A DNA stretch of 64,000 nt from a virus, in the IMG/VR virus record IMGVR_UViG_3300037246_000452, positions 25,219-89,218 of that record. The stretch is one strand, 5' to 3'. Of this stretch, positions 1 to 64,000 are shown piece by piece. How positions within the stretch are numbered: the first letter of the stretch is position 1; every line of letters starts with the position of its first letter. Below the pieces are notes generated by a model. The model did no database searches and had not been told where the DNA came from. It saw only the letters and a list, made by a program, of their open reading frames with translations. The translations under genes were made by a program, and so were the position numbers.

Positions 1-203
1 CCTTCAGGTTATGAAGATCAGGCGCCCAATACCACACACCATCAATCTCGATATTCCTGCCCTTGACATCGGTAACTGTTCCTTCATCCTCAAAGTAGGT
101 TCCCCTCTTAGGGTCTCTTGCACATTCCCAAACAATCGTCTTACCTACCGCCTTACTTAACTTTAACTTCTTACTCATTTTTGGCCTCCATGCCTTTGTT
201 ATT

Positions 204-443
204 TTACTTTACCAACTCTACAAAAGTTCTGTTATAGCAAGATGCTTCTTTTGCAGCATAGGCTTTTTGCAGGTTACTTATAAAAGAATTTATCGTTTTG
301 GGCTTTCTGTTTACTTTTGAATTCCAACTCGCCCCTACTTCCAAAGTATAACCGAAGTACTGTATAAGTTCTTCCAATGTTCCTTTTACTTCTTTTTCTC
401 TCCTGCCGGATACTTGGACTGTATGTACTTTTGATGTTGTCAT
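204..443 (-). CDS. hypothetical protein, first gene of a promoter-leader cassette
   Basis: 79-aa ORF with strong SD (GGAGG) directly downstream of the promoter at 493-521. Confidence 0.75.
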   Translation of the reverse strand: MTTSKVHTVQVSGRREKEVKGTLEELIQYFGYTLEVGASWNSKVNRKPKTINSFISNLQKAYAAKEASCYNRTFVELVK

Positions 444-492
444 CTTGGCCTCCTGCCGTTTGTTTTGTTTATTTATTAATTGTTTATACGTA

Positions 493-521
493 AGTATACC
501 TTTTTATAAGTGGTTTGTCAA
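493..521 (-). promoter_or_regulatory. sigma70-type promoter
   Basis: TTGACA (516-521), 17 bp spacer, TATACT (493-498) on minus strand; palindrome at 530-543 just upstream. Confidence 0.85.
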
Positions 522-545
522 GGATTAATTGCAGTTAATTGCAAT

Positions 546-890
546 TTATTTCTTGTTGGTGTAATAGTCTCCTGTCTTACGGTTCATCAAGATTGCCTGA
601 TGATATTTCTTAATACGCCTTGCTGCATTCTCCAGCATGTGTGATGGAAAGAAGAACTGCTTATGTCCTTTACTATAGTCTGGGTAGGGTTCCTTAATAT
701 CAAGTCTTATATTCCATCTATACCCATACCTCTTCCTCTCGGGATGATCACCTATCCTACACATCCCAATCCTCGGGTCCGTAAAGCCCATATAACAGCT
801 ACTATTGTTCGTCTGTTTATGTACGTATGTTTCTATCCCTAAGTCCCTCAGATGCTCCCTGAGTCGCTTCATGTGTGCTAATGGTGTCAT
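546..890 (-). CDS. hypothetical protein
   Basis: 114-aa ORF, ATGA-coupled to upstream ORF. Confidence 0.7.
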   Translation of the reverse strand: MTPLAHMKRLREHLRDLGIETYVHKQTNNSSCYMGFTDPRIGMCRIGDHPERKRYGYRWNIRLDIKEPYPDYSKGHKQFFFPSHMLENAARRIKKYHQAILMNRKTGDYYTNKK

Positions 891-1321
891 GGTGCCTGTA
901 GCTTCCTGATCTCTACTGCAAGGTCATGTAAGAAGTCCCTCTCTGCTTGTACAAACGGGATGCAGCACTCTCCCACCTTATCATAAGGGGTTTGCATAAC
1001 TCCATGCTTATTCTCTTGATGTAGTACCCAATCCTTGTAAGGTGTTCCGCCACACCATTGCCGGCCAGTCTTAATTTTTACAGGGCAATACTTACAGGAA
1101 TACTGTCTCTGAGCTCCCCTAGCATAATGTTGTATCGTGAACTGTATACATAGAGGGCAGTTAGCTACTCCATTATCCTCACCCTCTCCTTCTAGTATCT
1201 TATCCCATTTACCTACGGACTCATCCAGTATCCCCAATACTGCCTGTGATGTATCTATTAGGCTTTCGGGCCTGTACCCTTCATTTTCCACACTTACCTC
1301 CACATTTGCACTTAGGTTCAA
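887..1321 (-). CDS. Cys-rich hypothetical protein
   Basis: CPLC...CKYCP...C motifs; packed in minus-strand operon. Confidence 0.65.
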   Translation of the reverse strand: MNLSANVEVSVENEGYRPESLIDTSQAVLGILDESVGKWDKILEGEGEDNGVANCPLCIQFTIQHYARGAQRQYSCKYCPVKIKTGRQWCGGTPYKDWVLHQENKHGVMQTPYDKVGECCIPFVQAERDFLHDLAVEIRKLQAP

Positions 1322-1742
1322 TCGATATCGTTATGTCCTTTTCATGGATGTGGAGCCGACAACCTGCATACACTTTATGCTTGTGCCAGAATTTCCGTGC
1401 CCCCAATTCTTTCAACTCTGCCTTGAAGGATTCCTTGGTAGGCCACTCCTTATTTGTGCCTATGTTGGCCTGTTTTATGGCATTAATGCATGCTCCTATT
1501 GCGGCCATGTGGGATAAGGTCACAACCAGTATATGAGCCATACCACTGTGCTCCCCTGTTTGCAGTACTACAAATGCCTTCTTATTTTTCATCTTTTCTC
1601 CCCTGAGTTTTAAGGTCTTCAATAACCTCGTTAATCTCTTGCGTCATACTTTGTATCTCTTCTTCTTTCTCTCCCTCGGTGAGGAAACGATACATCGGAC
1701 TATCGAAATACCTTCTTATGGTATCCTCCACATTCTTTGGCA

Positions 1743-2087
1743 TTATGCTACTATCCTCCCCGCTGCCTTGGCTGTTTCAGTATATTCTGCCATGGTCTTA
1801 TCTAAAGTTATGTACATATCCCTTTCAATAGGTAATCCGAAAGGTGGGAATCTTATTGCCTCAAGTTCTACCCTCGATACATATCCAATTTCCGCACAGC
1901 CTTGCCCCAAATCACATAGGCCAAAGAAGTTTCCTTCTTCTGGGTAGTACTCACTTAGCAACCATGTACATGCCCCGCCCCCAAACAATTTGATTACTGG
2001 TTTAAGGTGTGAGCCGTCCCCTTTCTCCCCGGCTTCAATACCGTTTTTAACAAGTTTCTTTTCTTGTGCTACTGTCATGATTTTCAT
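1743..2087 (-). CDS. DUF2958-like protein
   Basis: PVIKLF..GACTWLLSE...FFGLCDLGQGCAEIGYVS..ELE....GLPIERD matches the DUF2958 pattern. Confidence 0.8.
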   Translation of the reverse strand: MKIMTVAQEKKLVKNGIEAGEKGDGSHLKPVIKLFGGGACTWLLSEYYPEEGNFFGLCDLGQGCAEIGYVSRVELEAIRFPPFGLPIERDMYITLDKTMAEYTETAKAAGRIVA

Positions 2088-2108
2088 ATTGGCCTCCGGG
2101 GCTTTTGC

Positions 2109-2387
2109 TTACTTTCTAAAATGAAGGTCTGCCCAAGAATTACCGGACATGTCTACTTCCTCATTTAGTAATACCATATCACTCTCGGGAACACAAACTG
2201 AACCGCCCCCTTCACAAAGTATGTTATACCATATTTCTGATTTAGTGGATTCCGGTAATGGTGGCCTCTGCTCCTTAAACCATACATCACCTTCGGAGAA
2301 ACAAGCCTCTTTTTTGAATACTTTGCCTACATGTGAATGCCTCTTTGTTGCTACTGAATCTCCGTGAAAGAATTTTCCGTTGTCCAT
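2109..2387 (-). CDS. HspQ/YccV-like protein (start revised to MDNGKF at 2387)
   Basis: KFFHGDSV..H.GKV....FSEGDVWF....P....WYNIL......V.E resembles the YccV/HspQ pattern; SD GGAGGG before 2387; the longer ORF crosses a promoter and terminator. Confidence 0.55.
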   Translation of the reverse strand: MDNGKFFHGDSVATKRHSHVGKVFKKEACFSEGDVWFKEQRPPLPESTKSEIWYNILCEGGGSVCVPESDMVLLNEEVDMSGNSWADLHFRK

Positions 2388-2438
2388 GTCGCCCTCCGTG
2401 GCTTTGTTTATTTGTTTTTGTTGATTGTTTATAATGTA

Positions 2439-2467
2439 ATTATATATGATTGAAAAGGGTTTGTCAA
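2439..2467 (-). promoter_or_regulatory. sigma70-type promoter
   Basis: Perfect TTGACA-17-TATAAT. Confidence 0.85.
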
Positions 2468-2481
2468 GTAAATAATGCAAT

Positions 2482-2514
2482 AAAAAAGCCCCTTCCATTA
2501 CAGAGGGGGCTTTT
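2482..2514. terminator. intrinsic terminator, probably bidirectional
   Basis: AAAAAAGCCCC...GGGGCTTTT hairpin with A and T tails, downstream of 2545..2919. Confidence 0.8.
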
Positions 2515-2544
2515 AGTGTTCGTGCAGTTAATTGCAATCGCTAC

Positions 2545-2919
2545 TTAACACCTCGGTACTATTCGGGGGGCGTCTTTGGCGATTTGCAATGTCATCTCAT
2601 CATCTTCTTCGGCTGATAGCTCTTTGGTGGGTTGGTATCGGGTATCATAATGATCTTGTTCCACCGTAAAAGTTACAGCCGCCATAATCATAACGACTTC
2701 ATCATCTTCTTCCACTGCTCCTGCTATCCTATACTCGGTGGGGTCTGCTGCCATGATAAACTCATGGCCCCCAATCGGCACATCTGCAAGTTCCCCACTT
2801 ATTGAGAAGCCCGATGCCGGACCTCCCTCTGATGCAATTACTGGACTGCACCATATCAGTAGGGACAGTAGACATAGCATTATTGCTAAACCTCCTGCTT
2901 TCCAATTTCTATGCTTCAT
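2545..2919 (-). CDS. putative exported acidic protein
   Basis: Basic N-terminus, hydrophobic core, VIA|S signal-peptidase-like site; two EEDDE motifs. Confidence 0.55.
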   Translation of the reverse strand: MKHRNWKAGGLAIMLCLLSLLIWCSPVIASEGGPASGFSISGELADVPIGGHEFIMAADPTEYRIAGAVEEDDEVVMIMAAVTFTVEQDHYDTRYQPTKELSAEEDDEMTLQIAKDAPRIVPRC

Positions 2920-3533
2920 TCTTTACCTCCTTCTTTGTCTAGGGTTTACGAATTGTTTAAATCAAAACTATAGCACCACTCTCTGAACTCTGTCAAGGCC
3001 TTCATTATTTCAGCCTCATCTTCAATCCCTATATGGGGTGGGTACTTATCATTTAGCTTTCTTATATCTTTGTCCCCGAAGTTCTCACAAATGCCTTTCC
3101 TCCGGGCATATGCTTTTAACCGTACCTTGGTTATAGCTATATCATGCTGTGCTTTCTTGATGCTCATACTACCTCCTTTGGTTGAACTTGTTTTACAAAA
3201 TGCCATGGAGCACAGTTGGCCTTGCAGCATTTATTGTTTACCCTTCCTTGAGAAGAACAGTTGTAACCTCCTATATTATCAGCGCCTGAATTGTACCATC
3301 CTCTTCTCCAAGGACATTCTTTAGCCATCTTGCTCCATTTACCTTCAGCCATCATTTCACCTTATTTATAGTGGCAATATGTATCGTACCCCTATCCTTT
3401 GTTTCTATCTCCACGATACTTCTTATCTCGTAATTATCATTGTCAACCCCAAGTAGTATCGTAGCCTTTTCAGCACAGAACGCTTCTTGGAAGAACTTCT
3501 CTACCTCGTCTTTCTTCTTTTCATCTTCTGGTG

Positions 3534-4010
3534 TCATGAGTCCCCCGGTGTGTCTCGTAGAGTCTGCCTTATCTTTCTAAAGTATATCTTTGCATCTAGT
3601 GTAAGCTCAAGATCACGCAAACCTACATCATCTAGTGCCTTGAGTACTCCTTCCATGTAATGAGCTATTGCCAATATATCAGGGAGCCTTGCTATCAGCT
3701 TTGCATTTGCATCCCTGTTGATCGGATTAATTCCATATTTCGAGGCTTCTGTTGATCTATCCATTTTACAGATCACACCTTCCCCTTTCTCAGTATCAAC
3801 TACCACCCTTCCGTCTGAGTATCTCCATGGTCCGGGAGTTTCTCTCCAGATTCTTGGCGGTGGGGGTTTAAACTTCTCACAGTCTACACCATTAGCCTCA
3901 AGGAACTTGATCTGCCTTTCTGTGCCAGCCTCATTGATCTGTTTAGCCATTACACCACAGTGCTCATGTACCAGTTCATCTATTTCGTTTTCCTTTTTAT
4001 CGTTACTCAT
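3534..4010 (-). CDS. hypothetical phage protein
   Basis: TPGPW...ANAKLIA..PD motif pair typical of a widespread small phage protein family. Confidence 0.65.
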   Translation of the reverse strand: MSNDKKENEIDELVHEHCGVMAKQINEAGTERQIKFLEANGVDCEKFKPPPPRIWRETPGPWRYSDGRVVVDTEKGEGVICKMDRSTEASKYGINPINRDANAKLIARLPDILAIAHYMEGVLKALDDVGLRDLELTLDAKIYFRKIRQTLRDTPGDS

Positions 4011-4233
4011 GATAACACCCCCACTACGTCAAAGTCTTTTGTATATGCCCCACCCCTGTGCATCAGAAGATTATCTGAGTTCTTTCCGTAATCTTCTGTA
4101 ATAAGAAGTATTTCGTCCCCTTTATTGTATGTCATAGGTCCGATTGGCCGACCTGTGTCTAAGTGAGTGGGACACAGCATCTCATATTTAGTATTCTTCC
4201 GGTGTACCAATCTTACACCGTTCCTAAGCTTTA

Positions 4234-4563
4234 CTATTTGTCCTTGCATGGCTCCTCCTGCGCTATAGGTTTCTCGTGCCCGCATATCCAACACTTATCT
4301 GACGTAGTGCCTGTGTCAAACTTCTGTCTCTTCTGACAGCCTTGGCAATACTGGACTTTCACTGTCTCGTCGGGGTTAATCAATTTATCATAGCCGGTAA
4401 GCTCATACACGTCCTGCCATGTTGAGTCACACTCAGTACATTTGATCTCTTGCCATACACATCCGGCATCACTCTGTAAGGCCCCATCACCCTCGATCTT
4501 TTTGCCTCTACAGTTAGGGCATCTGGCTCCGCCATGCTCTATGTACTCCTTATCATTCATCAT
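4234..4563 (-). CDS. zinc-ribbon protein
   Basis: Four CxxC pairs. Confidence 0.65.
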   Translation of the reverse strand: MMNDKEYIEHGGARCPNCRGKKIEGDGALQSDAGCVWQEIKCTECDSTWQDVYELTGYDKLINPDETVKVQYCQGCQKRQKFDTGTTSDKCWICGHEKPIAQEEPCKDK

Positions 4564-6054
4564 CTTCCGCCTCTCCTGTTGATATGCTTTATTCTGGTTT
4601 TCTTAGGTACATGATTTCGGTTCTGTTTCTTAACCTTAGTCGTTGAGGTCTTGCACTTTCTTACAAACTTATCATGCCTTTCCTCGGCCTCAAACTCCCT
4701 CATCATTCTATCGAATCCATTTGAACCGTACATCTAATACTCCTTCGCTGCATTGTATAGCTTATCTAATAGTCGCATCAGCTCTTGCCTTTTTTCTCTC
4801 CCTTCGCTACAGAGGTGAATCCCGTTACAATCTTTCAGCCATGCCCCACAATCACTTTTTCTGATACTCTTTACCACTTCTAGCAACTGCTCCTTTGCCT
4901 CGTCTTCAGGCCTCACAGGGATGTATGTTTTACCGCAATCATCACATTGCTGCTCCTTACCCATCTGCTCCCCATCCCATACATGGCCGGCAGGGCATCC
5001 CGGGCACTGTACCATAAATGTTTCACTCCCGAGGGTGCCTACTACTGTCATTGAGGGTCGCCCACATCTGGTGTTATGATAATCTTCGGCATTCATACTG
5101 CTACCTCCTCAATTAAGTCCTTCATAGTAGTGCCATTAACTGTATGTTCAAAGTCTGATAACCTATTTAACAAACATAGTCTCTGGCAGTCCTCCTCCTT
5201 ATCCCCCTTCGATGGCATGTTCTCTGTAATAAGAGTCTGTATCTCTTCGATTCTGTTTTCTAATGAATGGATTAAGTCTGGTAGTTCCATTATACCAACC
5301 CCCTCGCGCCATGCTTTAGTACTTTGGGATTCATGGAGAATTTAAAGTCCCCAAATTCAAGGATGTCAGTGTGCATCAGATGTTCTACAAGCAACTTCTT
5401 TGTCGCCCGGATGTAAGGTCTTGATACCTCCTTACCTTTACTCAGGGTTACCTCAGTTACGGGCTCCTTCATTGTACCAATCCTCATAAAGATTCCTGTC
5501 TTTGGCTTCTTGTTTATCCCACTACTCTGAACCATTAATTCTAACATCTACTTTCTCCCTGTAGTGGTCATCAGTATTGTACCGTGACCATCAGTTAATG
5601 TTGTGACCACATGGCCGGGATAAATTACGTTTCTATTAGTATGGCGCCTCATATCCTTGGCCAGATTATTGAGATACTTCGTAAAATTTACTCTCAGCTT
5701 ATGCATCGCATGCCATCCCTGAATCTGAGCCCCATATTCTGAGGTATTCCTGAGCCAGCTTGTTACCCTCTGTATTCATTTCCAATTCCTCAATAGGATG
5801 TAGAGTACCGTCCGTCCCACCTGACCCTGCGTTGTATGTTGGGTCTTGCCATACTGGCTTGTCTCCATAAGATGACTCTTGCATGACTGAAATACTGTCT
5901 ATCCAAAACCCCTTCGGCTTGATCGTTACAGCACGTCTGTTCTTACCTACACTCTCCACTACCTGACAATTTCCTACTGTCTTCTTCGTGATACTCATTT
6001 CGCCCTCCATGGCTTTGGTTGTTGATTTGTTTTATTAATTTTTGATTATACGTA

Positions 6055-6083
6055 ATTATAACTTATTGGTTTTAGTTTGTCAA
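6055..6083 (-). promoter_or_regulatory. sigma70-type promoter
   Basis: Perfect TTGACA-17-TATAAT; palindrome at 6091-6104. Confidence 0.85.
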
Positions 6084-6085
6084 GT

Positions 6086-6508
6086 TTATTTGCAGTTAAT
6101 TGCAATTAATAATCTCTTAATAAGACCTTCCTTCCATAGAGTACATTCGGAGTGGTACTCAGGTATAGGACTACCCTCTAGGTATCGATCTAGTGGCGTA
6201 TCATAGTTTGGATAGCCACTGCATACCTCAGGCCTGTCCTTGTGGATGCTACACCCCTCCTTGCTTCTCCTGAGACAAGTAAAGTACGCTGTTGGCCCAG
6301 TAGCCTCTCGGGCTGTCAGTAGGTAAGGATTTAATCTCTGGGCTGTCTCCTCAGGTATCATCACCCAGTTTTCTTGAATGAATAACATATCCCCACTTGC
6401 ACCATTATTCTTATCCATAAACCATCGAGCTTGATGCTCCCCGGTGAGGCGGATTACCTCGCAGCATTTGGTACACCTCTTACCTTCTATTATACAATGT
6501 TCACTCAT
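6086..6508 (-). CDS. YkgJ/CxxCxxCC-family cysteine-cluster protein
   Basis: C..RCTKCC ... CL....GCSIH.DRPEVCSGYP. Confidence 0.75.
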   Translation of the reverse strand: MSEHCIIEGKRCTKCCEVIRLTGEHQARWFMDKNNGASGDMLFIQENWVMIPEETAQRLNPYLLTAREATGPTAYFTCLRRSKEGCSIHKDRPEVCSGYPNYDTPLDRYLEGSPIPEYHSECTLWKEGLIKRLLIAINCK

Positions 6509-6879
6509 CCAAATAATCCTCCCTTTAGTGGGTTCTTATTTGGTGGCTCCTCTCCTTTTTCTTTAGCAATCATATTCTCTATCGCCCACTTACTCCGCTC
6601 AGCCCGGTTAAGCATAGTGCTCAGTATTCGTATTTGACTTTTCTTCCTCCACCTAAATGCTTCCATGGCCTCAAGCTCCGTAGGATGAGCAAACCTTTTA
6701 CGACTCGTGTTAGAAATCCACCGGGGTTTATCATACGCTGACCATAAGTTTCCACGCTTCCTCGGCCCTATCCACCAACCACAGGGAGTCTCTCTGTCTC
6801 CCTCATAGATTGCTAGATTGATTGTAGTCCCGTGCTCATAATGAGTTTCTACATATCGGTAAAATAGCTTTCCCTCCAT
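6505..6879 (-). CDS. hypothetical phage protein
   Basis: 124-aa ORF with ETPCGWWI and KRFAHPT motifs. Confidence 0.65.
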   Translation of the reverse strand: MEGKLFYRYVETHYEHGTTINLAIYEGDRETPCGWWIGPRKRGNLWSAYDKPRWISNTSRKRFAHPTELEAMEAFRWRKKSQIRILSTMLNRAERSKWAIENMIAKEKGEEPPNKNPLKGGLFG

Positions 6880-7401
6880 TAACCCTCGTCCTCCTTCGTC
6901 AGTCTCGCCATTGTCAGTGCAGATATAACCTCACATATCTTGCTACGCGCTTTTAGAAGATGACCTCTTGGTCTCAGTTGCTTCTCCGCTTCTATCCTAT
7001 CTTCCAAATGCCTTTTGGTAATCTCTGCCTCTGCCAGTATATCTGCATAAGGTATGCTCATGAGCCCTCCTTACGGTATTCTTCCATAATTTTAATACAA
7101 CCTTTCAGACTTATTAGAGCACTCAGTTTATGGGGCACATACCTCGCACATGATCGATTCTGATAACAGCCTTTAGCTACACAGGCGGGGGCAGGTGTAC
7201 CTATCTCACATCGGCCTCCACAGGTATAAGCACTTAGGTTAAAGTACTGCTCTCGATAGGGGTCTCTCTGCTTAAGGTTCGGAATAAAGAGGTGTCTTTC
7301 TGGTATCTCTGCTCCAGTAAGTACATCAAATACTTTACCCTCCCGCTTCATCCCAAACTTACTACCTGTTACCTTTGAGATTATCCTTAACTTTTCAAGC
7401 A

Positions 7402-8115
7402 TCAGTCCTCCTCCTTATCTTCCGTATGTTCTATTACTCCAGCAAGATCGTAATCTCCGTTTTTAATAGCTTTCAAGCCAGTGGCCTGTACTACATGAGT
7501 GATATGAGCATCTATCTCGCCCTTGGCCTCCATCACAGTCTGGTCTACCTGCTTATTAAATTGTTGTTCTACAAATGGGATATCTGAGGTTATATGCTGC
7601 TTTAACATTTGCACTGATCTGAGTATCTCTTCAAGATCACCCTTGCCGGCCTTACCTTTCTTTAGTTGTTCCTGTATCTTCTCAATAGTATCATCCGCCT
7701 TGCTCCCTATGCCATGCATACTTTTCTTGAATTCATGGGAGAACTCCGCACGTTTACTAATGGTTTCACATCTTTCCATGGCAATCCCATCAACCCTATC
7801 TATAGTACAAGGAACTCCATCCCCGACACCCATATTAGTCATCGCTTCCGCAAATTGTGTGTACGACATAGACACTTCGACAATAGGTGGGCCATTACCT
7901 CCACTACTTGGCCAGTCCTTATGTAGGTGCCGGTTCATATGCGCTCTTGATATCTTTAGCGTGATGTAGTTACTATGCTTAATGGACGACCCGAACATTT
8001 CTGCCGGTGGATTACATTGAACTCTGGAGAACCCTACTAACCCATAGGATTCATGTTGGTATTCCAATTCCTCACCCCCACCACAAGCCTTCTTCTTTAC
8101 TATTTTAATTGCCAT
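7402..8115 (-). CDS. conserved hypothetical phage protein
   Basis: 237-aa ORF, HESYG..FGSSIKH..EVSMS..QFAE..G.GVPCT. Confidence 0.75.
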   Translation of the reverse strand: MAIKIVKKKACGGGEELEYQHESYGLVGFSRVQCNPPAEMFGSSIKHSNYITLKISRAHMNRHLHKDWPSSGGNGPPIVEVSMSYTQFAEAMTNMGVGDGVPCTIDRVDGIAMERCETISKRAEFSHEFKKSMHGIGSKADDTIEKIQEQLKKGKAGKGDLEEILRSVQMLKQHITSDIPFVEQQFNKQVDQTVMEAKGEIDAHITHVVQATGLKAIKNGDYDLAGVIEHTEDKEED

Positions 8116-8175
8116 ATTATACTCCTGCTGCTTTAGCTATTGTATTCAGTTCATTGTCTGGTAGAAAAGCCAGTT

Positions 8176-8544
8176 TTAAAATACAGCCCCACCCTCTAAC
8201 CATTTTTCCCCGTCCCAGAAATAATTAAACTCCTGTACCTCATGCTCCATAGCTGCCCCAACAGATGGGTAACTTCTTGCTTTTTGTTCAGTTTCTCCCC
8301 GATCTCTTTCGTAGAAAGTGGAATAACCCTTTATCCTGTTATCAAAGTTATGGCCTTCGGGGCATTCAAGACTTTCTCTAAGGGATGATACATTACCTAA
8401 AGCTATGAGTGCCTCGGCCTTTTCCTGAGAATGATAATGTTTTATGAGCGTTACCCCAACTCCATCATGGTATCCATCCCAGTGATTGTATATTGTTTTT
8501 ACACCATTCCTTGTCTTTACTGTGATACTTGCTCTTGTTCCCAT
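8176..8544 (-). CDS. conserved hypothetical protein, first gene of a promoter-leader cassette
   Basis: MGTRASI...IYNHWDGY..GVG..L; strong SD. Confidence 0.75.
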   Translation of the reverse strand: MGTRASITVKTRNGVKTIYNHWDGYHDGVGVTLIKHYHSQEKAEALIALGNVSSLRESLECPEGHNFDNRIKGYSTFYERDRGETEQKARSYPSVGAAMEHEVQEFNYFWDGEKWLEGGAVF

Positions 8545-8597
8545 GATGGCCTCCTGCCGTTTTGTTTGTTTTTTTTTTTGTTTTTTGATTATAAGTA

Positions 8598-8626
8598 ATT
8601 ATAACTTTTTATAAGTGGTTTGTCAA
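8598..8626 (-). promoter_or_regulatory. sigma70-type promoter
   Basis: Perfect TTGACA-17-TATAAT; near-identical to the 493-521 module; palindrome at 8635-8648. Confidence 0.85.
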
Positions 8627-8800
8627 GGATTAAATGCAGTTAATTGCAATCTGGTACATTTTTATTGTACTGGTATATCTCCATCACTCCACGGTCCATC
8701 GTCATCATCGTTACCTTTAAACCATACCATTCCTGCTATAAATAATGCTATCAGTACTGCGTGTAATACCCTTGTCTGTAGTTCGTCCATACCTTCCTCC

Positions 8801-9019
8801 TTAGTTATAATACTCGTTCCATGTCCTTGCCTTAATACGCCTCACGACTACTTTACAAAAATCACAGTTAGCTTCTGCGGGGCATAAGTCTGCCGGGTCT
8901 ACATGTACTATCTTAAAACCCGCTGTCTTACAAATATTACCATGAGTTACCTCAACCACTTTGGCCTCTTTCTTATCGGGGTCATACGTTACCAAGTTCA
9001 CCTTCCTTCTCATACCCAT
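8801..9019 (-). CDS. small Cys-containing protein, paralog of 63335..63559 (start revised to 9019)
   Basis: SD AGGAGG then ATG at 9019; shares RRKVNLVTYDP and VHVDPADLCPAEANCDFCK with 63335..63559. Confidence 0.75.
   Translation of the reverse strand: MGMRRKVNLVTYDPDKKEAKVVEVTHGNICKTAGFKIVHVDPADLCPAEANCDFCKVVVRRIKARTWNEYYN
8851..8910. repeat. 60-bp perfect direct repeat, copy 1 (copy 2 at 63391-63450)
   Basis: ctttacaaaaatcacagttagcttctgcggggcataagtctgccgggtctacatgtacta is identical at both loci. Confidence 0.95.
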
Positions 9020-9048
9020 AACTTCCTCCTTATGCAATTAAGTGCAAC

Positions 9049-11010
9049 CTATTCATCCTCACCCTCTTCCATGTCCTCTACTTCCGCTGCTTTCATGTTG
9101 TCCTTCTTAACCATCTCTATTACTGAGTTCGGTATCTGAGATGGGTTTAGCTTATGCCTTATCCATAGCTCAGTCCTCATCGTAAGTCCATATACAACAC
9201 CGGCCACAGCATCGGCCACATCGTTACTACCGTTTGGTGGATGATCTATCTTTCCGGTCTTAGGGTCTTTCTCAAGAGAGACAAATTCCTTCCGTAGCTT
9301 ATCATGCCGGGGGATTATTAACCTTCTATCATAGAGTGCTGTCTTCGTCATATAGTAAGGCGCTGACGGTACTGAATCAATCGATTGCTGGCCGGTTATG
9401 AATCCCTTCTGTCTGAGTATTTGCTGAGAGTCCCTAGACTGGTACTGGTCAAAGCTTACCCACTGGATATTGAGTCCGAGTTGTTTCAGTTTATACAGCA
9501 TAGCCCTGATCTTTCCGAATATAATCTCACCGTTCTTTGGTGGACTTACCTCCAGAGTGCCATCCAAATGTATCTCTGGCAGTATCTCTTCAACATCCCC
9601 TCGATCTATATTCACAAACCTCTTTACATGGCCTATAGCTATACCCGCACTGTCTCCTGTCACTGCAAGGTCGATATGCACCCAGCGAGGCTCATCAGGT
9701 CTTACAAACATATCTGGGAGCAGACTTAGCTTGACGTTCTTGAAGTCCACCTTCTCATTATTAAAGATGGAATATATCTCATCTGACATGGCCTCACTAA
9801 CAGCTTCAGTCTCCAGTATAAACGGATGCCTTGCAAGGGTGGATACTCCCGCAATCTCTCGAAGGGCATCAATAATGTCTGTCTCAAATTCGGGCTTGAA
9901 CTCTATCGGAATATCCTTGACTAACTCCGCGTCATCCTCATGTACTTCCTCCCCTTCCTCAAGCATTCTGGGCTTTCTGGCATCATCTCCTATAAATACT
10001 CTAAACCATATCCCTAGAAAGTCATCTGGCTTAATATCCCACACTCTTTTATCATAAACGTATATCTGGGATGTCCCCTTCTCAGCTACTTCCTTATCCC
10101 TCTCCGCCTCTTTTATGTCTGTGAACTGTCCCGGGTACCTCTTCGATGAGACTAGACAAAGGATGCCGGGGAGTTTACCTGCCTTCAGGAAACGTGACTT
10201 CCTTCTACGTGCAATGGAGTTATACACTGCTACGGCCTGATCATATGTTCCTCCATCAACACTTGCCTTCGAGTTCTCCGTTACTGACATGTAGTTCAGT
10301 TCATCTATCAGTCCCCCGATAACATTCTGTCCAATGGCTGCTGAGTCCGAACCTGATACAGGCTTGACTATAATTCTATTCGGAAACCTCATCTCTGACT
10401 CCAGATTCCTGTCGAAGGGAAACTCATTCTGGAAATAAGGACTCTTCTGAATCATATCCTTGAACCTCATGAAGTCAACCCCCTTAGCCAGTGCTGCCGT
10501 GATACTCTGGAATATAAACTCAATCTCGTGCGATGAGTCCAGCCCAAACTCTGCGTGGGGGTTCCTCATACAAGACAACAGGTACACCTGATAAGCATTG
10601 AGGTATATTGCTATTGTAGTTTTAGCTGACCCGATTCCGCCAGTAAGTACTACCTCTATATACTTACCCGAACTCATCTCCTCAATATAATCCATTACAA
10701 TAGGATACACTTCGTTACCTTTGTTCAGAAAGTAAGGGTCTTCTACAAACTGCCTTACTGATACAGGTTGCGTTCTCCATTTGATGTTCTTCTTCATATG
10801 AGCAAACGTATTATTCCCTGCATGTAGGCCGGCCAGATCAAGTACAACACTCTTGAAGAACTTCTCCCTCAGTGCTGGCTTGCCTATCTCCATGCCCACT
10901 TTATATACAGCCTCACCTCTATCTCCCCCTAACGCTTCTATCAGGAATTCCTTTGCATGGGTCTCACTTACTTTCTTAGTTAACATCGATTGGCTCCTCC
11001 AACTTCCCAT
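9049..11010 (-). CDS. terL: terminase large subunit
   Basis: Walker A-like GGIGSAKT, Walker B GLIDE, motif III LVSS, RNase H-like nuclease HIDLA...FDQYQS...DHP..GSNDVADA. Confidence 0.9.
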   Translation of the reverse strand: MGSWRSQSMLTKKVSETHAKEFLIEALGGDRGEAVYKVGMEIGKPALREKFFKSVVLDLAGLHAGNNTFAHMKKNIKWRTQPVSVRQFVEDPYFLNKGNEVYPIVMDYIEEMSSGKYIEVVLTGGIGSAKTTIAIYLNAYQVYLLSCMRNPHAEFGLDSSHEIEFIFQSITAALAKGVDFMRFKDMIQKSPYFQNEFPFDRNLESEMRFPNRIIVKPVSGSDSAAIGQNVIGGLIDELNYMSVTENSKASVDGGTYDQAVAVYNSIARRRKSRFLKAGKLPGILCLVSSKRYPGQFTDIKEAERDKEVAEKGTSQIYVYDKRVWDIKPDDFLGIWFRVFIGDDARKPRMLEEGEEVHEDDAELVKDIPIEFKPEFETDIIDALREIAGVSTLARHPFILETEAVSEAMSDEIYSIFNNEKVDFKNVKLSLLPDMFVRPDEPRWVHIDLAVTGDSAGIAIGHVKRFVNIDRGDVEEILPEIHLDGTLEVSPPKNGEIIFGKIRAMLYKLKQLGLNIQWVSFDQYQSRDSQQILRQKGFITGQQSIDSVPSAPYYMTKTALYDRRLIIPRHDKLRKEFVSLEKDPKTGKIDHPPNGSNDVADAVAGVVYGLTMRTELWIRHKLNPSQIPNSVIEMVKKDNMKAAEVEDMEEGEDE

Positions 11011-11623
11011 ACTTAAAAATTTCTATAACTTTCTGTGTAGCTATGGCCAGTTGTTCATTATCTTCCTTTGACTCCACATGGAGCTGTTGTACTTCGGTGT
11101 CCGTCATAGAGAACGACCCTATCAGATGTTTCTGTATTGGCGCCACCTTCTTAAGTAATCCCAGATCAAACTGGAGGTCCGAAAGCTGATTTAGTAAGTC
11201 CTTCATAAGACCCATCTCTTTCCGCATAGCATCAAATAGCAGGGGGGCTCCGTGTTCCTTATTGTACAGCTTCTGCATCCTCATCATCTGCATCTCTACA
11301 AGCTCCGTGAGAGCCGTATGGGCATCTATCCTCTTATCTACAGGTGTGAAGATGGTCAGGGTGTCTACCTTGTCCTCTGTGCCCTTTGTGTCGCTTGGAA
11401 TCAGTACCTTACTATGCAAGTGAGGTGTGATTTTATCTTTCTTATACCTGACAAGCTGCTTCTGGAGTGTCCCCGGCTTCATATCAGTCAGTAACTTCCA
11501 CTCTTCTTGTATCTTCGCTACTACTTTGGGCGCACTGGTGTTTTTGATAAGCATAGACTCGATGATATCTAGCTTAGCCTGCCCCAGCCCTGTGAGTGTC
11601 TTGTACTGCCTTACTACAGCCAT
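10976..11623 (-). CDS. putative terminase small subunit
   Basis: Immediately upstream of and overlapping terL; helical 215-aa protein; positional inference only. Confidence 0.45.
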   Translation of the reverse strand: MAVVRQYKTLTGLGQAKLDIIESMLIKNTSAPKVVAKIQEEWKLLTDMKPGTLQKQLVRYKKDKITPHLHSKVLIPSDTKGTEDKVDTLTIFTPVDKRIDAHTALTELVEMQMMRMQKLYNKEHGAPLLFDAMRKEMGLMKDLLNQLSDLQFDLGLLKKVAPIQKHLIGSFSMTDTEVQQLHVESKEDNEQLAIATQKVIEIFKYGKLEEPIDVN

Positions 11624-11624
11624 C

Positions 11625-12458
11625 TTATCCTCCCATATTCTCTATCGTAGGGTCTACTCCATCCGCCAGCCCAGATATATCTACTTCTTTGGTTACTGAG
11701 AGCAACCTCTCCGACAGAGTGGGGTCATTTGCAATTAGTTGCACAGCTGCGGATAGTATATCATCTATTGACCTACTGTTAGCCTTACACATCTGACCTA
11801 AAGTCCTGAAGCCCTCCCTATCTTTAGCCTTCATCCTTAACCAGATATTCTCCTGCCCGTTGAAGTCAAAAATCATGTAGCCATAGTCCAGTGTATCTCC
11901 GAAGGTACTGAATAGGTGGTTCAACACTTTGCTCAGGTCATCTATAGTCTTGATCTCTTTTGCTGCCTGAGTAAACTCGGCTTGCATCTCCTTGGGAAGA
12001 CTCTTCTTGGTCTGTTTAATCAGTTTAGCAAACTCTGCATCATCTGCAAAACCGAAGGCATCCTGTAATAAGTCTTCTTCATACTTATCCGACACTGACT
12101 GATACATATTCATGAACTTCTCAGGGTCAAGCTTACCCCTGATCATATTCATCCTTACAACTTGAAAGGTCTCAGCATCCCCATCAAAGTTCGGGTCTGT
12201 AATCACCGTGCAGGGCACTGTCTCAAAGTCCAGATACTTAGCGGCCTCCCACCTGTGATGACCACCCACAATACGGTATGTTCCCTCATCAAGAGGTCTT
12301 ACAAAGATGGGGTCTACTATCCCTACCTGTGCATAGTTATCACAGAGCAGATCGAAAGATCGGGCATCCATCTTGTTCGGGTTGTTCTCATTCGGAACCA
12401 ACTGGTCTATAGGTAAGTCCACCCGCTTATGACTCTTTGTTAATTCTTTGGCATCCAT
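11625..12458 (-). CDS. ParB/Srx-like N-terminal domain protein
   Basis: L.PNENNPN...G.VDPIFVRP....YRIVGGHHRWEAAK.L....VP. Confidence 0.85.
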   Translation of the reverse strand: MDAKELTKSHKRVDLPIDQLVPNENNPNKMDARSFDLLCDNYAQVGIVDPIFVRPLDEGTYRIVGGHHRWEAAKYLDFETVPCTVITDPNFDGDAETFQVVRMNMIRGKLDPEKFMNMYQSVSDKYEEDLLQDAFGFADDAEFAKLIKQTKKSLPKEMQAEFTQAAKEIKTIDDLSKVLNHLFSTFGDTLDYGYMIFDFNGQENIWLRMKAKDREGFRTLGQMCKANSRSIDDILSAAVQLIANDPTLSERLLSVTKEVDISGLADGVDPTIENMGG

Positions 12459-12459
12459 C

Positions 12460-13110
12460 TTAAACCTCCCTCAAAAAGTTTAATGTATATCCTTCTGCAT
12501 ACTTATGGCCACACTTGGCCCCAATCACTTTATGTACTGCTTCTATGTTTTCCATCGATCTTGGATGAACGCCACTCCTTGCCTCCCTCCGGTACTGCTC
12601 TATTGCAATTAATTTCACCATCAAGTCATTAGCAGTCATAGGGATGAAATAATTGGCACTGGTCGGTATTCCGTCAAACGCATGTGCTTCTAATATCCTG
12701 ACTACTCCCTGTAGGTTAGCAGGTCTTAGTGCTATCTTGCAAGCATGATTTAAAAATTTATGATCTTGGTTCATATCTGAGGCCGAGGGTATTACTACTT
12801 CGTGGGGACTAAAGGTACTTAATACTCCCTCTATCCTCTCCAGTATCTTATAGTAGCCTACTTGTGCCGGCTCTCCCTCGGTCAGGTTCATACATCTATG
12901 CAGCTGATAGCCCAGCTTCTCTTTAGCTTGCATAAAATCCAAGCACTGCTCTGCGTATGATTCATCCACGGTCTCCTTGCCATACTCATACACCCTACCG
13001 TACACTGTGAGTACAAATACTTCCCCGCCCTCACGAATTCTTCTAACAACTAAAGCCCCCGTTGAGAGGGCTTCGTCGTCCATATGTGCTGCTATTATTA
13101 AAGTTCTCAT
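12460..13110 (-). CDS. PIG-L/LmbE family deacetylase
   Basis: AAHMDDEALSTG metal motif, NQDH motif, C-terminal YAEGY. Confidence 0.85.
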   Translation of the reverse strand: MRTLIIAAHMDDEALSTGALVVRRIREGGEVFVLTVYGRVYEYGKETVDESYAEQCLDFMQAKEKLGYQLHRCMNLTEGEPAQVGYYKILERIEGVLSTFSPHEVVIPSASDMNQDHKFLNHACKIALRPANLQGVVRILEAHAFDGIPTSANYFIPMTANDLMVKLIAIEQYRREARSGVHPRSMENIEAVHKVIGAKCGHKYAEGYTLNFLREV

Positions 13111-13321
13111 CTTTACTCCCTATTGCTTGTTTAAGCTTGGACAAGTCTTCTGTGCTTTGTTATTTGTTGATACCTGTAGGCATAGCCAGCATTAACAAAT
13201 TCCTTTTCCGTGCCGGTAAAGTTTTTAGATTTAGAACTAAAGACCTGTTCGTACTGGAAAGGACTTACTTCTTTGTATCCTATGCTCTCTACGTCATCTG
13301 GTAATTGTGTCATTTTATCTC

Positions 13322-14419
13322 CTACTTAAAAGAGACCACCCATCTCCGTTTGTCGTTCAACCTCTTAATCTCCTTCTCTACTATGTCCCGGACATCTGCG
13401 AGTGACTCATTTGGAACTCCTCCCCACAGCATTAGTACCTCATCCTGCCTGTCCTTCAAATAAGAGAGGTGAGGTATTACCAACCTTCTGTCTACCTGTC
13501 CCCCCTCCACTACAAATACTGTTGACCCCATGGCATATACTGCCTTCTCTGAGGGTATTGCATCTATCACCTCATACTCTTTTCTGAGGCTGGTATAAAA
13601 TGCCTTCAGTGCGAACTTACCTTGCCTGTTGTGCATGTCCAGTGCTGCTCCCGACAATCCCTTCAGTCTTATCTCTATGGGCATATCATCTGGCTCTACC
13701 TCCCAACCACCCATGGTATTGTGTGACAACTCAAGGATGGGGGCCAGTGCTAAATGCATTGAGTCTACTGCTGATAACGTACACTGCTTAATTGCATGAT
13801 GATATTCCTCTGGCAACCTTTCACAGTATGCATCTATCACTTGCGTTAATCCGGGTATGTCCCTCTTCCTTCTCTGCTCGGTCTTCCTTGGTACAAATCC
13901 TGCCAGTGTACATATGGCAAGGTATCTCTCTTCCAGTGTCTCCGTACCATTTCCTTCCAGTGCCCAGCCTACCAACTCCTCAGTGGACATCTGTGAATAC
14001 CTGTTGTACTGAACTATCCCTTCTGTGGAGTAATCAACTGACACTGACAACTCACAACATATTCTGCTCTTGGGCGACTTACATGCTTCTTCTATGACGT
14101 GTGCAGTTAATGTCAAATCCCCCAAAGACATTCTTACCTTCTTATTCTTTGAGAAGGCCACCACCTGCCATACCAACTCTGGGTTACCTATGCTGATATC
14201 TTCTATGGTGATGATTGCCAACGATCTCCACAAATACGTGGGGTCATCGTTGTACAAGTACCCAGCACACTTTAATGCTGTTTCAACATCACCTCTCCGT
14301 ATAGCTTTCTGTAATCCACTCCTTACCAGCCACTTATTATCTGGATGAACCAATGCCCTTGGTACTATGGGTTTAACTCCTACCAACTGTTCCTGTACTT
14401 TGTGTAACACTTTCAACAT
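13322..14419 (-). CDS. protein resembling the RarA/MgsA C-terminal domain, no AAA domain
   Basis: SGLQKAIRRGD...DPTYLWRSLAIITIEDISIGNP resembles RarA S..HKS.RGSD..DP..I.RRL...A.ED.G.ADP; also ALDMH motif. Confidence 0.5.
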   Translation of the reverse strand: MLKVLHKVQEQLVGVKPIVPRALVHPDNKWLVRSGLQKAIRRGDVETALKCAGYLYNDDPTYLWRSLAIITIEDISIGNPELVWQVVAFSKNKKVRMSLGDLTLTAHVIEEACKSPKSRICCELSVSVDYSTEGIVQYNRYSQMSTEELVGWALEGNGTETLEERYLAICTLAGFVPRKTEQRRKRDIPGLTQVIDAYCERLPEEYHHAIKQCTLSAVDSMHLALAPILELSHNTMGGWEVEPDDMPIEIRLKGLSGAALDMHNRQGKFALKAFYTSLRKEYEVIDAIPSEKAVYAMGSTVFVVEGGQVDRRLVIPHLSYLKDRQDEVLMLWGGVPNESLADVRDIVEKEIKRLNDKRRWVVSFK

Positions 14420-14463
14420 ATACTAACCTCCATTGATGTAAATATAAATGTTTAATTGTGTAA

Positions 14464-14492
14464 AGCATACCATACTATAATAGTTTTGTCAA
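14464..14492 (-). promoter_or_regulatory. sigma70-type promoter
   Basis: TTGACA-17-TATGCT. Confidence 0.7.
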
Positions 14493-15463
14493 GTTAATTG
14501 TTGCTCCCACTCCCATGCATCCTGCACCATAGAGGTCAGGTCACTGTGCTCAGGCTCCCACCCGAAACGACTTCTTATCCTCTTATTGTCGGCCACTGCT
14601 CGGGCTACATCCCCCTCCCTCCTTGGGGCGTGTATAACAGGTAGCATCATACCAGTGACTCTCTCCACCTCAACTACCATATCTTCCACTGAATACCCCT
14701 CACCCGTTCCTACGTTTAAGGTAATAGATGGGGTGTCCTCCTCTAAATACCTTACAGCCTGAATATGAGCCTCCGATACATCCTTTACATGGACATAATC
14801 GCGTAAGCATGTGCCGTCTGGGGTGTCATAGTCCGTACCGTAAATAGAAAGCTCTGACTTATTCTTAATGGCGTTGAAACAATTCTTTAGCAGGTGGGTT
14901 GCTTTGGGGTTGCGGGGGCCAATACCATTTACAAGGTCAGCTCCCAGCACATTGAAATACCTCAGGATTGCATACTTGATACCTATACGATCTGCCGCAC
15001 TGGTTATCATCTGCTCTCCCACCATCTTGGTCATGCCATAAGGATTGCTAGGGTTCAAAGGTGTAATTTCTGTCAGGGTCATACTACTTTTAGTTGCCCC
15101 ATACACTGCTGCCGTGCTGGAGAATATCAAGCGTTTAACACTTGTGCAGTTAATTGCACTGAGCAATGCGATTACTCCTCCGATGTTATTCTCATAATAC
15201 TTCAAGGGGTCTTCGACTGATTCCGGGGCTGAGAGGCTGGCAGCAAACATCATTACTGTATCTACTTTGTACTCATTAATCACTGACCTTACTCTGTCCA
15301 CCTCCTGAACTCTGGCTACCACACACCTAACATGCTTGGGGAGACTCGCAGGGTGGCCGGTTGAAAGGTCGTCGATCACTACAACTTCTTCCCCTTGATT
15401 TACTAGCTGGTGTACTACTGTACTGCCGATATACCCTGCCCCTCCTACTACTAATGTACTCAT
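14489..15463 (-). CDS. galE: UDP-glucose 4-epimerase
   Basis: GGAGYIGS, FSSTAAVYG, YGMTK (YxxxK), LRYFN, DYDTPDGTCLRDYVHV. Confidence 0.93.
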   Translation of the reverse strand: MSTLVVGGAGYIGSTVVHQLVNQGEEVVVIDDLSTGHPASLPKHVRCVVARVQEVDRVRSVINEYKVDTVMMFAASLSAPESVEDPLKYYENNIGGVIALLSAINCTSVKRLIFSSTAAVYGATKSSMTLTEITPLNPSNPYGMTKMVGEQMITSAADRIGIKYAILRYFNVLGADLVNGIGPRNPKATHLLKNCFNAIKNKSELSIYGTDYDTPDGTCLRDYVHVKDVSEAHIQAVRYLEEDTPSITLNVGTGEGYSVEDMVVEVERVTGMMLPVIHAPRREGDVARAVADNKRIRSRFGWEPEHSDLTSMVQDAWEWEQQLT

Positions 15464-15532
15464 GTCTTATACTCCTTAATTGACTGACTCATGTAAAGTG
15501 TTGGTATACAACAACTTTCAATATCGGGGTCT

Positions 15533-15568
15533 ATGTCTTACTAATGTCTTGTCTTATGTCTTAAGACA
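15533..15568. repeat. short (A)TGTCTT repeat cluster ending in palindrome TGTCTTAAGACA
   Basis: atgtctta ctaatgtctt gtctt atgtctt aagaca; one more copy over the galE start codon. Confidence 0.6.
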
Positions 15569-15592
15569 CTATATATAATACCCTATGACATA

Positions 15593-15817
15593 TCAAGTCT
15601 TTTCTTTCTTCTGTTCTTTATACCACTCGGTAAACTGTTCTAGGTTGCCTCTATAGAATAGGCAGTTACAGTGAGTTGTTTCATTACAAGCATCATGCAA
15701 TACATCGAAGCAATAGTTGGCTTGCATAGTTGATATATCATCTTTCTCTACCTCGGAACTATCCTCTACGGTACTTCCTGTTTGAGTGGGTATATTTAAC
15801 CCTTTATACTTTTTCAT
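15593..15817 (-). CDS. small Cys-rich protein, paralog of 17711..17983
   Basis: MKKYKG..IP.Q ... C.CLF...NLEQF..WY. Confidence 0.6.
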   Translation of the reverse strand: MKKYKGLNIPTQTGSTVEDSSEVEKDDISTMQANYCFDVLHDACNETTHCNCLFYRGNLEQFTEWYKEQKKEKT

Positions 15818-16542
15818 TCTTCCTCCTTAACCGATCTTCTTTAACATTTTCAACTTCGATTCTATCTGCCGTACTCCTATGGATAGGTTTCCTATAATGT
15901 TCCGATAAAATACGCTATCTCTAAGCGACTGACACCCTACACTACCCATGTCCCTTTGTAGTACGTCTCTGGCTCTTATAGTCATCTTGAGTTCTTTCTC
16001 ATAACTCTCTATCCTATCCCTTCGTTCTTCTTTATCTCCCCAACCTGTGCAATCTTTATTCATCCCGCCAACTCCTTTATACTTTCCTTGCTTCCGTTAG
16101 TAATCCTCTCTGTCTCTTAATGATCTTATTATATAGCATTCGTTCTATTGGACATGTGAGCTTACTCATAGTATGTTCTAAGGTTAATATTATTCTTACT
16201 AAGGCTCTTATAATCGCTCTATCTTTATCTGTTCTTTCCTTCTCCGCACCCATCAGCCCTCCGCTCCCGACTTACCATTGGCTGTTATCCTCTCCAGTAT
16301 AGAAGGACTACAACTTATTATCCGCAGACTATCTTTATCTACAACCTTCGGCCCAAACACTGATAACATTAACTCACCTATATGACTAGCCCACTGAGCT
16401 ATTATAATATCCCCCGTGGCACTGTCCCGGTACTTAGTCATACCATTCCATGTTTCTTCCTCTATGAAGCCATTGAATTCCACCCCATTAATGAGAAAGT
16501 CATATGCTGCTCTCTTTCTGTTTACCTGTATCTCTATCTTAC

Positions 16543-17007
16543 TCATAATCCCTCCATCTGGGTTAGGCATACAACCAGCCTATCTCTTGTTAATGGGTTA
16601 AGGTTCATTGAGAAGGCTTCTTTCTCATAGTAGCTTCTTGCTGTATCTCCGAACTTCCTACTCATGCCTCGCCAGTCCGCTACCATTTGTCGTATGTACT
16701 TATGAGGCATTGGTTTAGCATGGCCTTCTTTGTCTACCCAATGGTTCCAGTGATGTTTATTTCTTCCATAATGTAAGGCCCACGCCTTCCTGAAATCTTC
16801 ATCTATTAACTTCTGCCCCGCCACACCCGTTTCCCAATCTACAGGGCAGTAGAACTTCCATGCGTAAGGGAAGAACTCAGCTGGCAGGAACTTTGACAGG
16901 TCATGTGTTATAGCATGCCAGTACAATCCCATCTTCCAAGCCTCTATCCCCACATTCTTCTTATGCTCTAAAATATACATCAGGTAGTGCCAATACATTC
17001 TTATCAT
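16543..17007 (-). CDS. DUF5662-like HD-fold protein
   Basis: HK..V...HDLSKF...EF..Y...AWALHY..NKHHW....M.ADW. Confidence 0.75.
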   Translation of the reverse strand: MIRMYWHYLMYILEHKKNVGIEAWKMGLYWHAITHDLSKFLPAEFFPYAWKFYCPVDWETGVAGQKLIDEDFRKAWALHYGRNKHHWNHWVDKEGHAKPMPHKYIRQMVADWRGMSRKFGDTARSYYEKEAFSMNLNPLTRDRLVVCLTQMEGL

Positions 17008-17710
17008 AATACCATCCCCCGGGAATACCCGTTATATATTGCATCTAACTTATGAGCCCTTGCTCTACCTTTGTTTATCCTTGCAATCTCCTTGTAATAG
17101 GCTTCCCAACTCATAGAACATTTCTTCAGGTCAATATTTAGGGAGTGATGAAACTCGTCTCCCTCTATTACATAGTAGAACCAATACCTATCCCTCGCCC
17201 ACTGTATTACTTCTTTGAAGTCCCGCCAAACCTTTGCTATCCTTGCACCGTAGATAGTCTCGAATACTATAAATAGAGTGAGTACTACTAGGACTAATAT
17301 AAAAATAAACCATATCCTACTTAGCCATAATGTATATACTGCAATCATGCTTCCCTCCTTGGTTTGCATCGATGTAGGGTAATTCTTTTGTTTTCATCCC
17401 TTGCCCTTATATACCTTGGACAACTATCGGCTCCTGACCTCATGACCTTATGAGTACATCGATCTCCTTCCCTCCAGATACATTCATTATACCCACGCTC
17501 TACCTTATCTCCCTCAAGCAGTGGTTGCTTTAAGAATGGTCCTTCCATTACTTCCAGAGGTAATATCTCCTGACTACCCGGCCCCAACTTAGTAGGATTC
17601 TTACTATCCTGAGCCTCCAGCTTCTTAAGTCTATTATCTAAGTCGTCAATTAAATCAAAGAGTGCTGAGAATCCGCCCCACTTCCTGACTTCTTTAGTAA
17701 TACTCATAGG

Positions 17711-17983
17711 CTAATCTCCAGATGTTTGATCAGATTCAACGCTTCTGCCTGAGGCCTTATCTCTGCTTACTTTAGCTGCCCGGGCATCGAACCATGGAAC
17801 ATACTGCTCAATATTCTTCTCATCGAATAGGCAGACACTACAGTCTTGTACCCCTTTAGCCTTCTCAGGGCAGTCCTTAAGCTCCACCTTATTACAATCA
17901 AGGCATTGCTCTGTTTCATAACATAATGAATCTCCCTTGTTCTTGTTCTGTGCTGGTACAAATTTTCCTTTAAACTTTTTCAT
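17711..17983 (-). CDS. small Cys-rich protein, paralog of 15593..15817
   Basis: MKKFKG..VP.Q ... C..CLF...NIEQY..WF. Confidence 0.6.
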   Translation of the reverse strand: MKKFKGKFVPAQNKNKGDSLCYETEQCLDCNKVELKDCPEKAKGVQDCSVCLFDEKNIEQYVPWFDARAAKVSRDKASGRSVESDQTSGD

Positions 17984-18436
17984 GATTTACCCTCCTTCAA
18001 CTCTTTAATTAATTCATGAACCCACTCAATCTTAACAGACCATTTCACTTTACTTCTTTCAACGTGTAGCGTGAAGCAGTCAATCATATAATCTACTGCC
18101 TGTTGATTTGCCCAGGTATTAACCGCCCGGAGCTTAGCCAATACCTGAGCCCTCCTACCCCTTAGGATAGAGAAGCCAGCATGTTTAACTCCATGGCAGT
18201 CAGGGCATAAGGCCTGTATGCCTACCAGTACCTGTTGTCTTTTCTTATCATCATAATACCAGACTTCGTGAGCCTCTACTGGATGTGCTCTTCCTTTACC
18301 CCCACATATCTCACACTTATACCCCGCCAGTTTGTAGCAATGCCTTCTAATCAAGTCCCATTCACTCTTTTTTGAGCATGGTACGAAGATTCTTTTTCTG
18401 TACTCCGTCTGGTACTAATTCAATTGATAATTTCAC
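17980..18436 (-). pseudogene. HNH/zinc-finger nuclease gene with an apparent +1 frameshift in an A6 run
   Basis: GTG start gives MKLSIELVPDGVQKKNLRTMLKK; removing one A joins it to SEWDLIRRHCY..CEIC..EAHEVW..LCPDCH..KH. Confidence 0.65.
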
Positions 18437-19050
18437 CTCGATCTCCTTGGCTGGGTCACCGCTTTCTCTAAGGGCCATCCTAATTTTAATCTTTTATATA
18501 TAATGCCTCGGGGGAATCCTTGCTGTTCTTCTAGTTCAGTAACAGCTATCTTTTTACCTTCCCATTCCACAAAGACAGTTGATTTCTTATTACGTTGATT
18601 CTTTTTATTGCTTAGCCATCTACAGTTATTTGGCTCATAATTACCGTCATTATCTTCCCTGTCTATAGTGATTCTACTCCCTTTGGGTCTATCCCCCATA
18701 TCTTTGAGAAAATTCTCAAACTTTAGCCACTTAGTACAAACTGTAATTCCTCGGCCACCATAGTTACTGTAACCTTCTCTGTTATTATTGGTACATCTTT
18801 GAATCATGTTATGCCACGAGTTGTAGGTTCCACTTGTAACTCCTGCTTTGGTATGTCCGTGCTTTCTAGCCTCTCTCTTCCAACAACCGCATGATATAGT
18901 CTTACCATTTTTAAGAGCTATTTTAGTGGCTACAGTTGTAGTTCCACAATCACACTTACAAACATATGCTATGTTACGGCCAACTTTTGTTTCCTCAACT
19001 ACTGTTAATCTACCATATTTCTTTGTTGTATCGAAAAAAATACGCCTCAT
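18433..19050 (-). CDS. HNH homing endonuclease
   Basis: YGRLTV..CKCDCG..SCGC; W..M..RC..YGGRGI.VC..W..F.NF..DMG.RP....DR.DND..Y.P.NCRW; own promoter TTGACA-17-TATACT at 19080-19108. Confidence 0.85.
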   Translation of the reverse strand: MRRIFFDTTKKYGRLTVVEETKVGRNIAYVCKCDCGTTTVATKIALKNGKTISCGCWKREARKHGHTKAGVTSGTYNSWHNMIQRCTNNNREGYSNYGGRGITVCTKWLKFENFLKDMGDRPKGSRITIDREDNDGNYEPNNCRWLSNKKNQRNKKSTVFVEWEGKKIAVTELEEQQGFPRGIIYKRLKLGWPLEKAVTQPRRSR

Positions 19051-19119
19051 GATACACCTCCAATTTTTAATTATAAATCAGTATACCATGAGGCGTTAAT
19101 TATGTCAATCTATACTTGG

Positions 19120-19998
19120 TTAAACTGCAACCTCAATATCTATGTTGGGATATAAAGCGGCAAACGTGTTAAGGGTATCATCTGGACCGACTTCTTCCAT
19201 AAGTTCTTTAAGAGTCTTTTGTTTACCCTTACCCTTCCCCTTGCCTAATCCGTTTTCTAAGAATTGCTGACAAATGTATTCAAGAGCAACCGTGTTATAT
19301 TCCGTACCACTTGTTTTCATTTGTTTAGCCACTGCAGCTTCAATAATTTCCTTTTGGTCGGTATGCACCTTGAATGTTAGCGTGGTAACGGTATTGCCTG
19401 TATCTCCGGCCCCGTCATCACCACCTTCATCCGTACCGCCCAGACTTTTAACAGTTTCAATTAACTGCAGGCACGTCATCGAATTGGCCTTTTCAACCCA
19501 CTCTTCCACGTTCTCCTCATTAAGCAGGTGAGCAATTTCTTTCAGCTTGGTCCAGCCGACTGACTTAACGTCGTCCCACTTAACACCGGACTCAACAAGG
19601 TCTCTGTAAATCTGAACGAGATACATGGCCTTCCTGTAATGCATGCCGAATTCATCAGTGATGTAGTCCTTGAAAGACTCATGACCTGAGAACCAATCCT
19701 CCTCCTGCATTTTGGAGAGAAAACCACCGATCTTGAAGTTATTGAATTCACCTTCCTCGATGAGTTCCTTAACCAGATCAGAGACTTCAGTTTCCTTGAT
19801 GTTTTCAACGGCAAATACCGTCTGAACAATCAAGTCCTCGCTGACCTCCTTCTTTGCCTTTGTCTTCGCCTTTGGTGCTGCCTTTGTTGCTGATTCTGTT
19901 GCTCCTTCTTTCGCCTTCGTTTTAAGTGCCATATCCTTTCCTCCTGTTTTTGTAGCCTCGACCTTCGTAGTCTCTGGCTTAGTTTCTGTTTCGGCCAT
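19120..19998 (-). CDS. putative DNA-binding protein
   Basis: K/A/T-rich N-terminal tail; F..Y...EFGM.YRKAMYL..IY...GWTKLKEI helical core; own consensus promoter. Confidence 0.5.
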   Translation of the reverse strand: MAETETKPETTKVEATKTGGKDMALKTKAKEGATESATKAAPKAKTKAKKEVSEDLIVQTVFAVENIKETEVSDLVKELIEEGEFNNFKIGGFLSKMQEEDWFSGHESFKDYITDEFGMHYRKAMYLVQIYRDLVESGVKWDDVKSVGWTKLKEIAHLLNEENVEEWVEKANSMTCLQLIETVKSLGGTDEGGDDGAGDTGNTVTTLTFKVHTDQKEIIEAAVAKQMKTSGTEYNTVALEYICQQFLENGLGKGKGKGKQKTLKELMEEVGPDDTLNTFAALYPNIDIEVAV

Positions 19999-20042
19999 AT
20001 TGCCCTCCCTGATTTAGTTATTTATTAATTATTTATACTGTA

Positions 20043-20071
20043 ATTATACCTAATTGAATATGGTTTGTCAA
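20043..20071 (-). promoter_or_regulatory. sigma70-type promoter
   Basis: Perfect TTGACA-17-TATAAT; palindrome at 20080-20093. Confidence 0.85.
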
Positions 20072-20222
20072 GTAAATATTGCAGTTAATTGCAAATTACC
20101 CTAGACTATCTATCCATGCTGCAAAGGCATAACCGGCAATAAGCATTATAGGCACTGTAAATATATATACCCAAGTGTTATTACTCAACCATGCAACAAG
20201 CTTCTCCGCCCTTTCTTCACAC

Positions 20223-20525
20223 TTACAACTCATGGCTATCACCTTCATAATTGTAGTACTTACCCGCAGTCCCAAATTTCTCTTCCTTGGCCTTGTTGAT
20301 GTTGGCCCTACTCAACCTTCCGTGCTTTACAATCACGTCCACCCAGAAGAGTATATGCCCTATCTCTTCCTCAAGCTTCTCCCTATTGGTCTTGCCTGTC
20401 TTATGCTTTTTGTCGTTCCATCCGAATAGTTTAACCTTAGAGACAGCTATAGCCACTTCGTTACATTCCTCAGCCAGCTTGGTAAGGTTCTTCCGGGAGT
20501 CATTATACATTGTTCCTTGGCTCAT
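20223..20525 (-). CDS. MazG-like NTP pyrophosphohydrolase
   Basis: LAEECNEV...K..FG....N.E.LEEEIG. Confidence 0.7.
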   Translation of the reverse strand: MSQGTMYNDSRKNLTKLAEECNEVAIAVSKVKLFGWNDKKHKTGKTNREKLEEEIGHILFWVDVIVKHGRLSRANINKAKEEKFGTAGKYYNYEGDSHEL

Positions 20526-20965
20526 GATTTTTCCTCCATAGTTTTAATATCATGGCATTGGTAGCACAGTACCTGTAGCCCTGATACTGAGCAAAATAGT
20601 TTCAGTATATAAGCTCCTGCATGTGCCAGCGTAGTAAACGGTCCACACCCTTTGATATGATCTATATTGTAGGCACTGGTCTCCTTCATCCCACCCTTTG
20701 CTGCCGGCACCTTGACCTTCTCTTTGAGGTAATACGTGTCACCGCAATAGGCACAGGGAACCACCCATTTCTTCTTACTGCTATCGGTACAGGGTATTCT
20801 TGCATTAAGTACGGCATCCTTGTACATCTGACTGTTACGCCACTCCTTACGCAATGCAGCTTTCAGCTTACCTACAAACTTCCCCTCTGTCATGCCATAC
20901 TTAGGATGCTTGGCCTGTTTCTTACCCTTGCTACCATTCTTCTTCTTTGCTAAATACTTTATCAT
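20522..20965 (-). CDS. HNH endonuclease
   Basis: CAYCG ... IDHI ... LQVLCYQCHDIKT. Confidence 0.8.
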   Translation of the reverse strand: MIKYLAKKKNGSKGKKQAKHPKYGMTEGKFVGKLKAALRKEWRNSQMYKDAVLNARIPCTDSSKKKWVVPCAYCGDTYYLKEKVKVPAAKGGMKETSAYNIDHIKGCGPFTTLAHAGAYILKLFCSVSGLQVLCYQCHDIKTMEEKS

Positions 20966-21098
20966 CGTTGCTTACCCGCTACTATAAAGAAGATGGGTAG
21001 TATTATCCCTATGCATACTATCACCATACCTACATACTCCATATTGTCCCCCTGTGCAATTAATTGCAACTACTTGCGTGATTTGGCCCCTACATACT

Positions 21099-21488
21099 TT
21101 AGCTTCCCGGGTCAGCATTAACACCTATAAGGCAGCACTTCTTGTATTTCTTCCCAGACTTACAAGGGCAAGGGTCATTCCGTTTGGTTTTATTAAACTT
21201 CACCAATGTTATACCCTTCTTGGTTAGCACCCTAACTTTATCTTTCATAGCTGGGTTGTCAATCAGGAATTGAGGAAGGTCTTTCTTCTTTACCAGATCG
21301 AAGTCTTTCAACTCTGCATTACTGGCATTCCTCAACATGGCGTAAGTCACCATATCCTGATCATCCACCACCAGTATTTTCTTCTTTGGTTCCTTAAGTT
21401 TAAATGATGCCTCATCCAATATGACACCCACCTTTTGCACCCCTCTAAATGCTGGGGTTTCGTTGATGGTTTTTACTGCTGCACTCAT
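21099..21488 (-). CDS. SEC-C motif protein
   Basis: C-terminal RNDPCPCKSGKKYKKCC. Confidence 0.8.
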   Translation of the reverse strand: MSAAVKTINETPAFRGVQKVGVILDEASFKLKEPKKKILVVDDQDMVTYAMLRNASNAELKDFDLVKKKDLPQFLIDNPAMKDKVRVLTKKGITLVKFNKTKRNDPCPCKSGKKYKKCCLIGVNADPGS

Positions 21489-21671
21489 ATGTCACCTCCA
21501 ATTAATTTAAGAGCAGGTACTATATCCTCCTCAATATCCAGCTCAAGGCGGGGTAGTACTATTTCCTTTACGGTACACTCCTCCAATGCAGATTTTGGGA
21601 ATGTAACGTTAGTCACAACCGTGACGGTAATAGTTATATTGTTCCCTTTGATGTCTATATCTACACTCATT

Positions 21672-22580
21672 TTAACTCTCCTTTGGCATTGTGCCTTCTT
21701 TATATTTGTCACCGAAGCATTGCTTAGAAACCGCACACTCGGTAACTCGTTTATCGTATATGTCAATACATACTCTCCCAGAGAAACAACCTCCCTGCTC
21801 CCTGAACTCTATTACCTTTATAGCCTCGTCACATCCGTCCTGAGTCAGTGCATCGTCGCGCTTTACATGATACTCTTTGAAGGGTGTAAAAGGTGCATCT
21901 TTAAAGCCCTGCCCCTTCAGTCCATGATCAGATATCCCAAAGCCCTTAACCATATAGAGGACGGATGCCTCTTTGAGGTTGATCATCTTGGCTGCTAGGC
22001 CTCCGTACTCCTCCACCAAGCGCATGTAAAGGTTTGTTCTTTTTCTATGCTCAGCTTTGGGCGCCTTGAGGACTTTAAACTGGTCCTTATCAATAGACTT
22101 GAGTTCAACTATTCTGTATTTCTTTTCTCCGGGAAGGTGCAATAGTACATCAATGCCCCCCGATATACCAGAACTTTTTGACTTGAATCTCAGTTCCTGA
22201 TAATGCCAGTCTTGATGTCCACAGGTGCTGCATGCTCCGGGGTGTTTACAGAAAGTCACCACATGCTTGCACCTTCTACACTTCCAATCCCCCACTGCTA
22301 TAGCACGAGCCCACCTATTCCTAAATTCCTCGTGCAGTAGCTCCCCAAGATCAAAGGTGTATCGAAGGGACGTTCCAATGAACATACCCTTCTTCTCCTC
22401 CCCTGTAACATCAAGTAATTGGTACTCCCTTGCACAGAACTTCCTGTCCGGGTTCGTAATGTCTGAGGCATGCAGTCTTTTTATAGGTCTTGCCGGCTCA
22501 TACTTTGGCATGAGGTGATGCAGGTATTCCTTAATACCTTCCTTAGGCAGTAAGTCCTTAGCTTTCTTGCCCCAAGCCAT
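21672..22580 (-). CDS. Cas4-like PD-(D/E)xK exonuclease (probable start MAWGKK)
   Basis: HASD..CARE; G..LH; SGGID...ELKS...LYM; C-terminal Cys cluster. Confidence 0.75.
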   Translation of the reverse strand: MAWGKKAKDLLPKEGIKEYLHHLMPKYEPARPIKRLHASDITNPDRKFCAREYQLLDVTGEEKKGMFIGTSLRYTFDLGELLHEEFRNRWARAIAVGDWKCRRCKHVVTFCKHPGACSTCGHQDWHYQELRFKSKSSGISGGIDVLLHLPGEKKYRIVELKSIDKDQFKVLKAPKAEHRKRTNLYMRLVEEYGGLAAKMINLKEASVLYMVKGFGISDHGLKGQGFKDAPFTPFKEYHVKRDDALTQDGCDEAIKVIEFREQGGCFSGRVCIDIYDKRVTECAVSKQCFGDKYKEGTMPKES

Positions 22581-22590
22581 TCCCGATTTT

Positions 22591-23268
22591 TTAGTTGTCA
22601 AGCCCTTCAAGAGGAACCTCCACACCTTCAAAGAACACTGGCTGCATGTCCTTGAACTCTTCAAGTAGAGGGCACATAAGCTGCCTCATTTTAGGGTGTG
22701 CGAACTTAGAGATTCGTTGCGTAAACACCTCTCGCCATTGTCGGAAGTTACACGTTACTACGATCTCGGCTTTCAAATCCACAGGTAACAGACCTCGTGC
22801 TTCCTGTGCTGAGGCGCCTAGCTCAAGCTGCTCAAAGTAGTAACTCTCCGCAGCTTCCATACCCTTTACCCATGACTTCCGCCTTCGTTTCTTAGCTCGT
22901 ATAACTTCCGCTGAGTCATTCGATTGTATTGTATGGAACAAGGACTCAATTACGGTAATCTCCTTATCGAACTTCTTCTTGGAGTAGTTGCAATACCGTG
23001 TACTCTCCTGAGAGAATGAGCATAGCCTGTGTCGCACTATCTCATGAGTAATACCTCTATCCATAATGAAGTGCACACTTGCCCCTGCATGCTCTATCAC
23101 AGATAAGTGTCCCTTCTTGATGATACCTCGGATAAACGTCTCAGCATCCTCGTCCTTCTCACCTGCTATACTCTTATAGCATGTTCGTCCCGCAAACTCT
23201 ACCAATCTAAGTGAGTCACTGTAATTAGGCATCTGTAGTATCTGTGACTGTGGTTTAACGATTCTCAT
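22591..23268 (-). CDS. thyX: flavin-dependent thymidylate synthase
   Basis: GRTCYKS, GHLSVIEH, THEIVRHRLCSFSQESTRY, EARGLLP, N.RQWR. Confidence 0.93.
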   Translation of the reverse strand: MRIVKPQSQILQMPNYSDSLRLVEFAGRTCYKSIAGEKDEDAETFIRGIIKKGHLSVIEHAGASVHFIMDRGITHEIVRHRLCSFSQESTRYCNYSKKKFDKEITVIESLFHTIQSNDSAEVIRAKKRRRKSWVKGMEAAESYYFEQLELGASAQEARGLLPVDLKAEIVVTCNFRQWREVFTQRISKFAHPKMRQLMCPLLEEFKDMQPVFFEGVEVPLEGLDN

Positions 23269-23497
23269 AATTCCTCCTTATTGTCTAAAAAATATCCTTC
23301 ACTCTCATCAAAACTAGGCTCTGCTAACGTACATCCACAAGCCCAGCATTCACCATCTTCTTTATTTACAAAGGCCTTACACTGAGGACACCTCAGACTT
23401 TCTTTCTTAAAAGTCTCCCCATGTCCCACCCGGTAGTTATCTGTTGTTGGCATCTGGATACAAGGGTAGTCTCCTAAACATCCGTCATCACCCCCAC

Positions 23498-23890
23498 TCA
23501 TGGCTTACCTGCCCCTTCAAAAGTACCATTAGGCTTAGTCTCCTCTTCCTTAGCATCATGCCCTGCTGCAACTTCTTCTGCCAGCATGTAGGAGTAATTA
23601 CCTAAATCCCCTGCGGTGTCTATCATAGACTCATCCTTTACCTGCTGGTCCTTCCCGCTGAATCTCAGATTAGCGAAGCGCATCATCTTATCCGTCATCC
23701 TTACCAGTAGCCCGAACTGGATGAAGTCTTCCACCGTTTCTAGTTTAGCAGAACCCCCACACATTTCCCTCAGGATTCCACCTGTCTTCTGATATGAACT
23801 TCCATAATCATTGTTCTTGGCCTTAAATATCTCAGCCCCCTCATGCATTCGTGCTGGTACTCCTTGTGCTTGTGCTTTTGCTTTTTCCAT
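23498..23890 (-). CDS. nucleotide-modification-associated (Nmad1/DUF1599-like) protein
   Basis: F..KN.DYGSSY...R..DK..R..NL.....ES..DT..DL.NY. Confidence 0.7.
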   Translation of the reverse strand: MEKAKAQAQGVPARMHEGAEIFKAKNNDYGSSYQKTGGILREMCGGSAKLETVEDFIQFGLLVRMTDKMMRFANLRFSGKDQQVKDESMIDTAGDLGNYSYMLAEEVAAGHDAKEEETKPNGTFEGAGKP

Positions 23891-23891
23891 T

Positions 23892-24323
23892 CTACCCTCC
23901 TTGATATTCTTTTAATGCTCTCTCTATGGGCCATCCACGCTTCAACCTATGTAATACTGTGTGAGTTGATAACCCTAATCTCTTTGACCACCCCGGGGCA
24001 GTATCAGTGACATCCTTAAAAGTGTACATCTTAACTCTAGGTTGATTACAACTTTGTTCTTTGGCTGTCGCCCATCTGCAATTCTTTTTGGAGTAACCCT
24101 TTGTTCCGTCTTTCCTATCGATAGACATGCCTTCAGGTTTTTCCCCCATATCCTTAAAGAAGTTAGCGAAATTATCCCACCGTTTACAGAGCTTTATACC
24201 TTTACCTCCATACCGAGGATATTTGTGATGATTTGGATTGTTGCATCTCGCCCTAATTCCTTTCCATAACACATACAACGCTGTACTTGACATTCCATGT
24301 GTTGCGTTACCATGTTTACGCAT
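23892..24323 (-). CDS. HNH homing endonuclease
   Basis: Paralog of 18433 and 30220; own promoter TTGACA-17-TAGACT at 24357-24385. Confidence 0.85.
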   Translation of the reverse strand: MRKHGNATHGMSSTALYVLWKGIRARCNNPNHHKYPRYGGKGIKLCKRWDNFANFFKDMGEKPEGMSIDRKDGTKGYSKKNCRWATAKEQSCNQPRVKMYTFKDVTDTAPGWSKRLGLSTHTVLHRLKRGWPIERALKEYQGG

Positions 24324-24370
24324 GTGGCCTCCTTAAATATTAAATTTATATATTTAAGTCTACCAAATTA

Positions 24371-24766
24371 TTACTTGTTTGTCAATTCTTTAAAGGTATG
24401 CATTTTCATAACTATAAACTCAGAGTCAATGTCCTGTAGCTCTCCTGTGTCGTCTACAAAGGAAAGAGTAAGCAGAGGCACCCTGCCTGTTTCTCGTGCC
24501 TCCACTCCAATTTTATTAAGCCATGATTTCTTAAGGGATATAGACTGATGAATGGTAGCCTTGGCCTCAATTCTAAACTCTATACCTTTAAGTGTTGTGG
24601 TACCATCACTCTTAGCCCCCACCATTGCCCCGCTTCCCGGTGTCAACCTCCCCTTTAAACCGACGACAACCCTTTTCTCAGAAGTTGTTCCATGATCTTT
24701 ACGTGCTCCTGTAGAAAATCTATTGCCTAAGATTTTAGCCATACAGCAACTCCAGATTGGCGTCAA
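24371..24766 (-). CDS. Holliday junction resolvase-like PD-(D/E)xK nuclease
   Basis: E......G...PGSGA....KSD......IEAK.T...S.SLK..WL.KI; downstream of recA. Confidence 0.7.
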   Translation of the reverse strand: MTPIWSCCMAKILGNRFSTGARKDHGTTSEKRVVVGLKGRLTPGSGAMVGAKSDGTTTLKGIEFRIEAKATIHQSISLKKSWLNKIGVEARETGRVPLLTLSFVDDTGELQDIDSEFIVMKMHTFKELTNK

Positions 24767-25907
24767 TTACTGCCTGCTCATAGTACTTTTTAAGTTCTGT
24801 ATTATTGTTTAAATGTTCTTTTAGTGCCTGCTGAGTTTTAAATTCAAATTTCTCTTCCAAGGATACTACATCATGTAAGCTCCATTTATTCTTACCTTGC
24901 TGTATTAGTCCAAAGTCTTTCAAAAATCCTGATAATGTTGCCCAACTCTCAACATATCCAGCTGGATTATCATTGAAGGGCAACATCTGCATATCATAAA
25001 CAATGTTCTTGGATACAATAGGAACTCGGTGCTTCATGATAGTTACTGCCGTTTCCTTGTAGCATGCTAAGGCTTCACTGATTGTCTTATCAAGTTTCTC
25101 CTTACCGTATATCCTACATGTAAGCCCTGATGCATGTTCCAATGTTGCTCCCCCGGGTTGATATTCAGGGTCACCAAACATCTGGCCTATTTTTGTTCTT
25201 ACCTGATTAATGAAAATCGGTGTTGGGTACCTGCCATTTGCTTCTGCTCTAGTTAACCCAACCAAACATTTCCTCATTAAAGTGCCTATCAATTTACTGG
25301 CACCTCCCACTGCTGCTTTCTCTGCTGAATTGGCATCTTCATTTTTGGTAAGAATACTTCCCAAAGAATCGAAGAGGATAATAGATACATCATCAGCATT
25401 AAGCATAGCCTCAAACATATCTACGGCTTCCTCCCCCCAAGTGGGCTTTAGAACTATCAACCTATCAATGTCAACTCCCAACAGTGCCCACCATACAGGG
25501 TCATAGGACTTCTCTACATCTATTACCACACAATAGAGGTGAGGATTAATCTTTTGCTCCATAGCTATAGTGAGTATGGCAAGATTCGTTTTCCCCGAAC
25601 TCTTCTTCCCGTAAAAGATACTGGCTTTCCCCCTCGGAACACCCCCGCCAGTTCCTAAGTCAAACGGATATACCCCTGTAGGAATGCGCTCAACATTACC
25701 AATCTCTCCTCCAATGGAGCCTGCTGCTTCCCCCATAACCGTTTTAACATTCTTCATTACATCAAGAACTGAATTTCCCGTCCCAGCTGCGAACTTATCC
25801 TTGTTATCCTGCTTACTCTTCTTTGTATTGTTCTTATGGACTACAACAGGGACTTTCTTTTTTTCTGTATCGTTTCCTGTTGCGCTTTTCTTAACCTTTT
25901 TAACCAT
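24735..25907 (-). CDS. recA: RecA recombinase
   Basis: IPTG...D...GGG.PRG; G..SSGKT; IDVE; FDSL; FINQVR.KIG.MFGDPE.QPGG. Confidence 0.92.
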   Translation of the reverse strand: MVKKVKKSATGNDTEKKKVPVVVHKNNTKKSKQDNKDKFAAGTGNSVLDVMKNVKTVMGEAAGSIGGEIGNVERIPTGVYPFDLGTGGGVPRGKASIFYGKKSSGKTNLAILTIAMEQKINPHLYCVVIDVEKSYDPVWWALLGVDIDRLIVLKPTWGEEAVDMFEAMLNADDVSIILFDSLGSILTKNEDANSAEKAAVGGASKLIGTLMRKCLVGLTRAEANGRYPTPIFINQVRTKIGQMFGDPEYQPGGATLEHASGLTCRIYGKEKLDKTISEALACYKETAVTIMKHRVPIVSKNIVYDMQMLPFNDNPAGYVESWATLSGFLKDFGLIQQGKNKWSLHDVVSLEEKFEFKTQQALKEHLNNNTELKKYYEQAVIDANLELLYG

Positions 25908-25941
25908 ACTTCAATCCTCCTGACTATTGCAATTAATTTCA

Positions 25942-26256
25942 CTAGGACTCAAGGTCGTCAAGCATACCCTGCATTTTTTTACCTACCCACTCATACCCCT
26001 CATTGAAAGCCTCATCAAGGTCAACCTTCTCACAAGGAATTGATACCCCTACATCGAACCGGATACTTTCATAGTCTCCAAGGTTCACGGTCTTACCAGC
26101 TTTGACTGTTACAATGCATGCCTCCCCTTCTATAATCTTACCCCCCAAATCCTCCTCTTGGGTATCAATCACTTCATCCTCACCTTTACCTTTAGTCATC
26201 GTAACCGTGCCTTTACCTTTTGCCAGTTCTTCTTTCTTTTTCTTAAACTTTAGCAT
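25942..26256 (-). CDS. hypothetical phage protein
   Basis: TVNLGDYESIRFDV motif; within the recombination operon. Confidence 0.7.
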   Translation of the reverse strand: MLKFKKKKEELAKGKGTVTMTKGKGEDEVIDTQEEDLGGKIIEGEACIVTVKAGKTVNLGDYESIRFDVGVSIPCEKVDLDEAFNEGYEWVGKKMQGMLDDLES

Positions 26257-26270
26257 AATTCCTCCTTGTC

Positions 26271-26711
26271 TTAAATTGCATTATACCATTGACCTTCTAG
26301 TGTATTCATGGCCGTTGTCTTCGCGCCTTTGTCTTTGCCTAGAAGTTTTGCCTTTACCTTCTGTAGCAGTCCCACTTGATGCTTCGTGTAGCACCTATGA
26401 GGTGTATCGAATATCTGTGAGGGTATCCAATTCTTTTGCTCCCAGATCAGGAGAAGCTTAGTAGTAATCCCAAGTCTGTTTGCCACGGTCCTTGCCTTGT
26501 AAGCCAGTATTTCTTTACCGTTATACTCTTTCCTACTCATCCCGGCAGGTGGCTTAATGCTGGCCTTATACTCCCGAGCTTTCTTTTTTAATAGCTCCCT
26601 GTGCTCCGGGTCGTTGTCATACTTATCCTTCCTGTCCTTCGCAATCGTAACTTTGTTATTAATGTAATGCTGTTTATGTGAAAACCCATTACCATTTTTA
26701 TGTCGTCCCAT
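26271..26711 (-). CDS. MerR-like HTH protein
   Basis: VANRLGITTKLLLIWEQKNWIP....HRCYT..QV. Confidence 0.6.
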   Translation of the reverse strand: MGRHKNGNGFSHKQHYINNKVTIAKDRKDKYDNDPEHRELLKKKAREYKASIKPPAGMSRKEYNGKEILAYKARTVANRLGITTKLLLIWEQKNWIPSQIFDTPHRCYTKHQVGLLQKVKAKLLGKDKGAKTTAMNTLEGQWYNAI

Positions 26712-26719
26712 ACATCCCC

Positions 26720-28126
26720 CTATTTATCTACTACAATCGCGCCTATCTCATGATACCACGCTAATCTTTTATTTTCGTATCCCTGAAATACGTTACTGGT
26801 CTTGTCCAGTACATCAAAGACTATTGGCACCACGCCTTTAACCTTTCCCCACTCTGAAGCATCTATCTTACCTTCATACTCCCTCAATATCCTGCCCACT
26901 GTCTGCCTTACATCTGAGCGAGGATGACATAGGATTGCTGTATTCCACCAAGGGGCGTCAGTACCCTCTTCACACATCTTAAATGTTGCTAGGACTAATG
27001 GGAGGGCTTTAATACGATCTCGTTCTGCCTCTGCCTTAATACCCCCTATGAAGTACCCCATGTCATCTTTAGGTACTCCAAGCCCTCTAAGCTTCCCCTC
27101 TAACAGTTCTAACATTTCTTTTGTCTCAGAGAATACCACCACGTTTCTGCCAGCCTTATGGCATTGCCTAGCAAATTGCGCTATCAGGTTCGTCCTGCTT
27201 TTATGCCTCGACAACATCTTATTTAGATGCATGGTCTTGCCGGCCGTATGTGGTAGTGGGCCTATACTTGACTCCCCTGTTACTTTATCTTTTATTACTA
27301 CCTGCGGTATCTTCCATGTAGACGTAACCCGTATTACCTTTGGTACCATAGGGAGTCCGTCTGCTACTATTCGTACAGGACCAATATGTGCCCTAAATAC
27401 CACATCCCTACCATCCTTACGTTTGGGGGTGGCAGATAGGCCCATCCTTAATAATGCCGGGAAGAGCCACATAGCCTCACTAAACTTTTCTGCCCCCATC
27501 CTGTGAACCTCATCACATATTATAAACCCGAAGTCTTTATACACCCAAGAAGGATATCTCCCTCTTTTGCAAAGACTCTGCATGTATCCTATAACTACTT
27601 TCTTTCCTACAACATCACATTTGTCCCCGTATATCTCCCCGATCTCTGAATCCTTTAACCCCAGAAAGTCCCTGCAAGCTTTGCGCCACTGGCCCTTCAA
27701 GTCTTCTTTATGTACCATTATGAGAGTTTTTCTTCCCACATTGGCAATCAACTGCATACTACAGGCAGTCTTTCCCTTTCCTGTTGCAGCCTGAATCACA
27801 AATGACTCTCTTGCTTGCAGGAGCTTTGTCGCGTCACGGACTATCCTGACTTGATCATCGTTCCTTGGCTTAAATGATGAAGTGAAATTAATTGCAGGGC
27901 CAACCACTCGTCTGTCGTCATCAGATACAGGTGTACAGTTTCTAGGTATCTCTATCAATGGTTTACTACTATTGGTGCTGAGTAGTCTATACATCTTGAT
28001 ATCTTCTTTGTCTTCAAACCTAGACTTACGGGTGTACATCTTCTCAAATGCCTTAGTATATTCGTACACTGCTGAACTTCCTGTCCATAGTGGTTTTTGT
28101 GTCTGCATCAACTTCTTCATCTTCAC
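26720..28126 (-). CDS. superfamily 2 helicase
   Basis: AATGKGKT, DEVH, LSATP, EGTD, QTVGRILR. Confidence 0.92.
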   Translation of the reverse strand: MKMKKLMQTQKPLWTGSSAVYEYTKAFEKMYTRKSRFEDKEDIKMYRLLSTNSSKPLIEIPRNCTPVSDDDRRVVGPAINFTSSFKPRNDDQVRIVRDATKLLQARESFVIQAATGKGKTACSMQLIANVGRKTLIMVHKEDLKGQWRKACRDFLGLKDSEIGEIYGDKCDVVGKKVVIGYMQSLCKRGRYPSWVYKDFGFIICDEVHRMGAEKFSEAMWLFPALLRMGLSATPKRKDGRDVVFRAHIGPVRIVADGLPMVPKVIRVTSTWKIPQVVIKDKVTGESSIGPLPHTAGKTMHLNKMLSRHKSRTNLIAQFARQCHKAGRNVVVFSETKEMLELLEGKLRGLGVPKDDMGYFIGGIKAEAERDRIKALPLVLATFKMCEEGTDAPWWNTAILCHPRSDVRQTVGRILREYEGKIDASEWGKVKGVVPIVFDVLDKTSNVFQGYENKRLAWYHEIGAIVVDK

Positions 28127-28196
28127 TCCTTGATAGAGGAATTACGGGGGGCGGTGTAGTGTGGTGGCCCGACCCCCCGACCTCAATTACTTAGAC

Positions 28197-28955
28197 TTAC
28201 AGCTCATTCTTATAAGATTGACCAGCATCACTTCCACTCTGATCTGCAGAACCCATGGCCTTTGTGCCGAAGCCCAACTTTCTCAGTTCATCTGCAGTAC
28301 GGTACTCAAGGAATTCTCCATAATCCAGAGGCTCACATACCGTATCTGGAAGCTCCTTTTGAATTTCTTTGAGGGTGTTGGTCTCATCATAATCAAAGAC
28401 GTTACCTACCCCAGCCTCCTTGTCCCCTGTACGTGATACATCAAAGGTTGCTCCGGTCAGACCACCACGCTTAGCAGCTATCTTCTGAAGTTGCTTGACA
28501 GTACCACGTTTGGCAATAAAGAGTTTAATCTGGTCTTCATACACTGTACCATCCTTGGCAGTATACTTGTCATGATCGATAATAGTCAACGCCCCTGCAA
28601 GATAAGGTTTGTCACCCCCCTGACATAGTGGGCAGGGCTCACTGTCCTGAGTACATATAAAGTAGTTCTGGTACGAACCATTCAAGAACATACTATGCTC
28701 ATAGTACATCAGCATGTCGAGTACACCGTCGTCGTCCAGTGCTCCATCCATGAATGTAATCATGTTGTCCTTGTTTGGTGGCATCCAGTACCGTCTTGGT
28801 TTGCCAGCTGCTTCCTTAGCTGCCTGAGCTTTTTGCTCTTCCTGCTCCATGGATTCAGCTGCTGCCTTTCCTTTTTTCATCCAACCAGTATTGGTGGACT
28901 TTTCCTTCTTCGGCTCAGCTGATTTAGCTGCTGCCTTATTCTTCTTTTTAATCAT
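28197..28955 (-). CDS. single-stranded DNA-binding protein (gp32-like)
   Basis: Y.EH...C......CPLC zinc motif, F.VSR.G; sits between primase and helicase; promoter at 29004-29032. Confidence 0.65.
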   Translation of the reverse strand: MIKKKNKAAAKSAEPKKEKSTNTGWMKKGKAAAESMEQEEQKAQAAKEAAGKPRRYWMPPNKDNMITFMDGALDDDGVLDMLMYYEHSMFLNGSYQNYFICTQDSEPCPLCQGGDKPYLAGALTIIDHDKYTAKDGTVYEDQIKLFIAKRGTVKQLQKIAAKRGGLTGATFDVSRTGDKEAGVGNVFDYDETNTLKEIQKELPDTVCEPLDYGEFLEYRTADELRKLGFGTKAMGSADQSGSDAGQSYKNEL

Positions 28956-29240
28956 GGTTCTTCTCCTTTTTGGGTTTTGTATGACTCTCGGTCATCTTCG
29001 GTAAGGATACTAAACAAACGTGAATTTGTCAAGTCTTTAATCTTACTTGTACTACTCCTTCTCGCAGAGGGCATCTTGGGTCCACCCAACCCATGCGCTC
29101 TGCACCATCCGCTAACAAATCCAATTCAAAATGTTGTAACGTACAGACCTGTTCATTTCTAAATACTGCCAGCATAGGCTTTGCCTGTGTTACATTTTTT
29201 CTAAAGGGACATGCCTCACATGATCTAACAATGTACTCTT

Positions 29241-30203
29241 TCATAATTCAATTCCCATCCTTTCGAGGTTCTCTGCAATTACTTGCAATGGGGTTTCCCC
29301 CGCATCCCCGTACTCTTCCTCTGGTTCTATGTGAGAACATTTTACTCCCAACTTCTTGAAGTGCTTCTCTGCCCTCTCTCGTCCACGATCTCCACCAGTC
29401 CCTATGTCGAAGTACGTCACTATCTCGGCAGCGTCCCTTAGCCTCTTATATTTTGCGTCAGGCATACTTCCCATCAGTCCCGCAGCCACGTTTGGATACA
29501 CTTCATAGATTCTTAATAGATCAAATGGGCCTTCTACTACCACCACCGGCTCATCTAGGTCAAGCTTATCTTCGTTCATCCATATCTGAGGATTTCTGTG
29601 TCCCTGATAATCATAAGCGTAATACCTTAGTTGTGCCTCCCCCGTCACGTCCCTACCGTGCAATCCATAACATCTTCCGTGAAAGTCCATGACCGGAAAA
29701 CATACCGTCTGCCTCTGGAAGTCGAACTTAATGTTCAAATCATCAACTACGCAGTCTGGAACTTCTCGCCCCTTCAGGTATGGATGCCCTTTGGCTGAAT
29801 TGAATGAGTTTAACCATACCATTGGAAACTCCACCAGCTCCCCCACCTTACTTTGCATGGTCTCATCATAGTCGAGGATACCTTCTGTTTCATCGTCTTC
29901 CTCTTCTTCAAGAGCAATCTCAAGGGCAGACTTGATATCTACATCAACTTTGTGCTCAAGTCTATTCATCATCCGAATATCCATTACAAGATCATAAGCA
30001 TTACCCACGAACCCGCAAGTGAAACAATGAAACAAAGATTCGCCATGAGATTGCTCACCTCCACCAAAGGAAGGGTTGTTGTCCGTCCCGTTGGTGTGCT
30101 TCCAAGGAGCCCGGGGGCATTGTGCTGTAACCCATGTGGACGTACCCCCTTTAAGCTTTGCTCCTAAAAAGGTGAGGAACTGAGTTATATCATGGCGCTT
30201 CAT
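29241..30203 (-). CDS. DNA primase
   Basis: CP....H...D.NPSF...HCFTCG zinc finger; YL.GR; TOPRIM VEGPFD, YFD. Confidence 0.88.
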   Translation of the reverse strand: MKRHDITQFLTFLGAKLKGGTSTWVTAQCPRAPWKHTNGTDNNPSFGGGEQSHGESLFHCFTCGFVGNAYDLVMDIRMMNRLEHKVDVDIKSALEIALEEEEDDETEGILDYDETMQSKVGELVEFPMVWLNSFNSAKGHPYLKGREVPDCVVDDLNIKFDFQRQTVCFPVMDFHGRCYGLHGRDVTGEAQLRYYAYDYQGHRNPQIWMNEDKLDLDEPVVVVEGPFDLLRIYEVYPNVAAGLMGSMPDAKYKRLRDAAEIVTYFDIGTGGDRGRERAEKHFKKLGVKCSHIEPEEEYGDAGETPLQVIAENLERMGIEL

Positions 30204-30219
30204 TAGTTACCTCCTTATT

Positions 30220-30681
30220 TTAACTATTTACCTGCTTATTCTTTCCTGCGTTATTACCTGTAGGAGTATTCAACGCTCGTTCCACACTCCACCCTAAATC
30301 CTGTATCCGTCTCCATACCATTTTATATCGGTTACCCTGCCCCCCACATAAAGCTATCAGTGGTACAGTTTCTCCCTCATATTCAACGAATAATGTACTT
30401 CTTCTATTACGTTGGTTCTCTAAACAAGATACCCACCTGCAGTTATCTTTGGAATATCCTTTGTTGTTATCAATCCTATCTAACTGCATTCCTTCAGGTC
30501 GTTCTCCCATGTCAGCTAGGAAATTAGCGAAGTTATCCCAGTCGTTGCTGTATCTTATCCCTCTTCCCCCGTACCATTTATATATTTTACAGTTGGGGTC
30601 ATTACATCTTTGCCGCATTCCTGTCCAGACACTATATAGAGGATGCTTATTTCCTCGATGAGCTAATCCGTGCCAGTGCAT
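30220..30681 (-). CDS. HNH homing endonuclease
   Basis: W.GM.QRC..YGGRGI...W..F.NF.ADMGERP...LDRIDNNKGYSKDNCRW. Confidence 0.85.
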   Translation of the reverse strand: MHWHGLAHRGNKHPLYSVWTGMRQRCNDPNCKIYKWYGGRGIRYSNDWDNFANFLADMGERPEGMQLDRIDNNKGYSKDNCRWVSCLENQRNRRSTLFVEYEGETVPLIALCGGQGNRYKMVWRRIQDLGWSVERALNTPTGNNAGKNKQVNS

Positions 30682-31163
30682 TATTTCACCTTAAAACTTC
30701 TGGCACCCTTTTGCTCCTCTACCAGTATAACCTTCTGCTGTTCCGGTGTGAGGTATGAGTCTACATCCTTGAGAGTGAAGCCGGCCAGTTCAAGAGCAAG
30801 ACCTTCTTTTACTTCCTCAAACATATCAATGAGTTGCCCGGTGTCCTTTATGGACCGACTCTTACCCATCGCCCCAACATTGAGGACATTTTTACCAGAG
30901 TCAGATACAAGCTCCAACTTCTCATCCTTCGTAAGATCAAGGTCTTCAGTGACTATCCCCATGATCTTATTTTTGGAGGCAGTCAATTTTACTAAGAGAG
31001 GTTTCAGCTTATCCTGAAGAGCTTTTATCTTAGTCTCAATATCTGCATACGTATCCACCTCCTTTGCAATAATGTCAACTGCCACCTCCGTTGCCGTGGT
31101 TACTATTTCAGTCTTTTCCTCTTGTTCTACTGGTTTTGTCTTGGTCTTAAATTTTAATGCCAT
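30681..31163 (-). CDS. hypothetical protein (coiled-coil)
   Basis: 160-aa ORF with SD and promoter TTGACA-17-TATAGT at 31199-31227. Confidence 0.7.
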   Translation of the reverse strand: MALKFKTKTKPVEQEEKTEIVTTATEVAVDIIAKEVDTYADIETKIKALQDKLKPLLVKLTASKNKIMGIVTEDLDLTKDEKLELVSDSGKNVLNVGAMGKSRSIKDTGQLIDMFEEVKEGLALELAGFTLKDVDSYLTPEQQKVILVEEQKGARSFKVK

Positions 31164-31223
31164 ATTATCCTCCTTGGTTTTATTATTTTAATGCTGTAAC
31201 TATAACTTATTTATTTAGTTTTG

Positions 31224-31841
31224 TCAAGAGAATTTATTATACTTCATTAGATTCTCTTTCTGGGTAATAATCTGTAAATTTCCTTGTACATGTAAACCAG
31301 ACACCCTAACTCCGTTAAGAGGTATAATATGGTCTACATGGAACTGCTCCCCATATCGCTCAGTGAGTTTAGCTGCTAAAATGTAGTATTGTTGTATCTT
31401 CCAATCATCCGCCCAAGCTGGCATAGCTTTCAGCTTAGCTGCTCTTCTTTTAGCGGTACTATAATTTACCTTGTCCTTGTTAGCCCTTCTCCAATACTGC
31501 TTATAAACCTTATGCGCTTCTTTTGTTTTAGCAGGCTGTATGGTCCCTCTCTTGCGTATAACTTCTGGTAGATTATCCTTATACCTTTTCATAGCGGCAA
31601 GTTCATGTTCTCGGTTGCTTTCGTACCTAGTCCTTCGTATAGCCTGCCGCACTGGTACTGGGGTACTATAGTATCTTTTTGCTACTTTGGCTATTACAGT
31701 TTCTTTATTGTTTTGATACCACTTAGCACTGTAAGCTTTCGCACATAGTAAACACTTGCCTTTCTTACCATCTTTAGTCCGTGGTTCATTACCAAACTCT
31801 GATAACTCCTTGGGTACACCACACCCTTTACATACTTTCAT
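31224..31841 (-). CDS. HNH endonuclease
   Basis: CKGC..C..C; P.WAD; HVDHIIPLNG..VSGLHV..NLQII....N..K.N. Confidence 0.85.
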   Translation of the reverse strand: MKVCKGCGVPKELSEFGNEPRTKDGKKGKCLLCAKAYSAKWYQNNKETVIAKVAKRYYSTPVPVRQAIRRTRYESNREHELAAMKRYKDNLPEVIRKRGTIQPAKTKEAHKVYKQYWRRANKDKVNYSTAKRRAAKLKAMPAWADDWKIQQYYILAAKLTERYGEQFHVDHIIPLNGVRVSGLHVQGNLQIITQKENLMKYNKFS

Positions 31842-31850
31842 AACTACACC

Positions 31851-33965
31851 TCAATCCAGAAATAACATATCATCGGTATTTTCCATAACTTCTTGAAAAT
31901 TCATTAAATTAAAATCCCAGTTTATATTGAATCCACCTACCTCACCATTCCTACCTTTGAGAATGTTTACTTTTCTCTGCATTTTGGTTGCGATGCTCTC
32001 CTCCTCCAATAGACCTAGAACTATAGTGCTGAGCTGACCAATAGCATCTGAATACCCAATATCCTCAAGTCCTATATCCTCTCCTTTACTTGCCTTCATT
32101 TTCTTGGCTGCGTCCCTGTTAAACTGGTAGCTGCAGATTGTCGGGATTCCAAGATCGGTTGCCAATGCTTGCTTTATAAGTTCCGCATTCTCATCAATCC
32201 TTGCAAACTTATTCATTCTCTTATCTGGGTGCTTTAGTAGGTATGCTCCATCGATGATAAGGGCTCCCGGTTTCAACTGTTTACATAGTGCCCAGATATC
32301 CTCAACTGTAGCTGTGAGGTTACCATCTACAATCCAGCAAGGGACTGGATGATCTTCCATCAGTTTCAAGCCATGAGTCATCTGCTTATACCCTGCTGTA
32401 GACAAGGCTGCTTGTTTGATATGAGTTAATGGTTTATGGGTATGCATTGCCGCCACTCGTTGTATCAAGGGTAAGGGCGTCATTTCCATTGAGACCAGAA
32501 GCGTTGGGCGTTTCATCTTACTCCATATGTAATGCATAATGAATAAGAGAAGAAATGTCTTTCCTGAATTGTGTGTAACAAATCCTTCAGCTATAAAGTT
32601 ATTGTAAGGGTCGGCACATACTAAGTCATAAGTATCTTCCATCCCAAATAATTCAATACTTATTATTTTCTCTGCATGTACCAAATTCTGTCCGAAACGA
32701 CTTCTAGTCCCCTCATACCCCATCCCTGCACCGTGCTCTTTACCATGCTCTGAGTTTGTCAATAATCCTAAATTCGATACAGCATTGTTATTAGTATCCT
32801 CATCTTTATGATGTATATGCAACGAGCTTTCAGAGAATACAAAACCGTGATTTGGGTTCGTTTTCAATTGCTGAATAAAGTCTTGGAGGTTAACTCCATT
32901 TAGGGCTGCGTCATAATTAGCTCGCTGCTCTAGTACTCTATGGTATACACACCCATTTATAACTCTGGTGGGATAAGGGGCGTAGGGCATCTTTGTACAA
33001 ATCTCTTTTCTGTAGCGTCCAGTTTGTTTATAACCTTTTCCAGTATCAGGAGCTTTACATATTACCTCGTCGCCTACTACTAAATCTCCCAAAGGCCTAA
33101 AACCATTAGGTGTCATAAACATGTGGTCTGTGGTTGCCCTTACTACTTTTCCCGATTCCGTAGTAACAGTGTATGTCTCCTTCTTTCCAGAGTACACAAT
33201 ATCTTCGACTATGTTAAGCCCTGTCAAGTCGTCGTCCATCAAAGATTGTACTCTCGTGGGGATACTTAAATCCCACTTTCTAGCACCCCTTCCTTGTTTA
33301 GCGGTTTTTCCATGCATTCCTCGGTATACCTCTTTGAGGGTGTAATACCTCCCACTACCTTTTGATTTTCTGGAGATATAAAGTTTTGTATCACCGGATA
33401 AACAAGCCGGCCGGCCCACGATAGATATAACGTCTCCCGGCATTAAACCCCCGGTCATCTTGTCGAGGTAATCCCATCCGGTATTGATTCCGTAGTCGTC
33501 CCCAAACTTCATCTTTTCTTTATATTCTTTGGTGATAATATCACAAGCATGCCTAAAGTCTACCAGTTGAGTACCGTACTTCTTAACTGTGAGGCCTGTT
33601 AGTATCCCTGTAAGCATTTCAATGGCTTGGCCAGGGTTCATGTTCTCTTTGGTCAAGAACATCTTTGCTTCGTCGAATCCTTGCTTCAAGGCATTATGAA
33701 AATATCTATCCTTTACCTTGTCGGCATAGAATGAGGCCGGTTCAATGGCCTTTGGCAATATAAGGTCTTCAAACTGATTTTCTACTGTGGCCATCTTTGG
33801 GATAGTACCGTGATCATGGATGAAGTTCTTTATATAACCATGCAACTCCAACTCTGTGGGGCGCAGATAATCTGTATCTATACAAAGCTTGACGAATGAT
33901 TCAACATCACCTTCCTTGATAATGGATGAAATTAATTGCAATCCTATCGAACTCTTCTTAATCAT
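31851..33965 (-). CDS. dnaB: replicative DnaB-like helicase containing an intein
   Basis: TGW..LD.MTGG; Walker A GRPA|SGKT split by the intein; SMEM; IDGAYL; QFNR; SDAIGQ; KGRNGE. Confidence 0.92.
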   Translation of the reverse strand: MIKKSSIGLQLISSIIKEGDVESFVKLCIDTDYLRPTELELHGYIKNFIHDHGTIPKMATVENQFEDLILPKAIEPASFYADKVKDRYFHNALKQGFDEAKMFLTKENMNPGQAIEMLTGILTGLTVKKYGTQLVDFRHACDIITKEYKEKMKFGDDYGINTGWDYLDKMTGGLMPGDVISIVGRPACLSGDTKLYISRKSKGSGRYYTLKEVYRGMHGKTAKQGRGARKWDLSIPTRVQSLMDDDLTGLNIVEDIVYSGKKETYTVTTESGKVVRATTDHMFMTPNGFRPLGDLVVGDEVICKAPDTGKGYKQTGRYRKEICTKMPYAPYPTRVINGCVYHRVLEQRANYDAALNGVNLQDFIQQLKTNPNHGFVFSESSLHIHHKDEDTNNNAVSNLGLLTNSEHGKEHGAGMGYEGTRSRFGQNLVHAEKIISIELFGMEDTYDLVCADPYNNFIAEGFVTHNSGKTFLLLFIMHYIWSKMKRPTLLVSMEMTPLPLIQRVAAMHTHKPLTHIKQAALSTAGYKQMTHGLKLMEDHPVPCWIVDGNLTATVEDIWALCKQLKPGALIIDGAYLLKHPDKRMNKFARIDENAELIKQALATDLGIPTICSYQFNRDAAKKMKASKGEDIGLEDIGYSDAIGQLSTIVLGLLEEESIATKMQRKVNILKGRNGEVGGFNINWDFNLMNFQEVMENTDDMLFLD
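32568..33404 (-). mobile_element. intein (279 aa) with an HNH endonuclease domain
   Basis: Starts CLSGDT; block B ATTDHMF; block F/G TYDL....NNFIAEGFVTHN followed by Ser; internal IHHKDEDTNNNAVSNL. Confidence 0.92.
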
Positions 33966-33973
33966 ATGGCTCC

Positions 33974-34549
33974 CTATTTGACTATTTTAAAATGTGCTGT
34001 GATGTGATCATAGAAGGCCACGCCATATTGTGACTTCAACAGCTGCATATCTGCTATGTAAAGGACCGTCTGTAGGTCAGCTGCAAACCTCCTGTGTAGC
34101 CAACCAAGCAAAGTTGATACTTCCCATGTTGCTATATCACCCCCGCTGCTCTTTTGTAAGAAAAAGTTGGGAATACAAATCAATGGAGGCTCGAAGTTCT
34201 TATGTGCCTTCTCCATCTTAAGTATTTCCTGAACGGTAACCAGTCTGGCATCAAGGTAATTCCTGAGACACGCCCCGACAATGGCCATCATCCTATCCTC
34301 AACATTCACAACTGAGCCGGTGAATACCATGCCAGCCTGTCCGTCCTCTGGACTCCTGATGGTCTTGAGCCATTCTCGTTCTTTATCCCCACAATGATCA
34401 CTAAAGGCTGTATACGTAAAGTATTTTGGGATACCTGCAATCTTACAAACTTCCGCAAGGTCTTCCACCATACGCTCATGGTGTTCGCGCTTCAATACAC
34501 CTGATTCGTAATACTTCTTGTATAGCGCCATGTGATTATCTACTGCCAT
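33974..34549 (-). CDS. degenerate DnaC/IstB-like helicase loader
   Basis: AGIP..F; GMVFTG with no intact Walker A; L..R....L.T; directly upstream of dnaB. Confidence 0.5.
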   Translation of the reverse strand: MAVDNHMALYKKYYESGVLKREHHERMVEDLAEVCKIAGIPKYFTYTAFSDHCGDKEREWLKTIRSPEDGQAGMVFTGSVVNVEDRMMAIVGACLRNYLDARLVTVQEILKMEKAHKNFEPPLICIPNFFLQKSSGGDIATWEVSTLLGWLHRRFAADLQTVLYIADMQLLKSQYGVAFYDHITAHFKIVK

Positions 34550-34572
34550 TCATTCCTCCTGAATTAAATTGA

Positions 34573-34681
34573 AGCCCCCATTTTCCGATTGTGGGATGGT
34601 TGGTAGGAGGCCACTGTTATCAGCACCAATCAGGTTAAGTGTTACGGACACCGCTCCTGCCTATTCGCTCGGTCAGAGGCC
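34573..34681 (-). ncRNA. candidate structured intergenic RNA
   Basis: GC-rich intergenic stretch with GGCCTC/GGGGCT, AGGAG/CTCCT, GTGT/ACAC and TTGGT/ACCAA pairings. Confidence 0.35.
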
Positions 34682-35653
34682 GTAAAATTCTAATCTTTAA
34701 GTTTATCCCATTCACGACGTAGATCAAATACTTCAGGATTGTCTACTATACCGATTATTTGGGATATAGCATTATCAGCACTTAAGGTAGAGTCTGGTAT
34801 TATATGCTCGTTCATAACATCTATCACCTTGGTAATAACCTGATTGGCTTTTTCCAATTGTGCAAATAAGTGAGCCTCAACTACTGTCTCTGTTTTCATA
34901 AATCCTCCTTAATGATTATTAAACTATAATACCTTGTTTATTTAGTTTTGTCAAGATTATTATTCTTAGCCTTAGCATGCTCTCGGTACTCCTTAATATT
35001 ATTTTGTAACATTAACACGCTATTCTTACAACAATGTCCGGCCATATAGTGCCCTGCCTCGATAAATTCTTTCTCAAGTTCTCGAAGTAAGGCGCAGCAC
35101 TTAGAGGCGTTAGCTATAATATTACTCATAAGAATCCTCCTACTAAATACTCAAGTCCACTAATGGCACGGTAATCCGTTGTTGCTAAAATCATGTCATG
35201 ATCGTCTTGTAACTCCTGTCGTATTACCTCTGCCGGTATACATATCTCAGAGAAGCCGGGACTTACACTTATCTTAGATTCATCGTACCTAAATTCGTCC
35301 GGGTCAAGATACCCGTATGTTTCGTTCCAAGCTACCTCGTCAAAGTCTTGCATAACATCCCTCCCTATAGTTTCACCAACAGATGTCAGGGTAGCACTGA
35401 GCTATTGTTTAGTCAAGGGCAAGGTGGCTGAATAGGAAGTAACCATAATAGTCTCACCAGTAACCCAAAAGTGTAAGCTATAAAACATACTATTAACAAA
35501 CCACGTAGCATAGTAGGCTTTAGCCGTCCTTCCTCTAAATACTCAAAGTTCCTCATATAACCCCCCATACCCATATACCTAAGTTAATGATTAGTATCCA
35601 TGATACTCCTAAAATGACAGTGATACATGCGGCTATTACTGTATTATTCCAAT

Positions 35654-36619
35654 TCATACTTTACCCTCCTTCTCTAATTGTTCAAGTTCTTCCAGTGTCA
35701 TAGGTTTATGCTCTTTCAGTTCCACCACCTTTGGCTTCTCCTTCTTTGGTTGTGCAGTTAATTGCAAACCAGTCTTCTTTCCTGCCTCAGTCAAGGCATC
35801 TACATTTTGCTTCATCCATGCTATTGCCAGTTCAGTGTTTGAAAGCAGGAATCCGAGGATAGGTTTATCGGGGGGAGTCTTCATCCCTAGACTGTCCTTA
35901 CAGTGCATATGGAAGTCTATCCACCGGGGGATAATATACTCCACCATAGGTAAAACATCATTCCCTCCTTTTCGTATCATGTCTTTAAAGTTCCGGGTAT
36001 CTTTCATTGTAAAAGTCAGATACTCAACTCCCTGTGTTTCAATCATCAGCTGCCGGTAAGTTTCCTTTACCTGATTTAGAGGTGACATCTTCTTTACCTG
36101 CTCCTCTTTATTCTTCTTGAATTGCTCTATCATAGAACTTGCTCCGCCCTTCGTATACTTCATAAACTCCTCCGCTATTTCTTTTTTTGTTTTACTAGAA
36201 AGGAGGTCGCCTTCTCTATAAGCCTTCTCTACTAGCCTTATAAGCCTTTGGGTGGCAGTGTGCAACATATCCATTGCATAGTGCGACTCCTCTAAGGCAG
36301 TGTGCAACATATCCGTCTCACTGTGCAACATACTAATAGTCTCACTCTGCGACTTATATGATGCACCCTGCAACTGCTCAGTATCAAGAGAATACGTTAC
36401 ACTTTTAGATTTTCCAGATACCGTAACCCATCCATTCTTCTTAAGACTTGTGAGTGCTCTGAACACCGTGGACCTATCCATACCCATGAACTTTGCTATA
36501 GTGTCTACAGAAGGCCATGCCTTGCCTTCCTCATTAGCATAAGTGGCCAGTACCTGTAGCACCATCTTCTCCGTACCTTTCAAGTCTGAATCTAATACCA
36601 GCTTGTTCCACTTAAACAT
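35654..36619 (-). CDS. replication initiator protein (N-terminal winged HTH)
   Basis: L.G.EKMVL..LATYAN....AWPS..TIA...GM.R.TV.RAL..L...GW; internal iterons. Confidence 0.8.
   Translation of the reverse strand: MFKWNKLVLDSDLKGTEKMVLQVLATYANEEGKAWPSVDTIAKFMGMDRSTVFRALTSLKKNGWVTVSGKSKSVTYSLDTEQLQGASYKSQSETISMLHSETDMLHTALEESHYAMDMLHTATQRLIRLVEKAYREGDLLSSKTKKEIAEEFMKYTKGGASSMIEQFKKNKEEQVKKMSPLNQVKETYRQLMIETQGVEYLTFTMKDTRNFKDMIRKGGNDVLPMVEYIIPRWIDFHMHCKDSLGMKTPPDKPILGFLLSNTELAIAWMKQNVDALTEAGKKTGLQLTAQPKKEKPKVVELKEHKPMTLEELEQLEKEGKV
36254..36375. repeat. iterons, putative replication origin inside the initiator gene
   Basis: ggcagtgtgcaacatatcc twice (36254, 36296), plus gtctcactgtgcaacata and gtctcactctgcgact variants. 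Confidence 0.75.
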
Positions 36620-36647
36620 ATTTTCCTTTTTGCAATTAGTTTCAATC

Positions 36648-36749
36648 TTTAATAGACACAGGATACAGCTTTAGTCGCTACAACATAATGCCAGAGGACT
36701 ATCCCCTGTGGTGTTCTGTTAGTCACCTATATATCCTATGCCTATTAAA
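36648..36749 (-). ncRNA. structured RNA in the 5' region of the initiator gene
   Basis: 20-bp closing stem that is fully paired only on the minus strand (3 G-U pairs), enclosing two hairpins. Confidence 0.55.
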
Positions 36750-36753
36750 AAGA

Positions 36754-36893
36754 TGATCGGGGCAGGATTCGATACCTGCAAGGTACTAAACGTGTACTTA
36801 GCCTTTCCCTACTTCACCCTAACCTCGTAATGATTAACCGCCGTAGCTGTTAAACCCTCATAGTAGTGATGCGTTACCTTACGCTACCCGATC
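36754..36893 (-). ncRNA. tRNA-like RNA with an expanded, anticodon-less central domain
   Basis: Acceptor GATCGGG/CCCGATC-A; T8A9; D arm GCGT-AAGGTA-ACGC; T arm GCAGG-TATCGAAT-CCTGC; about 90 nt between the arms. Confidence 0.7.
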
Positions 36894-36909
36894 ATATTAA
36901 ATTTAACTC

Positions 36910-37680
36910 CTACTGCTCAGTAGGTTTCTTCTCATCCTTCTCAGTCTGGGCCTTATGCTCATCACTGGGAGTAGCCGTAACCTCTTCATTTTCTGCATCA
37001 AGCAATACCGCATCACTTGCACCGTCTGCCGTTTGCTCCACAGTAACGGTAGTGTCTTCTGCTAGGGCAAGTTGAGAATCTTCCATGCCACCGGGAACCT
37101 CTTTAGCGAAGTGGAGCGTTTCCAGCATCTTTGTGTAATCCGTACTGTAGTTGCCTTCCTCAATCTCTACATTGCCAAAGTACTGCTCAAGGATTGTGAG
37201 GTACCTTTCTATAGAGTAGTCCTTGAGGAGCTGTTTACGGTACTGGCAGCATTGCGCTTCGTCAATCATGGCAGAGCTTAAGGCCACCACTGTCTCTGCA
37301 AAGGGGCCATCCTGCAGTGCTCTCATCAATACCTTTACACCTTCTTGGCCCCCCGGTATCTTCATAAAGCTTTCTATACCAAAGAAGCATGAGCCTCTTC
37401 TTCTGACGTTATCAAGCTTGGCAAACTTAATGTCAGGAAATACCTCTTTGATAAGGGCTACAACATCCTGTACATCATTATCCTTCTCAGGAGCAAACCT
37501 AACCCTTGAACCAATCATTATGCTGGCTCCATCAACCTCAAGTACAGGCTTATAGCCAACCCTGAGACCTCCCTTCTTTCCGAGCACTAGATAGTCAAGG
37601 TTTCCCTCTGTGCCTATCATGAGCTCGAAATCACTGATGTCTATCTTTTTCGTTCCTTCTTGCAACTGCTTATCATCCAT
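36910..37680 (-). CDS. hypothetical protein
   Basis: 256-aa ORF directly after the AAA ATPase. Confidence 0.75.
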   Translation of the reverse strand: MDDKQLQEGTKKIDISDFELMIGTEGNLDYLVLGKKGGLRVGYKPVLEVDGASIMIGSRVRFAPEKDNDVQDVVALIKEVFPDIKFAKLDNVRRRGSCFFGIESFMKIPGGQEGVKVLMRALQDGPFAETVVALSSAMIDEAQCCQYRKQLLKDYSIERYLTILEQYFGNVEIEEGNYSTDYTKMLETLHFAKEVPGGMEDSQLALAEDTTVTVEQTADGASDAVLLDAENEEVTATPSDEHKAQTEKDEKKPTEQ

Positions 37681-37681
37681 A

Positions 37682-38890
37682 TCAGTCCTCCTCTTTATTA
37701 AAGTAATGTTCTTTGATTACATCTAACGTGATCTCTGTTACCTGTGCATGTGATACCTCCTTGTTCAGGTTTAATGTGTCATCAATAATCTCACTGACTG
37801 CATCTGCAACTTTTTGATTTACATAGTTCTCATCAAAGGTTGCCAAAAGTGCGTTGGTCAGTTTAAAGGCTCCCTGCTCATCCAGTCCCTTCATGGTGAA
37901 TATCTCATTAATCCTTCCCGGTCTGTAAACTTCCTTAGGAATGGCGTCAATGGCATTGGTAGTCATTACGGTCAGTACTCTTGATTTATGCTCCTGTAGC
38001 CACCATAACAGCTGTTCTAATAGTCTGCCTGTTACACCTGAGTCATCCCCTTGTGTAAATAGTTTCTCCATTTCATCCAATAGCAGGATGCAGGGCTCTT
38101 CCATATCAAGTTGTTGGAATACTGCTTTGAGTCGGCCTTCGCTCTCCCCTACCCACTTTACCATAATACCTGACATATCCAATCTATAGAGAGGGATGTC
38201 AAGCTTACTGGCCATCATCTTGGCACCAACCGTTTTTCCCACTCCGGGGCAACCATGCAATAGTACCCCTCGCGGTATTAATCTATGATCATCACATTCA
38301 AGGAAGAACTTACCATTCTTGTCCAGCCAGTTCATCAAAGGCACATCTGGAAGGTAACAAGGCAGATTCGTATCTATTTCCTCAATACCTTTATGATCTA
38401 CCATAAGTGCCCTTCTCGTCTTCCTAATTCCAAAGGGTGTGATAGCCCCTTCTGCATATGTAAGCTTCAATACATTGCGAACCTCGAAGAGCGTGAGGCC
38501 ACTTAAGGCTTGTGTCGTGTGAAGTATATTATCATCCTCAACTATATCTACCACATGCTCAGCAATCAACTCCTTTGGTGTCGGCAGTACCCCTGCATCA
38601 AAAAACAGGTAATGCTCACATTCTGGATTAATGAGTATCAGGCATGACGCCCTTTCCTCAAAACTGTCATATATCTTCTGCCAGTTATCCTGCTCCTTAG
38701 TACCTATGATAGCTACATACTTATTGGTTCCCATCATCTTAAGTACGGTATTTGTCGGCATGACATGGCCAACGCTGCATGACTTCCCTTTACCCAAATA
38801 ATGATCAAGCACTTCATCCACATGCATTAAGTCAGAGACCTCCAGCGTGATAATTGGAATGTGTGCTTTCAAAATTGTTGCTATGTCCAT
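37682..38890 (-). CDS. AAA+ ATPase
   Basis: PRGVLLHGCPGVGKT, KWVGESE, LLLDEMEK, TTN, RPGR. Confidence 0.9.
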   Translation of the reverse strand: MDIATILKAHIPIITLEVSDLMHVDEVLDHYLGKGKSCSVGHVMPTNTVLKMMGTNKYVAIIGTKEQDNWQKIYDSFEERASCLILINPECEHYLFFDAGVLPTPKELIAEHVVDIVEDDNILHTTQALSGLTLFEVRNVLKLTYAEGAITPFGIRKTRRALMVDHKGIEEIDTNLPCYLPDVPLMNWLDKNGKFFLECDDHRLIPRGVLLHGCPGVGKTVGAKMMASKLDIPLYRLDMSGIMVKWVGESEGRLKAVFQQLDMEEPCILLLDEMEKLFTQGDDSGVTGRLLEQLLWWLQEHKSRVLTVMTTNAIDAIPKEVYRPGRINEIFTMKGLDEQGAFKLTNALLATFDENYVNQKVADAVSEIIDDTLNLNKEVSHAQVTEITLDVIKEHYFNKEED

Positions 38891-38955
38891 TTGTCCTCCC
38901 TGACTTTTTGATTATATAAACATCTTAGCAAGTTTAATCAGGTTTGTCAAGTTAA

Positions 38956-39435
38956 TTAATCTTCCTGTATTAATACAAACAGTTTATCGAATTCATCAGC
39001 TACCTTCTGTGTATCTTCTTCCCCGTACTTCCATGCCAAATCAAATAGCTCGTCCAGTTTAGGGTGGCAAATCATCTTATATGAGCAGGCCAATCCTGCC
39101 TTCAGTTCTATCTTTGCTTGAAACTTATCATCGGCCTCAGTTCCGTCCTCGGCAATGTCTCCTTCGAGAAAGTCTAAGTCATGTTCTATTTCATAACCGT
39201 CTTCCCCGAAACTCTTGCCATCGATGATCTTAATGTGCTCATCCTTGTATGCAGCTTCACCGGAGCAGTCAATCATCTCACAGTTCAAGCATTCTTTTGT
39301 ACCCGGTGGGTTGTCCCCCTCACTATTGAATACTTGTACAGCATGAAATAAATGATTGCCTTCATACCATATAGCCTTTGTACCCTTCTTTACATAATAT
39401 CCTAAATCAGCCCAACCTTGAAATGTTCTTAACAT
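38956..39435 (-). CDS. hypothetical protein with ArdC-N-like motif
   Basis: N-terminal TFQGWADLGYYVKKGTKA resembles the TF.QW...G..V.KGEK motif. Confidence 0.4.
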   Translation of the reverse strand: MLRTFQGWADLGYYVKKGTKAIWYEGNHLFHAVQVFNSEGDNPPGTKECLNCEMIDCSGEAAYKDEHIKIIDGKSFGEDGYEIEHDLDFLEGDIAEDGTEADDKFQAKIELKAGLACSYKMICHPKLDELFDLAWKYGEEDTQKVADEFDKLFVLIQED

Positions 39436-40715
39436 TCAATCTCCCTGTTCCATTAGTTTCGTATGTCTCCGCCCCAACTCCTTCAACGCCTCGGCATAGA
39501 AATGGCGGTTAGTGGCCCTGATAGCTACCAGCCTGCATCCGTGCTCATAAAAAACACCTTCAATATGAGTGTCCTTACCCTCCATATGCACTACTAGATG
39601 TTTGTAATCAATCTTTGTTATATCTGCTATTACGTAGTCACTACCCATCACCCCTCCTAAGTAAATGAAATACTTTTGTTCTCTTTTATGAATTTACCGC
39701 CTCGCTGCAAGGGTGCTTCATACCAAACGTAACCGCAGTTTGTGCAAGTCCTTTTAATACGCTCAAACTGAGTATCCGCATCAACTTGGAATTCTGCTTC
39801 AGCGCCTCCAACCCCGCACTTGATACATGATCTCATACTCATATAATTATCTAATTTACCTGCCATTCAATTCTCCCTTACTTAAATTTAGGCCATGTTC
39901 CCTCTGCAAGCCTCCCACCTACACACCTGCACCAGCCAGTATAACCTTTTTCATTATATTCATACTCGTACTGCCCTATTCTGTGCCATGCAGTCATTAC
40001 CCCTCCTACAATTAATTCATAGTTATCTTGCTTTTTTTGCTCTATCAAGATCGGCTATAAAATTCTCTTGAATATCGGGCATCGCCAAATAACCTCTTTT
40101 CCTTTGATTTACCAATAGCAGAGCAAACCTAGCTTGTTCTGCCGTCAACTCATTAATAATTTTAGTCGCCTGATTAAACCTCTTATCATCCTCTTTTCGC
40201 AAAGTCACTTCTATTCCTTTTAGTGTTTTACCATCCATCTACATCCTCCTTTGCAATTAATTTCATTTATATATTTCCAGTGCTGAGATAACCTCTACTT
40301 TTTCAGCTTCTAGTCGTTTAATAAATTCTGAGTCGTTGCCAACAACTTCTAGTAAATATTTGATTTCATCTAAGTGTTTTCTTAGGTAGTGGTCAACCCC
40401 TTTGGAACCATCCGTGTGATTTTTTATCAAAGTTGAATCTTTTCTAGCGTATTCAGCTAATTTTAAACATATTTGTAAAGTCATAATGCTCCCGTAACCC
40501 GTTTGATATTATGCTCTTGTGCTTTCTTCCCCGCCACTTCCATGTTGCAGAAAGGACCAGTTACAACTATATCATCGGGTGCTAAAAAATAACTGTTAAC
40601 GCCTGTGTCTCCGAATTCATAACCTGCTATCTCTAAGTGCTCTTTAACTTCTTTCTGTGCTGTAGTCATATCGGCCTCCATGCCTTTGTTTTTGTATTAA
40701 TTTGATTTATAAGTA

Positions 40716-40744
40716 AGTATACCTTTATAAAAAGGGTTTGTCAA
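40716..40744 (-). promoter_or_regulatory. sigma70-type promoter
   Basis: TTGACA-17-TATACT with the shared leader. Confidence 0.85.
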
Positions 40745-40761
40745 GTTTATTATTACTATAA

Positions 40762-41247
40762 TTAAATAATATTTAATCTTGCAAATTCCCCATAATACTT
40801 AATAGCCAAAGTGTTATATGCTACAGCGGCCTCTAGTGCAGTCTCATGATACCCGCCTCGTACTTTTTTACCTTCCTTTGTCAGTGTCGCTCTCCAAGGT
40901 TTTGCTCTAGTCTGATCTTTGCAAAGCTCTATCCCCTTATACCCTGTGGTGTTATTCTTGTACTTCTTTTTATTATACAAATTTTGAGCTAAAGTACATA
41001 GGCGTAGATTTGATCTTCTGTTGTCTAGCCCGTTACCGTTTATATGATCTACTACCTCTCCTTTAATCGCGCCTGTAATAACCCTGTGCATTAGTAATAT
41101 TTCACCATGCTCCATTCGTCTAGCGTAACTAAGATCACTCTGAGCTGTGTATCCAGACCATTTAACCAAGCCTATCTTAGTAAAATCAATGGCGTCTATT
41201 AGGTATATCCCTCCGTTTTGTAATTGTAGCCTTCTTGTAACTCCCAT
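40762..41247 (-). CDS. HNH-AP2 homing endonuclease
   Basis: MHR.I....VDHINGNGLDNRRSNLR; N.TGYKG...WRA....G....A.EAA.AYN. Confidence 0.88.
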   Translation of the reverse strand: MGVTRRLQLQNGGIYLIDAIDFTKIGLVKWSGYTAQSDLSYARRMEHGEILLMHRVITGAIKGEVVDHINGNGLDNRRSNLRLCTLAQNLYNKKKYKNNTTGYKGIELCKDQTRAKPWRATLTKEGKKVRGGYHETALEAAVAYNTLAIKYYGEFARLNII

Positions 41248-41327
41248 AAAAATACCTCCTTATGTACTTATAAATATAATACCACAGGTACCTTTAAAAG
41301 TATATGAAAATCCCCCTAAGTTCTTGG

Positions 41328-41360
41328 AAAAAATCCCCCTGTACCTTTTAGTACAGAGGG
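41328..41360 (-). terminator. intrinsic terminator ending the tail/lysis operon
   Basis: Minus strand CCCTCTGTAC-TAAAAG-GTACAGGGGG-ATTTTTT. Confidence 0.75.
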
Positions 41361-41373
41361 CAACTTGACTTAC

Positions 41374-41628
41374 CTAGTGTGAGATAGGTTCCTTGTCGGG
41401 TTCAGCCAAACATTCATCTATATCCTCATACATCTTGTAAATGTATCCTGTCGGAAAACATTCATAGCCTTGCTTAGTCGGATGGCTTATTGGCTCCTGA
41501 CCTTCAGGGAGAATTCCTCCGTTTCTTACGATTGAGTAGCCGCACCCTCCGAGCATAACCACTGAGCCTAACACCAATAGCATGGCTATCTTGTTTCGCC
41601 AGCTCCTTATTCCTAGCATGTCGTTCAC
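41374..41628 (-). CDS. o-spanin-like lipoprotein (Rz1-like)
   Basis: Lipobox LGGC; overlaps the upstream membrane-protein gene in another frame. Confidence 0.6.
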   Translation of the reverse strand: MNDMLGIRSWRNKIAMLLVLGSVVMLGGCGYSIVRNGGILPEGQEPISHPTKQGYECFPTGYIYKMYEDIDECLAEPDKEPISH

Positions 41629-41710
41629 GCTCCTCGACCTTTACCGGCCTGACTCTCTCCTTCATTATAAAGAAGATGATCTCCAGTAGTGCCTTAATCA
41701 GGCTTAACAT
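41504..41710 (-). CDS. i-spanin-like protein (Rz-like)
   Basis: N-terminal hydrophobic helix plus charged helix; follows the holin. Confidence 0.55.
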   Translation of the reverse strand: MLSLIKALLEIIFFIMKERVRPVKVEERERHARNKELAKQDSHAIGVRLSGYARRVRLLNRKKRRNSP

Positions 41711-41937
41711 TACTTGGTCTCAATAGCTGCCTTAGCCTTCTCAATCTTATGACCGATACCCACTAAACTAAGACCTGCTGCGATAGAAAATACCCCACCC
41801 TTTGCAGCTGCGAGACCCCCGTCAACATTACCATCTATTGCACTCAGCACACCTTGGATAATACCCCCAAGTCCAATCAGTATCAGTGCTGTTGCTGATG
41901 CCTTAGTCTTCCATCCACCTATTTTAACTTTGTCCAT
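41710..41937 (-). CDS. holin
   Basis: Two TM segments, GWKT motif, basic C-terminus; next to the endolysin. Confidence 0.65.
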   Translation of the reverse strand: MDKVKIGGWKTKASATALILIGLGGIIQGVLSAIDGNVDGGLAAAKGGVFSIAAGLSLVGIGHKIEKAKAAIETK

Positions 41938-41957
41938 ATCCCTGTCCTCCTTTCCTG

Positions 41958-42553
41958 TTATTTAACCTTAGGCCTTATTGCCTCGATTAATTCTTTTAAC
42001 ATATCACCCGGACAATGCTTCTTCCCAAAGTGATAGTGCCCATATAGTGCTGAGTTGTCCCAATTCCAGTTCGCCTTACATAGCTCCCATAGAAGTACAG
42101 CTGATACTCGCTGCTGAGGTGTCGGGTCAATGGCCCCTTTCTTCTCCATTCCTTCAGCTTTGAAAAGCCCAGTGAACATGACTGACATGTACTTGGCATT
42201 TTCGTCCCCAATCTTTTTCTTATCCCCCTGACTCCAGACTTTCTTACTGAAGTCATTACAGAGACAAATCATTCCGTCCTTCTCTATTGCCCATGTATAA
42301 GAGATACTTTCCAACCCTGTAGGCCACAGGTGATTGCCTTCAGACGTGTGGTACTTGGCTATCCCTGACAGAGAATAGTTACCTAATGCTTGATGAAACA
42401 CCAAACCTTCCAAGTCCTCTACTGATCTCTCCTGCCATTTATAGCCGTTCTCATTCCTATGGAGCTTTAATCTTTTATCTTCAGGCTTTGGGATATTCAT
42501 ATTTTCAACATACACCCCCAACTCCTGTAAAAACTTCTCCTCATTTAAAATCA
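41958..42553 (-). CDS. endolysin, N-acetylmuramoyl-L-alanine amidase (Amidase_2-like)
   Basis: LVFHQ...YH....ISY.W.I..DG...GHYHFGKKHCPG. Confidence 0.8.
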
Positions 42554-43086
42554 TAGGTAACACCTCCCTCATATATGTAGTGCCTGTCTTCTGTTAAAGA
42601 CCTATATGAGGCACTGTACCATAGATTTAGTCTTTTAGTTACTACTACCTTAAGGTCTCCTGAATACATATAGTCTTTGGACTCGTTCAAATTCGGCTGA
42701 TAGTATAATACCAATGACCCATACTCATTCTGTATCCTTGGGCGTATGGAAGCTTTTACCGTATCCCTGCCTTCATACGTATGACTCAAAACTCCAACAC
42801 TCAAGGATGCCTCAGAACTACCCTCATCATAGAAGGTATACTTCGGGCCAGCTCCTACTGTCACTTCCTTTTTATTGAAATTCCTTGTCTCCCTGACGTG
42901 AGTATAATCAAACCAAGTACTCCATTTATCCGTATACTCTGTGCTTATATCTAAATTCAGTGTTTGTTTTCCTTGGTCATCAATACTTAAGGATATAGTG
43001 TTCGCCCACACTACTCTAGTGGATGTAACAATAAACAATATCAGAAGTAATAATACTACCCACCTATGTTTGCTCTGAAAATCCAT
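42541..43086 (-). CDS. putative outer-membrane beta-barrel protein (DUF481/YdiY-like)
   Basis: Signal peptide ending VWA; about 10 amphipathic strands; YQPN....DY; C-terminal GVTYDF(K). Confidence 0.55.
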   Translation of the reverse strand: MDFQSKHRWVVLLLLILFIVTSTRVVWANTISLSIDDQGKQTLNLDISTEYTDKWSTWFDYTHVRETRNFNKKEVTVGAGPKYTFYDEGSSEASLSVGVLSHTYEGRDTVKASIRPRIQNEYGSLVLYYQPNLNESKDYMYSGDLKVVVTKRLNLWYSASYRSLTEDRHYIYEGGVTYDFK

Positions 43087-43526
43087 ACCAAACTACCCCC
43101 TATCACTGTCACTATAAACGCCCCAATACCACCAAGTAACATTGTTACAAACGCCATTAGTATAGTAAATGTTCTGTTCTTAATCATAGTGTCTTGTTCA
43201 TCTATCTTTCGTGTATTAGCCTCTATTTGTTTTTCGTAAGAATTTACCGTTGCTTGTAGCCCTTCCACTACACGTTGCCTTTTCCATATATCATCAAATT
43301 CCGTCCGTACCCCATCGGAAGTTTTCTGCAAATGTAAAAGGTGGCCTTCCAACTCCACATGTTTAACTTGAACCCCTGCCAACTTTTCGAGAGATTTCTT
43401 AAGTTCACCAATACTGGCTTTAATAGGGTCTATTGCAGTGTTTACCGCTTTTTCCACATCCTCAAGCTTAATACACATGTTCTTACTCCCTTTCAGGTTT
43501 CGTTTATAATTACTCTTACTGCCCAC
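43056..43526 (-). CDS. coiled-coil protein with C-terminal TM anchor (lysis-associated)
   Basis: Heptad-rich N-terminal region, hydrophobic C-terminus. Confidence 0.55.
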   Translation of the reverse strand: MGSKSNYKRNLKGSKNMCIKLEDVEKAVNTAIDPIKASIGELKKSLEKLAGVQVKHVELEGHLLHLQKTSDGVRTEFDDIWKRQRVVEGLQATVNSYEKQIEANTRKIDEQDTMIKNRTFTILMAFVTMLLGGIGAFIVTVIGGSLVWIFRANIGG

Positions 43527-43563
43527 AATAATACCTCCTCATGCAATTAATTGCAACAACAAT

Positions 43564-45338
43564 TTATGCTTGCATTATAGTTGATAAGTTCAGTGTATCC
43601 TCATCGGCTATAACTACCTCTACTGCTTTACTCGCCCCAACAAAGGCCAAAGAGGATACGGTATATGTCTGGTTCTTAGCGAGAGTCAGTATTGCTACTC
43701 CCTGAACATCAGTTGCCTGACTATACTCCCGGGCGTCCAGTATAATGTTTCCAGTCGCCACAGGCCCATCTTGGATTACTGCTGTAAATAGAACTCCTTC
43801 TTCTGGATTCAATCCTATATCCTTTAGATTGCAGTATACATTACATTGGTCTGGGTCTGATGGAAGAGGGATAGTAAATACATCCCCATACCTTATAAAA
43901 GTCTCGTCCTGCGTAACCACTATTGTCTGGGGCAAATCAAAGGTACAAGCGGCTTTTTTAGGCATAAGCTTATATGTGCTAGCATCCATACTTAAAAGTA
44001 GTTGCCCGTTGACATCCGTAGTCTTCCGCTCTATAAAGGCATCCATTGCTTCATTAAATATAGACACATCTACTCCTATCATTGGAGTTGTCCCACCTGT
44101 CTCATAGAATTGAACAATTATGTTAAAAGCTCCCACTCCTCCTGATATTGCATCTAACTGATCAGATATATCTTTTAAGGTGTCTCCATCTGCTCCTGCT
44201 TGTGCAATTCCTGCCAATTGATCCGTTGCAAACCTCGCGCTATCCTCTATTACACCACCTGCGGCAATAAAGGCTGCTGCACCTGTAATTTTTTGATGCC
44301 CTGCGATACGTATAGTACCACCTGTACAACTTGCATCTATGATAATCTGCCCATCTCCATCAAAGCTCAGATTGTCTCCTGTCTTCATATTTTTAATCCC
44401 CATCCCGCCATGATAGCCCCGGAAATTAAAATTAGTAGCCCCTATTGCTGCTCCGTAATCAAATGAAGGTGTTCCTGTTCCAGCAACTGCTGAATGACTA
44501 TCACCTACGAAAAAGAAGTCCCCTGCCGCCCCAGCCGTGAAAGTCCCGGCAAATCCACATTTATGATAACTGCTTGGAGGTGCAGTGATATTACCAACTA
44601 TAGAATCACAAAATTTAGGTGGTATTGCTCCGGTGCATATTCCATTGACAGATGTGGCTCCATGGTAGAAAGAACCACTTATACTCTGATTGCCAAGGAT
44701 TAATGTCCAAGCTTCTCCAATATACTGTTGTTTTTCATGTGCTGCTGTAAGCGTAAGCGTAGAGCCTGGTTTAATCTTAACTTGGTCCACTTTCAGAGCA
44801 ACTTTAAGAGTGAGTAGATCTGTCTCATTATCAACAGGTTTATCAAGAGTTCCATTCACAAAAGGTTCATCTCCGGCCACACCGCCTTCTGAGTCATAAT
44901 AAATAAACCCGCCTTCATACCCACCAAGTTCTAAAAGTTCGCGAATTCGTCTTCCAAAAGATTTATTAATATTGTGAGTGGAACTATCAAGTACTCTATC
45001 AAAGAGTCCTTCTCCAAAAAATGGATGCTGTGCGCTTGCGTGTCCGTAAGTTGAGATATTGATTGTATCTGCCTTCCACTCAGCTCCAGCCGCATCAATG
45101 AATTGAATCTGAATCTGCTTGCCGGTCAATTCCGCTACCGAGACAGTTACCTTTACCTGTGTCCCTCCTGCGGGAGTCACCACTGGGATAGTATCAATGT
45201 TCCCAAAGTCAACTCCATCCTGAGTCACCTTTACATCCCCTGCCGCAATAGTTGGATTAACCTGATACGCGTCAGAACCTGCTGTCTTCAGGGCTATATA
45301 GAAAATAAATTCCGTCCCATATTTAACTAGCTTTTCCA
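43564..45338 (-). CDS. tail fibre/virion protein (start MEKLVKY)
   Basis: Gly/Thr-rich, beta-helix-like middle region; end of the tail module. Confidence 0.6.
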
Positions 45339-45373
45339 TTAAGTCCCCCCCTTTTTTTAATAAAGATTCATAC

Positions 45374-46585
45374 TTAAAATTTCTCACTCCAGACGAGACT
45401 ACCTGTGGTGTCTGTTGTGGAAGAAGTAGCCTCAAAGCTTAAGGTTAATGTTTCGCCCGGCTCAAGAACAATATTGTATGAAGACAAATCAATAACGTCT
45501 CCAGCACTTTTACTTACTGATATAGTGAATATTGGTTCTCCACCAGTTAATGTTGTCCCTGCTACATCATAGCTTACAACGCTGGTATTCGCACTTATGT
45601 CGTTATAAGTAGGGCTCCCGCCAAGAGTTGCATTTTTAACTAATCGTATAATAACAGGCTTGGTGCCATCGACACCATAACTGAAAGACTTTAATTCTAT
45701 TTCTACTCTATTGGTTTTGGTTACAAAAAGAGCTTTATTCTGAATTGTTAAAATATTTGTTTCAGTTGTCGTAACTGCTGCCTTATCATTTGAGATTGAT
45801 TCAATGTTACCCAACTCCACTTCTTTGCCCTCGATACCGCCCATCATTGACGATGTTTGAAGCATTATATTGGTGGCATTGGATGTATTAACTACTTCAG
45901 CATGAAGAGGTAGTGATGGATTAAAGATCGACGGGTCTGTATAAGCGTTGGCATACTCTATAGTATGGACTTTTATAAACTCACCTGTTGATGGTTTTTC
46001 TATCCAAAAAGTTATAGCACCAAAGCCTAACCATTGATACCTAATTTGGTAAACATTACCTTTTGTTATATCAATAAATGGAAGTCTTCCTGCTCCAGTA
46101 GCTTTGTCATCACTCCATGATGTTTGTGCCGTCCAATTATCTACACTATTCTGCCTCCTTAAAACTCCAAACGATGCACCGTTGCAGCCAAAAAAGAAGC
46201 CATCCACAGCATCACCTATACCTATAATTTGCGATGAATTAGCTACGCAGGCTGTATACACCGTAGTATCTCTAACTAGAGCGCCTTGTCCCGTAGCATA
46301 CCTCAATATACGTCTGGACCAGAGATATGCCGCAGAAGAAGATGCCGCCGTTGTCTGCAATACAGCTTTAGAATTTGATTGCGTTACAGTTCCAGAACCT
46401 ACTGTAGATGTATGTACGAATGCAGTATTTATATTATAGGGAAAACCTATCTGCACTTTAGGGGTTATCTCACCTACTAACAGTTCACCAAAGGCTGCTT
46501 TTTGTAATACTTCTCCCTGAATATAAGTTGCAAAAGCAGCACCCGGTAACACCAACAGTATAACAAGTATTTTTAGTATTTTCAT
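45374..46585 (-). CDS. virion-associated beta-rich protein with signal-peptide-like N-terminus
   Basis: AFGEL..., Y.TGQG, YQWLGFG motifs; MKILKILVILLVLPGAAFA. Confidence 0.55.
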   Translation of the reverse strand: MKILKILVILLVLPGAAFATYIQGEVLQKAAFGELLVGEITPKVQIGFPYNINTAFVHTSTVGSGTVTQSNSKAVLQTTAASSSAAYLWSRRILRYATGQGALVRDTTVYTACVANSSQIIGIGDAVDGFFFGCNGASFGVLRRQNSVDNWTAQTSWSDDKATGAGRLPFIDITKGNVYQIRYQWLGFGAITFWIEKPSTGEFIKVHTIEYANAYTDPSIFNPSLPLHAEVVNTSNATNIMLQTSSMMGGIEGKEVELGNIESISNDKAAVTTTETNILTIQNKALFVTKTNRVEIELKSFSYGVDGTKPVIIRLVKNATLGGSPTYNDISANTSVVSYDVAGTTLTGGEPIFTISVSKSAGDVIDLSSYNIVLEPGETLTLSFEATSSTTDTTGSLVWSEKF

Positions 46586-46595
46586 ATTATCCTCC

Positions 46596-47564
46596 TTAAC
46601 GTATTAGCCATTCCGAGGAACCAGCTATAAAAGATAGTGAATCATATTGAGTTGTAATAGTCTGTCCGAGAGAACCATCTATAGTCTCTGCTCCGTTGCC
46701 GTCTATATAACAACCATTAGCCGCAGACATTAACTTGATCTCCATTAGCCGGCCTTTCTTATCTGCTACAGGTGGCATGGTAGTTGATACATTCCCCAAG
46801 GCCGCATCACATTCTATAAAGTAGATAGGGTCATCTGCAAAGTTTCCTATCGCATAATCCGCCGTTACTGTCGAAATCCCCGAGAAGGCGACCGCCCCTC
46901 CGGTATCAGAACTACCATTATTATCAATGGAAAACTGGCTTACATCATCAACCTGAGCATCAAACAAAAGCTGTGCGCCTGAACCAACCGCTATTTCATC
47001 TCTGCTTATAAGAAAATCGGTTCCATAGGCTGCATCAGTTTGGTCCCACATAGACTGAATAGCCAGCCCTATCGTTCCGGTACTGCCTGTGTGAGTACCA
47101 GATATCGTGACGGATTTTACACCCCCTGTAGTGAAAGTTCTCCCACCTTGAAGAGTTATAGCTTGGCTATTTACTCTTGATTGGATAGACGAAGCCTGTA
47201 CCCCGCCAATAAACCAGCCTAGACCAGTATTATCTATCCTAGCCTTACTTGCCCCTCCGACTTTAAAATTAAGGCCATAACTTGTACCGGGACTTGCTAT
47301 ATCCCACATATTGATCTCAAGACCAGTGTCACTACAACCAGCGCAATCAGTAGTATAATTTATTAAGACTGCGACGTCAGTTCCGGTAGCTTCGTCGAGA
47401 GTAGTGCTGAAAACACCTGACCCTAAGGTGACATCAGAGCCTTCTTGAATGCCCTCACCCACCTCCGCACCGCCTACAATAACAGTCAACCCTGCATAAG
47501 CTGGCATTGCAATTAATAGCAAAAACAATACCCCTACTATCAGGCTTCTCATAAATTTATTCAT
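46596..47564 (-). CDS. tail fibre-like protein with signal-peptide-like N-terminus
   Basis: C-terminal GAETIDG....QYDSL......W module seen in phage fibres; leader ending AYA. Confidence 0.55.
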   Translation of the reverse strand: MNKFMRSLIVGVLFLLLIAMPAYAGLTVIVGGAEVGEGIQEGSDVTLGSGVFSTTLDEATGTDVAVLINYTTDCAGCSDTGLEINMWDIASPGTSYGLNFKVGGASKARIDNTGLGWFIGGVQASSIQSRVNSQAITLQGGRTFTTGGVKSVTISGTHTGSTGTIGLAIQSMWDQTDAAYGTDFLISRDEIAVGSGAQLLFDAQVDDVSQFSIDNNGSSDTGGAVAFSGISTVTADYAIGNFADDPIYFIECDAALGNVSTTMPPVADKKGRLMEIKLMSAANGCYIDGNGAETIDGSLGQTITTQYDSLSFIAGSSEWLIR

Positions 47565-47574
47565 CTTATCCTCC

Positions 47575-48183
47575 TTAGTCGCCCGGTATCGTGGTTATAG
47601 TTACGCTACCTCCAGCTATAGCTTCTACGTAACCTCTAAGTCTTTTTACCCGCCTATTCAATACATGCCTTAAGGTAGACTTAAGTCCTATTTCTTCCGT
47701 CCCTCCAAAAGTCTCAGCGGTGTATGTACCAAATACCTGTATCTGATCGGATGTACTTGAGTCTAATACTCGGTACTCGGCATCATAATTAGTTGAGCCT
47801 ATAACCTCTATATTGTCCCCAAATGTATAGCCATGTGCCGTGGAAGGTAAACCTACAATACCCCCCCCAACATCTACTGCCGCCCCAGCATCCATAGTCT
47901 TAGCTGTGTAGTCCAGCTGATCTACTGGGTACCAGCTCGTACCATTTACTGAGCCCAGCAAGAATAGATTAGCTGCCGTGGGTGCGTCTGTGAACTCAAT
48001 CTCCCAATTATAGTTCCGTATCAGGTAGCCCGAATTATGCATCGTACCCATAGTATTCACCGTACTTACGTTAGTCATTGACACCTTGCTTTTACTCTTC
48101 ATGGGTTGGAGATTATACTCCTCCGCAAAGGCTACCCCCTGCACTGTCAGAAGTAGTATCACCCCTATTAATAGTCTTTTCAT
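47575..48183 (-). CDS. virion-associated protein with signal-peptide-like N-terminus (start MKRLL)
   Basis: SD AAGGAGG; leader ending AFA; AHGY..GD.I...GSTNYD module. Confidence 0.55.
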   Translation of the reverse strand: MKRLLIGVILLLTVQGVAFAEEYNLQPMKSKSKVSMTNVSTVNTMGTMHNSGYLIRNYNWEIEFTDAPTAANLFLLGSVNGTSWYPVDQLDYTAKTMDAGAAVDVGGGIVGLPSTAHGYTFGDNIEVIGSTNYDAEYRVLDSSTSDQIQVFGTYTAETFGGTEEIGLKSTLRHVLNRRVKRLRGYVEAIAGGSVTITTIPGD

Positions 48184-48240
48184 CGTATCCTCCTTATTTG
48201 AAATTAATTGCATTCGTTAATAAATAGGTATACCATACCT

Positions 48241-49380
48241 CTACTCAGAAGTAAACTCAAAAGTCGCCTTCAAACTATCTACCGCCCAAGTCATCTTCTG
48301 TACTATTATTGATTCCGTTCGTTCTTTATTAAGATATACCTTCGTCAGGGGCTTGATAGTGTTACTCATGGGCGCTTTAATAGTAGTCCTGCCTCCTACT
48401 GTCTGCCGGTGCATGATCTTGGTCATCTCTACTTCGTTGCCGGTTGCATACAATGCCTTCTTACTGCCCCGTACCGTTACCTGTGCCCCCGTGCCCCTAA
48501 TAAATACATCATCCTCAACCCTGTGGACTCCTATAAGCCAGCCATTCTCCACTGTGCCATCAGAGAGATGCACCTGCTGAAATATGCTAATCGTTCCATT
48601 AGGTCTAGCTGCTAAGTCCGCAAGTACTTCCGTGTCAGCGGGTATAACTGCTGTCAGGTTCTCCGTCCCCTCTCGGTATATCCCCTTCTCTACAATCCCA
48701 GCATATAACCTCATCTGGAAACTCTTCATCTTTAGGTACACATCAGTCACACCATCGGCTACACCTGATACCTTCAACGTATGAGTTACCTTTAACGGCA
48801 CTGGGTCTACTACAATTGGTGGTACCCCTTCTGGGTCTACGTATAATAACTTATAAGGTACAATCCTTTGGTTACCCCTATCATCAATATAGAGAAATCT
48901 GGCATCTATGGCACAGGAGATCGGGTCATTGAACTGATCTTGTCCACTCCCTTCAGTTCCCAAGTCCATTACGAACCTTCCTTCCTTGGTGAATATCTGA
49001 AACCTGTCATTCTTTGTATCCACCACGTATAACCATGAGCCTTGTGTGCATATCCCTCGGGGCTCATCAAACTCACCCCCGGCTACCCCTATCCGACCAA
49101 ATGAGAATACAAACTCGCCATCTAAGGTAAATGCCTGCACTCGATTATTTCCTGTATCTGTCACGTAGACAAGTACACCATCTGAGCATAACCCAAATGG
49201 ATTATAGAATTTTCCCTCGGCTGAGCCATACCCTCCAAACTCTGAAATATACACCCCGTTCTCATCAAGAATTTGAACTCTATGATTCCCAGCATCCACC
49301 ACATACATGCGGTATCCCATGTTGATGCCTACACTAACCTTGATTAACGTATTTGGCACAGTTACACTCATGGCTCCCAC
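48241..49380 (-). CDS. tail protein with NHL repeats
   Basis: About 4 NHL blades (YV.D.GN.RVQ.F...G.F...FG..G...G.F..P) plus a C-terminal tail-type domain. Confidence 0.75.
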   Translation of the reverse strand: MGAMSVTVPNTLIKVSVGINMGYRMYVVDAGNHRVQILDENGVYISEFGGYGSAEGKFYNPFGLCSDGVLVYVTDTGNNRVQAFTLDGEFVFSFGRIGVAGGEFDEPRGICTQGSWLYVVDTKNDRFQIFTKEGRFVMDLGTEGSGQDQFNDPISCAIDARFLYIDDRGNQRIVPYKLLYVDPEGVPPIVVDPVPLKVTHTLKVSGVADGVTDVYLKMKSFQMRLYAGIVEKGIYREGTENLTAVIPADTEVLADLAARPNGTISIFQQVHLSDGTVENGWLIGVHRVEDDVFIRGTGAQVTVRGSKKALYATGNEVEMTKIMHRQTVGGRTTIKAPMSNTIKPLTKVYLNKERTESIIVQKMTWAVDSLKATFEFTSE

Positions 49381-50159
49381 CTCAATTTAATAGTAGCTGG
49401 GTTTACTACAAAATCACTCGGATTGCTTTCGGTAATATCCCCTACAAAATCTAGGTAGGCTACTATAGGCTGAAGGGCTTGGCTTGATTCATTGGTATCT
49501 ATTATGGCCAACCCTGCTGCTGGTCCTATAGTTCCTGTGGCTGTCCATGTAACTGTCGGGGTCTTGAAATACACATCTTGACTTACAATGTCCCTTGCCA
49601 CTGTCAAAGCATCAATTACTTTACTATTTGAGGAGTAGCCTCCTCCAGTTTCTAATTCGTACCCTGTGACACCATCAGTATCCAGAGCTGCTCCGGGCGT
49701 AATTGTACCATCATCAATGTAAGTTTCTACCAGCCCCACTTCGTCAATTAGCTGGGCCTGTCCGGTACCCCTACCATATATCTTATACCCAGTAGCACCA
49801 TTCACCGCTGTCCAGTCTAGTTGCACCCTCTTACTTGGCCCAGATACTACAATGCTATCTTCAGAAGAGCCTAGTGTTTCTCCTACAGAATTTATTGCGG
49901 TTATTCTATAGAACTTTTCCCCAGCCGGCAGTGACCCTGTATCCAATTCTGTCAGGGTATCAATGCTCGGAGTTGCTAAACTGACAATACCTGTATTAGC
50001 AAAGGTGTGAGTTATCGGATTAAAGCTGAAGCCCGACTTCATTAATATGGCCTTTAGTTCATGCGGGGAACCCTGCCCTACTCCCTCATCTCCTAGATTA
50101 ATCTTCGCTGCAATTAACTGCACAAAGAATTCTAACGGTATACGTCCTACTGCTCCCAT
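49368..50159 (-). CDS. tail protein with inserted FN3-like domain
   Basis: LKAILM...F.FNP..H and EL..GGGY core interrupted by YRITAINSVGET...WTAV.GATGYKIY. Confidence 0.65.
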   Translation of the reverse strand: MGAVGRIPLEFFVQLIAAKINLGDEGVGQGSPHELKAILMKSGFSFNPITHTFANTGIVSLATPSIDTLTELDTGSLPAGEKFYRITAINSVGETLGSSEDSIVVSGPSKRVQLDWTAVNGATGYKIYGRGTGQAQLIDEVGLVETYIDDGTITPGAALDTDGVTGYELETGGGYSSNSKVIDALTVARDIVSQDVYFKTPTVTWTATGTIGPAAGLAIIDTNESSQALQPIVAYLDFVGDITESNPSDFVVNPATIKLRWEP

Positions 50160-50168
50160 GGCACCCTC

Positions 50169-53100
50169 CTATAATAAGTATCCATCTAATTGTTTACGTC
50201 CACGCCCTACTATAACGATCTCCTCAGGATTGTTGAATTGCCCTTTTCCATTCCCGAAGCTACCAAAGTTCTTAACGTACTTGGTTACACCGTTCTTAAT
50301 GTAAAAGCCGTTGATTCGATTATTCTTATGATCAACTGAATAAAAATTTGGCCTGTAGTACTCTACTGTTCTCAGGGTAGTCGTAACGCCTGCGGTATTG
50401 GTCACAGTCAATCTCACTAGGTATGTCCCAGAAGAGCTATACACATGGATTGGATTACTCTCATTTGAATACGTCCCATCCCCAAAGTCCCAGAAATACG
50501 TATTAGTCAGTAGGGTTGCATACGGTATATCTGCTACGGTATCCCCTGCATAAACAGTACTTAAAGTCATATTCAAGTCATCTGTAATATCAGCGATACC
50601 ATACTCATCATATCCTGTCCTCTGATAAAGATCAAGGCCACTCTGGGAGCCTCCACTTCTCACAGTTCTTAATGTTGCAGTAGTATTGTCTTGAATCGAT
50701 TCAACTACGTACTCCTCTCCCCCTGCAAGTATAGTCATCAACGGGGAAAGCTCCGTAAGAAATAGCGTCCCAGTTCCTACAAGCTGATCACTGCTAGTAG
50801 TCAGTGCAACAACTCCAGTCCTTACGGTGTAATGCGGAACCCTTATCCTGTCACTGGTGGACAACTCAGAAGTAAAAAGTGTTCCAGTTCCTACTACCAC
50901 CACACTATCATTAATTAAAGCCAGTGTTCCAGTTGCCCCCGTGTAATTAGGCAACTGAGTATTCACAAAGCTTATGGCACCTGCCGGGTCATTCTCAATG
51001 GCAACATAAAATGGAAGTCCAGACTCATCCTCCTCCACATAAGGCTTCGACAACATTAATTTGGTATCACTGATAATACCAAGTACCTTGTATGGTACTC
51101 CATTAATTACAAGACTCATACCCTTTTGTAGGTCCGTGGTAAAGGTCGTTCCAATTCCCACCACAAGAGTACTACCTTGAATAACACTTATAGTCCCGCC
51201 CAAAGCCGTAGACTGACCTAGAGTTGACACACTGGCTGTTACCCCTAACTCGGTCACCCCTAACGTCTTTGTTACAGTCTTGCCATCCTCTGTGGCCTCT
51301 CCTACTGGATATGATAGGGTTGCATTGAAGTCATCTTCTACAGACTCTACCGTATAGAGAAGATCATCAATTGTTATCTCCGTCCCCTGTGTCAGCTCCG
51401 ATACAAATGAGGTTCCTGTTCCTACTATCTGATCACTACCATTGGTTACTGCAACACTTCCAGATACATCTACCTGAATAGTTCTGCCTCCTGTGTATAC
51501 TGTTGTCAAGGTCATCTGCGTTGCGCTTTGTATCGCCTCTACATTGTATTTTACCCCACCAATTACAATCTCGCTCCCGATCTCTAACTGACTTTGAAAG
51601 TCAGTATTGGAGCCTATTACTATATTACTGCCTGCTGCTAACTGCAACGTCCCTATCAGTATAGTGGTTCCAACTCCAGCTGCTACCTCAAAAGCTGCTG
51701 TCTGTATGTCTTCTTCATCGGCAGTTGCTTTCACTGTAATAGTCTGCATGGTAGTTACACTTTCATTATTAACAACTATTGTCACCCGCACAGTATACGT
51801 CCCTGCCTCTGTAAACGTAAAACTAGGACTTGCATCCGTTGACTGAGTTCCAGCTGCCTGTAGGCTGAAGGCTTCTCCGGTGGTATCTACTCCCGCATAT
51901 ACACTGGTTAGGGTCATGTGAGTATCATCTTCAATACTCTCAATTACATAGGTTAATCCGGCTACCTTTATCATCTGACCTACAGTAAATTCCGAGGTAA
52001 ACAGCGTGGAGTCTCCTACCACTTGATCACTTGCCTGCTCCAAGGTCAGGGTTCCGGTCTTGGTGGTTACTGCCCCATCACCAAAATCCCACAAAGCCTC
52101 TCCATCTAAGAGGTCTGACCCATTACCAAAATTAATCGTGGCAGGCACAACCCCATTGGTACTCTCTTCTGGGTAGTTGGTTGCAACAACTCCCCCTACA
52201 ATAGACTCGCCCCCAAACGTCTCAAGTAGCGTAAGGTTAGTGTCATCTTCTATTTCAGCAATCAGGTACAGTGTCCCTTCTAGGTCTAGTAGCATACCCA
52301 CTATCAACTCCGTAGTAAACTTTGTCCCAACACCAACTACATCCTTGCTGCTAGTGGTGATACTCATAGTCCCTGTGAGGACTTTAGTCTTCTGGTACAG
52401 TATCAAGCCCGAATCGGTATCTCCGGGGTAATTTGCAACTAATTGCAAACTCAGATTTGTAGCTATGGAATCTATCACCCCTTCTTCTCCTCCGATCACT
52501 ACAGTCTCACCAACATTCAATTCGGTAGTGAATAAAGTGCCTACTCCTACAACTGACTTTAAGCCATTGGTTACTGATACTGTCCCAGTCATTTCTTTTA
52601 ATCCAGCCAGTACAGGAGCGTTATCACTTGTATTAGGTACAAGGTCAACCGTGTAGTCTGCCCCTATAATTACTATTTGGCTACTGCTGTTAATCCCGTT
52701 TGTTCCTGTGAACTTGGCAGTAGTCTTGAAGTTATCCAGCCCTGAATCTGTGGTATCTCCGTACTTATTCATCAAGGTCATATGCGTATTATCTGCAATG
52801 GTCGATATAATGTACTTAATACCTTCGATCACAATAGCCCCACCCTCTACGTAATCAGTGGTGAAAGTAGTCGTGGTGCCTACAACATCCTTGCTATTCT
52901 GCGTCACCGCAATAGTACCTGTCAGTTTCTCGGTCATACGTATCCCAATCTGCTCACTATGGTTCTGCCCCTTATATACTGTAGCCAAAGTCATATGTGT
53001 GTCGTCAGTAATAGTATCAATGACATACTCAAGCCCTGCAATGATAAGAGTCTCCCCTACTGCCAGTTCCGTAGTAAATGAGGTTCCTGCGCCTACTACT

Positions 53101-54842
53101 GTGTCCTCCCCATAAGTGACTTCAAGCGTACCTGTCATCTTCGGCATAGTGTAGGTAGTTAGGGTTGTTACATATGTGCCTTCATTTGTATATTCGTGAG
53201 TCGGGTTTGCTTCCAAAGATATAGTGCCGTCCCCAAAGTCCCACACTGCCACCTCAAATGTTCCAGAGGTTGTACTGGTAAAATTCACTGCAATAGCATG
53301 GGTAGGAATAACATCTTCTGCATCCACCCCAGCATAATTAGTGGATAAAACTATGTGCGTGTCATCAGTAATGGTATCAATGGTATACGCCACCCCCTCC
53401 AATACGATGGTTTTTCCTTCCTCAAATTCTGTAGTAAAATTCGTACCAAATCCTACAATATTTGCGCTACCGTTGGTTACAGTCACCAACCCTGAGCCGG
53501 CCACAATATTCTTTCCAGATGCCACCTTAACTGCTTTCAGTCCTGAGTCGGTGGTGCCTGCATACGTTGCAGTTAATTTCAAACTCGTGTCACTGATCAC
53601 CTCTTCAATCACATATATAACTCCAGCTATCAGTATTGAATCTCCTAAAGTACATTGCGTGAGGAAAGACGTTCCGTCCCCTGCCACCATGTAGCTCCCA
53701 TTTACCACACTAATAGTCCCAGTCAACTCCACGATGTCATCTATTGTCAGCACCTTATACATGAAGAGTCCTGAATCAGTGCCCCCAGCATAATTAGTAG
53801 TCAAAGTCATATTCGTATCGTCTGCAATAGTATCAATGGTGTATACTTTCTCCCCTATGATAATATACCCTCCTTCAACGTATTCTGTAGTGAAGGCTGT
53901 ATCGGTACCCACCAATGCGGCACTCCCATTTGTAGCTGCAGCTGTACCACTGCCTTTAGCTACAGTCTTGTCAATGCTAATCTCTGCATTAAACGAGGCT
54001 ACTGGGGGTGCTGGTATTGAACATGTAACCGTCAAGTCTGTTGGGTCTGCTGAAACTCCACCTATCCCCTGGTATACCTTAAAGGGCCCTATAAAAGAAC
54101 TAGGCAAATACACCTCACCGTTAACTGCTACCGTCCCTCCACGAAATTGTCCTGAGTAGGCTATAGATTGCACGTAGGCATATGGGCTTGTCTTATTAAA
54201 AATCCTTGTCTCGGATGTTGATGTCCTGATATACAGATACCCCTGATCTACCCCTATAGAAGATACGGAGTCTAGCGTATTAATAGTGGCTACATACACA
54301 TAGGTACTTTGATCGTAGATATATATATTATCGTCCGTAGTATTAGAAATATAGATATAGTCTCCATCTAACGCTATATTTCTAGCTCCATTAGCCGCCC
54401 CTATCGGTGTAAGATTGGTAATAAAGGCAAACGTAGATTTATTATAAATAGCTATTCTGTTATTAGTATTATCCGTTATAAATATTCTTGTATCATCTAC
54501 TTCGATTGTCTCTGGGAAATTGACTGATGGACTAAACTCATCTACCCTCAATCCAGTAGAAATACTATATCTCTGAAGTATATCCCCCCTTAAAACGTAA
54601 ATATAAGTATCATCTACAGCAAAACCATTAATACCTGTTCCTGTAGGGTTACTAAGCGTCAGGCCTCCTTCAGGAGTTCCATCCATTTGATAATAGTGAA
54701 TAGCATAGGGTGAAGATGGAACACCACCTCCATTTATTCCCCAATAGATTCTATCCGCTGTAACAGCTACGCCACCATTAGGGTCAATCTCTTGGGCTAT
54801 AATCCCATGCACGAACTCCCTTTTATAATCAAATAACGCCAT
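50169..54842 (-). CDS. large tail/adhesion protein: beta-propeller, 3 PKD domains, 13 repeats of about 70 aa
   Basis: WDFGDG three times; 13 GT..V..GS..V.G.GT.F.TE modules; propeller blades at both termini. Confidence 0.8.
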   Translation of the reverse strand: MALFDYKREFVHGIIAQEIDPNGGVAVTADRIYWGINGGGVPSSPYAIHYYQMDGTPEGGLTLSNPTGTGINGFAVDDTYIYVLRGDILQRYSISTGLRVDEFSPSVNFPETIEVDDTRIFITDNTNNRIAIYNKSTFAFITNLTPIGAANGARNIALDGDYIYISNTTDDNIYIYDQSTYVYVATINTLDSVSSIGVDQGYLYIRTSTSETRIFNKTSPYAYVQSIAYSGQFRGGTVAVNGEVYLPSSFIGPFKVYQGIGGVSADPTDLTVTCSIPAPPVASFNAEISIDKTVAKGSGTAAATNGSAALVGTDTAFTTEYVEGGYIIIGEKVYTIDTIADDTNMTLTTNYAGGTDSGLFMYKVLTIDDIVELTGTISVVNGSYMVAGDGTSFLTQCTLGDSILIAGVIYVIEEVISDTSLKLTATYAGTTDSGLKAVKVASGKNIVAGSGLVTVTNGSANIVGFGTNFTTEFEEGKTIVLEGVAYTIDTITDDTHIVLSTNYAGVDAEDVIPTHAIAVNFTSTTSGTFEVAVWDFGDGTISLEANPTHEYTNEGTYVTTLTTYTMPKMTGTLEVTYGEDTVVGAGTSFTTELAVGETLIIAGLEYVIDTITDDTHMTLATVYKGQNHSEQIGIRMTEKLTGTIAVTQNSKDVVGTTTTFTTDYVEGGAIVIEGIKYIISTIADNTHMTLMNKYGDTTDSGLDNFKTTAKFTGTNGINSSSQIVIIGADYTVDLVPNTSDNAPVLAGLKEMTGTVSVTNGLKSVVGVGTLFTTELNVGETVVIGGEEGVIDSIATNLSLQLVANYPGDTDSGLILYQKTKVLTGTMSITTSSKDVVGVGTKFTTELIVGMLLDLEGTLYLIAEIEDDTNLTLLETFGGESIVGGVVATNYPEESTNGVVPATINFGNGSDLLDGEALWDFGDGAVTTKTGTLTLEQASDQVVGDSTLFTSEFTVGQMIKVAGLTYVIESIEDDTHMTLTSVYAGVDTTGEAFSLQAAGTQSTDASPSFTFTEAGTYTVRVTIVVNNESVTTMQTITVKATADEEDIQTAAFEVAAGVGTTILIGTLQLAAGSNIVIGSNTDFQSQLEIGSEIVIGGVKYNVEAIQSATQMTLTTVYTGGRTIQVDVSGSVAVTNGSDQIVGTGTSFVSELTQGTEITIDDLLYTVESVEDDFNATLSYPVGEATEDGKTVTKTLGVTELGVTASVSTLGQSTALGGTISVIQGSTLVVGIGTTFTTDLQKGMSLVINGVPYKVLGIISDTKLMLSKPYVEEDESGLPFYVAIENDPAGAISFVNTQLPNYTGATGTLALINDSVVVVGTGTLFTSELSTSDRIRVPHYTVRTGVVALTTSSDQLVGTGTLFLTELSPLMTILAGGEEYVVESIQDNTTATLRTVRSGGSQSGLDLYQRTGYDEYGIADITDDLNMTLSTVYAGDTVADIPYATLLTNTYFWDFGDGTYSNESNPIHVYSSSGTYLVRLTVTNTAGVTTTLRTVEYYRPNFYSVDHKNNRINGFYIKNGVTKYVKNFGSFGNGKGQFNNPEEIVIVGRGRKQLDGYLL

Positions 54843-54843
54843 A

Positions 54844-55812
54844 CTATCCTCCGCATTGTGATTGTACTACATTGGTTGGATTCTCTGAATCATCTTCCCC
54901 TGCATACGCATATACTCTGAAATAATTCACATCCGTTGCCCTGATACCATCTTGAGCATACGTGACTCCGTATTGCTCAACATCTGACCCCACGGTGGCA
55001 ACCTCTACCCAACTATCTGTGCCGTTTGGTGAGCGTTCTATTCTAAAGCCGTCCTCGCTTCCTGAGTTGTCAGTCCACTCCAATAGTATTTCTACATCAA
55101 TATCAACCGTTTGACTTACTGATTCTTTATCAACTGTCAATGTAATGGTATAACTCCCACCATCTGCGTACTGATGATTTGGATGTGTTTCAGTAGATGT
55201 AATTCCGTCCCCAAAATCCCAGAGATATGAACTCTTAGCGTTGGTAGCCTTGTTGGTGCAGTAAACCTTATACCCCCCAACTTCATACTCATAGTCAACA
55301 ACCGTTGGCAGGTCGCTTACAGTTAATTGTAACTCATAAGTATCCTGTACCTTATCTGCTTGGTTGATTGCTGTCACTCGTACTATATAATTCCCCCCAG
55401 ATGAATACGTGTGTTCTGGGTTCTCTTCTGTACTTGTCTCCCCGTCCCCAAACTCCCAGTATAACACGTCATAAATTCCTAAACTTATATTCAAGAATTG
55501 TACAACTCCATCCGTATACTCCGTGTATGCAAAACGAGCTGTTGGCGGTTGCACAGGTGGTATAACAGGTTCCACAGGTGGCCAGTCCCCCGGTTCAATA
55601 GGATACTCTGAAGGCCAGTCATTACCTCCTAAATTTGGAGAGCTACCAATACCGGCAGAACTACTATGAAGTTGTGGTCTCTGGGCTTTACCATCTTTAA
55701 TGCTTAGAGTCCCGTCATCATTCTGCTGAATATTAAGTAATGGCCCTACGTCCTCGTCATACCCATCCCCAAATCCCATTTTAATCTCCCCCGCTAAACA
55801 TACAAACTCCAT
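54844..55812 (-). CDS. PKD/FN3 domain tail protein
   Basis: W(E/D)FGDG..ST...P.H.Y twice; LEWTDNS..EDGFRIERS..YFRVYAY. Confidence 0.8.
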   Translation of the reverse strand: MEFVCLAGEIKMGFGDGYDEDVGPLLNIQQNDDGTLSIKDGKAQRPQLHSSSAGIGSSPNLGGNDWPSEYPIEPGDWPPVEPVIPPVQPPTARFAYTEYTDGVVQFLNISLGIYDVLYWEFGDGETSTEENPEHTYSSGGNYIVRVTAINQADKVQDTYELQLTVSDLPTVVDYEYEVGGYKVYCTNKATNAKSSYLWDFGDGITSTETHPNHQYADGGSYTITLTVDKESVSQTVDIDVEILLEWTDNSGSEDGFRIERSPNGTDSWVEVATVGSDVEQYGVTYAQDGIRATDVNYFRVYAYAGEDDSENPTNVVQSQCGG

Positions 55813-58582
55813 TCACCCGATTCACATTTGTACCATTTTTCTGTGGTGGTGTCAACTCCAAACTCTGCGCTCCAGCTAAGTTAAAGGTCATCCATCGCCT
55901 CGCTGCAACCCCCTCATTCTCCAAGTCGGTATAGGGTGGAAACTCCTGATCTGGTGTTACATAATCTGGATGGAGTACCTGAGATGTTATATTCAACTCA
56001 TGGTATACTTTTACCGGAAACACATCGAATCCCACCATTAACATATTAGCTGCTTCTGACGTGAATATCCGAGTAATATGATTATTTTCCTGTTCGAGAT
56101 CATCCCCGTCCTCATTGTACCCTATATTCATATACGGTCCAAGGGCATACATATCAATGTTAGCTATGGGAGCACCTACATATTCCCAACCGGCCACACT
56201 CAACCTATTCTCCCTAATCTCATGCGTATACTCTAGTTGAGTCTTTGTGCCATTAATTGCAATCCAATACTGAACCTCACTTACAATCACTGTCCTTCGC
56301 AACTGGGCATAAAAATACTCAGACACATTAAATACCCGCATAGTCTTGTAGGGTAGCCATTCCATGCTGTGAGACTTATAAACCACCTTCTTATACAGAA
56401 CCATATCAAACTTGTTATCTACGTGAGAATGAAGTATTTGGTAATCTGTTGGTCTAATTAGTATAGGACCATTATGGTCTGCTCGGATACCTGCGTCTAC
56501 ATTCTGCCCGTAAAGCTTAATAACATCCTGCCACCCATCAGAATCTACCTCAACCTCGGATACCATAAGACTTGCCTTCTGCTCCGTGAACTCCGTATCT
56601 TTCTCCTTCCTAACATATGTGATCTTATCTCCCATACAGGTATGGATGAGCACCACATCATTTTTAATATACTCTTGTCCTGACTTGGTGGTATATCCAC
56701 TAAAATCAGTTTCTTTTCCATATAGTGTATTAGCATCAATATTATAGGCCAGCTCAACCTCACTTCTAGTATAGCTTACACCTTCACTTTCCTGCTCCTG
56801 TAACTCAGTATCATACACTCCTGCCGTCATTGGTGTGGCCAGCTTGTTACCCCCCCCATCTTCAAACGTGATAGCTTGTATGAGATTCTGCGTTGCATCG
56901 TTCTCTGGGTCAAACTTCCCCATACCAGCCAGTGCCACAGGAAACTCAGGTGAAGCATTCCCCCCTATGACTGTAGACTTACGTTCAGTGAAGCGAGAAT
57001 TGCCCGTAGTGCCTCCCGGTGTATCTATCGGGGTTGGTAGGTCTCTTTCCTCGGTATATGTCCGTGTGAAGGCATCTCCTCCCTCAGGAATGATTATCTT
57101 GCTGTTCCAGATTAACCCTGCCTTAGGAAATATGTCGGTAAAGGATGCCGTTCTCCAGTTATCTGCTAAGATGATTCCACCCTCGGCCTTAATTGCCTGA
57201 TTCACGGAGATAATACCAGTCTCAGTATACCTGCACACATCAGATGTTGGTTTCATAGCATAAGGACTTTGAGTCAAACTTAACGCTGGAAAAATGAAGT
57301 CATAAGAAAAGCCCCTCCCCGGGATAGACACGCTGGCTGCTATCCATATTTCATCTTCGTTACTCTGGTTGGTCATGAACCGAGCCTTCAGACCCTGCTG
57401 CATCTTCATTGAGATTCCTGTTGCTGTTTCCGGTAGTCCCATCCCCTCAGCAAAGGTATATCTATATTTGAAGTCCGTAAAGTCCGTGTAGCTGGTTCCT
57501 CCCTCTGGTATATCAAGGTCAGTCACTAGGATTGCATACTTCCCATCATCGATTAAGTCCCACCCTCCAAGATCAGTTGTTTCGATCATCTCTCCTTTCT
57601 TCAGGATGTAGTACCGCCTCTCATATTCAAGAGTTGTATCCCCTGAGAAACATACGACTAGAAGGTTACATGGCCTTGGATTAGTCTCAAAACCTATCAC
57701 CTTTGGTATAGGCTGAAACAGTTGAGTTACACTGCCATCGCTCCGGGTTGCTTCAGCTGTCAGAATTCCCTGCTCGAATTGTACAAGTATCCGATCTCCT
57801 ACTGCAAAGGCATCCCCGTCACAATCCATGTAGGTCACCAGCACCCGATTATACACTCTCTGCTGATTACAATTAAGTTGCTGATTCGTGTCTTCTATGT
57901 GGTACAGTTCTTCATCCAATTGGACAGTACAAAGATTACTATCATCCTTAGCAAATGCTATTAAAGTTGCTGCTCTATATATTGGCCTCCATTTCTTCGC
58001 CCCGGGCAGTAGACTCCAGTTGTAGAATACAGCTGCCCCTGTCATAATTGCTGCTGGTACTACCTTTCCATCCGTAACCTGAGTATACTCTGCTACCCCC
58101 TCAACTCCCCCGGGTTTAATCATAATCTCGTGATTATCTTCTCTTGCTATTTCAACTGTCCCGATCTCACCGGCCAAGGCAGTATTATAGTCAGCACACC
58201 ATGCCGTCTTTTCTTCTCCGTCTGCAAGCTCCTTAACCCTCTCTAACCTCTGCTCATACCCAGTAATCTCCAGTTCTATTAAAGCCACATTCCTTGTGGC
58301 TATATCAAGAGCTCTAGTCAGCCCATCTACAGTTGCAGATAATTCCCTAAGTACTTCCAGCGGTTCTTTGGCAACTATAGCAAGATTCAATACAGTAAGC
58401 GCAGCTGTACGCCTATTACGTGTACCTGCAAGCTCATTATCAAAAGCTATATTGGTTTCCCTCAAGACCACAATCCTCTGCTCATATTCAGCGACAAGGG
58501 CTGTTAATATAGCCTCGTCATACACGTACTTAATCTTATATTCCCCTGCACCTAAATTATCAATTATAACACCTTTACCCAT
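55781..58582 (-). CDS. tail tip/baseplate protein
   Basis: MGKG.I....G.G.Y, coiled coil, AWCAD, YM.C...AF..GD, PKVIGF; follows the TMP and distal-tail-like gene. Confidence 0.6.
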   Translation of the reverse strand: MGKGVIIDNLGAGEYKIKYVYDEAILTALVAEYEQRIVVLRETNIAFDNELAGTRNRRTAALTVLNLAIVAKEPLEVLRELSATVDGLTRALDIATRNVALIELEITGYEQRLERVKELADGEEKTAWCADYNTALAGEIGTVEIAREDNHEIMIKPGGVEGVAEYTQVTDGKVVPAAIMTGAAVFYNWSLLPGAKKWRPIYRAATLIAFAKDDSNLCTVQLDEELYHIEDTNQQLNCNQQRVYNRVLVTYMDCDGDAFAVGDRILVQFEQGILTAEATRSDGSVTQLFQPIPKVIGFETNPRPCNLLVVCFSGDTTLEYERRYYILKKGEMIETTDLGGWDLIDDGKYAILVTDLDIPEGGTSYTDFTDFKYRYTFAEGMGLPETATGISMKMQQGLKARFMTNQSNEDEIWIAASVSIPGRGFSYDFIFPALSLTQSPYAMKPTSDVCRYTETGIISVNQAIKAEGGIILADNWRTASFTDIFPKAGLIWNSKIIIPEGGDAFTRTYTEERDLPTPIDTPGGTTGNSRFTERKSTVIGGNASPEFPVALAGMGKFDPENDATQNLIQAITFEDGGGNKLATPMTAGVYDTELQEQESEGVSYTRSEVELAYNIDANTLYGKETDFSGYTTKSGQEYIKNDVVLIHTCMGDKITYVRKEKDTEFTEQKASLMVSEVEVDSDGWQDVIKLYGQNVDAGIRADHNGPILIRPTDYQILHSHVDNKFDMVLYKKVVYKSHSMEWLPYKTMRVFNVSEYFYAQLRRTVIVSEVQYWIAINGTKTQLEYTHEIRENRLSVAGWEYVGAPIANIDMYALGPYMNIGYNEDGDDLEQENNHITRIFTSEAANMLMVGFDVFPVKVYHELNITSQVLHPDYVTPDQEFPPYTDLENEGVAARRWMTFNLAGAQSLELTPPQKNGTNVNRVNGVCMFSGGD

Positions 58583-58613
58583 CTTGCCCTCCGTGACATT
58601 AATTGCAAAAGTA

Positions 58614-58964
58614 TTAGGACAGCTTTTCTTCTAGTCTCAACCTCAACAACGTGCCATTACTATTAGGTGTATTATCCGCAATAGTTCCTTTAAACACTCC
58701 TTCTGGGACAGCTATATAGAACTCTTCGTAATCTAACATAAGACTCTTGATCTGCTCCACTACAGATTTGGTAGGATTCCATACCTGCACCATGAACACT
58801 CGATCTCCCTGAGACACGCCCCCATGGTGAAAAAACACTCCTCCATCGAGAGTCTTATCTACTGTCAACCTACGGTTCAAGGTATCCCCATCCACTTTAG
58901 CTGCTGATTTACTGAAGAGCAAAGCTCCATCAATATTAAATGTGGTTGTCGTAATCGAAATCAT
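58614..58964 (-). CDS. distal tail-like protein
   Basis: RR....TLDGG......G.S.GDR; directly after the TMP. Confidence 0.55.
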   Translation of the reverse strand: MISITTTTFNIDGALLFSKSAAKVDGDTLNRRLTVDKTLDGGVFFHHGGVSQGDRVFMVQVWNPTKSVVEQIKSLMLDYEEFYIAVPEGVFKGTIADNTPNSNGTLLRLRLEEKLS

Positions 58965-58973
58965 AATGCCCCC

Positions 58974-61397
58974 TTAGTCTCCCAGTAGAAATGCTTGCCC
59001 CTGTCCGTCGGCCGCTATTCTAACCCTATCCATTATTCTAAACATAAAGGCCTCAATATCTGGCTCCAATCCTTCAGCTGATACTTTAATCTCGCCAGTT
59101 CCTTTGGCTAACAGTGCTGTACGTGCCTCAAGTAATCCTATTTCTGCCTCAGTTGCTTTCCTCTGTAACTCAAAGGCTGCATCTCTTCTCTTGCTTTCCG
59201 CATCCAACAATTCTTGTAAGTCCCACAACTTCGACCCATGAATGTCAGGGTCAGCTATGGCGGCAAACATTGTTCCCATCAGGTCCCCAGTACTTGCAAT
59301 GGCCCCGTCGATAGAACTAAACATGGTATTAAATCTCTCGGTAGCATTTTGCATAGAGGCTATATCAAGATTAGCCTTAATCTCAAAGATAGATACACGT
59401 TCTTGGCTTTGTATTTCTTCAAGCCCTAATTGGAACTCTTTCAAACTCTTGATCTCATCTACAAGAGCGTCCTTCATGTCCTTGGATAGTTTAACACCTT
59501 TCTCAGTTTCTTTATTGCCCGCCTTAGTACTAGCAATCAGTTCCACTTGAACTTTCTTACCGTCCACTGTAGCCGTTGTGTATTTCTTTCTACTTTCTGC
59601 TGCAGCTTCAAGAAGTTCTGCTTGAAAACCTAATGTTTTAGCTTGCTCTTCAGTAATATCTTTACTTTCTATTAACTTCTTTTTAAAGTCTTCGAGAGAT
59701 AGTCCCGCCTTACCAAAGCCATCAGCTGTTTTATCGGTAGCTTCTGCGGTGGTATTCCCCATGACTTGAACAGCTGCATCAACAACTCCGATAGCCTGTG
59801 CTACATTGTCTGACCAATATTCAAAGGGTGCAGGGTCAGTAGCATTTGCAACCATATCATCCCATATCTCTTGATTCTTCACCCGCATCGCCTCAAGAGG
59901 GCCAGACAAATCCATTCCTGTTACTTTGGCAAATACATTGGCTATACCCTCAATAACTAAGCTAACTAATAAAAGAGGGGCAAGGAATCCGGTTTTAATA
60001 ATCTTATACATTCCAGCAATAATATTACCAACTCCGGCAAAAACATCATGTACCCCTGCCACAGCTAATGCCAAACCTCCTACGACCGTGACAACTACAG
60101 TAAGAAAATTCCTAATTGTTTCTATATCCCCTACCCATTTAGCAAAAGAAACTCCAGTGGCTGCACCCTCAAGCCCTGAAAGGGAGCCTACAATCTCATA
60201 CACCTTAACAAGAAAATCAGCTAATCCATCAACCCATGAAGCTAAGGCATCACCTATTGCCCCCGCCACAATTTGACCTTCTATACTGCTCATGGCCTTT
60301 CCTATTTTCTCAACCAAAGGCCCAAGTTTCTCAAGTAAAGGGTCTCCTGCTGCTATAAGAAATAGATCAAAGGCATTTTGCATTATCTTAAACTGGAAAT
60401 CAAAGGTCTCAGCCATCTTCTTAAAAGCTGCATCCGTGTCACCCGCTGCGTTATTCGTAGCCTCTAGCTTAGCTTTAAAGGATTCATGGGCTCCTGCCAA
60501 AATATCAACAGCTGATGCTGCTTCCTTATCGGGTAACAGTTTCAGTATTTGGGTATATGTAAGCTGTTTTTCTGATACTTGTTCTATGATATCTCCAAGG
60601 TCTTTAAGCTTACCCTCTCCATTAAGTACTTCAATGCCTAAAGCTCTAAAGTCTTCCTGTACCTTGGTAGTGGATAACTTATTATACAACTGCTCCAGTT
60701 TGGTAAATGACTCAGCTTGCTGATTAGTATTGGCTGTTAATACAGCCATTGCTGCCCCTGTAGTTTCAAAAGTCTGGTTGGCTGATGACCCTGTCTTGGC
60801 AACTTTACCCACTCCAGTAGACAACTGCTCAAAGGTTATGACTCCTTCTCTCACCGTTGCAAACATGATGTCAGATACACGACCTGCCTCTGAGGCTTCT
60901 AGGCCGTAAGCGTTTAGCACTGTTATTAGAGCTCCAGCTGCTGCAGTGGTGGAGGTAGAACCCGCTGTAGCTGCTTTAGCTGCTGCTGTTAATGTCTCAA
61001 GCCCTGCTGCTCCTGCGCCAGTACCCGACTGAATGTCATAGAAGGCTTGGGTGAGGTCTTCCAGTGACGAGGGTGCTTCTCCCGCCAAATCCTTAATTCC
61101 TTGAGTGATTGCTGGGAGGTCTTCTTCTGCCGTACCCTTTAACAGAGTATTAATATTTTGAATGCTTGATTGAAATTTAGCTGCTTCGTTTACAGCAAAA
61201 CCTGCAAATACTGTAGCGGCTCCTGCTGCTGCTGCCCCTGCTAATGCTATGTTCTTTGATACTGAAACTGCTGCACCTCCCAACCCACCGAATGCAGAGT
61301 CAACTGTGCCTATCTGCTTCTTTAATCCATCGAAGGTCTTGCCCGTCTGGTTATCTGCTGTTATGAGTATCTCAAGAACTTCTTCCTGACTAGCCAT
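58974..61397 (-). CDS. tape measure protein (TP901-family core)
   Basis: Ala-rich helical protein; LNAYGL.A.EA..VSD.MF.TV.EG..TFEQL. Confidence 0.9.
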   Translation of the reverse strand: MASQEEVLEILITADNQTGKTFDGLKKQIGTVDSAFGGLGGAAVSVSKNIALAGAAAAGAATVFAGFAVNEAAKFQSSIQNINTLLKGTAEEDLPAITQGIKDLAGEAPSSLEDLTQAFYDIQSGTGAGAAGLETLTAAAKAATAGSTSTTAAAGALITVLNAYGLEASEAGRVSDIMFATVREGVITFEQLSTGVGKVAKTGSSANQTFETTGAAMAVLTANTNQQAESFTKLEQLYNKLSTTKVQEDFRALGIEVLNGEGKLKDLGDIIEQVSEKQLTYTQILKLLPDKEAASAVDILAGAHESFKAKLEATNNAAGDTDAAFKKMAETFDFQFKIMQNAFDLFLIAAGDPLLEKLGPLVEKIGKAMSSIEGQIVAGAIGDALASWVDGLADFLVKVYEIVGSLSGLEGAATGVSFAKWVGDIETIRNFLTVVVTVVGGLALAVAGVHDVFAGVGNIIAGMYKIIKTGFLAPLLLVSLVIEGIANVFAKVTGMDLSGPLEAMRVKNQEIWDDMVANATDPAPFEYWSDNVAQAIGVVDAAVQVMGNTTAEATDKTADGFGKAGLSLEDFKKKLIESKDITEEQAKTLGFQAELLEAAAESRKKYTTATVDGKKVQVELIASTKAGNKETEKGVKLSKDMKDALVDEIKSLKEFQLGLEEIQSQERVSIFEIKANLDIASMQNATERFNTMFSSIDGAIASTGDLMGTMFAAIADPDIHGSKLWDLQELLDAESKRRDAAFELQRKATEAEIGLLEARTALLAKGTGEIKVSAEGLEPDIEAFMFRIMDRVRIAADGQGQAFLLGD

Positions 61398-61584
61398 CGC
61401 TTATCTCCTGTCTTCTGGTCTCCTTATCTTTAAAATGGAGTCCCCAAAGTTCGCATTCAGTTATAGTTAACTCACCCTCTGGAAATAGGCTAGGCCTGAC
61501 CTCGTACAAGAACTTATTGTTCTTCTCGCAAAGCGTCAAGGCTAACTTGATTTCACTTTTTTCCCAGAGGATTTGCGCTTTCCC
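61390..61584 (-). CDS. -1 frameshift extension (gpGT-like) of the tail assembly chaperone
   Basis: G GGA AAG at 61584-61578; the -1 frame is open as AQILWEKSEIKLALTLCEKNNKFLYEVRPSLFPEGELTITECELWGLHFKDKETRRQEISDG up to the TMP start. Confidence 0.85.
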   Translation of the reverse strand, partial: GKAQILWEKSEIKLALTLCEKNNKFLYEVRPSLFPEGELTITECELWGLHFKDKETRRQEISDG

Positions 61585-62024
61585 GGCACTTGACCCTGAC
61601 CCGTCAGCTGATTAATCTTATTCGTTGCCTTGTAGAACTCAATCGGATATGTCCTCGCGAATCTAGCTGCCATACCCTCATCAAATTTAGGTTCAACGCT
61701 ACCTAACACCAGTGTCTCTATCCGAATTACAATCTCATTATGGGTATCTCCATCTTCCACGCCCCCCAACATCGCCTTAAATCCCTTAATGTTCTCAGAC
61801 TTTGACTTACTTGCTATGGCTTCAATCATTGCCATTAGCTGATTCGTATTTGATACTGCGTCCTGTGCTATTGCGAACTCGTTCCCTGTTAGTCCCCTGA
61901 CTATGAGTTTAGCATCTTCCTTACTGCCCTCGAACCATTCTGCCATATCAGGAACCAGAACCTCCCCCTCGCGGGGGGAGAATTCTGAGCTCATGAATTT
62001 GATGGCGTCAAACTTTTTAGCCAT
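61542..62024 (-). CDS. tail assembly chaperone (gpG-like)
   Basis: Between tail tube and TMP; ends just after a slippery site. Confidence 0.75.
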   Translation of the reverse strand: MAKKFDAIKFMSSEFSPREGEVLVPDMAEWFEGSKEDAKLIVRGLTGNEFAIAQDAVSNTNQLMAMIEAIASKSKSENIKGFKAMLGGVEDGDTHNEIVIRIETLVLGSVEPKFDEGMAARFARTYPIEFYKATNKINQLTGQGQVPGKRKSSGKKVKSS

Positions 62025-63019
62025 TATGTGAGAACCTCAGTACCTTCTTCACTGGCAGATATCGTGCATTCCGCATTGAGGACTCCATCAGCCGGCCATG
62101 ATCTTGAAATACCGAACTTACCTTGGACAGGCAAATGCGGAGTATCATACTTATTCGGGAAGAACTTAAACCACAAGAGCATTCCCTTAAGCTTAACAAC
62201 TGTGTCCGATAGGCCGTCCTTCAACTTGGCATTGAACCCACCCTGACCAATAGACTCAGATGAGGCTCCTACTGCCTTACCATATATCTGCTCAGAAGAA
62301 ACTGAGTGTGTGACTTCAGGCGCCTTGAAGTTGGTTACATTCACAAGGTCGGTGAAGATAGGGTCATAAACCTTACCAAAGACCTGCTTAGGTATAACGC
62401 CTGTGTGGATTTTAGAAAGTGCAATGTCAAATACAACATTACCGTTGGCCATATCCTCACTGAATGTTGGATAATCGTACCTTTCCTGATGCTGATTAGG
62501 GGTATCAAATATCTCATCGGCGCTGATAGGAGCTGCCACATTACCTTTCGTGATAACTTGCGCTATCTCTATGGAGTCTGTCGGGATAAGAGGTGGTCCA
62601 CCATTTCCGTCTCTTGTAGTGCTGAGAGATACACCCTCTGTACCCGTTACAACCGCTATGGCCTGAGCGTTGTCTACAGTAATACTATTTACCATGTAGT
62701 AATCAGCCGTGGATGCCCTTGTTATCCCATCACCTGTACTTGCCCCTACAGTCTCTTTTACTCCCGCCTGATAGGCTGTAGCAGCTGCCACATCTACCTG
62801 ATCATTGGTGAGTCCAACCTCAGGTATTACTGCTCCACCTGTAATAAGACCATCAGGCCTAATATCAGGTTCCTTTCCTGCCACATTAGACAGTAGGGAT
62901 GCGGCTGTTTCAAATGTCAGCTGATCTCCTGAATCACTGAGAGCTGCCATCGCCTTAAGCGTCTGACCATTCTCGATTTGGATTTTGGCTTTTGAGCCAG
63001 TATTTATTTGTCCACTCAT
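62024..63019 (-). CDS. major tail (tube) protein
   Basis: 331 aa, upstream of chaperone and TMP; P E..HSVSS.Q.YG..WFKFFP. Confidence 0.65.
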   Translation of the reverse strand: MSGQINTGSKAKIQIENGQTLKAMAALSDSGDQLTFETAASLLSNVAGKEPDIRPDGLITGGAVIPEVGLTNDQVDVAAATAYQAGVKETVGASTGDGITRASTADYYMVNSITVDNAQAIAVVTGTEGVSLSTTRDGNGGPPLIPTDSIEIAQVITKGNVAAPISADEIFDTPNQHQERYDYPTFSEDMANGNVVFDIALSKIHTGVIPKQVFGKVYDPIFTDLVNVTNFKAPEVTHSVSSEQIYGKAVGASSESIGQGGFNAKLKDGLSDTVVKLKGMLLWFKFFPNKYDTPHLPVQGKFGISRSWPADGVLNAECTISASEEGTEVLT

Positions 63020-63075
63020 TTTCTTATCCCCCTTTTGAAATTAATTTTAAACTAACCGTCTTCAACCCCACCCTC

Positions 63076-63324
63076 TTAAGCAACCATCTTCATACTGCTG
63101 TTCTTAACTCCTGCTATATCCCTGAGGGCATTAATAATGTCACGATCAAAATCTAATCGGAATTCCACTGGAACTTGTATAACCAGCCCTGTGTCTCTTA
63201 GAAGTGCATACTCCTTTTTGTTAAGTATTCTTGGCTGCCTAGCCTCATCACCTATAAATACACTAAACCGATCTCCTAAGGAGCCATCGGGTTTAGTGTT
63301 CCATACTCTCGCACCAACCTCCAT
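63076..63324 (-). CDS. stand-alone homolog of a TerL internal segment
   Basis: 37 of 68 residues identical, no gaps, to TerL residues about 322-389; SD GAGGAGG. Confidence 0.8.
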   Translation of the reverse strand: MEVGARVWNTKPDGSLGDRFSVFIGDEARQPRILNKKEYALLRDTGLVIQVPVEFRLDFDRDIINALRDIAGVKNSSMKMVA

Positions 63325-63334
63325 AATCTCCTCC

Positions 63335-63559
63335 TCAGTACCCTTTATAGTATTCGTTCAAGGTTCTACTCCTCACCCTACGCATCACTCCTTTACAAAA
63401 ATCACAGTTAGCTTCTGCGGGGCATAAGTCTGCCGGGTCTACATGTACTAACATAAAGCCCATCGCCTTATCAAAAGTACCATGATGCACCTCGATCACC
63501 CCGGCCTCTTTCTTAATCGGGTCATACGTCACCAAGTTAACCTTCCTTCTCGTATCCAT
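63335..63559 (-). CDS. paralog of 8801..9019
   Basis: Shared protein motifs, 60 identical bp, and shared SD context AGGAGGAAGTTATG. Confidence 0.8.
   Translation of the reverse strand: MDTRRKVNLVTYDPIKKEAGVIEVHHGTFDKAMGFMLVHVDPADLCPAEANCDFCKGVMRRVRSRTLNEYYKGY
63391..63450. repeat. 60-bp perfect direct repeat, copy 2
   Basis: Identical to 8851-8910. Confidence 0.95.
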
Positions 63560-64000
63560 AACTTCCTCCTATACATTTGAAATTAATTTCAAATTACTTA
63601 GATTTAGATTCCTTGGTCTCAATGACCCCCTCTTCCTTTAATACCTTCAGGAACGCTGTGGTCACTAGGTAACTCTTACCCTTGGTAAACGTCTGCTTAC
63701 CTTTACCCTCGCCCTGTGGCTCCCCACAGTAATTCTTTTTAAACTTTGCTGTCAGTGATACTCCCATAATACCCTCCCTTATTTATTCTTCTGTTACATT
63801 ATCCAACGGAACATATATCTTATACCGTTGTACGTAGGCAAGCACCTCAATAAAATGTGCTTTGTCTCCCTTCTTGGCCGGCTTCTTCTTAATTGCCAAA
63901 TTCACCGGCTGCTCTAAAACGAAGCCCCACTCAATATAACCTGATGCTTCCCGGGGAGTCCTTATAGCTCTTCGTACCTTATCCAAGATTATAGTCGTCT

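Follow-up and report, generated by a model that had tools for sequence, protein, structure and literature searches.

We asked why a palindrome of 14 bp recurs throughout the genome of an uncultured phage from marine sediment (an 89,218-bp record with 127-bp direct terminal repeats), and which protein might read it. The window, meaning the whole 64,000-bp stretch analysed here, corresponds to bases 25219-89218 of the 89,218-bp record. A first-pass annotation had described about 28 such sites, placed roughly every 2-3 kb, and had proposed that a dimeric phage protein coats the genome through them, an interpretation that was partly supported overall. We found no published description of such a lattice in the literature.

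The palindrome lattice

With up to two mismatches to TGCAATTAATTGCA allowed, the window contained 27 matches, compared with a mean of 0.37 and a maximum of 4 in 100 dinucleotide shuffles. The degenerate pattern of the first-pass annotation gave 18 distinct window sites (27 strand-matches) against 0.01 expected. The description of the lattice as genome-wide also held, with 37 sites at ≤2 mismatches across the whole genome and a mean gap of 2.4 kb. When the two central bases were freed, 45 sites were detected at ≤2 mismatches against 4.4 expected. The spacing of these 45 sites was more even than chance (CV 0.66, P=0.0006; largest gap 4,984 bp, P=0.0014), and the evenness persisted against a null that respected gene structure. 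Against shuffled backgrounds, the observed lattice was confirmed as real.

Sites were also over-represented inside genes. At ≤1 mismatch, 16 in-gene sites were found compared with 0.89 ± 0.86 in 300 synonymous-codon shuffles, an approximately 18-fold excess; at ≤2 mismatches, the corresponding numbers were 18 and 3.17 ± 1.39 (300 shuffles). The in-gene sites occurred only in those two reading frames in which they contain no TAA stop, and they imposed peptides of the (L/V)QLIA-, QLTA- and AIN(C/F)-types; peptides such as QLIA, QLTA and AINC had been noticed earlier.

Contexts of the sites

All credible genes were on the minus strand, so the contexts of the sites were read on that strand (Table 1). 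About 19-21 of the 37 sites were intergenic, although non-coding DNA makes up only about 10% of the genome. Four sites (530, 6091, 8635 and 20080) ended 7-8 bp upstream of promoters of the TTGACA-N17-TATAAT type, in agreement with the earlier reading. A site accompanied just 4 of the roughly 20 strong promoters, and most sites were far from any promoter; promoter control therefore cannot account for the whole function.

A further context, immediately upstream of Shine-Dalgarno sequences, was also borne out. The sites at 9033, 25928, 36631, 40252, 43542, 48199, 58594 and 63578 lay 10-20 nt before starts and mostly 0-8 nt past a stop codon. The site at 21055 was ambiguous, and that claimed at 63036 (tail tube) proved to be just a relic with three mismatches. 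In 5 of 7 genomes, a site was present at the junction between gene 25942-26256 and the RecA-like gene.

Table 1. Palindromic sites and associated features, in window coordinates
Feature	Coordinates	Strand	Context
Site	530..543		8 bp upstream of -35 box
Site	2523..2536		8 nt past stop; then terminator-like hairpin, then promoter
Site	6091..6104		7 bp upstream of -35 box; overlaps last codons of gene 6086-6508
Site	8635..8648		8 bp upstream of -35 box of perfect TTGACA-N17-TATAAT promoter
Site	9033..9046		2 nt past terL stop, 13 nt before small ORF
ParB/Noc/KorB-like g78	11625..12458	-	Adjoins 215-aa gene and terL; rival candidate reader or packaging factor
Site	11730..11743		Inside ParB-like gene g78
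Site	12604..12617		Inside PIG-L deacetylase gene (KLIA)
Site	15145..15158		Inside epimerase-like gene 14489-15463 (AINC)
Candidate reader g62, 292 aa	19120..19998	-	Alternative start 19932
Site, 2 mismatches	19456..19469		Inside gene 19120-19998
Predicted sigma70-type promoter, TTGACA-N17-TATAAT	20043..20071	-	Promoter of gene 19120-19998; consensus match
Operator-like site	20080..20093		8 bp upstream of -35 box, promoter of gene 19120-19998
Perfect palindrome	21055..21068		12 nt before possible ATG, or inside doubtful 48-aa ORF
Site	25928..25941		Abuts stop of gene 25942-26256; 20 nt before RecA-like gene
Site	27883..27896		Inside SF2 helicase gene (AINF)
Site	29274..29287		Primase gene, near 3′ end
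Site	33927..33940		Codon 8 of intein-bearing DnaB gene
Site	35753..35766		Inside gene 35654-36619 (QLTA)
Site, 2 mismatches	36631..36644		11 nt upstream of HTH_36/DnaD_N-like gene 35654-36619
Site	40252..40265		Begins on minus strand with TGA, the upstream gene's stop codon; next start 13 nt on
Perfect palindrome	43542..43555		8 nt past stop, 15 nt before start of gene 43056-43526
Site	47508..47521		Inside gene 46596-47564 (LLIA)
Site	48199..48212		15 nt upstream of start of gene 47575-48183
Site	50109..50122		Inside gene 49368-50159 (QLIA); among few with reversed polarity
Site	52434..52447		Inside 1557-aa tail gene (QLVA)
Site	53568..53581		Inside 1557-aa tail gene (KLTA)
Site	56248..56261		Inside 933-aa tail gene (AING)
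Site, 2 mismatches	58594..58607		11 nt upstream of start of 933-aa tail gene 55781-58582
Site, 2 mismatches	63578..63591		2 nt past stop, ~18 nt before ATG of small ORF

The lattice in related phages

In a comparison set of about 90 related phages, the same lattice was found in distant relatives (43-61% GC), in spellings specific to each lineage. Cultured phages carrying it include DLP5, SIO-2, KarBoss, RcZahn, RcDurkin, PG28 and L338C. At ≤1 mismatch, the sites numbered 35 in DLP5 (26 of them in genes), 25 in KarBoss, 19 in RcZahn, 33 in PG28, 25 in SIO-2, 49 in RcDurkin, and 49 and 43 in genomes G003 and G002; L338C had 50 copies of TGCAAC-NN-GTTGCA. In most relatives of 57-61% GC, the palindrome was the most over-represented 10-mer.

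Positions were conserved in some cases. For example, the site within the g78 gene (11730) occupies the same place in DLP5 and RHph_Y1_11, and the peptide tracks each spelling (QLIA, QSIA or QQIA). The site-N7-9-(-35) geometry recurred in G000, KarBoss, G003, SIO-2, RcZahn, L338C and RcDurkin, and the operon of the head protease and capsid was preceded by a site in 9 of 10 genomes.

A candidate reader

Three genes in the window had been put forward as readers. From sequence comparison and structure prediction, the product of 19120..19998 (g62) appears clearly the best of them. The MerR-like gene (26271..26711) was missing in RcZahn, G002, G003 and RcDurkin, all of which bear the lattice, and the ParB-like g78 fared poorly by a similar comparison, as described below.

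The g62 family was present in 11 of 11 lattice genomes tested, counted without correction for shared ancestry and including SIO-2 and L338C, which lack g78. It was absent from the Arthrobacter phage BeatusComedenti, where a g78 homologue occurs and the palindrome lattice does not. Its orthologues include DLP3 gp62 and SIO-2 VPEG_00074; the virion proteins of DLP3 do not include the orthologue (PMC7326821). The orthologous gene was preceded by a site, usually as site-N8/9-(-35), in 9 of 10 genomes; for the SIO-2 gene, none was seen upstream by the start call used. Of 23 core genes, g62 (8/9 genomes, by tblastn) and the head protease gene (9/10) alone were regularly led by a site, with the others at ≤44%. 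The sole perfect TTAA-centred site of DLP5 is the one at the promoter of its g62 orthologue. An HNH gene adjoins g62 and is not conserved.

Sequence profiles detected no Pfam or PDB relative of g62. The protein has a lysine/alanine-rich N-terminal tail of variable length and a predicted ParB/KorB-like helical DNA-binding domain (aa 37-170 of the 270-aa form), connected through an acidic/Gly linker to a C-terminal beta-alpha-alpha module, which may be ribbon-helix-helix-like and probably dimerises. In the AlphaFold model (pLDDT 81), residues 37-170 matched the DNA-binding domain of ParB on parS (6s6h_B; Z 8.2, 112 residues, rmsd 3.6), Spo0J (1vz0; Z 7.4), the operator-bound DNA-binding domain of KorB (1r71; Z 6.8, 107 of 114 residues), and SopB, VirB and P1 ParB (Z 4.3-4.5). 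These matches are middling for an all-helical domain, since Z below 8-13 can reflect a common helical arrangement, and the top match was the unrelated Rubisco chaperone domain Raf1 (Z 9.5). Neighbours in BFVD and the ESM Atlas were DUF3102- and ParB-HTH-type proteins. The central domain is predicted to fold like the DNA-binding domain of ParB and KorB.

Variation in the helix paralleled variation in the site. At 36 repeated-palindrome loci from IMG/VR, a putative recognition helix other than YRKA tracked a changed half-site (Fisher P=0.0097), and the six strongly different half-sites were at 6 of 11 loci with a non-canonical helix versus 0 of 25 with the canonical one (P=0.0002), where helices were assigned by alignment to the model and loci were counted without correction for shared ancestry. 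Loci with the canonical helix still carry mild half-site variants (TGAAAT, TGACAT and TGCAGA).

Proposed function and alternatives

We give a probability of about 0.55 to the explanation that the palindromes (14-16 bp) are double-stranded DNA sites at which a conserved phage protein, most likely g62, docks as a dimer. The g62 gene would be read from a strong host-type promoter, with its -35 box 8 bp downstream of a site, and the product would then occupy about 40 sites. At the sites abutting -35 boxes (its own promoter and three others), g62 would sit at about -44 to -57, where the alpha C-terminal domain of RNA polymerase would contact an A/T-rich UP element; g62 would thereby modulate initiation, most likely by repressing it. 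The site ahead of the head protease and capsid would place the head operon under g62 control. The evenly spaced copies at junctions and in genes would leave no base farther than about 2.5 kb from a foothold for g62, which would act there as a roadblock or insulator or as an organiser specific to phage DNA. Binding by g62, its dimerisation, the direction of its regulation and its role across the genome are inferences; its function would comprise autoregulation, control of the head operon and that wider role.

The main purpose of sites read by g62 might instead be physical, to organise, condense, tether or partition a chromosome or episome, for example by nucleoid hitch-hiking in a carrier state. 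We regard this as a tentative possibility. It could explain the even spacing, the distance of most sites from promoters and the retention of in-gene sites at an amino-acid cost, and it would suit the variable lysine/alanine-rich tail. No integrase was found in five genomes (and no tyrosine integrase in the genomes checked), and DLP5 is reported to persist as a phagemid (PMC5834331; PMC7326821). However, no ParA-type partner or ATPase was found (PF13614 only), the two positions at which sites are best conserved lie at a promoter or lead an operon, and a genome with all genes on one strand and about 20 strong promoters looks like that of a lytic phage. Another reader, g78, might act like KorB, as a CTP-dependent clamp that loads at the palindromes and slides, so that a spacing of 2-5 kb covers the whole genome. 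The g78 protein carries a ParB_N domain, its Foldseek matches (about 190-225 columns) include Noc (7nfu, E 2e-9), ParB-CTP structures and KorB (8qa9), and the GERRxRA box of Noc has a G-x-x-R-x-x-A-like counterpart in the alignment. A lattice site lies at a conserved place within its own gene; parS likewise sits within spo0J. The 2-5 kb spacing suits a clamp that slides over about 1.5 kb (PMC11790492). This reading is nevertheless unlikely, as lattice-bearing SIO-2 has no g78 candidate and lattice-bearing L338C only generic ParB_N matches, while BeatusComedenti has a homologue (E 2.5e-64) without the lattice. The segment aligned to the helix-turn-helix of Noc is acidic (consensus G-F-A-D-E-A-E-F) and of lower model confidence, a site precedes the gene in 0 of 7 genomes, and its fixed place beside terL points to packaging.

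It is very unlikely that the palindromes are enzyme targets, such as T5-like nicks, DNA-modification marks, or packaging or recombination signals. Regular spacing would fit, as would asymmetric site variants that are polar within one genome, but G000 and KarBoss show opposite polarities, and the fixed 7-9 bp to -35 boxes and the site before the reader's own gene suit an operator. DLP3 DNA resists 15 restriction enzymes (PMC7326821), and resistance to so many different enzymes implies general, not motif-specific, modification. Conserved genes include a kinase/phosphatase-like cluster and sugar-modifying genes; the HNH gene next to g62, also suggestive of an enzyme, is not conserved. Scarcely credible is a role in RNA, with a hairpin ahead of the ribosome-binding site governing how the transcript is translated or processed, or how stable it is. 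Some ten sites do adjoin Shine-Dalgarno sequences, and the hairpin reaches -5.2 kcal/mol with G/C flanks. The hairpin of the palindrome is worth only -2.5 kcal/mol, or 0 for the common variants, and 28 of 31 sites in this genome carry one change that breaks pairing with no compensation. Other sites are found ahead of promoters or far inside genes, and the centre too is palindromic, a symmetry that a hairpin loop would not require. The palindromes behave as sites selected at the level of DNA, not as RNA elements, and the uncompensated half-site variants are consistent with the dimeric protein of the first-pass annotation.

Comparison with known systems

The 17-bp dyad repeats of Cluster O mycobacteriophages (Corndog) resemble the present sites in occurring in >30 copies genome-wide, about one-third in coding sequence, with no consistent orientation; ParB-like domain proteins are also present, and the authors predict a dimeric binder (PMC4351075). 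They differ in the sequence (TGTTCGG-N3-CCGAACA) and in the hosts, which are Actinobacteria, and a candidate reader, even spacing and an autoregulatory arrangement are unreported there (PMC4351075). Cluster A stoperators (L5 gp71 type) are likewise dozens of repressor sites genome-wide, many in short intergenic gaps, and stop transcription besides repressing the early promoter (PMC9283540). Stoperators are, however, asymmetric, monomer-bound and oriented with transcription, whereas the sites here are palindromic with a polarity inconsistent between relatives.

The sites of ParB-parS and Noc-NBS are palindromes of 14-16 bp read by the same helix-turn-helix fold that is predicted for g62 (6s6h_B, Z 8.2). 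Their readers carry a CTPase domain and spread by sliding, and parS sites, which act together with ParA, are concentrated around the origin; no such feature was found for g62. Noc sites are dispersed over the chromosome.

KorB has 12 operators on the 60 kb of plasmid RK2; the present genome is that of a phage, with about 40 even sites per 89 kb, many in genes. Since g62 has no ParB_N/CTPase domain, it could not alone be a CTP clamp, and no KorA-like or ParA/IncC partner was identified for it. In other respects the lattice resembles KorB and its OB operators (IncP; PDB 1r71, 8qa8): a palindrome of 13-16 bp is scattered across the replicon, and some operators sit 4-10 bp ahead of promoters, among them the one driving the operon of the regulator itself, and others are distant from any promoter, as here (PMC11790492). 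The site-N7-9-(-35) arrangement matches these 'OB proximal' operators (PMC11790492), and in the structural comparison operator-bound KorB aligned to the DNA-binding domain predicted for g62 (Z 6.8, 107/114 residues).

Distribution of the palindromic site

The 89,218-bp IMG/VR virus record, of which the window covers bases 25219-89218, carries 127-bp direct terminal repeats and has 43% GC. Its plus strand is markedly rich in C and T, and every credible gene is on the minus strand. The only public run containing this DNA is a marine sediment metagenome, and a megablast search of 20 kb against GenBank phages gave no match. With up to two mismatches, the window contains 27 copies of the 14-bp palindrome TGCAATTAATTGCA, where 0.37 would be expected, and the whole 89-kb genome contains 37. 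The degenerate pattern of the first-pass annotation, which had counted about 28 sites, gave 18 distinct sites in the window against 0.01 expected. The sites were spaced more evenly than random: for 45 sites (centre free, up to two mismatches), the coefficient of variation (CV) was 0.66 (P = 0.0006) and the largest gap between sites was 4,984 bp (P = 0.0014). The even spacing survived a null model that preserves the split between intergenic gaps and coding sequence.

The first-pass annotation had placed the sites before -35 boxes, before Shine-Dalgarno sequences and inside genes, and on the minus strand all three placements hold. Between four of the sites and the near-consensus promoters (TTGACA-N17-TATAAT) downstream of them there are 7-8 bp; one of these promoters is that of g62, the candidate reader discussed below. 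About ten sites follow the preceding stop by 0-8 nt and have a start codon 10-20 nt further on, and in three cases the first triplet of the TGAAAT variant is itself the TGA stop of the upstream gene. Another 16-18 sites are intragenic and are restricted to the two frames that avoid the TAA of the palindrome. The enrichment within genes held against a synonymous-codon shuffle preserving each protein and its codon usage, with 16 intragenic sites (up to one mismatch) against 0.89 ± 0.86 in the shuffle. One of the claimed sites, at 63036, turned out to be a relic with three mismatches.

Several features of the sequence around the sites were also recorded. About 20 strong promoters of almost the same sequence, (c)TTGACAAAc-N17-TATAAT, with A/T-rich tracts upstream of them, were found on the minus strand in the window and in the upstream genome, dispersed along a genome transcribed in a single direction. 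Two sites, one after terL and the other near tail genes, each precede a small paralogous ORF beginning M-(G/D)-(M/T)-R-R-K-V-N-L. Directly 5′ of another site, the sequence resembles a tRNA T-arm, the 3′ half of an acceptor stem and CCA; neither ARAGORN nor Rfam called a tRNA there.

Coordinates of the sites, promoters and genes discussed in the text
Feature	Coordinates	Strand	Remark
Sites before -35 boxes	window 530, 6091, 8635, 20080		20080 is upstream of the g62 promoter
Sites whose TGA is a stop codon	window 40252; genome 8622, 23045		TGAAAT variant
Sites before small paralogous ORFs	window 9033, 63578		9033 after terL; 63578 near tail genes
Example strong promoters	window 40744, 38950, 34954, 31227, 24385, 19108, 2467	-	consensus match
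g62	window 19120-19998	-	candidate reader
g78	window 11625-12458	-	ParB-like
MerR-like gene	window 26271-26711		rejected reader
HTH_36/DnaD_N-like gene	window 35654-36619		rejected reader
DnaB-type helicase gene	window 31851-33965	-	intein with HNH endonuclease
Kinase/PHROG 17568 cluster	genome 12997-16906 (whole-genome record L006)		outside the window
tRNA-like 3′ end	genome about 14800-14850 (L006)		directly 5′ of site 14786
RtcB gene with tRNA-Asp and tRNA-Pro genes	genome 16985-18363 (L006)		
g78-like ParB gene of PG28	W06:12990-13718		TAG stop within the match

Nature of the element

Only 3 of 31 sites in this phage were perfect palindromes. The rest had a single change in one half-site, uncompensated in the other half. 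A possible RNA hairpin had a folding energy of -2.5 kcal/mol, or of 0 kcal/mol in the commonest variants. The reading as an RNA hairpin or REP-like element was rejected. The uncompensated changes, the negligible hairpin and the presence of sites both before promoters and deep within genes point to a double-stranded DNA element, probably recognized by a symmetric protein.

The fraction of perfect palindromes varied among relatives (0 of 25 sites in Vibrio phage KarBoss, 26 of 49, where they are dominant, in the IMG/VR relative G003). The single deviating base was polar within each genome, and its sense was opposite in the present phage and KarBoss, which rules out a shared, transcription-linked polarity of the asymmetric variants.

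The lattice in related phages

Conservation in related genomes, which the first-pass annotation had named as a check, was found in both IMG/VR contigs and cultured phages. An exact-match scan of IMG/VR gave several contigs with many copies. Five of them, holding 5-48 sites each, are syntenic relatives with 27-55% protein identity and 57-61% GC. In most of these relatives' genomes the A/T-rich palindrome is the most over-represented 10-mer. Cultured carriers were Stenotrophomonas phage DLP5 (centre TCAA), Vibrio phages KarBoss, PG28 and SIO-2, Rhodobacter phages RcZahn and RcDurkin (centre CG), Rhizobium phage RHph_Y1_11 (centre AA/TT) and L338C (TGCAAC-NN-GTTGCA). Almost all lattice relatives have the one-strand gene layout, and the sites are again evenly spaced; in DLP5 the CV was 0.46, and none of 4,000-5,000 simulations was equally even. 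The intragenic share of sites ranged from 18% (G003) to 74% (DLP5) at similar density throughout. The conserved feature is therefore one site per few kb, rather than position relative to genes.

The ParB-like gene (g78) has a site at the equivalent place near its 3′ end in the present phage, DLP5 and RHph_Y1_11. The peptide encoded there is QLIA, QSIA or QQIA, tracking each phage's own spelling of the site, so at this place the DNA site determines the protein sequence.

We found no paper describing the lattice or naming the g62 family. Motif strings in the full-text literature gave only chance primer matches, and the repeat is unmentioned in the papers searched on DLP3, the Rhodobacter phages and the vibriophages.

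A candidate reader of the site

Candidate readers were drawn from annotated core proteins common to the relatives, and three were weighed. The first-pass annotation had named the product of g62, the ParB-like protein g78 and a MerR-like protein; of these, g62 fitted best, by its co-occurrence with the lattice, a site at its own promoter and covariation between helix and site. The MerR-like gene is missing between the helicase gene and recA in RcZahn and in the IMG/VR relatives G002 and G003, and was undetected in RcDurkin and L338C. The fold of g78 is of the ParB/Noc/KorB type, with a ParB_N domain, but its helix-turn-helix segment is acidic, its gene invariably adjoins terL and no site precedes it. 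Moreover, its family is absent from the lattice phages SIO-2 and L338C but present in the lattice-free Arthrobacter phage BeatusComedenti. A related-locus search with g78 alone gave remote matches only; in PG28, the g78-like gene has a TAG stop within the match. An HTH_36/DnaD_N-like gene was also rejected as a reader, as it is not conserved.

The g62 family has more than 340 proteins, no Pfam domain and no name. It was present in all lattice genomes tested and absent from BeatusComedenti. Orthologs of g62 include DLP3 gp62, DLP5 'gp_067' and SIO-2 VPEG_00074, and KarBoss has a homolog. In 9 of 10 genomes a site lies upstream of the g62 ortholog; it is written in the lineage's own spelling and mostly arranged as site-N8/9-(-35), and the sole perfect TTAA-centred site of DLP5 is the one at this promoter. 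Of the 23 core genes, the head protease gene was the only other one with such a conserved upstream site.

Eighty IMG/VR loci encode g62-family members. At 41 of them, a palindrome, mostly of the TGCAA-N4-TTGCA kind, had at least four exact copies in at most 20 kb, and at 21 of these 41 a copy lay within 200 nt upstream of the g62-family gene. Removal of duplicate contigs left 36 loci for comparison of the putative recognition helix (YRKAMY) with the site. Where the helix departs from the usual Y-R-K-A, the half-site also differs (for example GGAAAT, GGCAAT, TCCAAT, GCGACC and TTGACC). The association was significant by Fisher's test, whether all variants were counted (P = 0.0097) or strongly different half-sites alone (P = 0.0002), in statistics that ignore shared ancestry. 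G002 and G003 (loci L133-L141) also carry a second, shorter paralog, in ORFs of 191-216 amino acids, which matches the g62-family profile across the predicted DNA-binding domain.

In the AlphaFold model of g62 (pLDDT 81), a disordered tail rich in K and A precedes a helical domain; an acidic/glycine linker then leads to a C-terminal strand-helix-helix module, which may be ribbon-helix-helix-like. The helical domain aligned with ParB-parS (6s6h_B, Z 8.2), Spo0J (1vz0, 7.4) and KorB-operator (1r71, 6.8) structures, and also with KorB (Z 5.6), SopB, VirB and P1 ParB. Because an unrelated Raf1 domain outscored these matches (Z 9.5), the fold evidence is only moderate. Neighbors in BFVD and, for a homolog of g62, in the ESM Atlas were DUF3102- and ParB-HTH-type proteins. 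Neither Pfam, searched with 40 family members, nor the PDB, searched with a profile of the g62 alignment, gave a significant match. No match to the ParB_N CTPase domain was found in g62, whose N-terminus is the disordered tail.

Possible roles

Lineages that infect very different hosts share a fixed gap of 7-9 bp between the site and the -35 box. A protein at the site would sit at about -44 to -57 relative to the promoter, the region where the alpha C-terminal domain touches the UP element. KorB promoter-proximal operators have this same placement (PMC11790492). The simplest reading would be that the g62 protein represses its own gene and also controls the head operon and a few early promoters. 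An obligatory promoter element could be ruled out, as 16 of about 20 strong promoters have no site. With only 4 of about 20 carrying one, and most sites distant from any promoter, the lattice must serve something genome-wide. It might act as a roadblock or insulator between genes of a unidirectionally transcribed chromosome, or the phage DNA might be organized or tethered via the basic tail.

We tentatively propose, with a probability of about one in four, that the g62 family and the lattice form a phage system that is both distinct and widespread. Its protein, descended from the ParB/KorB DNA-binding domain but lacking the CTPase, would read an 'address' every 2-5 kb and so mark phage DNA to be silenced, insulated, condensed or protected; promoter control would be only one output. 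As copies are practically absent from the host, this address could let the phage handle its own DNA as a body apart, marked by protein. In the same clade, DLP5 is reported to persist as a phagemid (PMC5834331, PMC7326821).

DLP3 DNA, also in this clade, is resistant to 15 restriction enzymes (PMC7326821). For this reason, a conserved cluster common to DLP5, RcZahn and KarBoss may be a DNA-modification module; it encodes a truncated PPDK_N-like kinase, a 367-aa protein of unknown function and two proteins matching the PHROG 'thymidylate synthase' family 17568. Elsewhere, an RtcB RNA ligase gene adjoining tRNA-Asp and tRNA-Pro genes suggests a tRNA-repair counter-defence. The DnaB-type helicase gene (Pfam DnaB_C, Intein_splicing and HNH_3) contains an intein with an HNH endonuclease, and relatives align over just 30-40% of its length.

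The palindrome is A/T-rich yet equally dense in phages of 43 to 61% GC, whose cultured hosts include Vibrio, Stenotrophomonas, Rhodobacter and Rhizobium, and it is maintained even where changed amino acids are the cost. The lattice thus points to basic, undescribed biology in a large group of siphoviruses of 80-110 kb, among them several under study for phage therapy or aquaculture (DLP3/DLP5 and SIO-2/VHS1-like vibriophages). The outcome is a specific pairing of a Pfam-less protein family with its putative site, testable in cultured systems, which bears on how a one-strand, 90-kb phage chromosome is regulated or organized.

Comparison with known systems

KorB with its OB operators is the closest known system in layout and predicted fold. 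In both, a palindromic operator of 13-16 bp is repeated across the replicon (here 37 sites in 89 kb). Some KorB operators are found 4-10 bp upstream of a promoter, and the promoter of the operon encoding the regulator itself is among those so preceded (PMC11790492); the four pre-promoter sites here, one of them at g62, are placed likewise. Unlike KorB, g62 has no ParB_N CTPase domain (GxxRxxA box) of the sliding clamp, and because this defining domain is missing we do not file g62 as a KorB-type member.

The first-pass annotation had named parS sites and stoperators as analogies. ParABS systems have a few centromere sites clustered in one region, whereas the lattice is dispersed evenly over the genome. 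A PF13614 search for a ParA-type ATPase found none in five genomes (the present phage, G002, G003, DLP5 and KarBoss), with positive controls. The stoperators of Cluster A mycobacteriophages are asymmetric and co-oriented with transcription, whereas the lattice sites are palindromic and their variants differ in polarity between relatives. Stoperators also serve the immunity repressor of temperate phages that have an integrase or parABS, whereas here neither PF13614 ParA nor, in five genomes, a tyrosine integrase was found. Finally, the lattice bears on the unexplained 17-bp dyad repeats of Cluster O mycobacteriophages (PMC4351075), which resemble it, in kind only, in having more than 30 copies of one dyad repeat genome-wide, partly in coding sequence.

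What the first reader, a model, noticed from the sequence alone, without database searches (positions are those of the whole stretch)
36754..36893. Anticodon-less tRNA mimic with a long insertion capped by a cUACGg tetraloop
Seen (minus strand): perfect 7-bp acceptor stem GAUCGGG/CCCGAUC plus discriminator A, U8A9, a D arm with GG, and a T arm GCAGG-UAUCGAAU-CCUGC with an 8-nt loop; no encoded CCA. In place of the anticodon arm is an extended arm of about 57 nt (UCAC...GUGA closing; UUAAC-A-GC-UACG-GC-G-GUUAA at the tip), followed by a variable region of about 34 nt with its own hairpin. No canonical 7-nt anticodon loop or tmRNA-like G3-U70 is present. Inference: a tRNA-elbow mimic that could act as an RNase P/Z processing signal for the replication transcript, a decoy for tRNA-targeting defence nucleases, or a new ncRNA class.
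Basis: partly seen in the sequence, partly recalled or inferred. Interest (0 to 1): 0.8.

Follow-up and report, generated by a model that had tools for sequence, protein, structure and literature searches.

The report
Anticodon-less tRNA-shaped RNA in phage
A marine-sediment phage carries a 140-base gene for an RNA that keeps the frame of a tRNA but has two large extra arms and no anticodon. It is built like the unexplained "tRNA-like stable RNAs" of phages T5 and T4, so it is a real and conserved new member of an old puzzle, not a new class.

Summary
On the minus strand, 36893-36754 has a 7-bp acceptor stem, U8 A9, a D arm with GG, a T arm with an 8-nt loop, a 56-nt arm in the anticodon position, a 34-nt variable arm and no CCA.

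It is tRNA-derived. A covariance model of it finds true tRNAs as its next-best hits, skipping a roughly 44-nt anticodon insert, a roughly 29-nt variable insert and one extra T-loop base. It is not a decoder: default ARAGORN and Rfam find nothing, and no 7-nt loop with U33 exists. ARAGORN's "tRNA-Phe with intron" call is a forced fit.

It is under selection. Contigs from four other sediment and seep studies match only the interior (36761-36884) at about 87-94% identity, with unrelated flanks. Their acceptor stems are different but still paired (5 of 7 pairs swapped). Interior changes mostly preserve pairing.

T5 RNA1 and RNA2 show the same layout, and T4 species 1 RNA a similar one. One distant relative has an unrelated insert-bearing tRNA at the same gene slot.

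My best reading is a stable tRNA-framed small RNA cut out by tRNA-processing enzymes; the partner of its arms is unknown. This scan has noted similar RNAs in other phages. It is a new member of a known kind, of moderate interest.

The parts
36754..36893 (-). The whole tRNA-shaped RNA gene, 140 nt (139 nt plus discriminator A)
   Evidence: Sequence. The fold gives the cloverleaf. The covariance model scores 175 bits on itself and finds true tRNAs as its next hits.
36887..36893 (-). Acceptor stem, 5' strand GAUCGGG. U at 36894 can add an eighth pair with A at 36754.
   Evidence: The pairing can extend to 12 nt with one mismatch (inverted repeat I4). Other family members carry UGCGGUG or (U/G)GGGGUG here, with matching 3' strands.
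36755..36761 (-). Acceptor stem, 3' strand CCCGAUC. Discriminator A at 36754. No CCA is encoded.
   Evidence: Relatives have CACCGCA or CACCCCA here, one of them followed by CCA (loose ends).
36871..36884 (-). D arm GCGU-AAGGUA-ACGC, preceded by U8 A9 at 36886-36885
   Evidence: It aligns to the D arms of the T5 tRNA-Arg and the phage's own tRNA-Pro. No substitution was listed here in any laid contig.
36814..36869 (-). Long irregular arm in the anticodon position, 56 nt: a 5-bp base, a 3-nt bulge, further short helices and a tip hairpin. It has no 7-nt loop with U33.
   Evidence: Fold. Substitutions in other metagenomes that keep pairing: U29.G76 to U-A, G37.U64 to G-C, G35-C67 to G.U.
36834..36853 (-). 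Tip hairpin UUAAC-A-GC-UACG-GC-G-GUUAA, the most variable part
   Evidence: C45-G56 changes to U-A on both sides in contigs from two studies. A46.G55 changes to C-G. One haplotype (X3 record 6) is re-registered by indels. A44 to U breaks one pair.
36780..36813 (-). 34-nt variable region with a 4 + 6 bp hairpin
   Evidence: Fold. G92.U109 changes to A-U and C93-G108 to U.G; the loop positions 98 and 99 vary.
36762..36779 (-). T arm GCAGG-UAUCGAAU-CCUGC, with an 8-nt loop (canonical UUCGAAU plus one A)
   Evidence: The covariance-model alignment to true tRNAs needs a 1-nt gap at this A. No change was listed here in the contigs that cover it.
36909..36924 (-). Hairpin CCUACUGAGCAGUAGG that includes the stop codon of the upstream 256-aa ORF, 15 nt before the element
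   Evidence: Terminator-like site. ORF coordinates.
36620..36753 (-). Adjacent second structure and leader of the replication-initiator gene. Its 22-bp outer stem uses the U-run that directly follows the element.
   Evidence: Fold z = -4.94, with 0 of 200 shuffles folding as well. Inverted repeat I1. The initiator ORF is 35654-36619 and matches HTH_36 and DnaD_N.
38922..38950 (-). Nearest good sigma-70-type promoter (TTGACA-17-TAAGAT, with TG), upstream of the AAA ATPase gene. It is the likely source of the transcript that carries the element.
   Evidence: No comparable promoter lies between the 256-aa ORF and the element.

Best explanation
The stretch is a gene for a non-decoding small RNA derived from a tRNA. 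It keeps the acceptor stem, D arm and T arm, and therefore probably the L-shaped frame. Three insertions mark it: about 40 nt in the anticodon loop, making a long irregular arm; about 29 nt in the variable region, making a second hairpin; and one base in the T loop.

Inferred steps:
1. It is transcribed as the tail of the ATPase/ORF256 operon and as the head of the initiator leader.
2. The host's tRNA-processing enzymes cut it out: RNase P at G1, and RNase E/Z or exonucleases at the 3' side.
3. It accumulates as a stable RNA of about 140 nt.
4. As a by-product, the cut separates the upstream mRNA from the initiator mRNA, which then begins with a very stable stem.

The working part is the pair of inserted arms. 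The acceptor stem only has to pair. What the arms bind is unknown. A host or phage protein that handles tRNA is the most likely kind of partner.

It is the same kind of molecule as T5 RNA1 and RNA2 and T4 species 1 RNA.
For: Shown here:
1. The anatomy is as described.
2. The core is homologous to tRNA. Model R1, built from the element alone, finds the T5 tRNA-Arg and the phage's own tRNA-Pro as its next-best matches over positions 1-140, with local skips of 44-45 and 29-31 positions and a 1-nt T-loop gap.
3. It is not a decoder. Default ARAGORN and Rfam find no tRNA, even at E up to 10. The only candidate loops, ACUAUGG and GUGAAGU, have C33 or need an intron at position 30/31 and an A.G mismatch in the stem.
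4. It is under selection. Contigs from four other studies match only 36761-36884 at about 87-94% identity, with flanks that do not lay at 80% or more. One of them lies inside a 77-kb contig.
5. Three acceptor types are seen: GAUCGGG/CCCGAUC, UGCGGUG/CACCGCA and (U/G)GGGGUG/CACCCCA. They differ at up to 5 of 7 pairs and stay Watson-Crick.
6. Of the substitutions at paired interior positions, leaving aside one haplotype re-registered by indels, six keep the pair through a one-sided change, one pair is changed on both sides, and one is broken.
7. Seven G.U pairs exist only on the minus-sense strand.
8. T5 RNA1 and RNA2 show the same architecture and size, and T4 rnaC a similar one without a recognisable D arm. 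Like the element, they are at or below Rfam's tRNA threshold.
9. A distant relative, L049, carries an independent insert-bearing tRNA between the equivalent genes. Rfam tRNA scores it 43 bits with a 45-nt insert in the anticodon loop.

Context: all genes run on the minus strand. There is no own promoter by the consensus scan, and the nearest promoter lies upstream of the ATPase gene.
Against: - No RNA data. No RNA run holding this stretch could be found, so transcription, ends and stability are inferred.
- The relatives are known only as differences and 30-nt loose ends of short Logan contigs, most of them single and at low depth. No full alignment and no R-scape-type statistic could be made. 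For the third acceptor type, the 5' and 3' strands come partly from different contigs.
- The fold energy alone is not significant (z = -1.54).
- The element lies outside the phage's tRNA cluster and lacks CCA, unlike the phage's two tRNAs, its second tRNA mimic and the T5/T4 RNAs.
- No binding partner or target was found. There is no complementarity to the phage genome beyond chance.
- One laid 151-nt contig at depth 2 (X2 record 3) matches only the 3' 82 nt and carries a different 5' part, so the architecture may vary between members or that contig may be chimeric.
Confidence: 0.62

Rival explanations
1. It is only a cis-acting processing and stabilising signal ('tRNA punctuation'). The tRNA shape recruits RNase P/Z to cut the polycistronic RNA between ORF256 and the replication-initiator gene. 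The excised piece has no function of its own.
For: - It sits between a stop-codon hairpin and the strongly folded initiator leader and has no promoter of its own.
- L049 carries a tRNA-like element in the same slot, between the ORF stop and a terminator.
- The acceptor stem is free to change as long as it pairs, which is what RNase P needs.
Against: - Processing needs only the acceptor/T minihelix and the elbow. Here the two inserted arms are conserved at about 87-94% in contigs whose flanks are unrelated, with pair-preserving changes.
- L051, a nearer relative of L049 (upstream protein 84% identical), does without any such element at the same site.
- None of 48 related viral genomes has a copy of this element's type.
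Confidence: 0.17
2. It is a decaying tRNA pseudogene: a former decoder that has accumulated insertions and now has no function.
For: - The core is clearly tRNA-derived.
- The T loop has an extra base, no CCA is encoded and no anticodon exists.
- The fold energy is not exceptional.
- No homologue was found in IMG/VR, JGI metagenomes, GTDB genomes or the INPHARED phage records.
Against: - The insertions themselves are shared and conserved in at least four other lineages from four studies, while the flanks are unalignable.
- Substitutions keep the pairing, including one double change in the tip hairpin and five in the acceptor stem.
- The 8-nt T loop shows no listed change in the contigs that cover it, which is not what decay would give.
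Confidence: 0.07
3. It is a true decoding tRNA with an intron. It would be either tRNA-Ile(UAU) with a 39-nt intron at the canonical 37/38 site, or ARAGORN's tRNA-Phe(GAA) with a 47-nt intron at 30/31. It would be spliced in the host.
For: - ARAGORN with the intron option calls tRNA-Phe(GAA) i(31,47).
- The 5' side ACUAUG is invariant in all laid contigs, and most variation falls inside the would-be intron.
- The L049 element reads as a GAA loop interrupted after position 37.
- In both elements the interior of the anticodon stem is 46 nt long.
Against: - Both readings have C33 in place of the near-universal U33, and G37.
- The Phe reading needs an A.G mismatch in the stem and an 8-bp acceptor, and its 'anticodon' changes to GAG or GCG in relatives (i80 and i81).
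- There is no bulge-helix-bulge motif: the central helix has only 3 pairs and there is no 5' bulge.
- 39-47 nt is far too short for a group I intron, and Rfam finds none.
- The host is bacterial by the phage's genes (bacterial RecA, DnaB, DnaG-type primase) and its sigma-70-type promoter consensus sites. From established knowledge, bacteria have no protein tRNA-splicing endonuclease.
- A 34-nt variable arm and an 8-nt T loop do not fit any decoder.
Confidence: 0.04
4. It is a DNA-level feature such as a replication origin, an initiator operator or an attachment site, and not an RNA.
For: - It lies 135 nt upstream of the replication-initiator gene, beside an 18-nt inverted repeat with repeated TAGG motifs.
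- Phage attachment sites often copy parts of tRNA genes (established knowledge).
Against: - Seven G.U pairs would be A.C mismatches on the other strand.
- Changes pass through G.U intermediates.
- Both halves of the tRNA are present.
- No tyrosine-type (Phage_integrase, PF00589) integrase gene was found in the complete genome; serine recombinases were not searched.
- The conserved interior occurs in unrelated flanks.
Confidence: 0.03

Closest known systems
Phage T5 RNA1 (144 nt) and RNA2 (125 nt), annotated in AY543070 as 'tRNA-like stable RNA with unknown functions'
   Same: - The predicted layout is the same: an acceptor-like closing stem, a D arm, a long irregular arm of about 55-60 nt in the anticodon position, an extra hairpin in the variable region and a T arm (compared).
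- The size is the same (125-144 nt against 140 nt).
- The T arm of RNA2, GCAGG-UUCGAAU-CCUGU, is nearly that of the element.
- T5 RNA1 also falls below Rfam's tRNA threshold (24 bits against a cut-off of 29).
   Different: - There is no detectable sequence homology outside the tRNA core; model R1 does not hit them at E up to 10.
- The T5 RNAs lie inside the tRNA gene cluster and have 7-nt T loops.
- The element lies in the replication module, has an 8-nt T loop and no CCA.
- The stability of the T5 RNAs was shown experimentally, according to the annotation. Nothing is known for this element.
Phage T4 species 1 RNA (rnaC, 139 nt) and species 2 RNA (rnaD, 119 nt)
   Same: - rnaC is 139 nt with a canonical T arm, a long hairpin of about 60 nt and a second hairpin before the T arm.
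- The function is unknown.
- It is not recognised as a tRNA by Rfam.
   Different: - The T4 RNAs follow the tRNA-Arg gene in the tRNA cluster.
- rnaC has no recognisable D arm and an imperfect closing stem in the predicted fold.
- There is no sequence similarity.
Canonical bacterial and phage tRNA (Rfam RF00005), including the phage's own tRNA-Pro and tRNA-Asp
   Same: - 7-bp acceptor stem, U8 A9, a 4-bp D stem with GG in the loop, A at position 26, a 5-bp anticodon-type stem, a 5-bp T stem, UCGAA in the T loop and a discriminator.
- The model of the element aligns end to end to true tRNAs.
   Different: - No 7-nt anticodon loop, no U33, a 34-nt variable region, an 8-nt T loop and no CCA.
- No RF00005 hit even at E up to 10, and no default ARAGORN call.
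Insert-bearing tRNA at the same gene slot in the distant relative L049 (IMGVR_UViG_3300027533_000013, 7324-7433)
   Same: - It lies directly after the stop codon of the gene that precedes the replication-initiator gene, on the same strand.
- It has a 7-bp acceptor stem, U8 A9, a 4-bp D stem with a 6-nt loop, and a 5-bp stem enclosing 46 nt.
   Different: - The insert is unrelated in sequence (alignment score at the mean of shuffles).
- It has a normal 5-nt variable loop, a degenerate T loop (UCAACGC) and no GG in the D loop.
- It passes Rfam's tRNA threshold (43 bits), whereas the element does not.
- The genes upstream of the two elements show no detectable similarity.
- It is absent from the nearer relative L051.
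tmRNA, and the YrlA/Y-RNA-like tRNA mimics
   Same: These are non-decoding RNAs that copy the acceptor/T-arm part of a tRNA.
   Different: - tmRNA: no ARAGORN tmRNA call, no G3-U70, no tag reading frame, and the element is too short.
- YrlA: from established knowledge, its ends lie in the Ro-binding stem at the anticodon side and its acceptor end is closed. The element has the opposite topology. There is no Rfam hit.

Membership tests
Canonical decoding tRNA (RF00005) | Cloverleaf with a 7-bp acceptor stem, a D arm, a T arm and conserved U8, A14, G18 G19, A21 | tested here: met
   The alignment of model R1 to true tRNAs covers all four stems.
Canonical decoding tRNA (RF00005) | A 7-nt anticodon loop with U33 on a 5-bp stem | tested here: not met
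   The 5-bp stem UCACU/GGUGA encloses 46 nt. Every 7-nt reading has C33 or needs a non-canonical intron. The variable-arm loop is 6 or 8 nt.
Canonical decoding tRNA (RF00005) | Score above Rfam's gathering threshold, or a call by ARAGORN at default settings | tested here: not met
   No RF00005 match at E up to 10 in 651 nt. ARAGORN at default settings finds none in the window.
Canonical decoding tRNA (RF00005) | A 7-nt T loop (T-psi-C-R-A-N-N) | tested here: not met
   The loop is UAUCGAAU, 8 nt. A 1-nt gap is needed in the alignments to tRNAs.
Intron-containing tRNA (archaeal/eukaryal bulge-helix-bulge type, or bacterial group I type) | A bulge-helix-bulge motif (two 3-nt bulges around a 4-bp helix) at the exon-intron borders | tested here: not met
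   Only a 3' bulge (UAG) next to a 3-bp helix is present, with no 5' bulge. In L049 no such pairing exists at all.
Intron-containing tRNA (archaeal/eukaryal bulge-helix-bulge type, or bacterial group I type) | A group I intron core (roughly 200 nt or more, helices P3-P9) | tested here: not met
   The insert is 39-47 nt, and Rfam finds no intron family.
Intron-containing tRNA (archaeal/eukaryal bulge-helix-bulge type, or bacterial group I type) | A host that has a tRNA-splicing endonuclease | tested here: inconclusive
   The host is unknown. The phage genes are of bacterial type (RecA, DnaB, DnaG-type primase) and the promoter-like sites match the sigma-70 consensus, which argues for a bacterium.
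Phage tRNA-like stable RNAs (T5 RNA1/RNA2, T4 species 1) | 120-145 nt, with a closing acceptor-like stem and a tRNA-type T arm | tested here: met
   140 nt, compared with the folds of the T5 and T4 RNAs.
Phage tRNA-like stable RNAs (T5 RNA1/RNA2, T4 species 1) | Anticodon arm replaced by a long irregular arm, plus an extra hairpin before the T arm | tested here: met
   A 56-nt arm and a 34-nt variable region with its hairpin. The T5 RNA1, T5 RNA2 and T4 rnaC folds show the same two features.
Phage tRNA-like stable RNAs (T5 RNA1/RNA2, T4 species 1) | Encoded inside the phage's tRNA gene cluster and made from the tRNA precursor | tested here: not met
   The phage's tRNAs lie at genome 16985-17149. 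The element is at genome 61972-62111, in the replication module. A second mimic of this genome does lie near the tRNAs.
Phage tRNA-like stable RNAs (T5 RNA1/RNA2, T4 species 1) | Accumulates as a stable RNA in infected cells | not testable with these tools
   No run on record as RNA holds the stretch, and the phage is uncultured.
Phage tRNA-like stable RNAs (T5 RNA1/RNA2, T4 species 1) | Sequence homology to the T5 or T4 RNAs | tested here: not met
   Model R1 does not hit them at E up to 10, and blastn against the phage records finds nothing. The class is defined by build, not by common descent.
tmRNA | A tRNA-Ala-like end with G3-U70, a tag reading frame and pseudoknots | tested here: not met
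   ARAGORN in tmRNA mode finds none. Pair 3-70 is U-A. The only AUG opens a 3-codon frame whose stop codon is not conserved.

The most novel reading that the evidence does not exclude
The element represents a family of phage RNAs that use a tRNA frame as a chassis: any paired acceptor stem gives processing and stability. The chassis displays a strongly conserved two-arm module of about 90 nt. That module would act in trans, for example as a decoy or sponge for a host factor that recognises the tRNA elbow and anticodon stem (a tRNA-cleaving defence nuclease, a modification enzyme or a translation factor). Alternatively, it would be a signal that couples expression of the neighbouring replication initiator to the state of the tRNA-processing machinery. 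If so, it would give a first handle on what the 50-year-old T4 and T5 'stable RNAs' do.
Probability: 0.18. Interest if true: 0.75.

Novelty: new member of a known kind. Interest (0 to 1): 0.45.

Why it matters
Non-decoding tRNA look-alikes have been known in T4 and T5 since the 1970s and have never been explained.

This case adds comparative facts that the classical examples lack:
- The inserted arms, not the acceptor stem, are the part under selection. The interior is about 87-94% identical across sediment and seep contigs with unrelated flanks, while the acceptor stem has been fully re-paired.
- Such RNAs also occur outside tRNA clusters, here at an operon end next to a replication-initiator gene.

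This points to a trans-acting role for the arms. It also defines simple experiments: processing by RNase P, pull-down of partners, and deletion of the arms.

For annotation, it shows that standard tRNA finders and Rfam miss this kind of gene, and that ARAGORN's intron mode mislabels it as tRNA-Phe.

Tried and rejected
Searches for homologues that found nothing:
- blastn of the intergenic region and megablast of the 8-kb neighbourhood against 50,697 phage records.
- Exact-pattern scans with 22-26-mers of the T arm/acceptor, the invariant interior and a relative's flank: IMG/VR, JGI metagenomes and GTDB genomes.
- A D-arm signature pattern in IMG/VR. It gave 43 hits, all of them chance matches in coding sequence except the L049 contigs.
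- Model R1 over 48 whole related viral genomes at E up to 1.
- blastn against E. coli genomes, to test complementarity or similarity to rRNA or tRNA.
- This scan's sequence index, which returned only this genome.

Protein routes to closer relatives:
- The best hit to the ATPase is 43% identical.
- The initiator gave no hit.
- The 256-aa ORF found only itself.

RNA evidence: no RNA holder was listed for the stretch, so nothing can be said on expression.

Ideas considered and dropped:
- MAFFT alignment of the element with the L049 element misaligned the 3' half, so no joint model was built.
- Shared 6-7-mers between the two elements (UAACAGC, GUAGGG, GAAGUA, CUAUGA) are about what chance gives, and the inserts align no better than shuffles.
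- An antisense target in the phage: the longest complementarity is 12 nt, which is the chance level.
- A CsrA sponge: the element has only one GGA, and the phage's CsrA-like hit is weak (18.8 bits, below the cut-off).
- A hammerhead-like core: CUAUGAG lacks the essential G, and Rfam finds nothing.
- A mini-ORF AUG-AGG-GUU-UAA: its stop codon is not conserved.
- A primer for reverse transcription, a substrate of a phage-encoded CCA-adding enzyme, or an attachment site: the genome has no reverse transcriptase, CCA-adding enzyme or tyrosine-type integrase by the Pfam families searched.
Full report
WHAT IS THERE

The window is bases 25219-89218 of an 89,218-bp IMG/VR virus genome with direct terminal repeats, rated complete. 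It is a tailed phage: its genes include a tape-measure-type protein, a PKD-repeat tail protein, bacterial-type RecA, a DnaB helicase with an intein and a DnaG-type primase. Nearly all long ORFs are on the minus strand. The only full-length public holder is a marine-sediment metagenome.

The finding lies in a 290-bp gap. On one side is a 256-aa ORF (36910-37680, no known family). On the other is a replication-initiator gene (35654-36619; HTH_36, DnaD_N, PHROG 'replication initiation').

- GAUCGGG, then UA;
- GCGU-AAGGUA-ACGC, then A;
- a 56-nt arm closed by UCAC/GUGA;
- a 34-nt variable region with a hairpin;
- GCAGG-UAUCGAAU-CCUGC;
- CCCGAUC, then A, then UCUUUUU with no CCA.

The unconstrained fold gives this cloverleaf.

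IS IT MORE THAN CHANCE?

The folding energy alone is not remarkable (z = -1.54). The combination of features is. A strict scan asked for a 7-bp acceptor stem, a 4-bp D stem, and a 5-bp T stem directly abutting the acceptor with T[CT][GA]A in the loop. In the real genome it finds only this element and the true tRNA-Pro. It finds 0.33 hits per first-order Markov resample of the genome. That count leaves out U8A9, the GG in the D loop and the intergenic position. The comparative data below settle the point.

IS IT A tRNA?

Its core is. A covariance model built from the element alone (R1) finds, after itself, the T5 tRNA-Arg and the phage's own tRNA-Pro. Both align from position 1 to 140 through all four stems. 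The alignments skip three things:
- 44-45 positions inside the anticodon stem;
- 29-31 positions in the variable region;
- one base (A) in the T loop.

The element is therefore a tRNA with three insertions. The nucleotides that build the tRNA core and elbow are kept: U8, A14, A15 with U48, G18 G19, A21, and UCGAA in the T loop (the roles of these positions are established tRNA knowledge).

It is not a decoder:
- Default ARAGORN finds no tRNA in the window.
- ARAGORN in tmRNA mode finds nothing.
- Rfam finds nothing at the gathering threshold, and no tRNA-clan match even at E up to 10 in a 651-nt search.

With introns allowed, ARAGORN calls 'tRNA-Phe(GAA)'. This call needs a 47-nt intron at the non-canonical 30/31 position, an 8-bp acceptor stem, an A.G mismatch in the anticodon stem and a 26-nt extra arm. 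In related contigs that 'anticodon' changes to GAG or GCG. The alternative reading puts a 39-nt intron at the canonical 37/38 site and gives the loop A-C-UAU-G-G, with C33 and G37. No bulge-helix-bulge motif is present. The insert is far too short for a group I intron. The phage's genes point to a bacterial host, which by established knowledge has no protein splicing endonuclease. I rate the intron reading at about 4%.

RELATIVES AND SELECTION

Sequence searches of phage records, IMG/VR, JGI metagenomes and GTDB genomes found nothing. The phage's proteins have no close relatives either: the ATPase is at most 43% identical to anything, and the initiator and ORF256 have no relatives.

Laying Logan contigs of four other runs on 36300-37200 was informative. 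These were marine sediment, cold seep and one unlabelled run, from four studies.

Contigs from all four runs match only the interior of the element, 36761-36884. This is the D arm, the long arm, the variable arm and the T arm. Identity is about 87-94% (7-14 differences in about 88-124 nt). The sequence on both sides does not lay at 80% or more. One such match lies at 26303-26421 of a 77,345-nt contig. A fifth contig (X3 record 7) continues into the end of ORF256 and is a closer relative of this phage.

The loose ends show what replaces the acceptor stem:
- Type B (X2, X4): 5' UGCGGUG-UG-GCGU... and 3' ...CACCGCA.
- Type C (X3, X4, X5): 5' (U/G)GGGGUG-UG-GCGA... and 3' ...CACCCCA, followed by CCA.
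- The window: GAUCGGG and CCCGAUC.

Between the window and type B, five of the seven pairs are changed on both sides and all remain Watson-Crick. Types B and C differ by one more double change (C3-G70 against G3-C70).

Inside, no change is listed in sense positions 10-42, which are the D arm and the 5' side of the long arm. At paired positions the listed changes are:
- U29.G76 to U-A
- G37.U64 to G-C
- G35-C67 to G.U
- A43-U58 to G.U
- G92.U109 to A-U
- C93-G108 to U.G
- C45-G56 to U-A, changed on both sides, in two studies
- the A46.G55 mismatch to C-G
- A44 to U, which breaks one pair

One divergent haplotype re-registers the tip hairpin by two deletions. Seven G.U pairs exist only in the minus sense. 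So the RNA is read from the minus strand, its helices are maintained, and the insertions are old, shared and conserved. That is the opposite of a decaying pseudogene.

Caveats. These relatives are known only as difference tables and 30-nt loose ends of mostly short, low-depth contigs. No statistical covariation test was possible.

AN INDEPENDENT PARALLEL

Seventy loci of distant relatives were fetched through the neighbouring AAA ATPase gene, at 31-49% protein identity apart from one weak partial match at 25%. Only one lineage has a tRNA-shaped element in the same slot: L049, and L050, which is 99.7% identical to it. The element follows directly after the stop codon of the gene that precedes the initiator gene.

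Rfam's tRNA model scores the L049 element at 43 bits, with a 45-nt insertion in the anticodon loop. Its insert is unrelated in sequence to that of the window. R1 does not detect it. The nearer relative L051, whose upstream protein is 84% identical, has no such element at the site. These are therefore separate acquisitions or frequent losses, not one conserved feature of the phage group.

I did not check it.

COMPARISON WITH WHAT IS KNOWN

The T5 record annotates RNA1 (144 nt) and RNA2 (125 nt) as 'tRNA-like stable RNA with unknown functions'. The T4 record annotates rnaC, species 1 RNA (139 nt).

The predicted folds of T5 RNA1 and RNA2 have the same order of parts as the element: closing stem, D arm, an irregular arm of about 55-60 nt, an extra hairpin and a T arm. 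T4 rnaC has the closing stem, the long arm, the extra hairpin and the T arm, but no recognisable D arm. T5 RNA1 reaches only 24 bits on Rfam's tRNA model, and T4 rnaC reaches 17.5 bits on tRNA-Sec. So the known examples are missed in the same way.

The element differs from them in four respects. It lies outside the tRNA cluster. It has no CCA. It has an 8-nt T loop. It shares no sequence with them beyond the tRNA core. It is a new member of this loosely defined kind, not a new class.

The same genome holds another such RNA next to its tRNA genes: a tRNA-Leu-type mimic at genome about 14.8-14.9 kb.

HOW IT MOST LIKELY WORKS

Shown: the anatomy, the tRNA ancestry, the lack of an anticodon, the strand, and the conservation of the inserted arms against free compensated change of the acceptor stem.

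Inferred:
- The consensus scan finds no promoter between ORF256 and the element. The nearest good one (TTGACA-17-TAAGAT) is upstream of the ATPase gene. The element is therefore probably transcribed with that operon.
- A hairpin covers the ORF256 stop codon 15 nt before the element.
- The U-run after the element is not a free terminator tail. It forms one side of a 22-bp stem of a second, very stable structure (z = -4.94) that leads to the initiator's ribosome-binding site.
- RNase P would cut at G 36893. An endonuclease or exonucleases would trim the 3' side. The excised RNA of about 140 nt would be as stable as a tRNA. The initiator mRNA would be left with a protective 5' stem.
- Processing needs only the acceptor/T helix and the elbow. 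The strong conservation of the two inserted arms in unrelated contexts therefore argues that the excised RNA itself has a function, and that the arms are its working surface.

Not known: what the arms bind. I found no antisense target in the phage. There is no similarity to E. coli RNA genes. The phage has no reverse transcriptase, CCA-adding enzyme or tyrosine-type integrase by the Pfam families searched. A tRNA-binding host factor is a reasonable guess and no more.

VERDICT

It is a new member of a known kind. Interest is moderate, because the kind itself is an old unsolved problem and this family offers comparative leverage.

Noticed in passing
window 36620-36753 (-): The leader of the replication-initiator gene folds into a very stable structure (-42.5 kcal/mol, z = -4.94, 0 of 200 shuffles as good). 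A 22-bp outer stem encloses three small hairpins. One strand of the outer stem is the U-run that directly follows the tRNA-like element. The structure also contains an 18-nt inverted repeat with repeated TAGG motifs, so it could equally be an operator or origin at the DNA level.
   Followed up: partly
genome 14803-14910 (-), = L116:804-911, about 10.3 kb before the window: A second anticodon-less tRNA mimic in the same phage. It has a tRNA-Leu-type D arm (GGCGGAAUUGGUAGACGC), UUCG- and GAAA-capped hairpins in place of the anticodon arm, and an encoded CCA. Neither ARAGORN nor Rfam calls it. Its D arm resembles that of T5 RNA1.
   Followed up: partly
genome 14930-14996 (-), = L116:931-997: A 67-nt hairpin rich in G.U pairs, ending in CCA followed by UUUU, just upstream of the second mimic (fold z = -1.63). 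It may be a minihelix-type RNA processed together with its neighbour.
   Followed up: partly
genome 15911-15991 (-), inside L117: A weak CsrA-like match (PF02599, 18.8 bits, below the cut-off of 27) in a 101-aa open frame between the second mimic and the two true tRNA genes.
   Followed up: no
L049:7324-7433 (+), also L050:5125-5233: A tRNA with a 45-nt insertion in the anticodon loop (Rfam tRNA 43.2 bits). The loop reads U-C-GAA-G before the insert, the T loop is degenerate (UCAACGC) and the D loop has no GG. It lies between the stop codon of a 279-aa ORF and an intrinsic terminator. It is absent from the closely related L051.
   Followed up: partly
window 31851-33965 (-): The DnaB-type replicative helicase gene is interrupted by an intein with an HNH endonuclease domain (Pfam Intein_splicing and HNH_3 inside DnaB_C).
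   Followed up: no
window 36754-36835, contig X2 record 3: One 151-nt, low-depth sediment contig matches only the 3' 82 nt of the element, keeping the same acceptor 3' strand. Upstream it carries a different sequence that repeats the motif AGGGAAAGGCU(U)AAGU of the variable arm. This is either a member with a duplicated module or a chimeric assembly.
   Followed up: no
relatives G013, G015, G021, G024: Four of the roughly 48 distant relatives of this phage group are classed by IMG/VR as proviruses. The window's phage has direct terminal repeats and no tyrosine integrase.
   Followed up: no

Follow-up and report, generated by a model that had tools for sequence, protein, structure and literature searches.

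A small gene apparently derived from the lid of the large terminase lies on a putative palindrome-bounded accessory cassette in an uncultured phage

The locus described here lies on a phage contig of 89,218 bp that carries a 127-bp terminal repeat, from which a circular map was inferred. The window, i.e., the whole stretch of DNA that was analysed, covers bases 25219–89218 of this IMG/VR record (64,000 nucleotides), and the coordinates given below refer to it. The virus is an uncultured, siphovirus-like phage of 89 kb from marine sediment, and its minus strand carries essentially all of the genes. In the region of interest the gene order is a neck gene (phrog_26), two small ORFs, a gene that we call X', the short ORF that is the subject of this work (mini-terL), a 331-aa gene, a 160-aa gene and the tape measure gene. 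The features of this region are as follows.

62024–63019, minus strand: 331-aa gene in the tail-tube position (phrog_30644), directly downstream of the cassette
63034–63575, no strand: cassette of 542 bp, comprising X', mini-terL and one palindrome
63036–63049, no strand: right palindrome copy, separated from the relic terL stop by 2 nt
63052–63105, minus strand: decayed relic of the terL 3' end, from local and global alignment to the end of terL
63076–63324, minus strand: mini-terL, 82 aa (leader MEVGA, lid copy, 9-aa tail KNSSMKMVA)
63106–63309, minus strand: lid-homologous core, mini-protein residues 6–73 matching TerL residues 322–389 (BLASTP)
63328–63334, minus strand: Shine-Dalgarno sequence GGAGGAG of mini-terL, in an AGGAGG-N5-ATG arrangement
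63335–63559, minus strand: X', 74 aa, a paralogue of X, directly upstream of mini-terL (repeat family D2)
63578–63591, no strand: left copy of the palindrome (TGAAATTAATTTCA), 14 bp, bounding the cassette
63594–63767, minus strand: p57, a small ORF upstream of the cassette

The initial annotation had placed mini-terL just upstream of the tail tube gene and 53 kb from terL. The adjacency stands, with the label 'tail tube' given to the 331-aa neighbour from its position alone, and the distance is right in window coordinates, while the other arc of the circular map is about 35 kb long. A blastn search of the interval 62000–64000 against GenBank phages returned no match, and Pfam matched none of mini-terL, X, X', TerL and the neighbouring genes.

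The second locus that is needed for the argument is that of the resident large terminase gene with the genes that follow it.

8662–8790, minus strand: orf42, a small hydrophobic ORF after X, whose Shine-Dalgarno sequence and start are the counterpart of the mini-terL start
8801–9019, minus strand: gene X, 72 aa if the ATG at 9019 is taken as the start, directly downstream of terL
9033–9046, no strand: palindrome between the terL stop and X
9049–11010, minus strand: resident large terminase TerL, 653 aa, identified from fold matches, PHROG 2 and the annotations of its GenBank homologues
9844–10047, minus strand: lid subdomain of TerL, residues 322–389, the parent-type segment of mini-terL, from structural alignment ranges

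The free-standing ORF with its own Shine-Dalgarno sequence, start and stop (TAA) is present as it was first described. The gapless match to TerL residues of about 322–389, which had been counted by hand, was reproduced by BLASTP against the 653-aa TerL with 37 of 68 identities, 49 of 68 positives and an E value of 4e-22, and when the complete genome of 89,218 bp was searched, the mini-terL segment and TerL proved to be the sole two such places. At the nucleotide level the homology starts abruptly at the codon for R322 and ends at the codon for V389, and identity drops from 65% inside the lid core to about 25–35% in the flanks. The core itself comprises 204 nt, or 68 codons, and contains no frameshift, indel or stop. 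The encoded protein occurs on 2 contigs of the public collection. As it covers TerL 322–389 only, downstream of GGIGSAKT, GGLIDELN and LVSS, its 82-aa sequence contains no Walker A motif (P-loop), no Walker B motif with catalytic Glu and no coupling motif III. The RNase H-like nuclease domain with its catalytic Asp is missing as well, codons 390–634 being deleted. The lack of Walker and nuclease motifs, which had been pointed out earlier, is directly visible in the sequence. Because neither ATPase nor nuclease motifs are present, we regard the mini-protein as homologous to the functional TerL family but outside it. PHROGs gave no match for the mini-protein or for X'. Two trivial origins of the ORF were ruled out: a read-through or fusion of X' and mini-terL by their different frames and the 10-nt gap between them, and a split terL, of which the ORF would be one exon, by the presence of an intact TerL in this phage and by the flanks, which are X' and the gene in the tube position.

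The resident TerL is assigned to PHROG 2, most of its homologues in GenBank carry the annotation terminase large subunit, and its AlphaFold2 model (pLDDT 84.1) matches the terminases of HK97, D6E, Sf6, T4 and P74-26; a search with the TerL profile against PDB sequences gave one spurious P-loop match only. Generic RecA/DEAD-box domains (2OXC, 3FMO, 8V85) align to residues 83–321/324 of the model, and the ATPase domains of P74-26 (7KS4, 4ZNI) and of T4 gp17 (2O0H) align to residues 82–391/393 (Z 18.4, rmsd 2.6–3.2 Å, with 221 residues at 2.6 Å). Isolated nuclease domains of G20c, P74-26, RB49 and SPP1 align from residues 393–395 on, within the range 393–610. Since the RecA folds stop at 321–324 and the terminase ATPase domains at 391–393, the segment 322–389 that is copied in the mini-protein is, according to the modelled structure, exactly the lid, a terminase-specific subdomain at the C-terminal end of the ATPase domain. 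These ranges agree with the original placement of the copied piece, past the RecA core and ahead of the nuclease domain. In the TerL model the lid follows the last core strand (316–321) and consists of a small sheet and helices that end in the conserved RDIAGV, and both illegitimate joints of mini-terL fall a few residues at most from structural boundaries.

In the P74-26 terminase the lid 'caps the active site', and its residue R235 is important for 'interactions between adjacent ATPase subunits' (PMC5389665). The mini-protein is homologous to the lids of P74-26 (4ZNI, 4ZNL, 7KS4) and T4 gp17 (2O0H) and spans the same stretch from the end of the RecA core to the end of the ATPase domain. It differs from them in being a separate protein devoid of RecA core, P-loop, Walker B and nuclease domain, in the loss of three residues conserved in TerLs (columns 9, 10 and 15 of the lid alignment) and in its 5-aa foreign leader and decayed tail. 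Modelled alone by AlphaFold2, it yields three strands and a long helix that mirror the TerL model, at the low confidence that was returned for the isolated piece (pLDDT 64.8, pTM 0.45), and a wide structure search with this model (VIA-align) gave no match at Z>=5.

The initial annotation treated the gene as a simple copy of a TerL segment. The intact copy is there, but the ORF as a whole is very probably a chimera, composed of an orf42-type ribosome-binding site, ATG and first bases, terL codons 322–389 and a decayed TerL tail, and it lies on an accessory cassette with a traceable recombination history. At its upstream side, the stop of X', the following 10 nt and ATGGA have the same spacing as the X-to-orf42 junction, at about 75% identity, so that X' and mini-terL are 10 nt apart with matched Shine-Dalgarno spacing. 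At its downstream side, the residues VKNSSMK of the mini-protein tail match TerL 634–640 (VKKDNMK). The TAA stop of mini-terL corresponds to the TerL codon GAA (E648), i.e., to a nonsense change, and GAGGGTGGGGTTGAA after the stop matches the last five codons of terL. The 22 nt past the stop (GAGGGTGGGGTTGAA...TAG) are the counterpart of the last terL codons and of its TAG, the relic stop lying at 63052–63054. The relic stop, 2 nt and the palindrome follow one another with the spacing seen at the real terL end (stop 9049–9051, palindrome 9033–9046). The local alignment of the relic scores 30 against a shuffle mean of 16.6–19.7 (16.6 ± 2.6 in one set), and the 17-mer AAGAGGGTGAGGATGAA, with up to 2 mismatches allowed, has no occurrence other than those in the relic and at the end of terL. 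As the relic tail, the stop and the palindrome match the end of terL, the sequence past the edges of the lid appears to be terL-derived as well. The tail contains a nonsense codon and indels, each of which is a multiple of three, and the internal deletion of TerL codons 390–634, by which the linker and the entire nuclease domain were lost, is likewise in frame.

The block order of the cassette (palindrome, X', orf42-type start, TerL 322–389, TerL tail relic corresponding to residues 635–653, terL stop, palindrome) is a cyclic permutation of the order at the source locus, namely the 3' part of terL, palindrome, X and orf42. This order can be read directly from the sequence, and the permutation suggests a circular intermediate or a tandem duplication. 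In the simplest scenario, a circle or a tandem duplication of the terL 3' part, the palindrome, X and orf42 would have been the first step, closed through an illegitimate joint of the orf42 start to terL codon 322. Palindrome-by-palindrome recombination would then have opened or integrated the unit, and a later in-frame deletion would have taken out the linker and the nuclease domain.

The second gene of the cassette points to the same source locus. The X/X' repeat (family D2) extends over 226 nt at 81% identity, with 72% identity between the proteins, and includes an identical core of 60 nt encoding VHVDPADLCPAEANCDFCK. X and X' are the sole family members that we found: no X homologue is present near about 110 related terL loci, and none was detected elsewhere, either in IMG/VR scans with X' and with a degenerate DNA pattern for the X core or in the protein collection. 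X belongs to no family recognisable in Pfam, PHROGs or the ESM Atlas, which gave no lead for X' either.

The palindrome TGMAATTAATTKCA is present at 27 sites in the window against 0.11 expected. It is an AT-rich sequence of 14 bp that adjoins Shine-Dalgarno sites or -35 boxes; inside the cassette and at its ends we found neither a sigma-70-like promoter nor a terminator-like site on the coding strand. A contig of 151 nt and depth 2 from a marine metagenome of another study (run X2), whose flanks are about 95% identical to our phage, joins position 63033 to 63576 and skips exactly the 542 bp of the cassette, with 13 shared letters at the joint that are those of the palindrome. The evidence for the absence of the cassette from this close relative is thin, one depth-2 contig, but specific. 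Among the distant relatives that share the tube-position gene, at 47–54% identity, neither mini-terL nor X was found within 6 kb of this gene, and in the closest of them (L003) the p57 homologue abuts that gene without an insert. Because the contig skips the cassette and the distant relatives lack the insert, we consider the cassette to be, in all probability, an accessory unit of gain and loss, set between the neck genes and the gene in the tube position, and in this phage the 14-bp palindromes probably serve, at the least, as the boundaries at which accessory cassettes recombine.

Free-standing lids appear to be extremely rare. In a tblastn search with the mini-protein, 72 of 50,697 GenBank phage records were matched, each at one place, which is TerL; the matched gene is annotated as terminase large subunit in most of them and as hypothetical protein in the rest. 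Over this segment the terminases of the Stenotrophomonas phages DLP_5/Summit and of Vibrio SIO-2-like phages show 50–54% identity. One match each was likewise obtained for the 48 records of IMG/VR that carry a related TerL, of which 13 have a completeness of at least 90%, so that no second copy of the lid was found in either set. An exhaustive phmmer search of 1.84 billion cluster representatives produced 328 matches at E<=1e-3, nearly all of TerL length, with the lid at the same internal position and many with inteins. Most short matches are contig-end fragments that continue into TerL sequence after IAGV, and there are two exceptions. P0104 (76 aa, MIIRAETW...DIAGIAYKGE), which is found on 5 Logan contigs, the longest of 93,672 bp, has Trp at position 8 as the mini-protein does and ends 5 residues past IAGI; P0157 (83 aa), from an ENA contig of 1,706 bp, ends in DIAGIKR. 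The search for other short proteins with matching TerL boundaries, which had been proposed as a check of the initial annotation, thus returned two candidates, making three lid-only proteins among billions, although P0104 and P0157 could each come from the middle of an interrupted terL instead of being free genes. IMG/VR scans with the mini-protein, P0104 and TerL peptides found nothing outside the record of the phage itself, a word-indexed search with the mini-protein alone found only itself, and the protein collection including JGI contained no diverged relatives of the mini-protein, X or P0104. A narrow literature search revealed no description of a lid-only terminase gene with a recombination pedigree, and a gene of this kind, with a readable pedigree on a palindrome-bounded cassette, appears to be new.

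We also looked for a recent donor of the lid, without success: the closest TerL match reaches 58% identity, against about 54% for the resident one, and as no TerL is clearly closer to the mini-protein than the resident TerL, no donor could be named.

The initial annotation took the intact frame and the conservative divergence as a sign of selection on a folded subdomain. Several observations lend this indirect support, namely the domain-precise ends, the 68 intact codons and the conservation of the first two codon positions. The lid core is 69%, 79% and 46% identical to terL at codon positions 1, 2 and 3, with dN of 0.33–0.37 and dS of 1.3–1.6. The resulting pairwise dN/dS of 0.2–0.3 includes the TerL branch and therefore cannot alone show selection on mini-terL; likewise, if the lid was captured recently from an unsampled TerL, TerL-like conservation is uninformative on the selection of a free protein. 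The mini-protein keeps all invariant and near-invariant lid columns (F/G/P/R/F/D/RDIAG) and fits a profile of 100 full-length TerLs as well as real TerLs do, with 4 rare residues, which is the median of the TerLs, and violations in 3 of 29 conserved columns. This fit would be compatible with either strong constraint or recent capture. Signs of decay, namely a nonsense codon and indels, are seen in the relic tail only and thus lie outside the lid.

The three violated columns (9, 10 and 15) are located at the N-terminal edge of the lid beside the RecA core, and they are jointly broken in none of 138 TerL segments. P0104 violates the same columns and has the same Thr at column 10; the probability of such a coincidence of violated positions is about 0.01. 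No TerL has as many rare residues as P0104 or P0157, both of which are outliers. In the mini-protein, loop 35–47, which is acidic in TerLs, has become basic/hydrophobic. A tree that unites the three short proteins has a likelihood above that of the free quick-search tree (p-AU 0.68), and a tree uniting the mini-protein with its own TerL is not rejected either, in a lid phylogeny of 78 columns whose forks are mostly unsupported.

The divergence of the two cassette genes is uneven. Synonymous divergence in the lid core is about twice that of X/X' outside the identical core, third-position identity is 46% in the lid core versus 65% in X/X', and conservation in the non-coding relic locally exceeds that of the third positions of the lid. 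Owing to this mismatch a single simple duplication is insufficient. Patchy gene conversion between the two loci could explain it, and the identical 60-nt tract of X and X' shows that either conversion or a constraint on the nucleotide sequence is at work; alternatively, the segment in the resident TerL may have been replaced later. Taken together, the conserved core and the boundaries shared with the other short proteins favour the claim of selection on a folded subdomain, while the absence of the cassette from a close relative and the pLDDT of 64.8 speak against its strong reading, and we hold it at about two-thirds likely that the lid ORF is, or was, selected as a free protein.

As to the function, we tentatively favour, with a confidence that stays somewhat short of even, the view that the mini-protein is a selected, microProtein-like mimic of the lid that acts on a terminase ATPase. 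The initial annotation had proposed as candidate roles a decoy, a dominant-negative regulator and an inhibitor of a related phage. A free lid would be expected to act only through binding. Its candidate partners are the adjoining subunit of the pentameric motor and the face of the lid's own RecA core that bears the ATP site: the mini-protein may occupy the lid docking surface on a terminase ATPase domain and so tune or poison the assembly of a motor, be it that of the phage itself or that of a relative or satellite infecting the same cell. The gene is situated in the structural operon and has an optimal Shine-Dalgarno sequence, and the protein would be made late, alongside the tail proteins. 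None of the sequencing runs listed as containing the locus is of RNA.

The strongest competitor of the lid mimic, which we consider plausible if less likely, is that the mini-protein is debris of cassette shuffling without function, its frame having stayed open only through shortness, recent origin or luck; selection, if it acts on the cassette at all, would then act on X'. This explanation accounts well for the recombination scars and the decay (the indels of the relic tail, the GAA-to-TAA change and the stranded terL stop) and for the missing of the cassette in the close relative and in all relatives surveyed, and a recent capture would give just the statistical resemblance to a segment of a working TerL that was observed; the low-confidence prediction for the isolated fold also agrees with it. 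It has more difficulty with the placement of both joints at domain boundaries, for which the chance with random joints is roughly (7/653)^2, and with the in-frame deletion and relic indels that are all multiples of three. Neutral drift should also have brought stops or frameshifts into 68 codons, whose first and second positions are instead kept. Finally, debris gives no reason for columns 9, 10 and 15 to be broken also in P0104 (p about 0.01), or for two other short proteins (P0104 and P0157) to have the same ends.

A broader version of the lid mimic would make the mini-protein, P0104 and P0157 members of a small, horizontally mobile family that travels on repeat-bounded cassettes and consists of trans-acting packaging-motor poisons or modulators, or of proteins that blind terminase-sensing immunity. 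As motor poisons or modulators they would serve in competition between related phages or satellites, the lid alone docking on the ATPase domain and blocking ring assembly or the movement of the lid lever. We regard this generalisation as unlikely.

The repeated neighbourhood of X-type genes and terminase sequence raises the question of a paired module, in which X binds the TerL lid and X' with mini-terL is a self-contained copy acting as a functional unit; for example, the mini-protein may titrate X-type proteins, or X' may chaperone or regulate the free lid. Such pairing would fit the X-type gene beside terminase sequence at both loci, the identical 60-nt core encoding VHVDPADLCPAEANCDFCK and the two cassette genes set 10 nt apart with matched Shine-Dalgarno spacing. 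However, no X homologue was found beside the approximately 110 related terL loci or in any of the other searches, and X has no recognisable family. Moreover, the adjacency of X and terminase sequence is fully explained by the permutation or circle origin, so that a functional link is unnecessary, and we consider the paired module improbable.

Counter-defence genes are typically housed in accessory gain/loss cassettes, and the setting of mini-terL would suit a decoy that soaks up or blinds a TerL-sensing host receptor, of the Avs1-3 type of STAND proteins or another, and so keeps the real TerL from triggering abortive defence. The switch of loop 35–47 from acidic to basic/hydrophobic could be read in the same sense. 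In the Avs3–terminase structure (8DGC), which our fold searches also matched, the sensor contacts both active sites. The Avs families recognise TerL and portal folds via direct binding (PMC13581612), and KpAvs2 was predicted and shown to bind a TerL ATPase domain (PMC11564622). The decoy is nevertheless very improbable, because the mini-protein, having no P-loop, Walker B or nuclease sites, lacks the active sites that such sensors contact and would be a poor mimic, and because small TerL-like proteins, the Ksap proteins, can activate rather than block Avs2 (PMC11564622).

The lid mimic on which we tentatively settle has a conceptual parallel in the microProteins. These are small single-domain derivatives of multidomain proteins that act as dominant-negative regulators, a concept developed for eukaryotes. 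In our phage, too, a domain-sized fragment of an oligomerising multidomain protein is set up as a gene of its own, and by analogy the mini-protein, likewise devoid of the catalytic part, would retain an interaction surface; the likeness is conceptual only.

The mode of origin can be compared with the shuffling of PeSL elements in T4-type phages (Arbiol et al. 2010, PMC2839356; PMC4122927). In both cases a short motif of regulatory type is scattered over the genome (27 copies here), the repeat flanks small accessory ORFs and relatives differ by an indel jointed in the repeat. The gene order that we observed also resembles the PeSL mini-circles in that it would fit a circular intermediate re-integrated at another copy of the repeat. 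The differences lie in the motif, which in PeSL is a strong early promoter with a stem-loop terminator and here is a 14-bp palindrome, with no terminator found in the cassette, and in the host genome, which here is that of a siphovirus-like marine phage of 89 kb and not of a T4-type phage.

If the free lid does bind the terminase, the packaging motor would have a natural inhibitor or regulator that is genetically encoded and made from the motor's own lever, and this protein may serve as a probe for the contacts between TerL subunits. It would also be an example of a phage recycling the domain-sized debris of essential genes into small proteins. Whatever the function, the locus provides an unusually clean record of gene birth, with a permuted copy, an in-frame domain deletion and an apparently palindrome-bounded integration, and the palindrome cassettes may represent an analogue of PeSL shuffling beyond the T4-like phages.

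The gene directly downstream of terL, X, has its paralogue X' in the cassette that also carries mini, the 82-aa stand-alone copy of the TerL lid subdomain, and the two genes share one tract in perfect identity:

8851-8910, within X (8801-9019, minus strand): 60-nt tract encoding VHVDPADLCPAEANCDFCK
63391-63450, within X' (63335-63559, minus strand): the same 60 nt

The flanks of this tract are only ~71% identical, with dS of 0.67-0.83, and such a contrast suggests either recent gene conversion between both loci or a constraint at the nucleotide level. Logan assemblies break at the X/X' repeat. Outside the identical core X' retains 65% third-codon-position identity to X, whereas the lid core of mini (63106-63309) retains 46% to terL, so that, judged by these positions, the two halves of the cassette look unequal in age.

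The 14-bp palindrome TGMAATTAATTKCA occurs at 27 sites in the window (e.g., 530, 8635, 9033, 21055, 43542, 63036 and 63578) against 0.11 expected, and most copies immediately precede an SD site or a -35 box. An indel between relatives is bounded by at least one pair of them. On the upstream side of the cassette lies the small ORF p57 (63594-63767), resembled by a 69-aa ORF (5802-6011) upstream of the gene at the tail-tube position in L003, a distant 77-kb relative; p57 is thus a small conserved gene, with the neck genes on one side of it and the tube-position gene on the other.

The terL gene itself (9049-11010) is not adjacent to the portal gene, being separated from it by ~25 kb, and is surrounded by genes of early/middle type. 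In the contig G000:C1:1-12000 (L017) the portal gene is directly preceded by a DNA polymerase gene:

6818-8626: portal
8633-11023: DNA polymerase

Inteins are abundant in this TerL family (seen in the homologues P0009, P0004 and P0015), inserted in the P-loop (GGIG/C..., the slash marking the point), at Walker B (...N/CLDELNYM) and near the C-terminal DHPP motif, and it is due to these insertions that many homologues reach 900-1400 aa. Three further proteins are N-terminal halves of TerL, namely P0092 (285 aa), P0133 (326 aa) and P0093 (376 aa), all ending a few unrelated residues past the IAGV motif, where the lid homology of mini also ends. They may represent split or intron-interrupted terL genes; alternatively, the boundary of the ATPase and nuclease domains may be a hot spot, marked by IAGV.

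Follow-up and report, generated by a model that had tools for sequence, protein, structure and literature searches.

The systems closest to the locus described here are the PeSL (promoter-early stem-loop) cassettes of T4-like phages, reportedly treated by Comeau et al. in 2014. One published account (Arbiol et al., 2010; PMC2839356) holds that recombination between small regulatory PeSL repeats inserts, deletes and circularizes cassettes of ORFans in T4-like phages. The locus under study resembles them in that short conserved repeats of a regulatory type, lying between genes, bracket small non-essential ORFs of unknown function, and in that the indels between close relatives break in the repeats; besides, neighbouring repeats can recombine into small circles, by which the gene order would also be permuted. 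However, the repeat found here is a 16-nt AT-rich palindrome that sits directly ahead of a Shine-Dalgarno sequence or else precedes a -35 box, and not a promoter-plus-terminator unit, i.e., it does not consist of a sigma-70 early promoter and a terminator stem-loop; the genome hosting the cassette is an 89-kb siphovirus-like one and not that of a T4-like myovirus; and no minicircle was observed.

We consider, with moderate confidence, that the interval discussed below is part of an accessory cassette specific to this strain, acquired by recombination at repeats that lie between genes, and that the identical core of the duplicated gene it carries is a gene-conversion tract. Such a locus would be a natural case of a small-gene cassette being gained or lost with a short intergenic repeat as the breakpoint, here in a phage that is not T4-like; the site is visible both with and without its insert, and so is the paralogous source locus.

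Genome Context and the Duplicated Gene

The window, i.e., the whole stretch of DNA analyzed here, comprises the final 64,000 bases of an 89,218-bp IMG/VR virus record. The first 127 nt of the record are the same as its last 127 nt, which indicates a circular assembly; the phage is an 89-kb, circularly assembled siphophage (siphovirus-like genome) from marine sediment. Nearly all long ORFs of the record lie on the minus strand. In minus-strand order, according to PHROG matches, the genes of DNA polymerase, portal, head-morphogenesis protein and protease are followed by those of a 384-aa protein, a 316-aa virion structural protein and a Neck1-like protein (PHROG) and then, across the record ends, by the small ORFs p71 and p57 (the latter at 63594..63767, minus strand). 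Next comes the interval of interest with two minus-strand ORFs, cysB (63335..63559), encoding a 74-aa His/Cys3 small protein and preceded by a strong Shine-Dalgarno sequence, and an 82-aa ORF referred to below as mini-TerL (63076..63324). On its 3' side lie the gene of a 331-aa structural protein (62024..63019, minus strand; phrog_30644, function unknown, E 2e-91), a 160-aa ORF, a 49-aa ORF and the tape-measure gene. The 331-aa protein is, from position only, the probable major tail/tube protein, and the cassette sits between the neck-region gene p57 and this probable tail-tube gene. Further along the window, positions 50169-54842 (minus strand) encode a 1557-aa tail-fibre-like protein with many internal repeats (families D4 and D7; 10 stretches of phrog_1980).

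The gene of the resident large terminase, TerL (9049..11010, minus strand; 653 aa; PHROG phrog_2, E 3e-9), is 54 kb distant from the interval. The protein is 53-57% identical to the annotated TerL of Stenotrophomonas and Vibrio phages; it was not found in 5 records related through the tail gene, and neither a single-protein scan of viral contigs nor a PDB sequence search returned a match to it. The terL gene is preceded by a ParB-like nuclease gene and a 215-aa ORF, which may encode the small terminase, and the same annotated terL neighbourhood is found in Stenotrophomonas phage Summit and Vibrio phage V-YDF132 (TerL 53-54% identical). The terL gene, 54 kb away from the head and tail genes, belongs to a conserved block (9049-14419 of the window) of glycosyltransferase, ParB-like nuclease, 215-aa ORF and TerL genes, common to Delepquintavirus and SIO-2-like Vibrio phages.

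Directly after terL lies cysA (8801..9019, minus strand; 72 aa), a paralog of cysB with 52 of 71 amino acids identical (E 1e-39). At the nucleotide level the two genes form a direct repeat (8805-9030 and 63345-63570) of 226 nt with 81% identity and a spacing of 54,540, which is the only long direct repeat within the window; the whole 89,218-bp record holds two copies each of the cys gene and of the TerL segment, and no more. Both cys genes are headed by AGGAGGAAGTT-ATG and have a palindrome just upstream (9032-9047 and 63577-63592, respectively). The observations of the sequence-only reading that a paralog of the post-terL gene sits before the mini-terminase, in reversed order, and that both copies share their Shine-Dalgarno context and upstream palindrome are thus borne out at both loci. 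Its arithmetic is also right in that recombination between the direct repeats would excise about 54.5 kb; as to the recombinant form, none was seen, and such an excision would split essential genes between two circles.

The two copies are identical over exactly 60 nt, 8851..8910 in cysA and 63391..63450 in cysB, as had been reported, while outside this run identity falls to 71% over 153 nt. In the flanks of the run dN is 0.25 and dS 0.94 between cysA and cysB (dN/dS about 0.27), which argues that both paralogs evolved as coding sequence.

A 43-aa ORF with a coupled Shine-Dalgarno sequence and start (8665-8793, minus strand) comes after cysA, just as mini-TerL comes after cysB; its product has a hydrophobic centre and an acidic tail and no match in PHROG or Pfam.

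A Repeat-Bounded Cassette and Its Empty Site

The 16-nt AT-rich palindrome TTGMANTTAANTKCAA is present in 21 copies in the window against 0.08 expected; the 89-kb genome has 29, of which a crude gene call places 19 between genes. Typical copies follow a stop codon by a few bases and have the next start 10-20 nt further on; in the alternative arrangement the start is about 80-90 nt away, with a consensus promoter in between. The genome-wide palindrome is likely to be a binding site of a phage regulator or an RNA hairpin. Palindromes of the TTGCA(G/A)TTAATTGCAA type occur window-wide (e.g., 529-544, 6090-6105, 8634-8649, 20079-20094, 43541-43556), directly upstream of a TTGACA-17-TATAAT/TATACT promoter or immediately before a Shine-Dalgarno sequence. 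At cysA, the palindrome is ATGCAATTAAGTGCAA (9032..9047), between the terL stop and the cysA Shine-Dalgarno sequence.

Two copies of this genome-wide intergenic repeat flank the pair of small ORFs. The upstream one, TTGAAATTAATTTCAA (63577..63592), has no mismatches to TTGMANTTAANTKCAA and falls between p57 and cysB, 1 nt after the stop of the former and 17 nt ahead of the start of the latter; the downstream one, TTGAAATTAATTTTAA (63035..63050), has one mismatch to the motif and is followed, after 15 nt, by the start of the gene of the 331-aa tail protein. Together with neighbouring bases they make a 21-nt direct repeat with 2 mismatches, and the palindrome type TTGAAATTAATTT[T/C]AA is represented solely by these two copies. 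Neither a promoter nor a terminator was found on the minus strand at the flanking palindromes, the only match being a weak one on the plus strand at 63577-63604.

Four sequencing runs hold part of the stretch, and these were examined as contigs. In a run from another study (X4), one contig passes directly from 63033 to 63576, so that 542 nt are missing, and 13 nt at the junction fit both sides; this contig is 151 nt long, has a depth of 2 and carries 7 mismatches in 150 nt, i.e., it is about 95% identical to the record. The missing part, 63034..63575 on the minus strand, is the 542-bp insertion cassette, consisting of cysB, mini-TerL and one copy of the repeat. Presence or absence of the cassette in close relatives, with breakpoints in the repeats, is thus seen on this one 151-nt contig of depth 2. 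Another run (X2) provides a single loose end after 63042, whose own translation resembles the C-terminus of a p57 of the kind found at locus L008. At that locus, where the tail protein is 54% identical, a p57-like 69-aa gene directly precedes a 330-aa tail gene; the resemblance of the C-terminal half of p57 to the product of this 69-aa gene is visible by eye and is undetected by tblastn. Neither cys nor mini-TerL was found within 3 kb in any of 14 loci related through the tail gene. Since the relatives lack the cassette, the empty site is ancestral and the filled site strain-specific, and the cysB/mini-TerL cassette is dispensable. This weighs against the view of the sequence-only reading that 63076-63559 may be a packaging-related module, the pair being absent both from a relative of about 95% identity and from more distant ones.

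We infer the route, the donor and the expression of the cassette as follows. The material of the cassette would have come from a terL-cys region, probably belonging to a related phage that has not been sampled, mini-TerL deriving from a fragment of a diverged large-terminase gene (the part that separates the ATPase motifs from the nuclease domain). The reversed gene order would be accounted for if a circle excised from that region had been opened again at the palindrome in front of cys, and entry into the lineage would have taken place by recombination at the repeated palindrome, in a PeSL-like manner. To get from the terL-cys region to cys plus TerL 322-389, at least two further breakpoints or deletions are needed, which we have not reconstructed. 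The last step would be a short gene conversion between cysA and cysB, leaving 60 nt identical. No circular joint, minicircle or insertion intermediate was seen in the contigs of the runs, and no donor genome of the cassette was found. The duplication puts a second cys gene, with a ribosome-binding site of its own, into the late structural operon, and cysB is now probably expressed with the late structural genes; no RNA runs are listed among those containing the stretch.

The Small His/Cys3 Protein

Neither cysA nor cysB nor mini-TerL matches any PHROG or Pfam profile. A tblastn search with cysB against 50,697 phage records gave just two chance-level rows (E 6 and 7), and a word-index search of 5.8 billion clusters returned cysB and cysA alone. 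An exhaustive HMMER search of 1.84 billion representatives gave 6 hits for the Cys protein and added three distant relatives (P0006, P0007 and P0008) of 71-82 aa, encoded on contigs of 927-1706 nt. Two further hits, P0004 and P0005, were dropped as spurious; these are long, highly repetitive sequences that match the Cys protein in 8-10 stretches and look like translated tandem repeats. Matches proposed as genomic context of P0006-P0008, one locus each on viral contigs (L022) and metagenome contigs (L023), were also rejected, as they turned out to be chance matches, out of frame or antisense, inside other genes. The family is therefore almost an orphan, with three distant relatives among the 1.84 billion representatives.

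In the alignment of five sequences, K17, H26, G34, V38, C46, C52, C55, R61 and R65 are invariant, and all of them are kept in cysB. All 5 sequences retain the putative metal ligands H26, C46, C52 and C55, and the whole set of invariant residues suggests one His/Cys3 metal site and a basic C-terminal helix. The AlphaFold2 model of the protein (pLDDT 81.6) has three strands and a C-terminal helix. From these features we infer that cysA and cysB encode proteins with a single zinc site and a role in binding of nucleic acid or protein. Searches with the model brought no fold match reaching Z 5 (best Foldseek E 0.83 in PDB and 0.23 in BFVD; best VIA Z 3.2), the search of PDB sequences with the Cys profile gave chance-level rows only, and the best score in the ESM Atlas, 0.84, serves as a lead only. 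A tiny, nearly orphan His/Cys3 protein family without a known fold is hereby defined.

HNH or His-Me finger endonucleases are encoded beside terminase genes, for example in HK97-like phages, and cysA is likewise a small Cys/His protein encoded next to terL. However, this class is characterized by a His-Asn-His catalytic pattern on a beta-beta-alpha fold and by a profile match, and cysA and cysB have one His invariant in the 5 sequences, no His-Asn-His pattern and no match to a Pfam or PHROG profile.

The Terminase-Derived ORF

Residues 6-73 of mini-TerL align without gaps to residues 322-389 of the resident TerL, 37 of 68 being identical (54%; E 4e-22). In TerL, this segment comes after what we take to be the Walker A (GSAKT, around 127-131), Walker B (LIDE, around 234-237) and SSK motifs and before the PHROG-matched nuclease part (409-616). 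The ORF resembles large terminases of the Delepquintavirus and Vibrio SIO-2-like kind in its ungapped alignment and in keeping most of the family-conserved residues, but covers only about 68 of 653 residues, and neither the Walker A and B motifs nor the RNase H-like nuclease domain that define a large terminase are found in the 82-aa ORF. Its Shine-Dalgarno sequence, GAGGAGGAG, overlaps the cysB stop; both cysB and mini-TerL are intact ORFs with strong Shine-Dalgarno sequences and a coupled stop and start.

In local BLAST alignments mini-TerL is 54% identical to the resident TerL, against 39-56% for 59 TerLs from IMG/VR, and over the full alignment the respective values are 48% and at most 52% for any other TerL. 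The resident TerL is therefore not a closer relative of it than foreign TerLs are. Of 17 positions conserved at 90% or more in the TerL family it keeps 15, and at variable positions it matches the resident TerL in 24 cases out of 65. Identity between mini-TerL and TerL is 46% at third and 79% at second codon positions, with dN 0.33, dS 1.57 and dN/dS about 0.2, which indicates that most of the divergence arose under coding constraint. This constraint would fit a recent copy from an unsampled TerL lineage and continued selection alike.

Each of 72 phage records and 59 IMG/VR loci had a single match to the TerL segment, which lay inside terL every time, and the other 3 of the 62 loci had none, so a free-standing copy is unusual. 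In the literature, searched with limited sets of terms, no free-standing internal TerL fragment was found; the ORF documents a rare case of this kind. Nor is the segment an exon or extein unit, a suggestion that was rejected because the insertions of relatives lie elsewhere, near residues 128-130 and 595. Related terL genes are interrupted by insertions of about 0.9 kb near residues 128-130, at the P-loop (L080, 2501-5071; L085, 2501-5125), or near residue 595, at a nuclease motif (L030, 1086-3587; L074, 2501-5026); these interruptions look intein- or intron-like, and the terL of the window has none.

The AlphaFold2 model of mini-TerL has the order beta-beta-alpha-beta-alpha-alpha, with a pLDDT of 70 overall and 78-86 in the core. 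The fold search matched no solved domain (best Foldseek E 1.8, best Z 2.2), so that the structural position of TerL 322-389 is taken from the order of the motifs alone. The PDB sequence search gave chance-level rows only, and the word-index search returned mini-TerL itself and nothing else. For longer proteins the word-index search gave no score, and its power there is low, since the resident TerL itself was missed.

Most likely, mini-TerL is a hitch-hiking fragment devoid of terminase activity; an intact, well-translated ORF that keeps the conserved residues would fit a selected function equally well.

Possible Role of the Cassette

The two ORFs of the cassette might be non-functional leftovers of illegitimate recombination on the way to being lost. 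Relatives do without the cassette, the Cys family is nearly orphan, mini-TerL lacks every catalytic motif, and its coding signals are indistinguishable from those expected of a recent origin. Nevertheless, we regard such an inert scar as unlikely, as both frames are open and provided with good ribosome-binding sites, the flanks of the cys genes show the low dN/dS given above, and cysB keeps every family-invariant residue. The cysB gene is probably functional.

More specific roles have been ascribed to the pair by its proximity to terminase sequence. According to the sequence-only reading, the Cys gene travels with terminase sequence at both loci, its product may be a partner of TerL, and the pair would form a packaging-related module. 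In a fuller form of this idea, the Cys protein would bind TerL 322-389 and mini-TerL, expressed late, would act as a partner, decoy or regulator of the motor, be it the phage's own or a competitor's. Both cys copies do adjoin TerL-derived sequence in this genome, both ORFs of the cassette are intact and translationally coupled, with strong Shine-Dalgarno sequences, and mini-TerL retains nearly all of the family-conserved residues and a rather confidently modelled core. However, the association with terL does not hold for the family. We examined 62 IMG/VR loci whose TerL shares 34-60% identity with the resident protein, taking at most 2.5 kb on each side (some loci end early downstream); relatives of cysA, cysB, P0006, P0007 or P0008 lay within about 2.5 kb of terL in 0 of the 62 (tblastn, E<=0.1). 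The gene following terL is thyX in phage Summit and an unrelated 80-aa ORF in V-YDF132. The lack of association with terL elsewhere is what the sequence-only reading had itself named as counting against it, and the claim that the gene accompanies terL as a family has to be given up. A second, free-standing TerL segment was likewise seen in none of the 72 phage records and none of the 59 IMG/VR loci that match it, out of 62 searched, and the cassette is missing from the relative of about 95% identity. As for the structure, the fragment has no match among solved structures that would make it an autonomous domain, and its conserved residues are also to be expected in a recent copy of a foreign TerL. 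A packaging module is, on balance, decidedly improbable, and the understanding of packaging stays as it is unless binding of the Cys protein to TerL is shown.

A bolder version of this idea, in which the palindrome-bounded unit is mobile, the His/Cys3 protein recognizes the TerL segment, and the mini-TerL mimic either adjusts the motor of the phage itself or poisons the motor of a relative infecting the same cell, seems to us very unlikely; if true, it would mean that a terminase-decoy accessory module is carried on a shuffling cassette.

Origin of the Identical Tract

Returning to the accessory cassette with its conversion tract, the 60-nt block encodes VHVDPADLCPAEANCDFCK in both copies. A run of 60 nt or more appeared in about 1e-5 of 200,000 permutations of the mismatches. 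Among degenerate codons for the same residue, synonymous differences affect 12 of 32 outside the run and 0 of 19 inside it (P about 1.3e-4). The locus thus shares with ectopic gene conversion between dispersed paralogs both a tract of identity running far beyond expectation and flanks that differ at synonymous sites as well; the event itself is deduced from the sequences, and neither a recombination intermediate nor a third allele was seen. The identity is best explained by a later, short gene conversion between cysA and cysB, and as such it documents a short ectopic conversion tract in a phage.

The sequence-only reading had left a choice between recent gene conversion and a function at the DNA level, of which the former stands. 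The run, which is far longer than chance allows, could also be kept by a function of the nucleotides themselves, for instance as a structured RNA, as a packaging signal or as the binding site of a protein, and a weak terminator-like hairpin (CGCAG...CTGTG with a T-run) is found inside both copies. This explanation is, however, highly improbable, given that the folding energy of the block is no better than that of shuffled sequences (z from -0.75 to +0.07), that Rfam has no match for it, that it coincides with the most conserved residues of the protein and that it occurs solely inside the two paralogs.

Verification of the Assembly

The probable source run (X1) was used for comparison, its Logan contigs (k=31) being an independent assembly. 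Among these contigs there is a 60-nt record located exactly on 63391-63450 with a depth of 30.7, and the contigs flanking it have depths of 13.8-14.6; one of the flanking contigs carries a cysA-type flank and continues into the region of the terL stop. A 60-nt node at double depth means that the block is a true two-copy repeat, and the identity reported by the sequence-only reading is not an assembly artefact. That the identical block or the second copy should be a chimera, as might be feared of a metagenome assembly with a 127-nt end overlap and of a k=31 graph that alone cannot phase the four flanks, is barely conceivable, because the 60-nt node recurs in the independent assembly, twice as deep as every contig around it, because a 34,551-nt X1 contig has the exact length of the arc from the cysA core through the record ends to the cysB core, and because the assembled pairing keeps p57 beside the tail gene, as in the relatives and in the X4 contig. 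The length of the 34,551-nt contig fits the end of the record joined to its start minus the 127-nt overlap, which supports a circular or circularly permuted genome.
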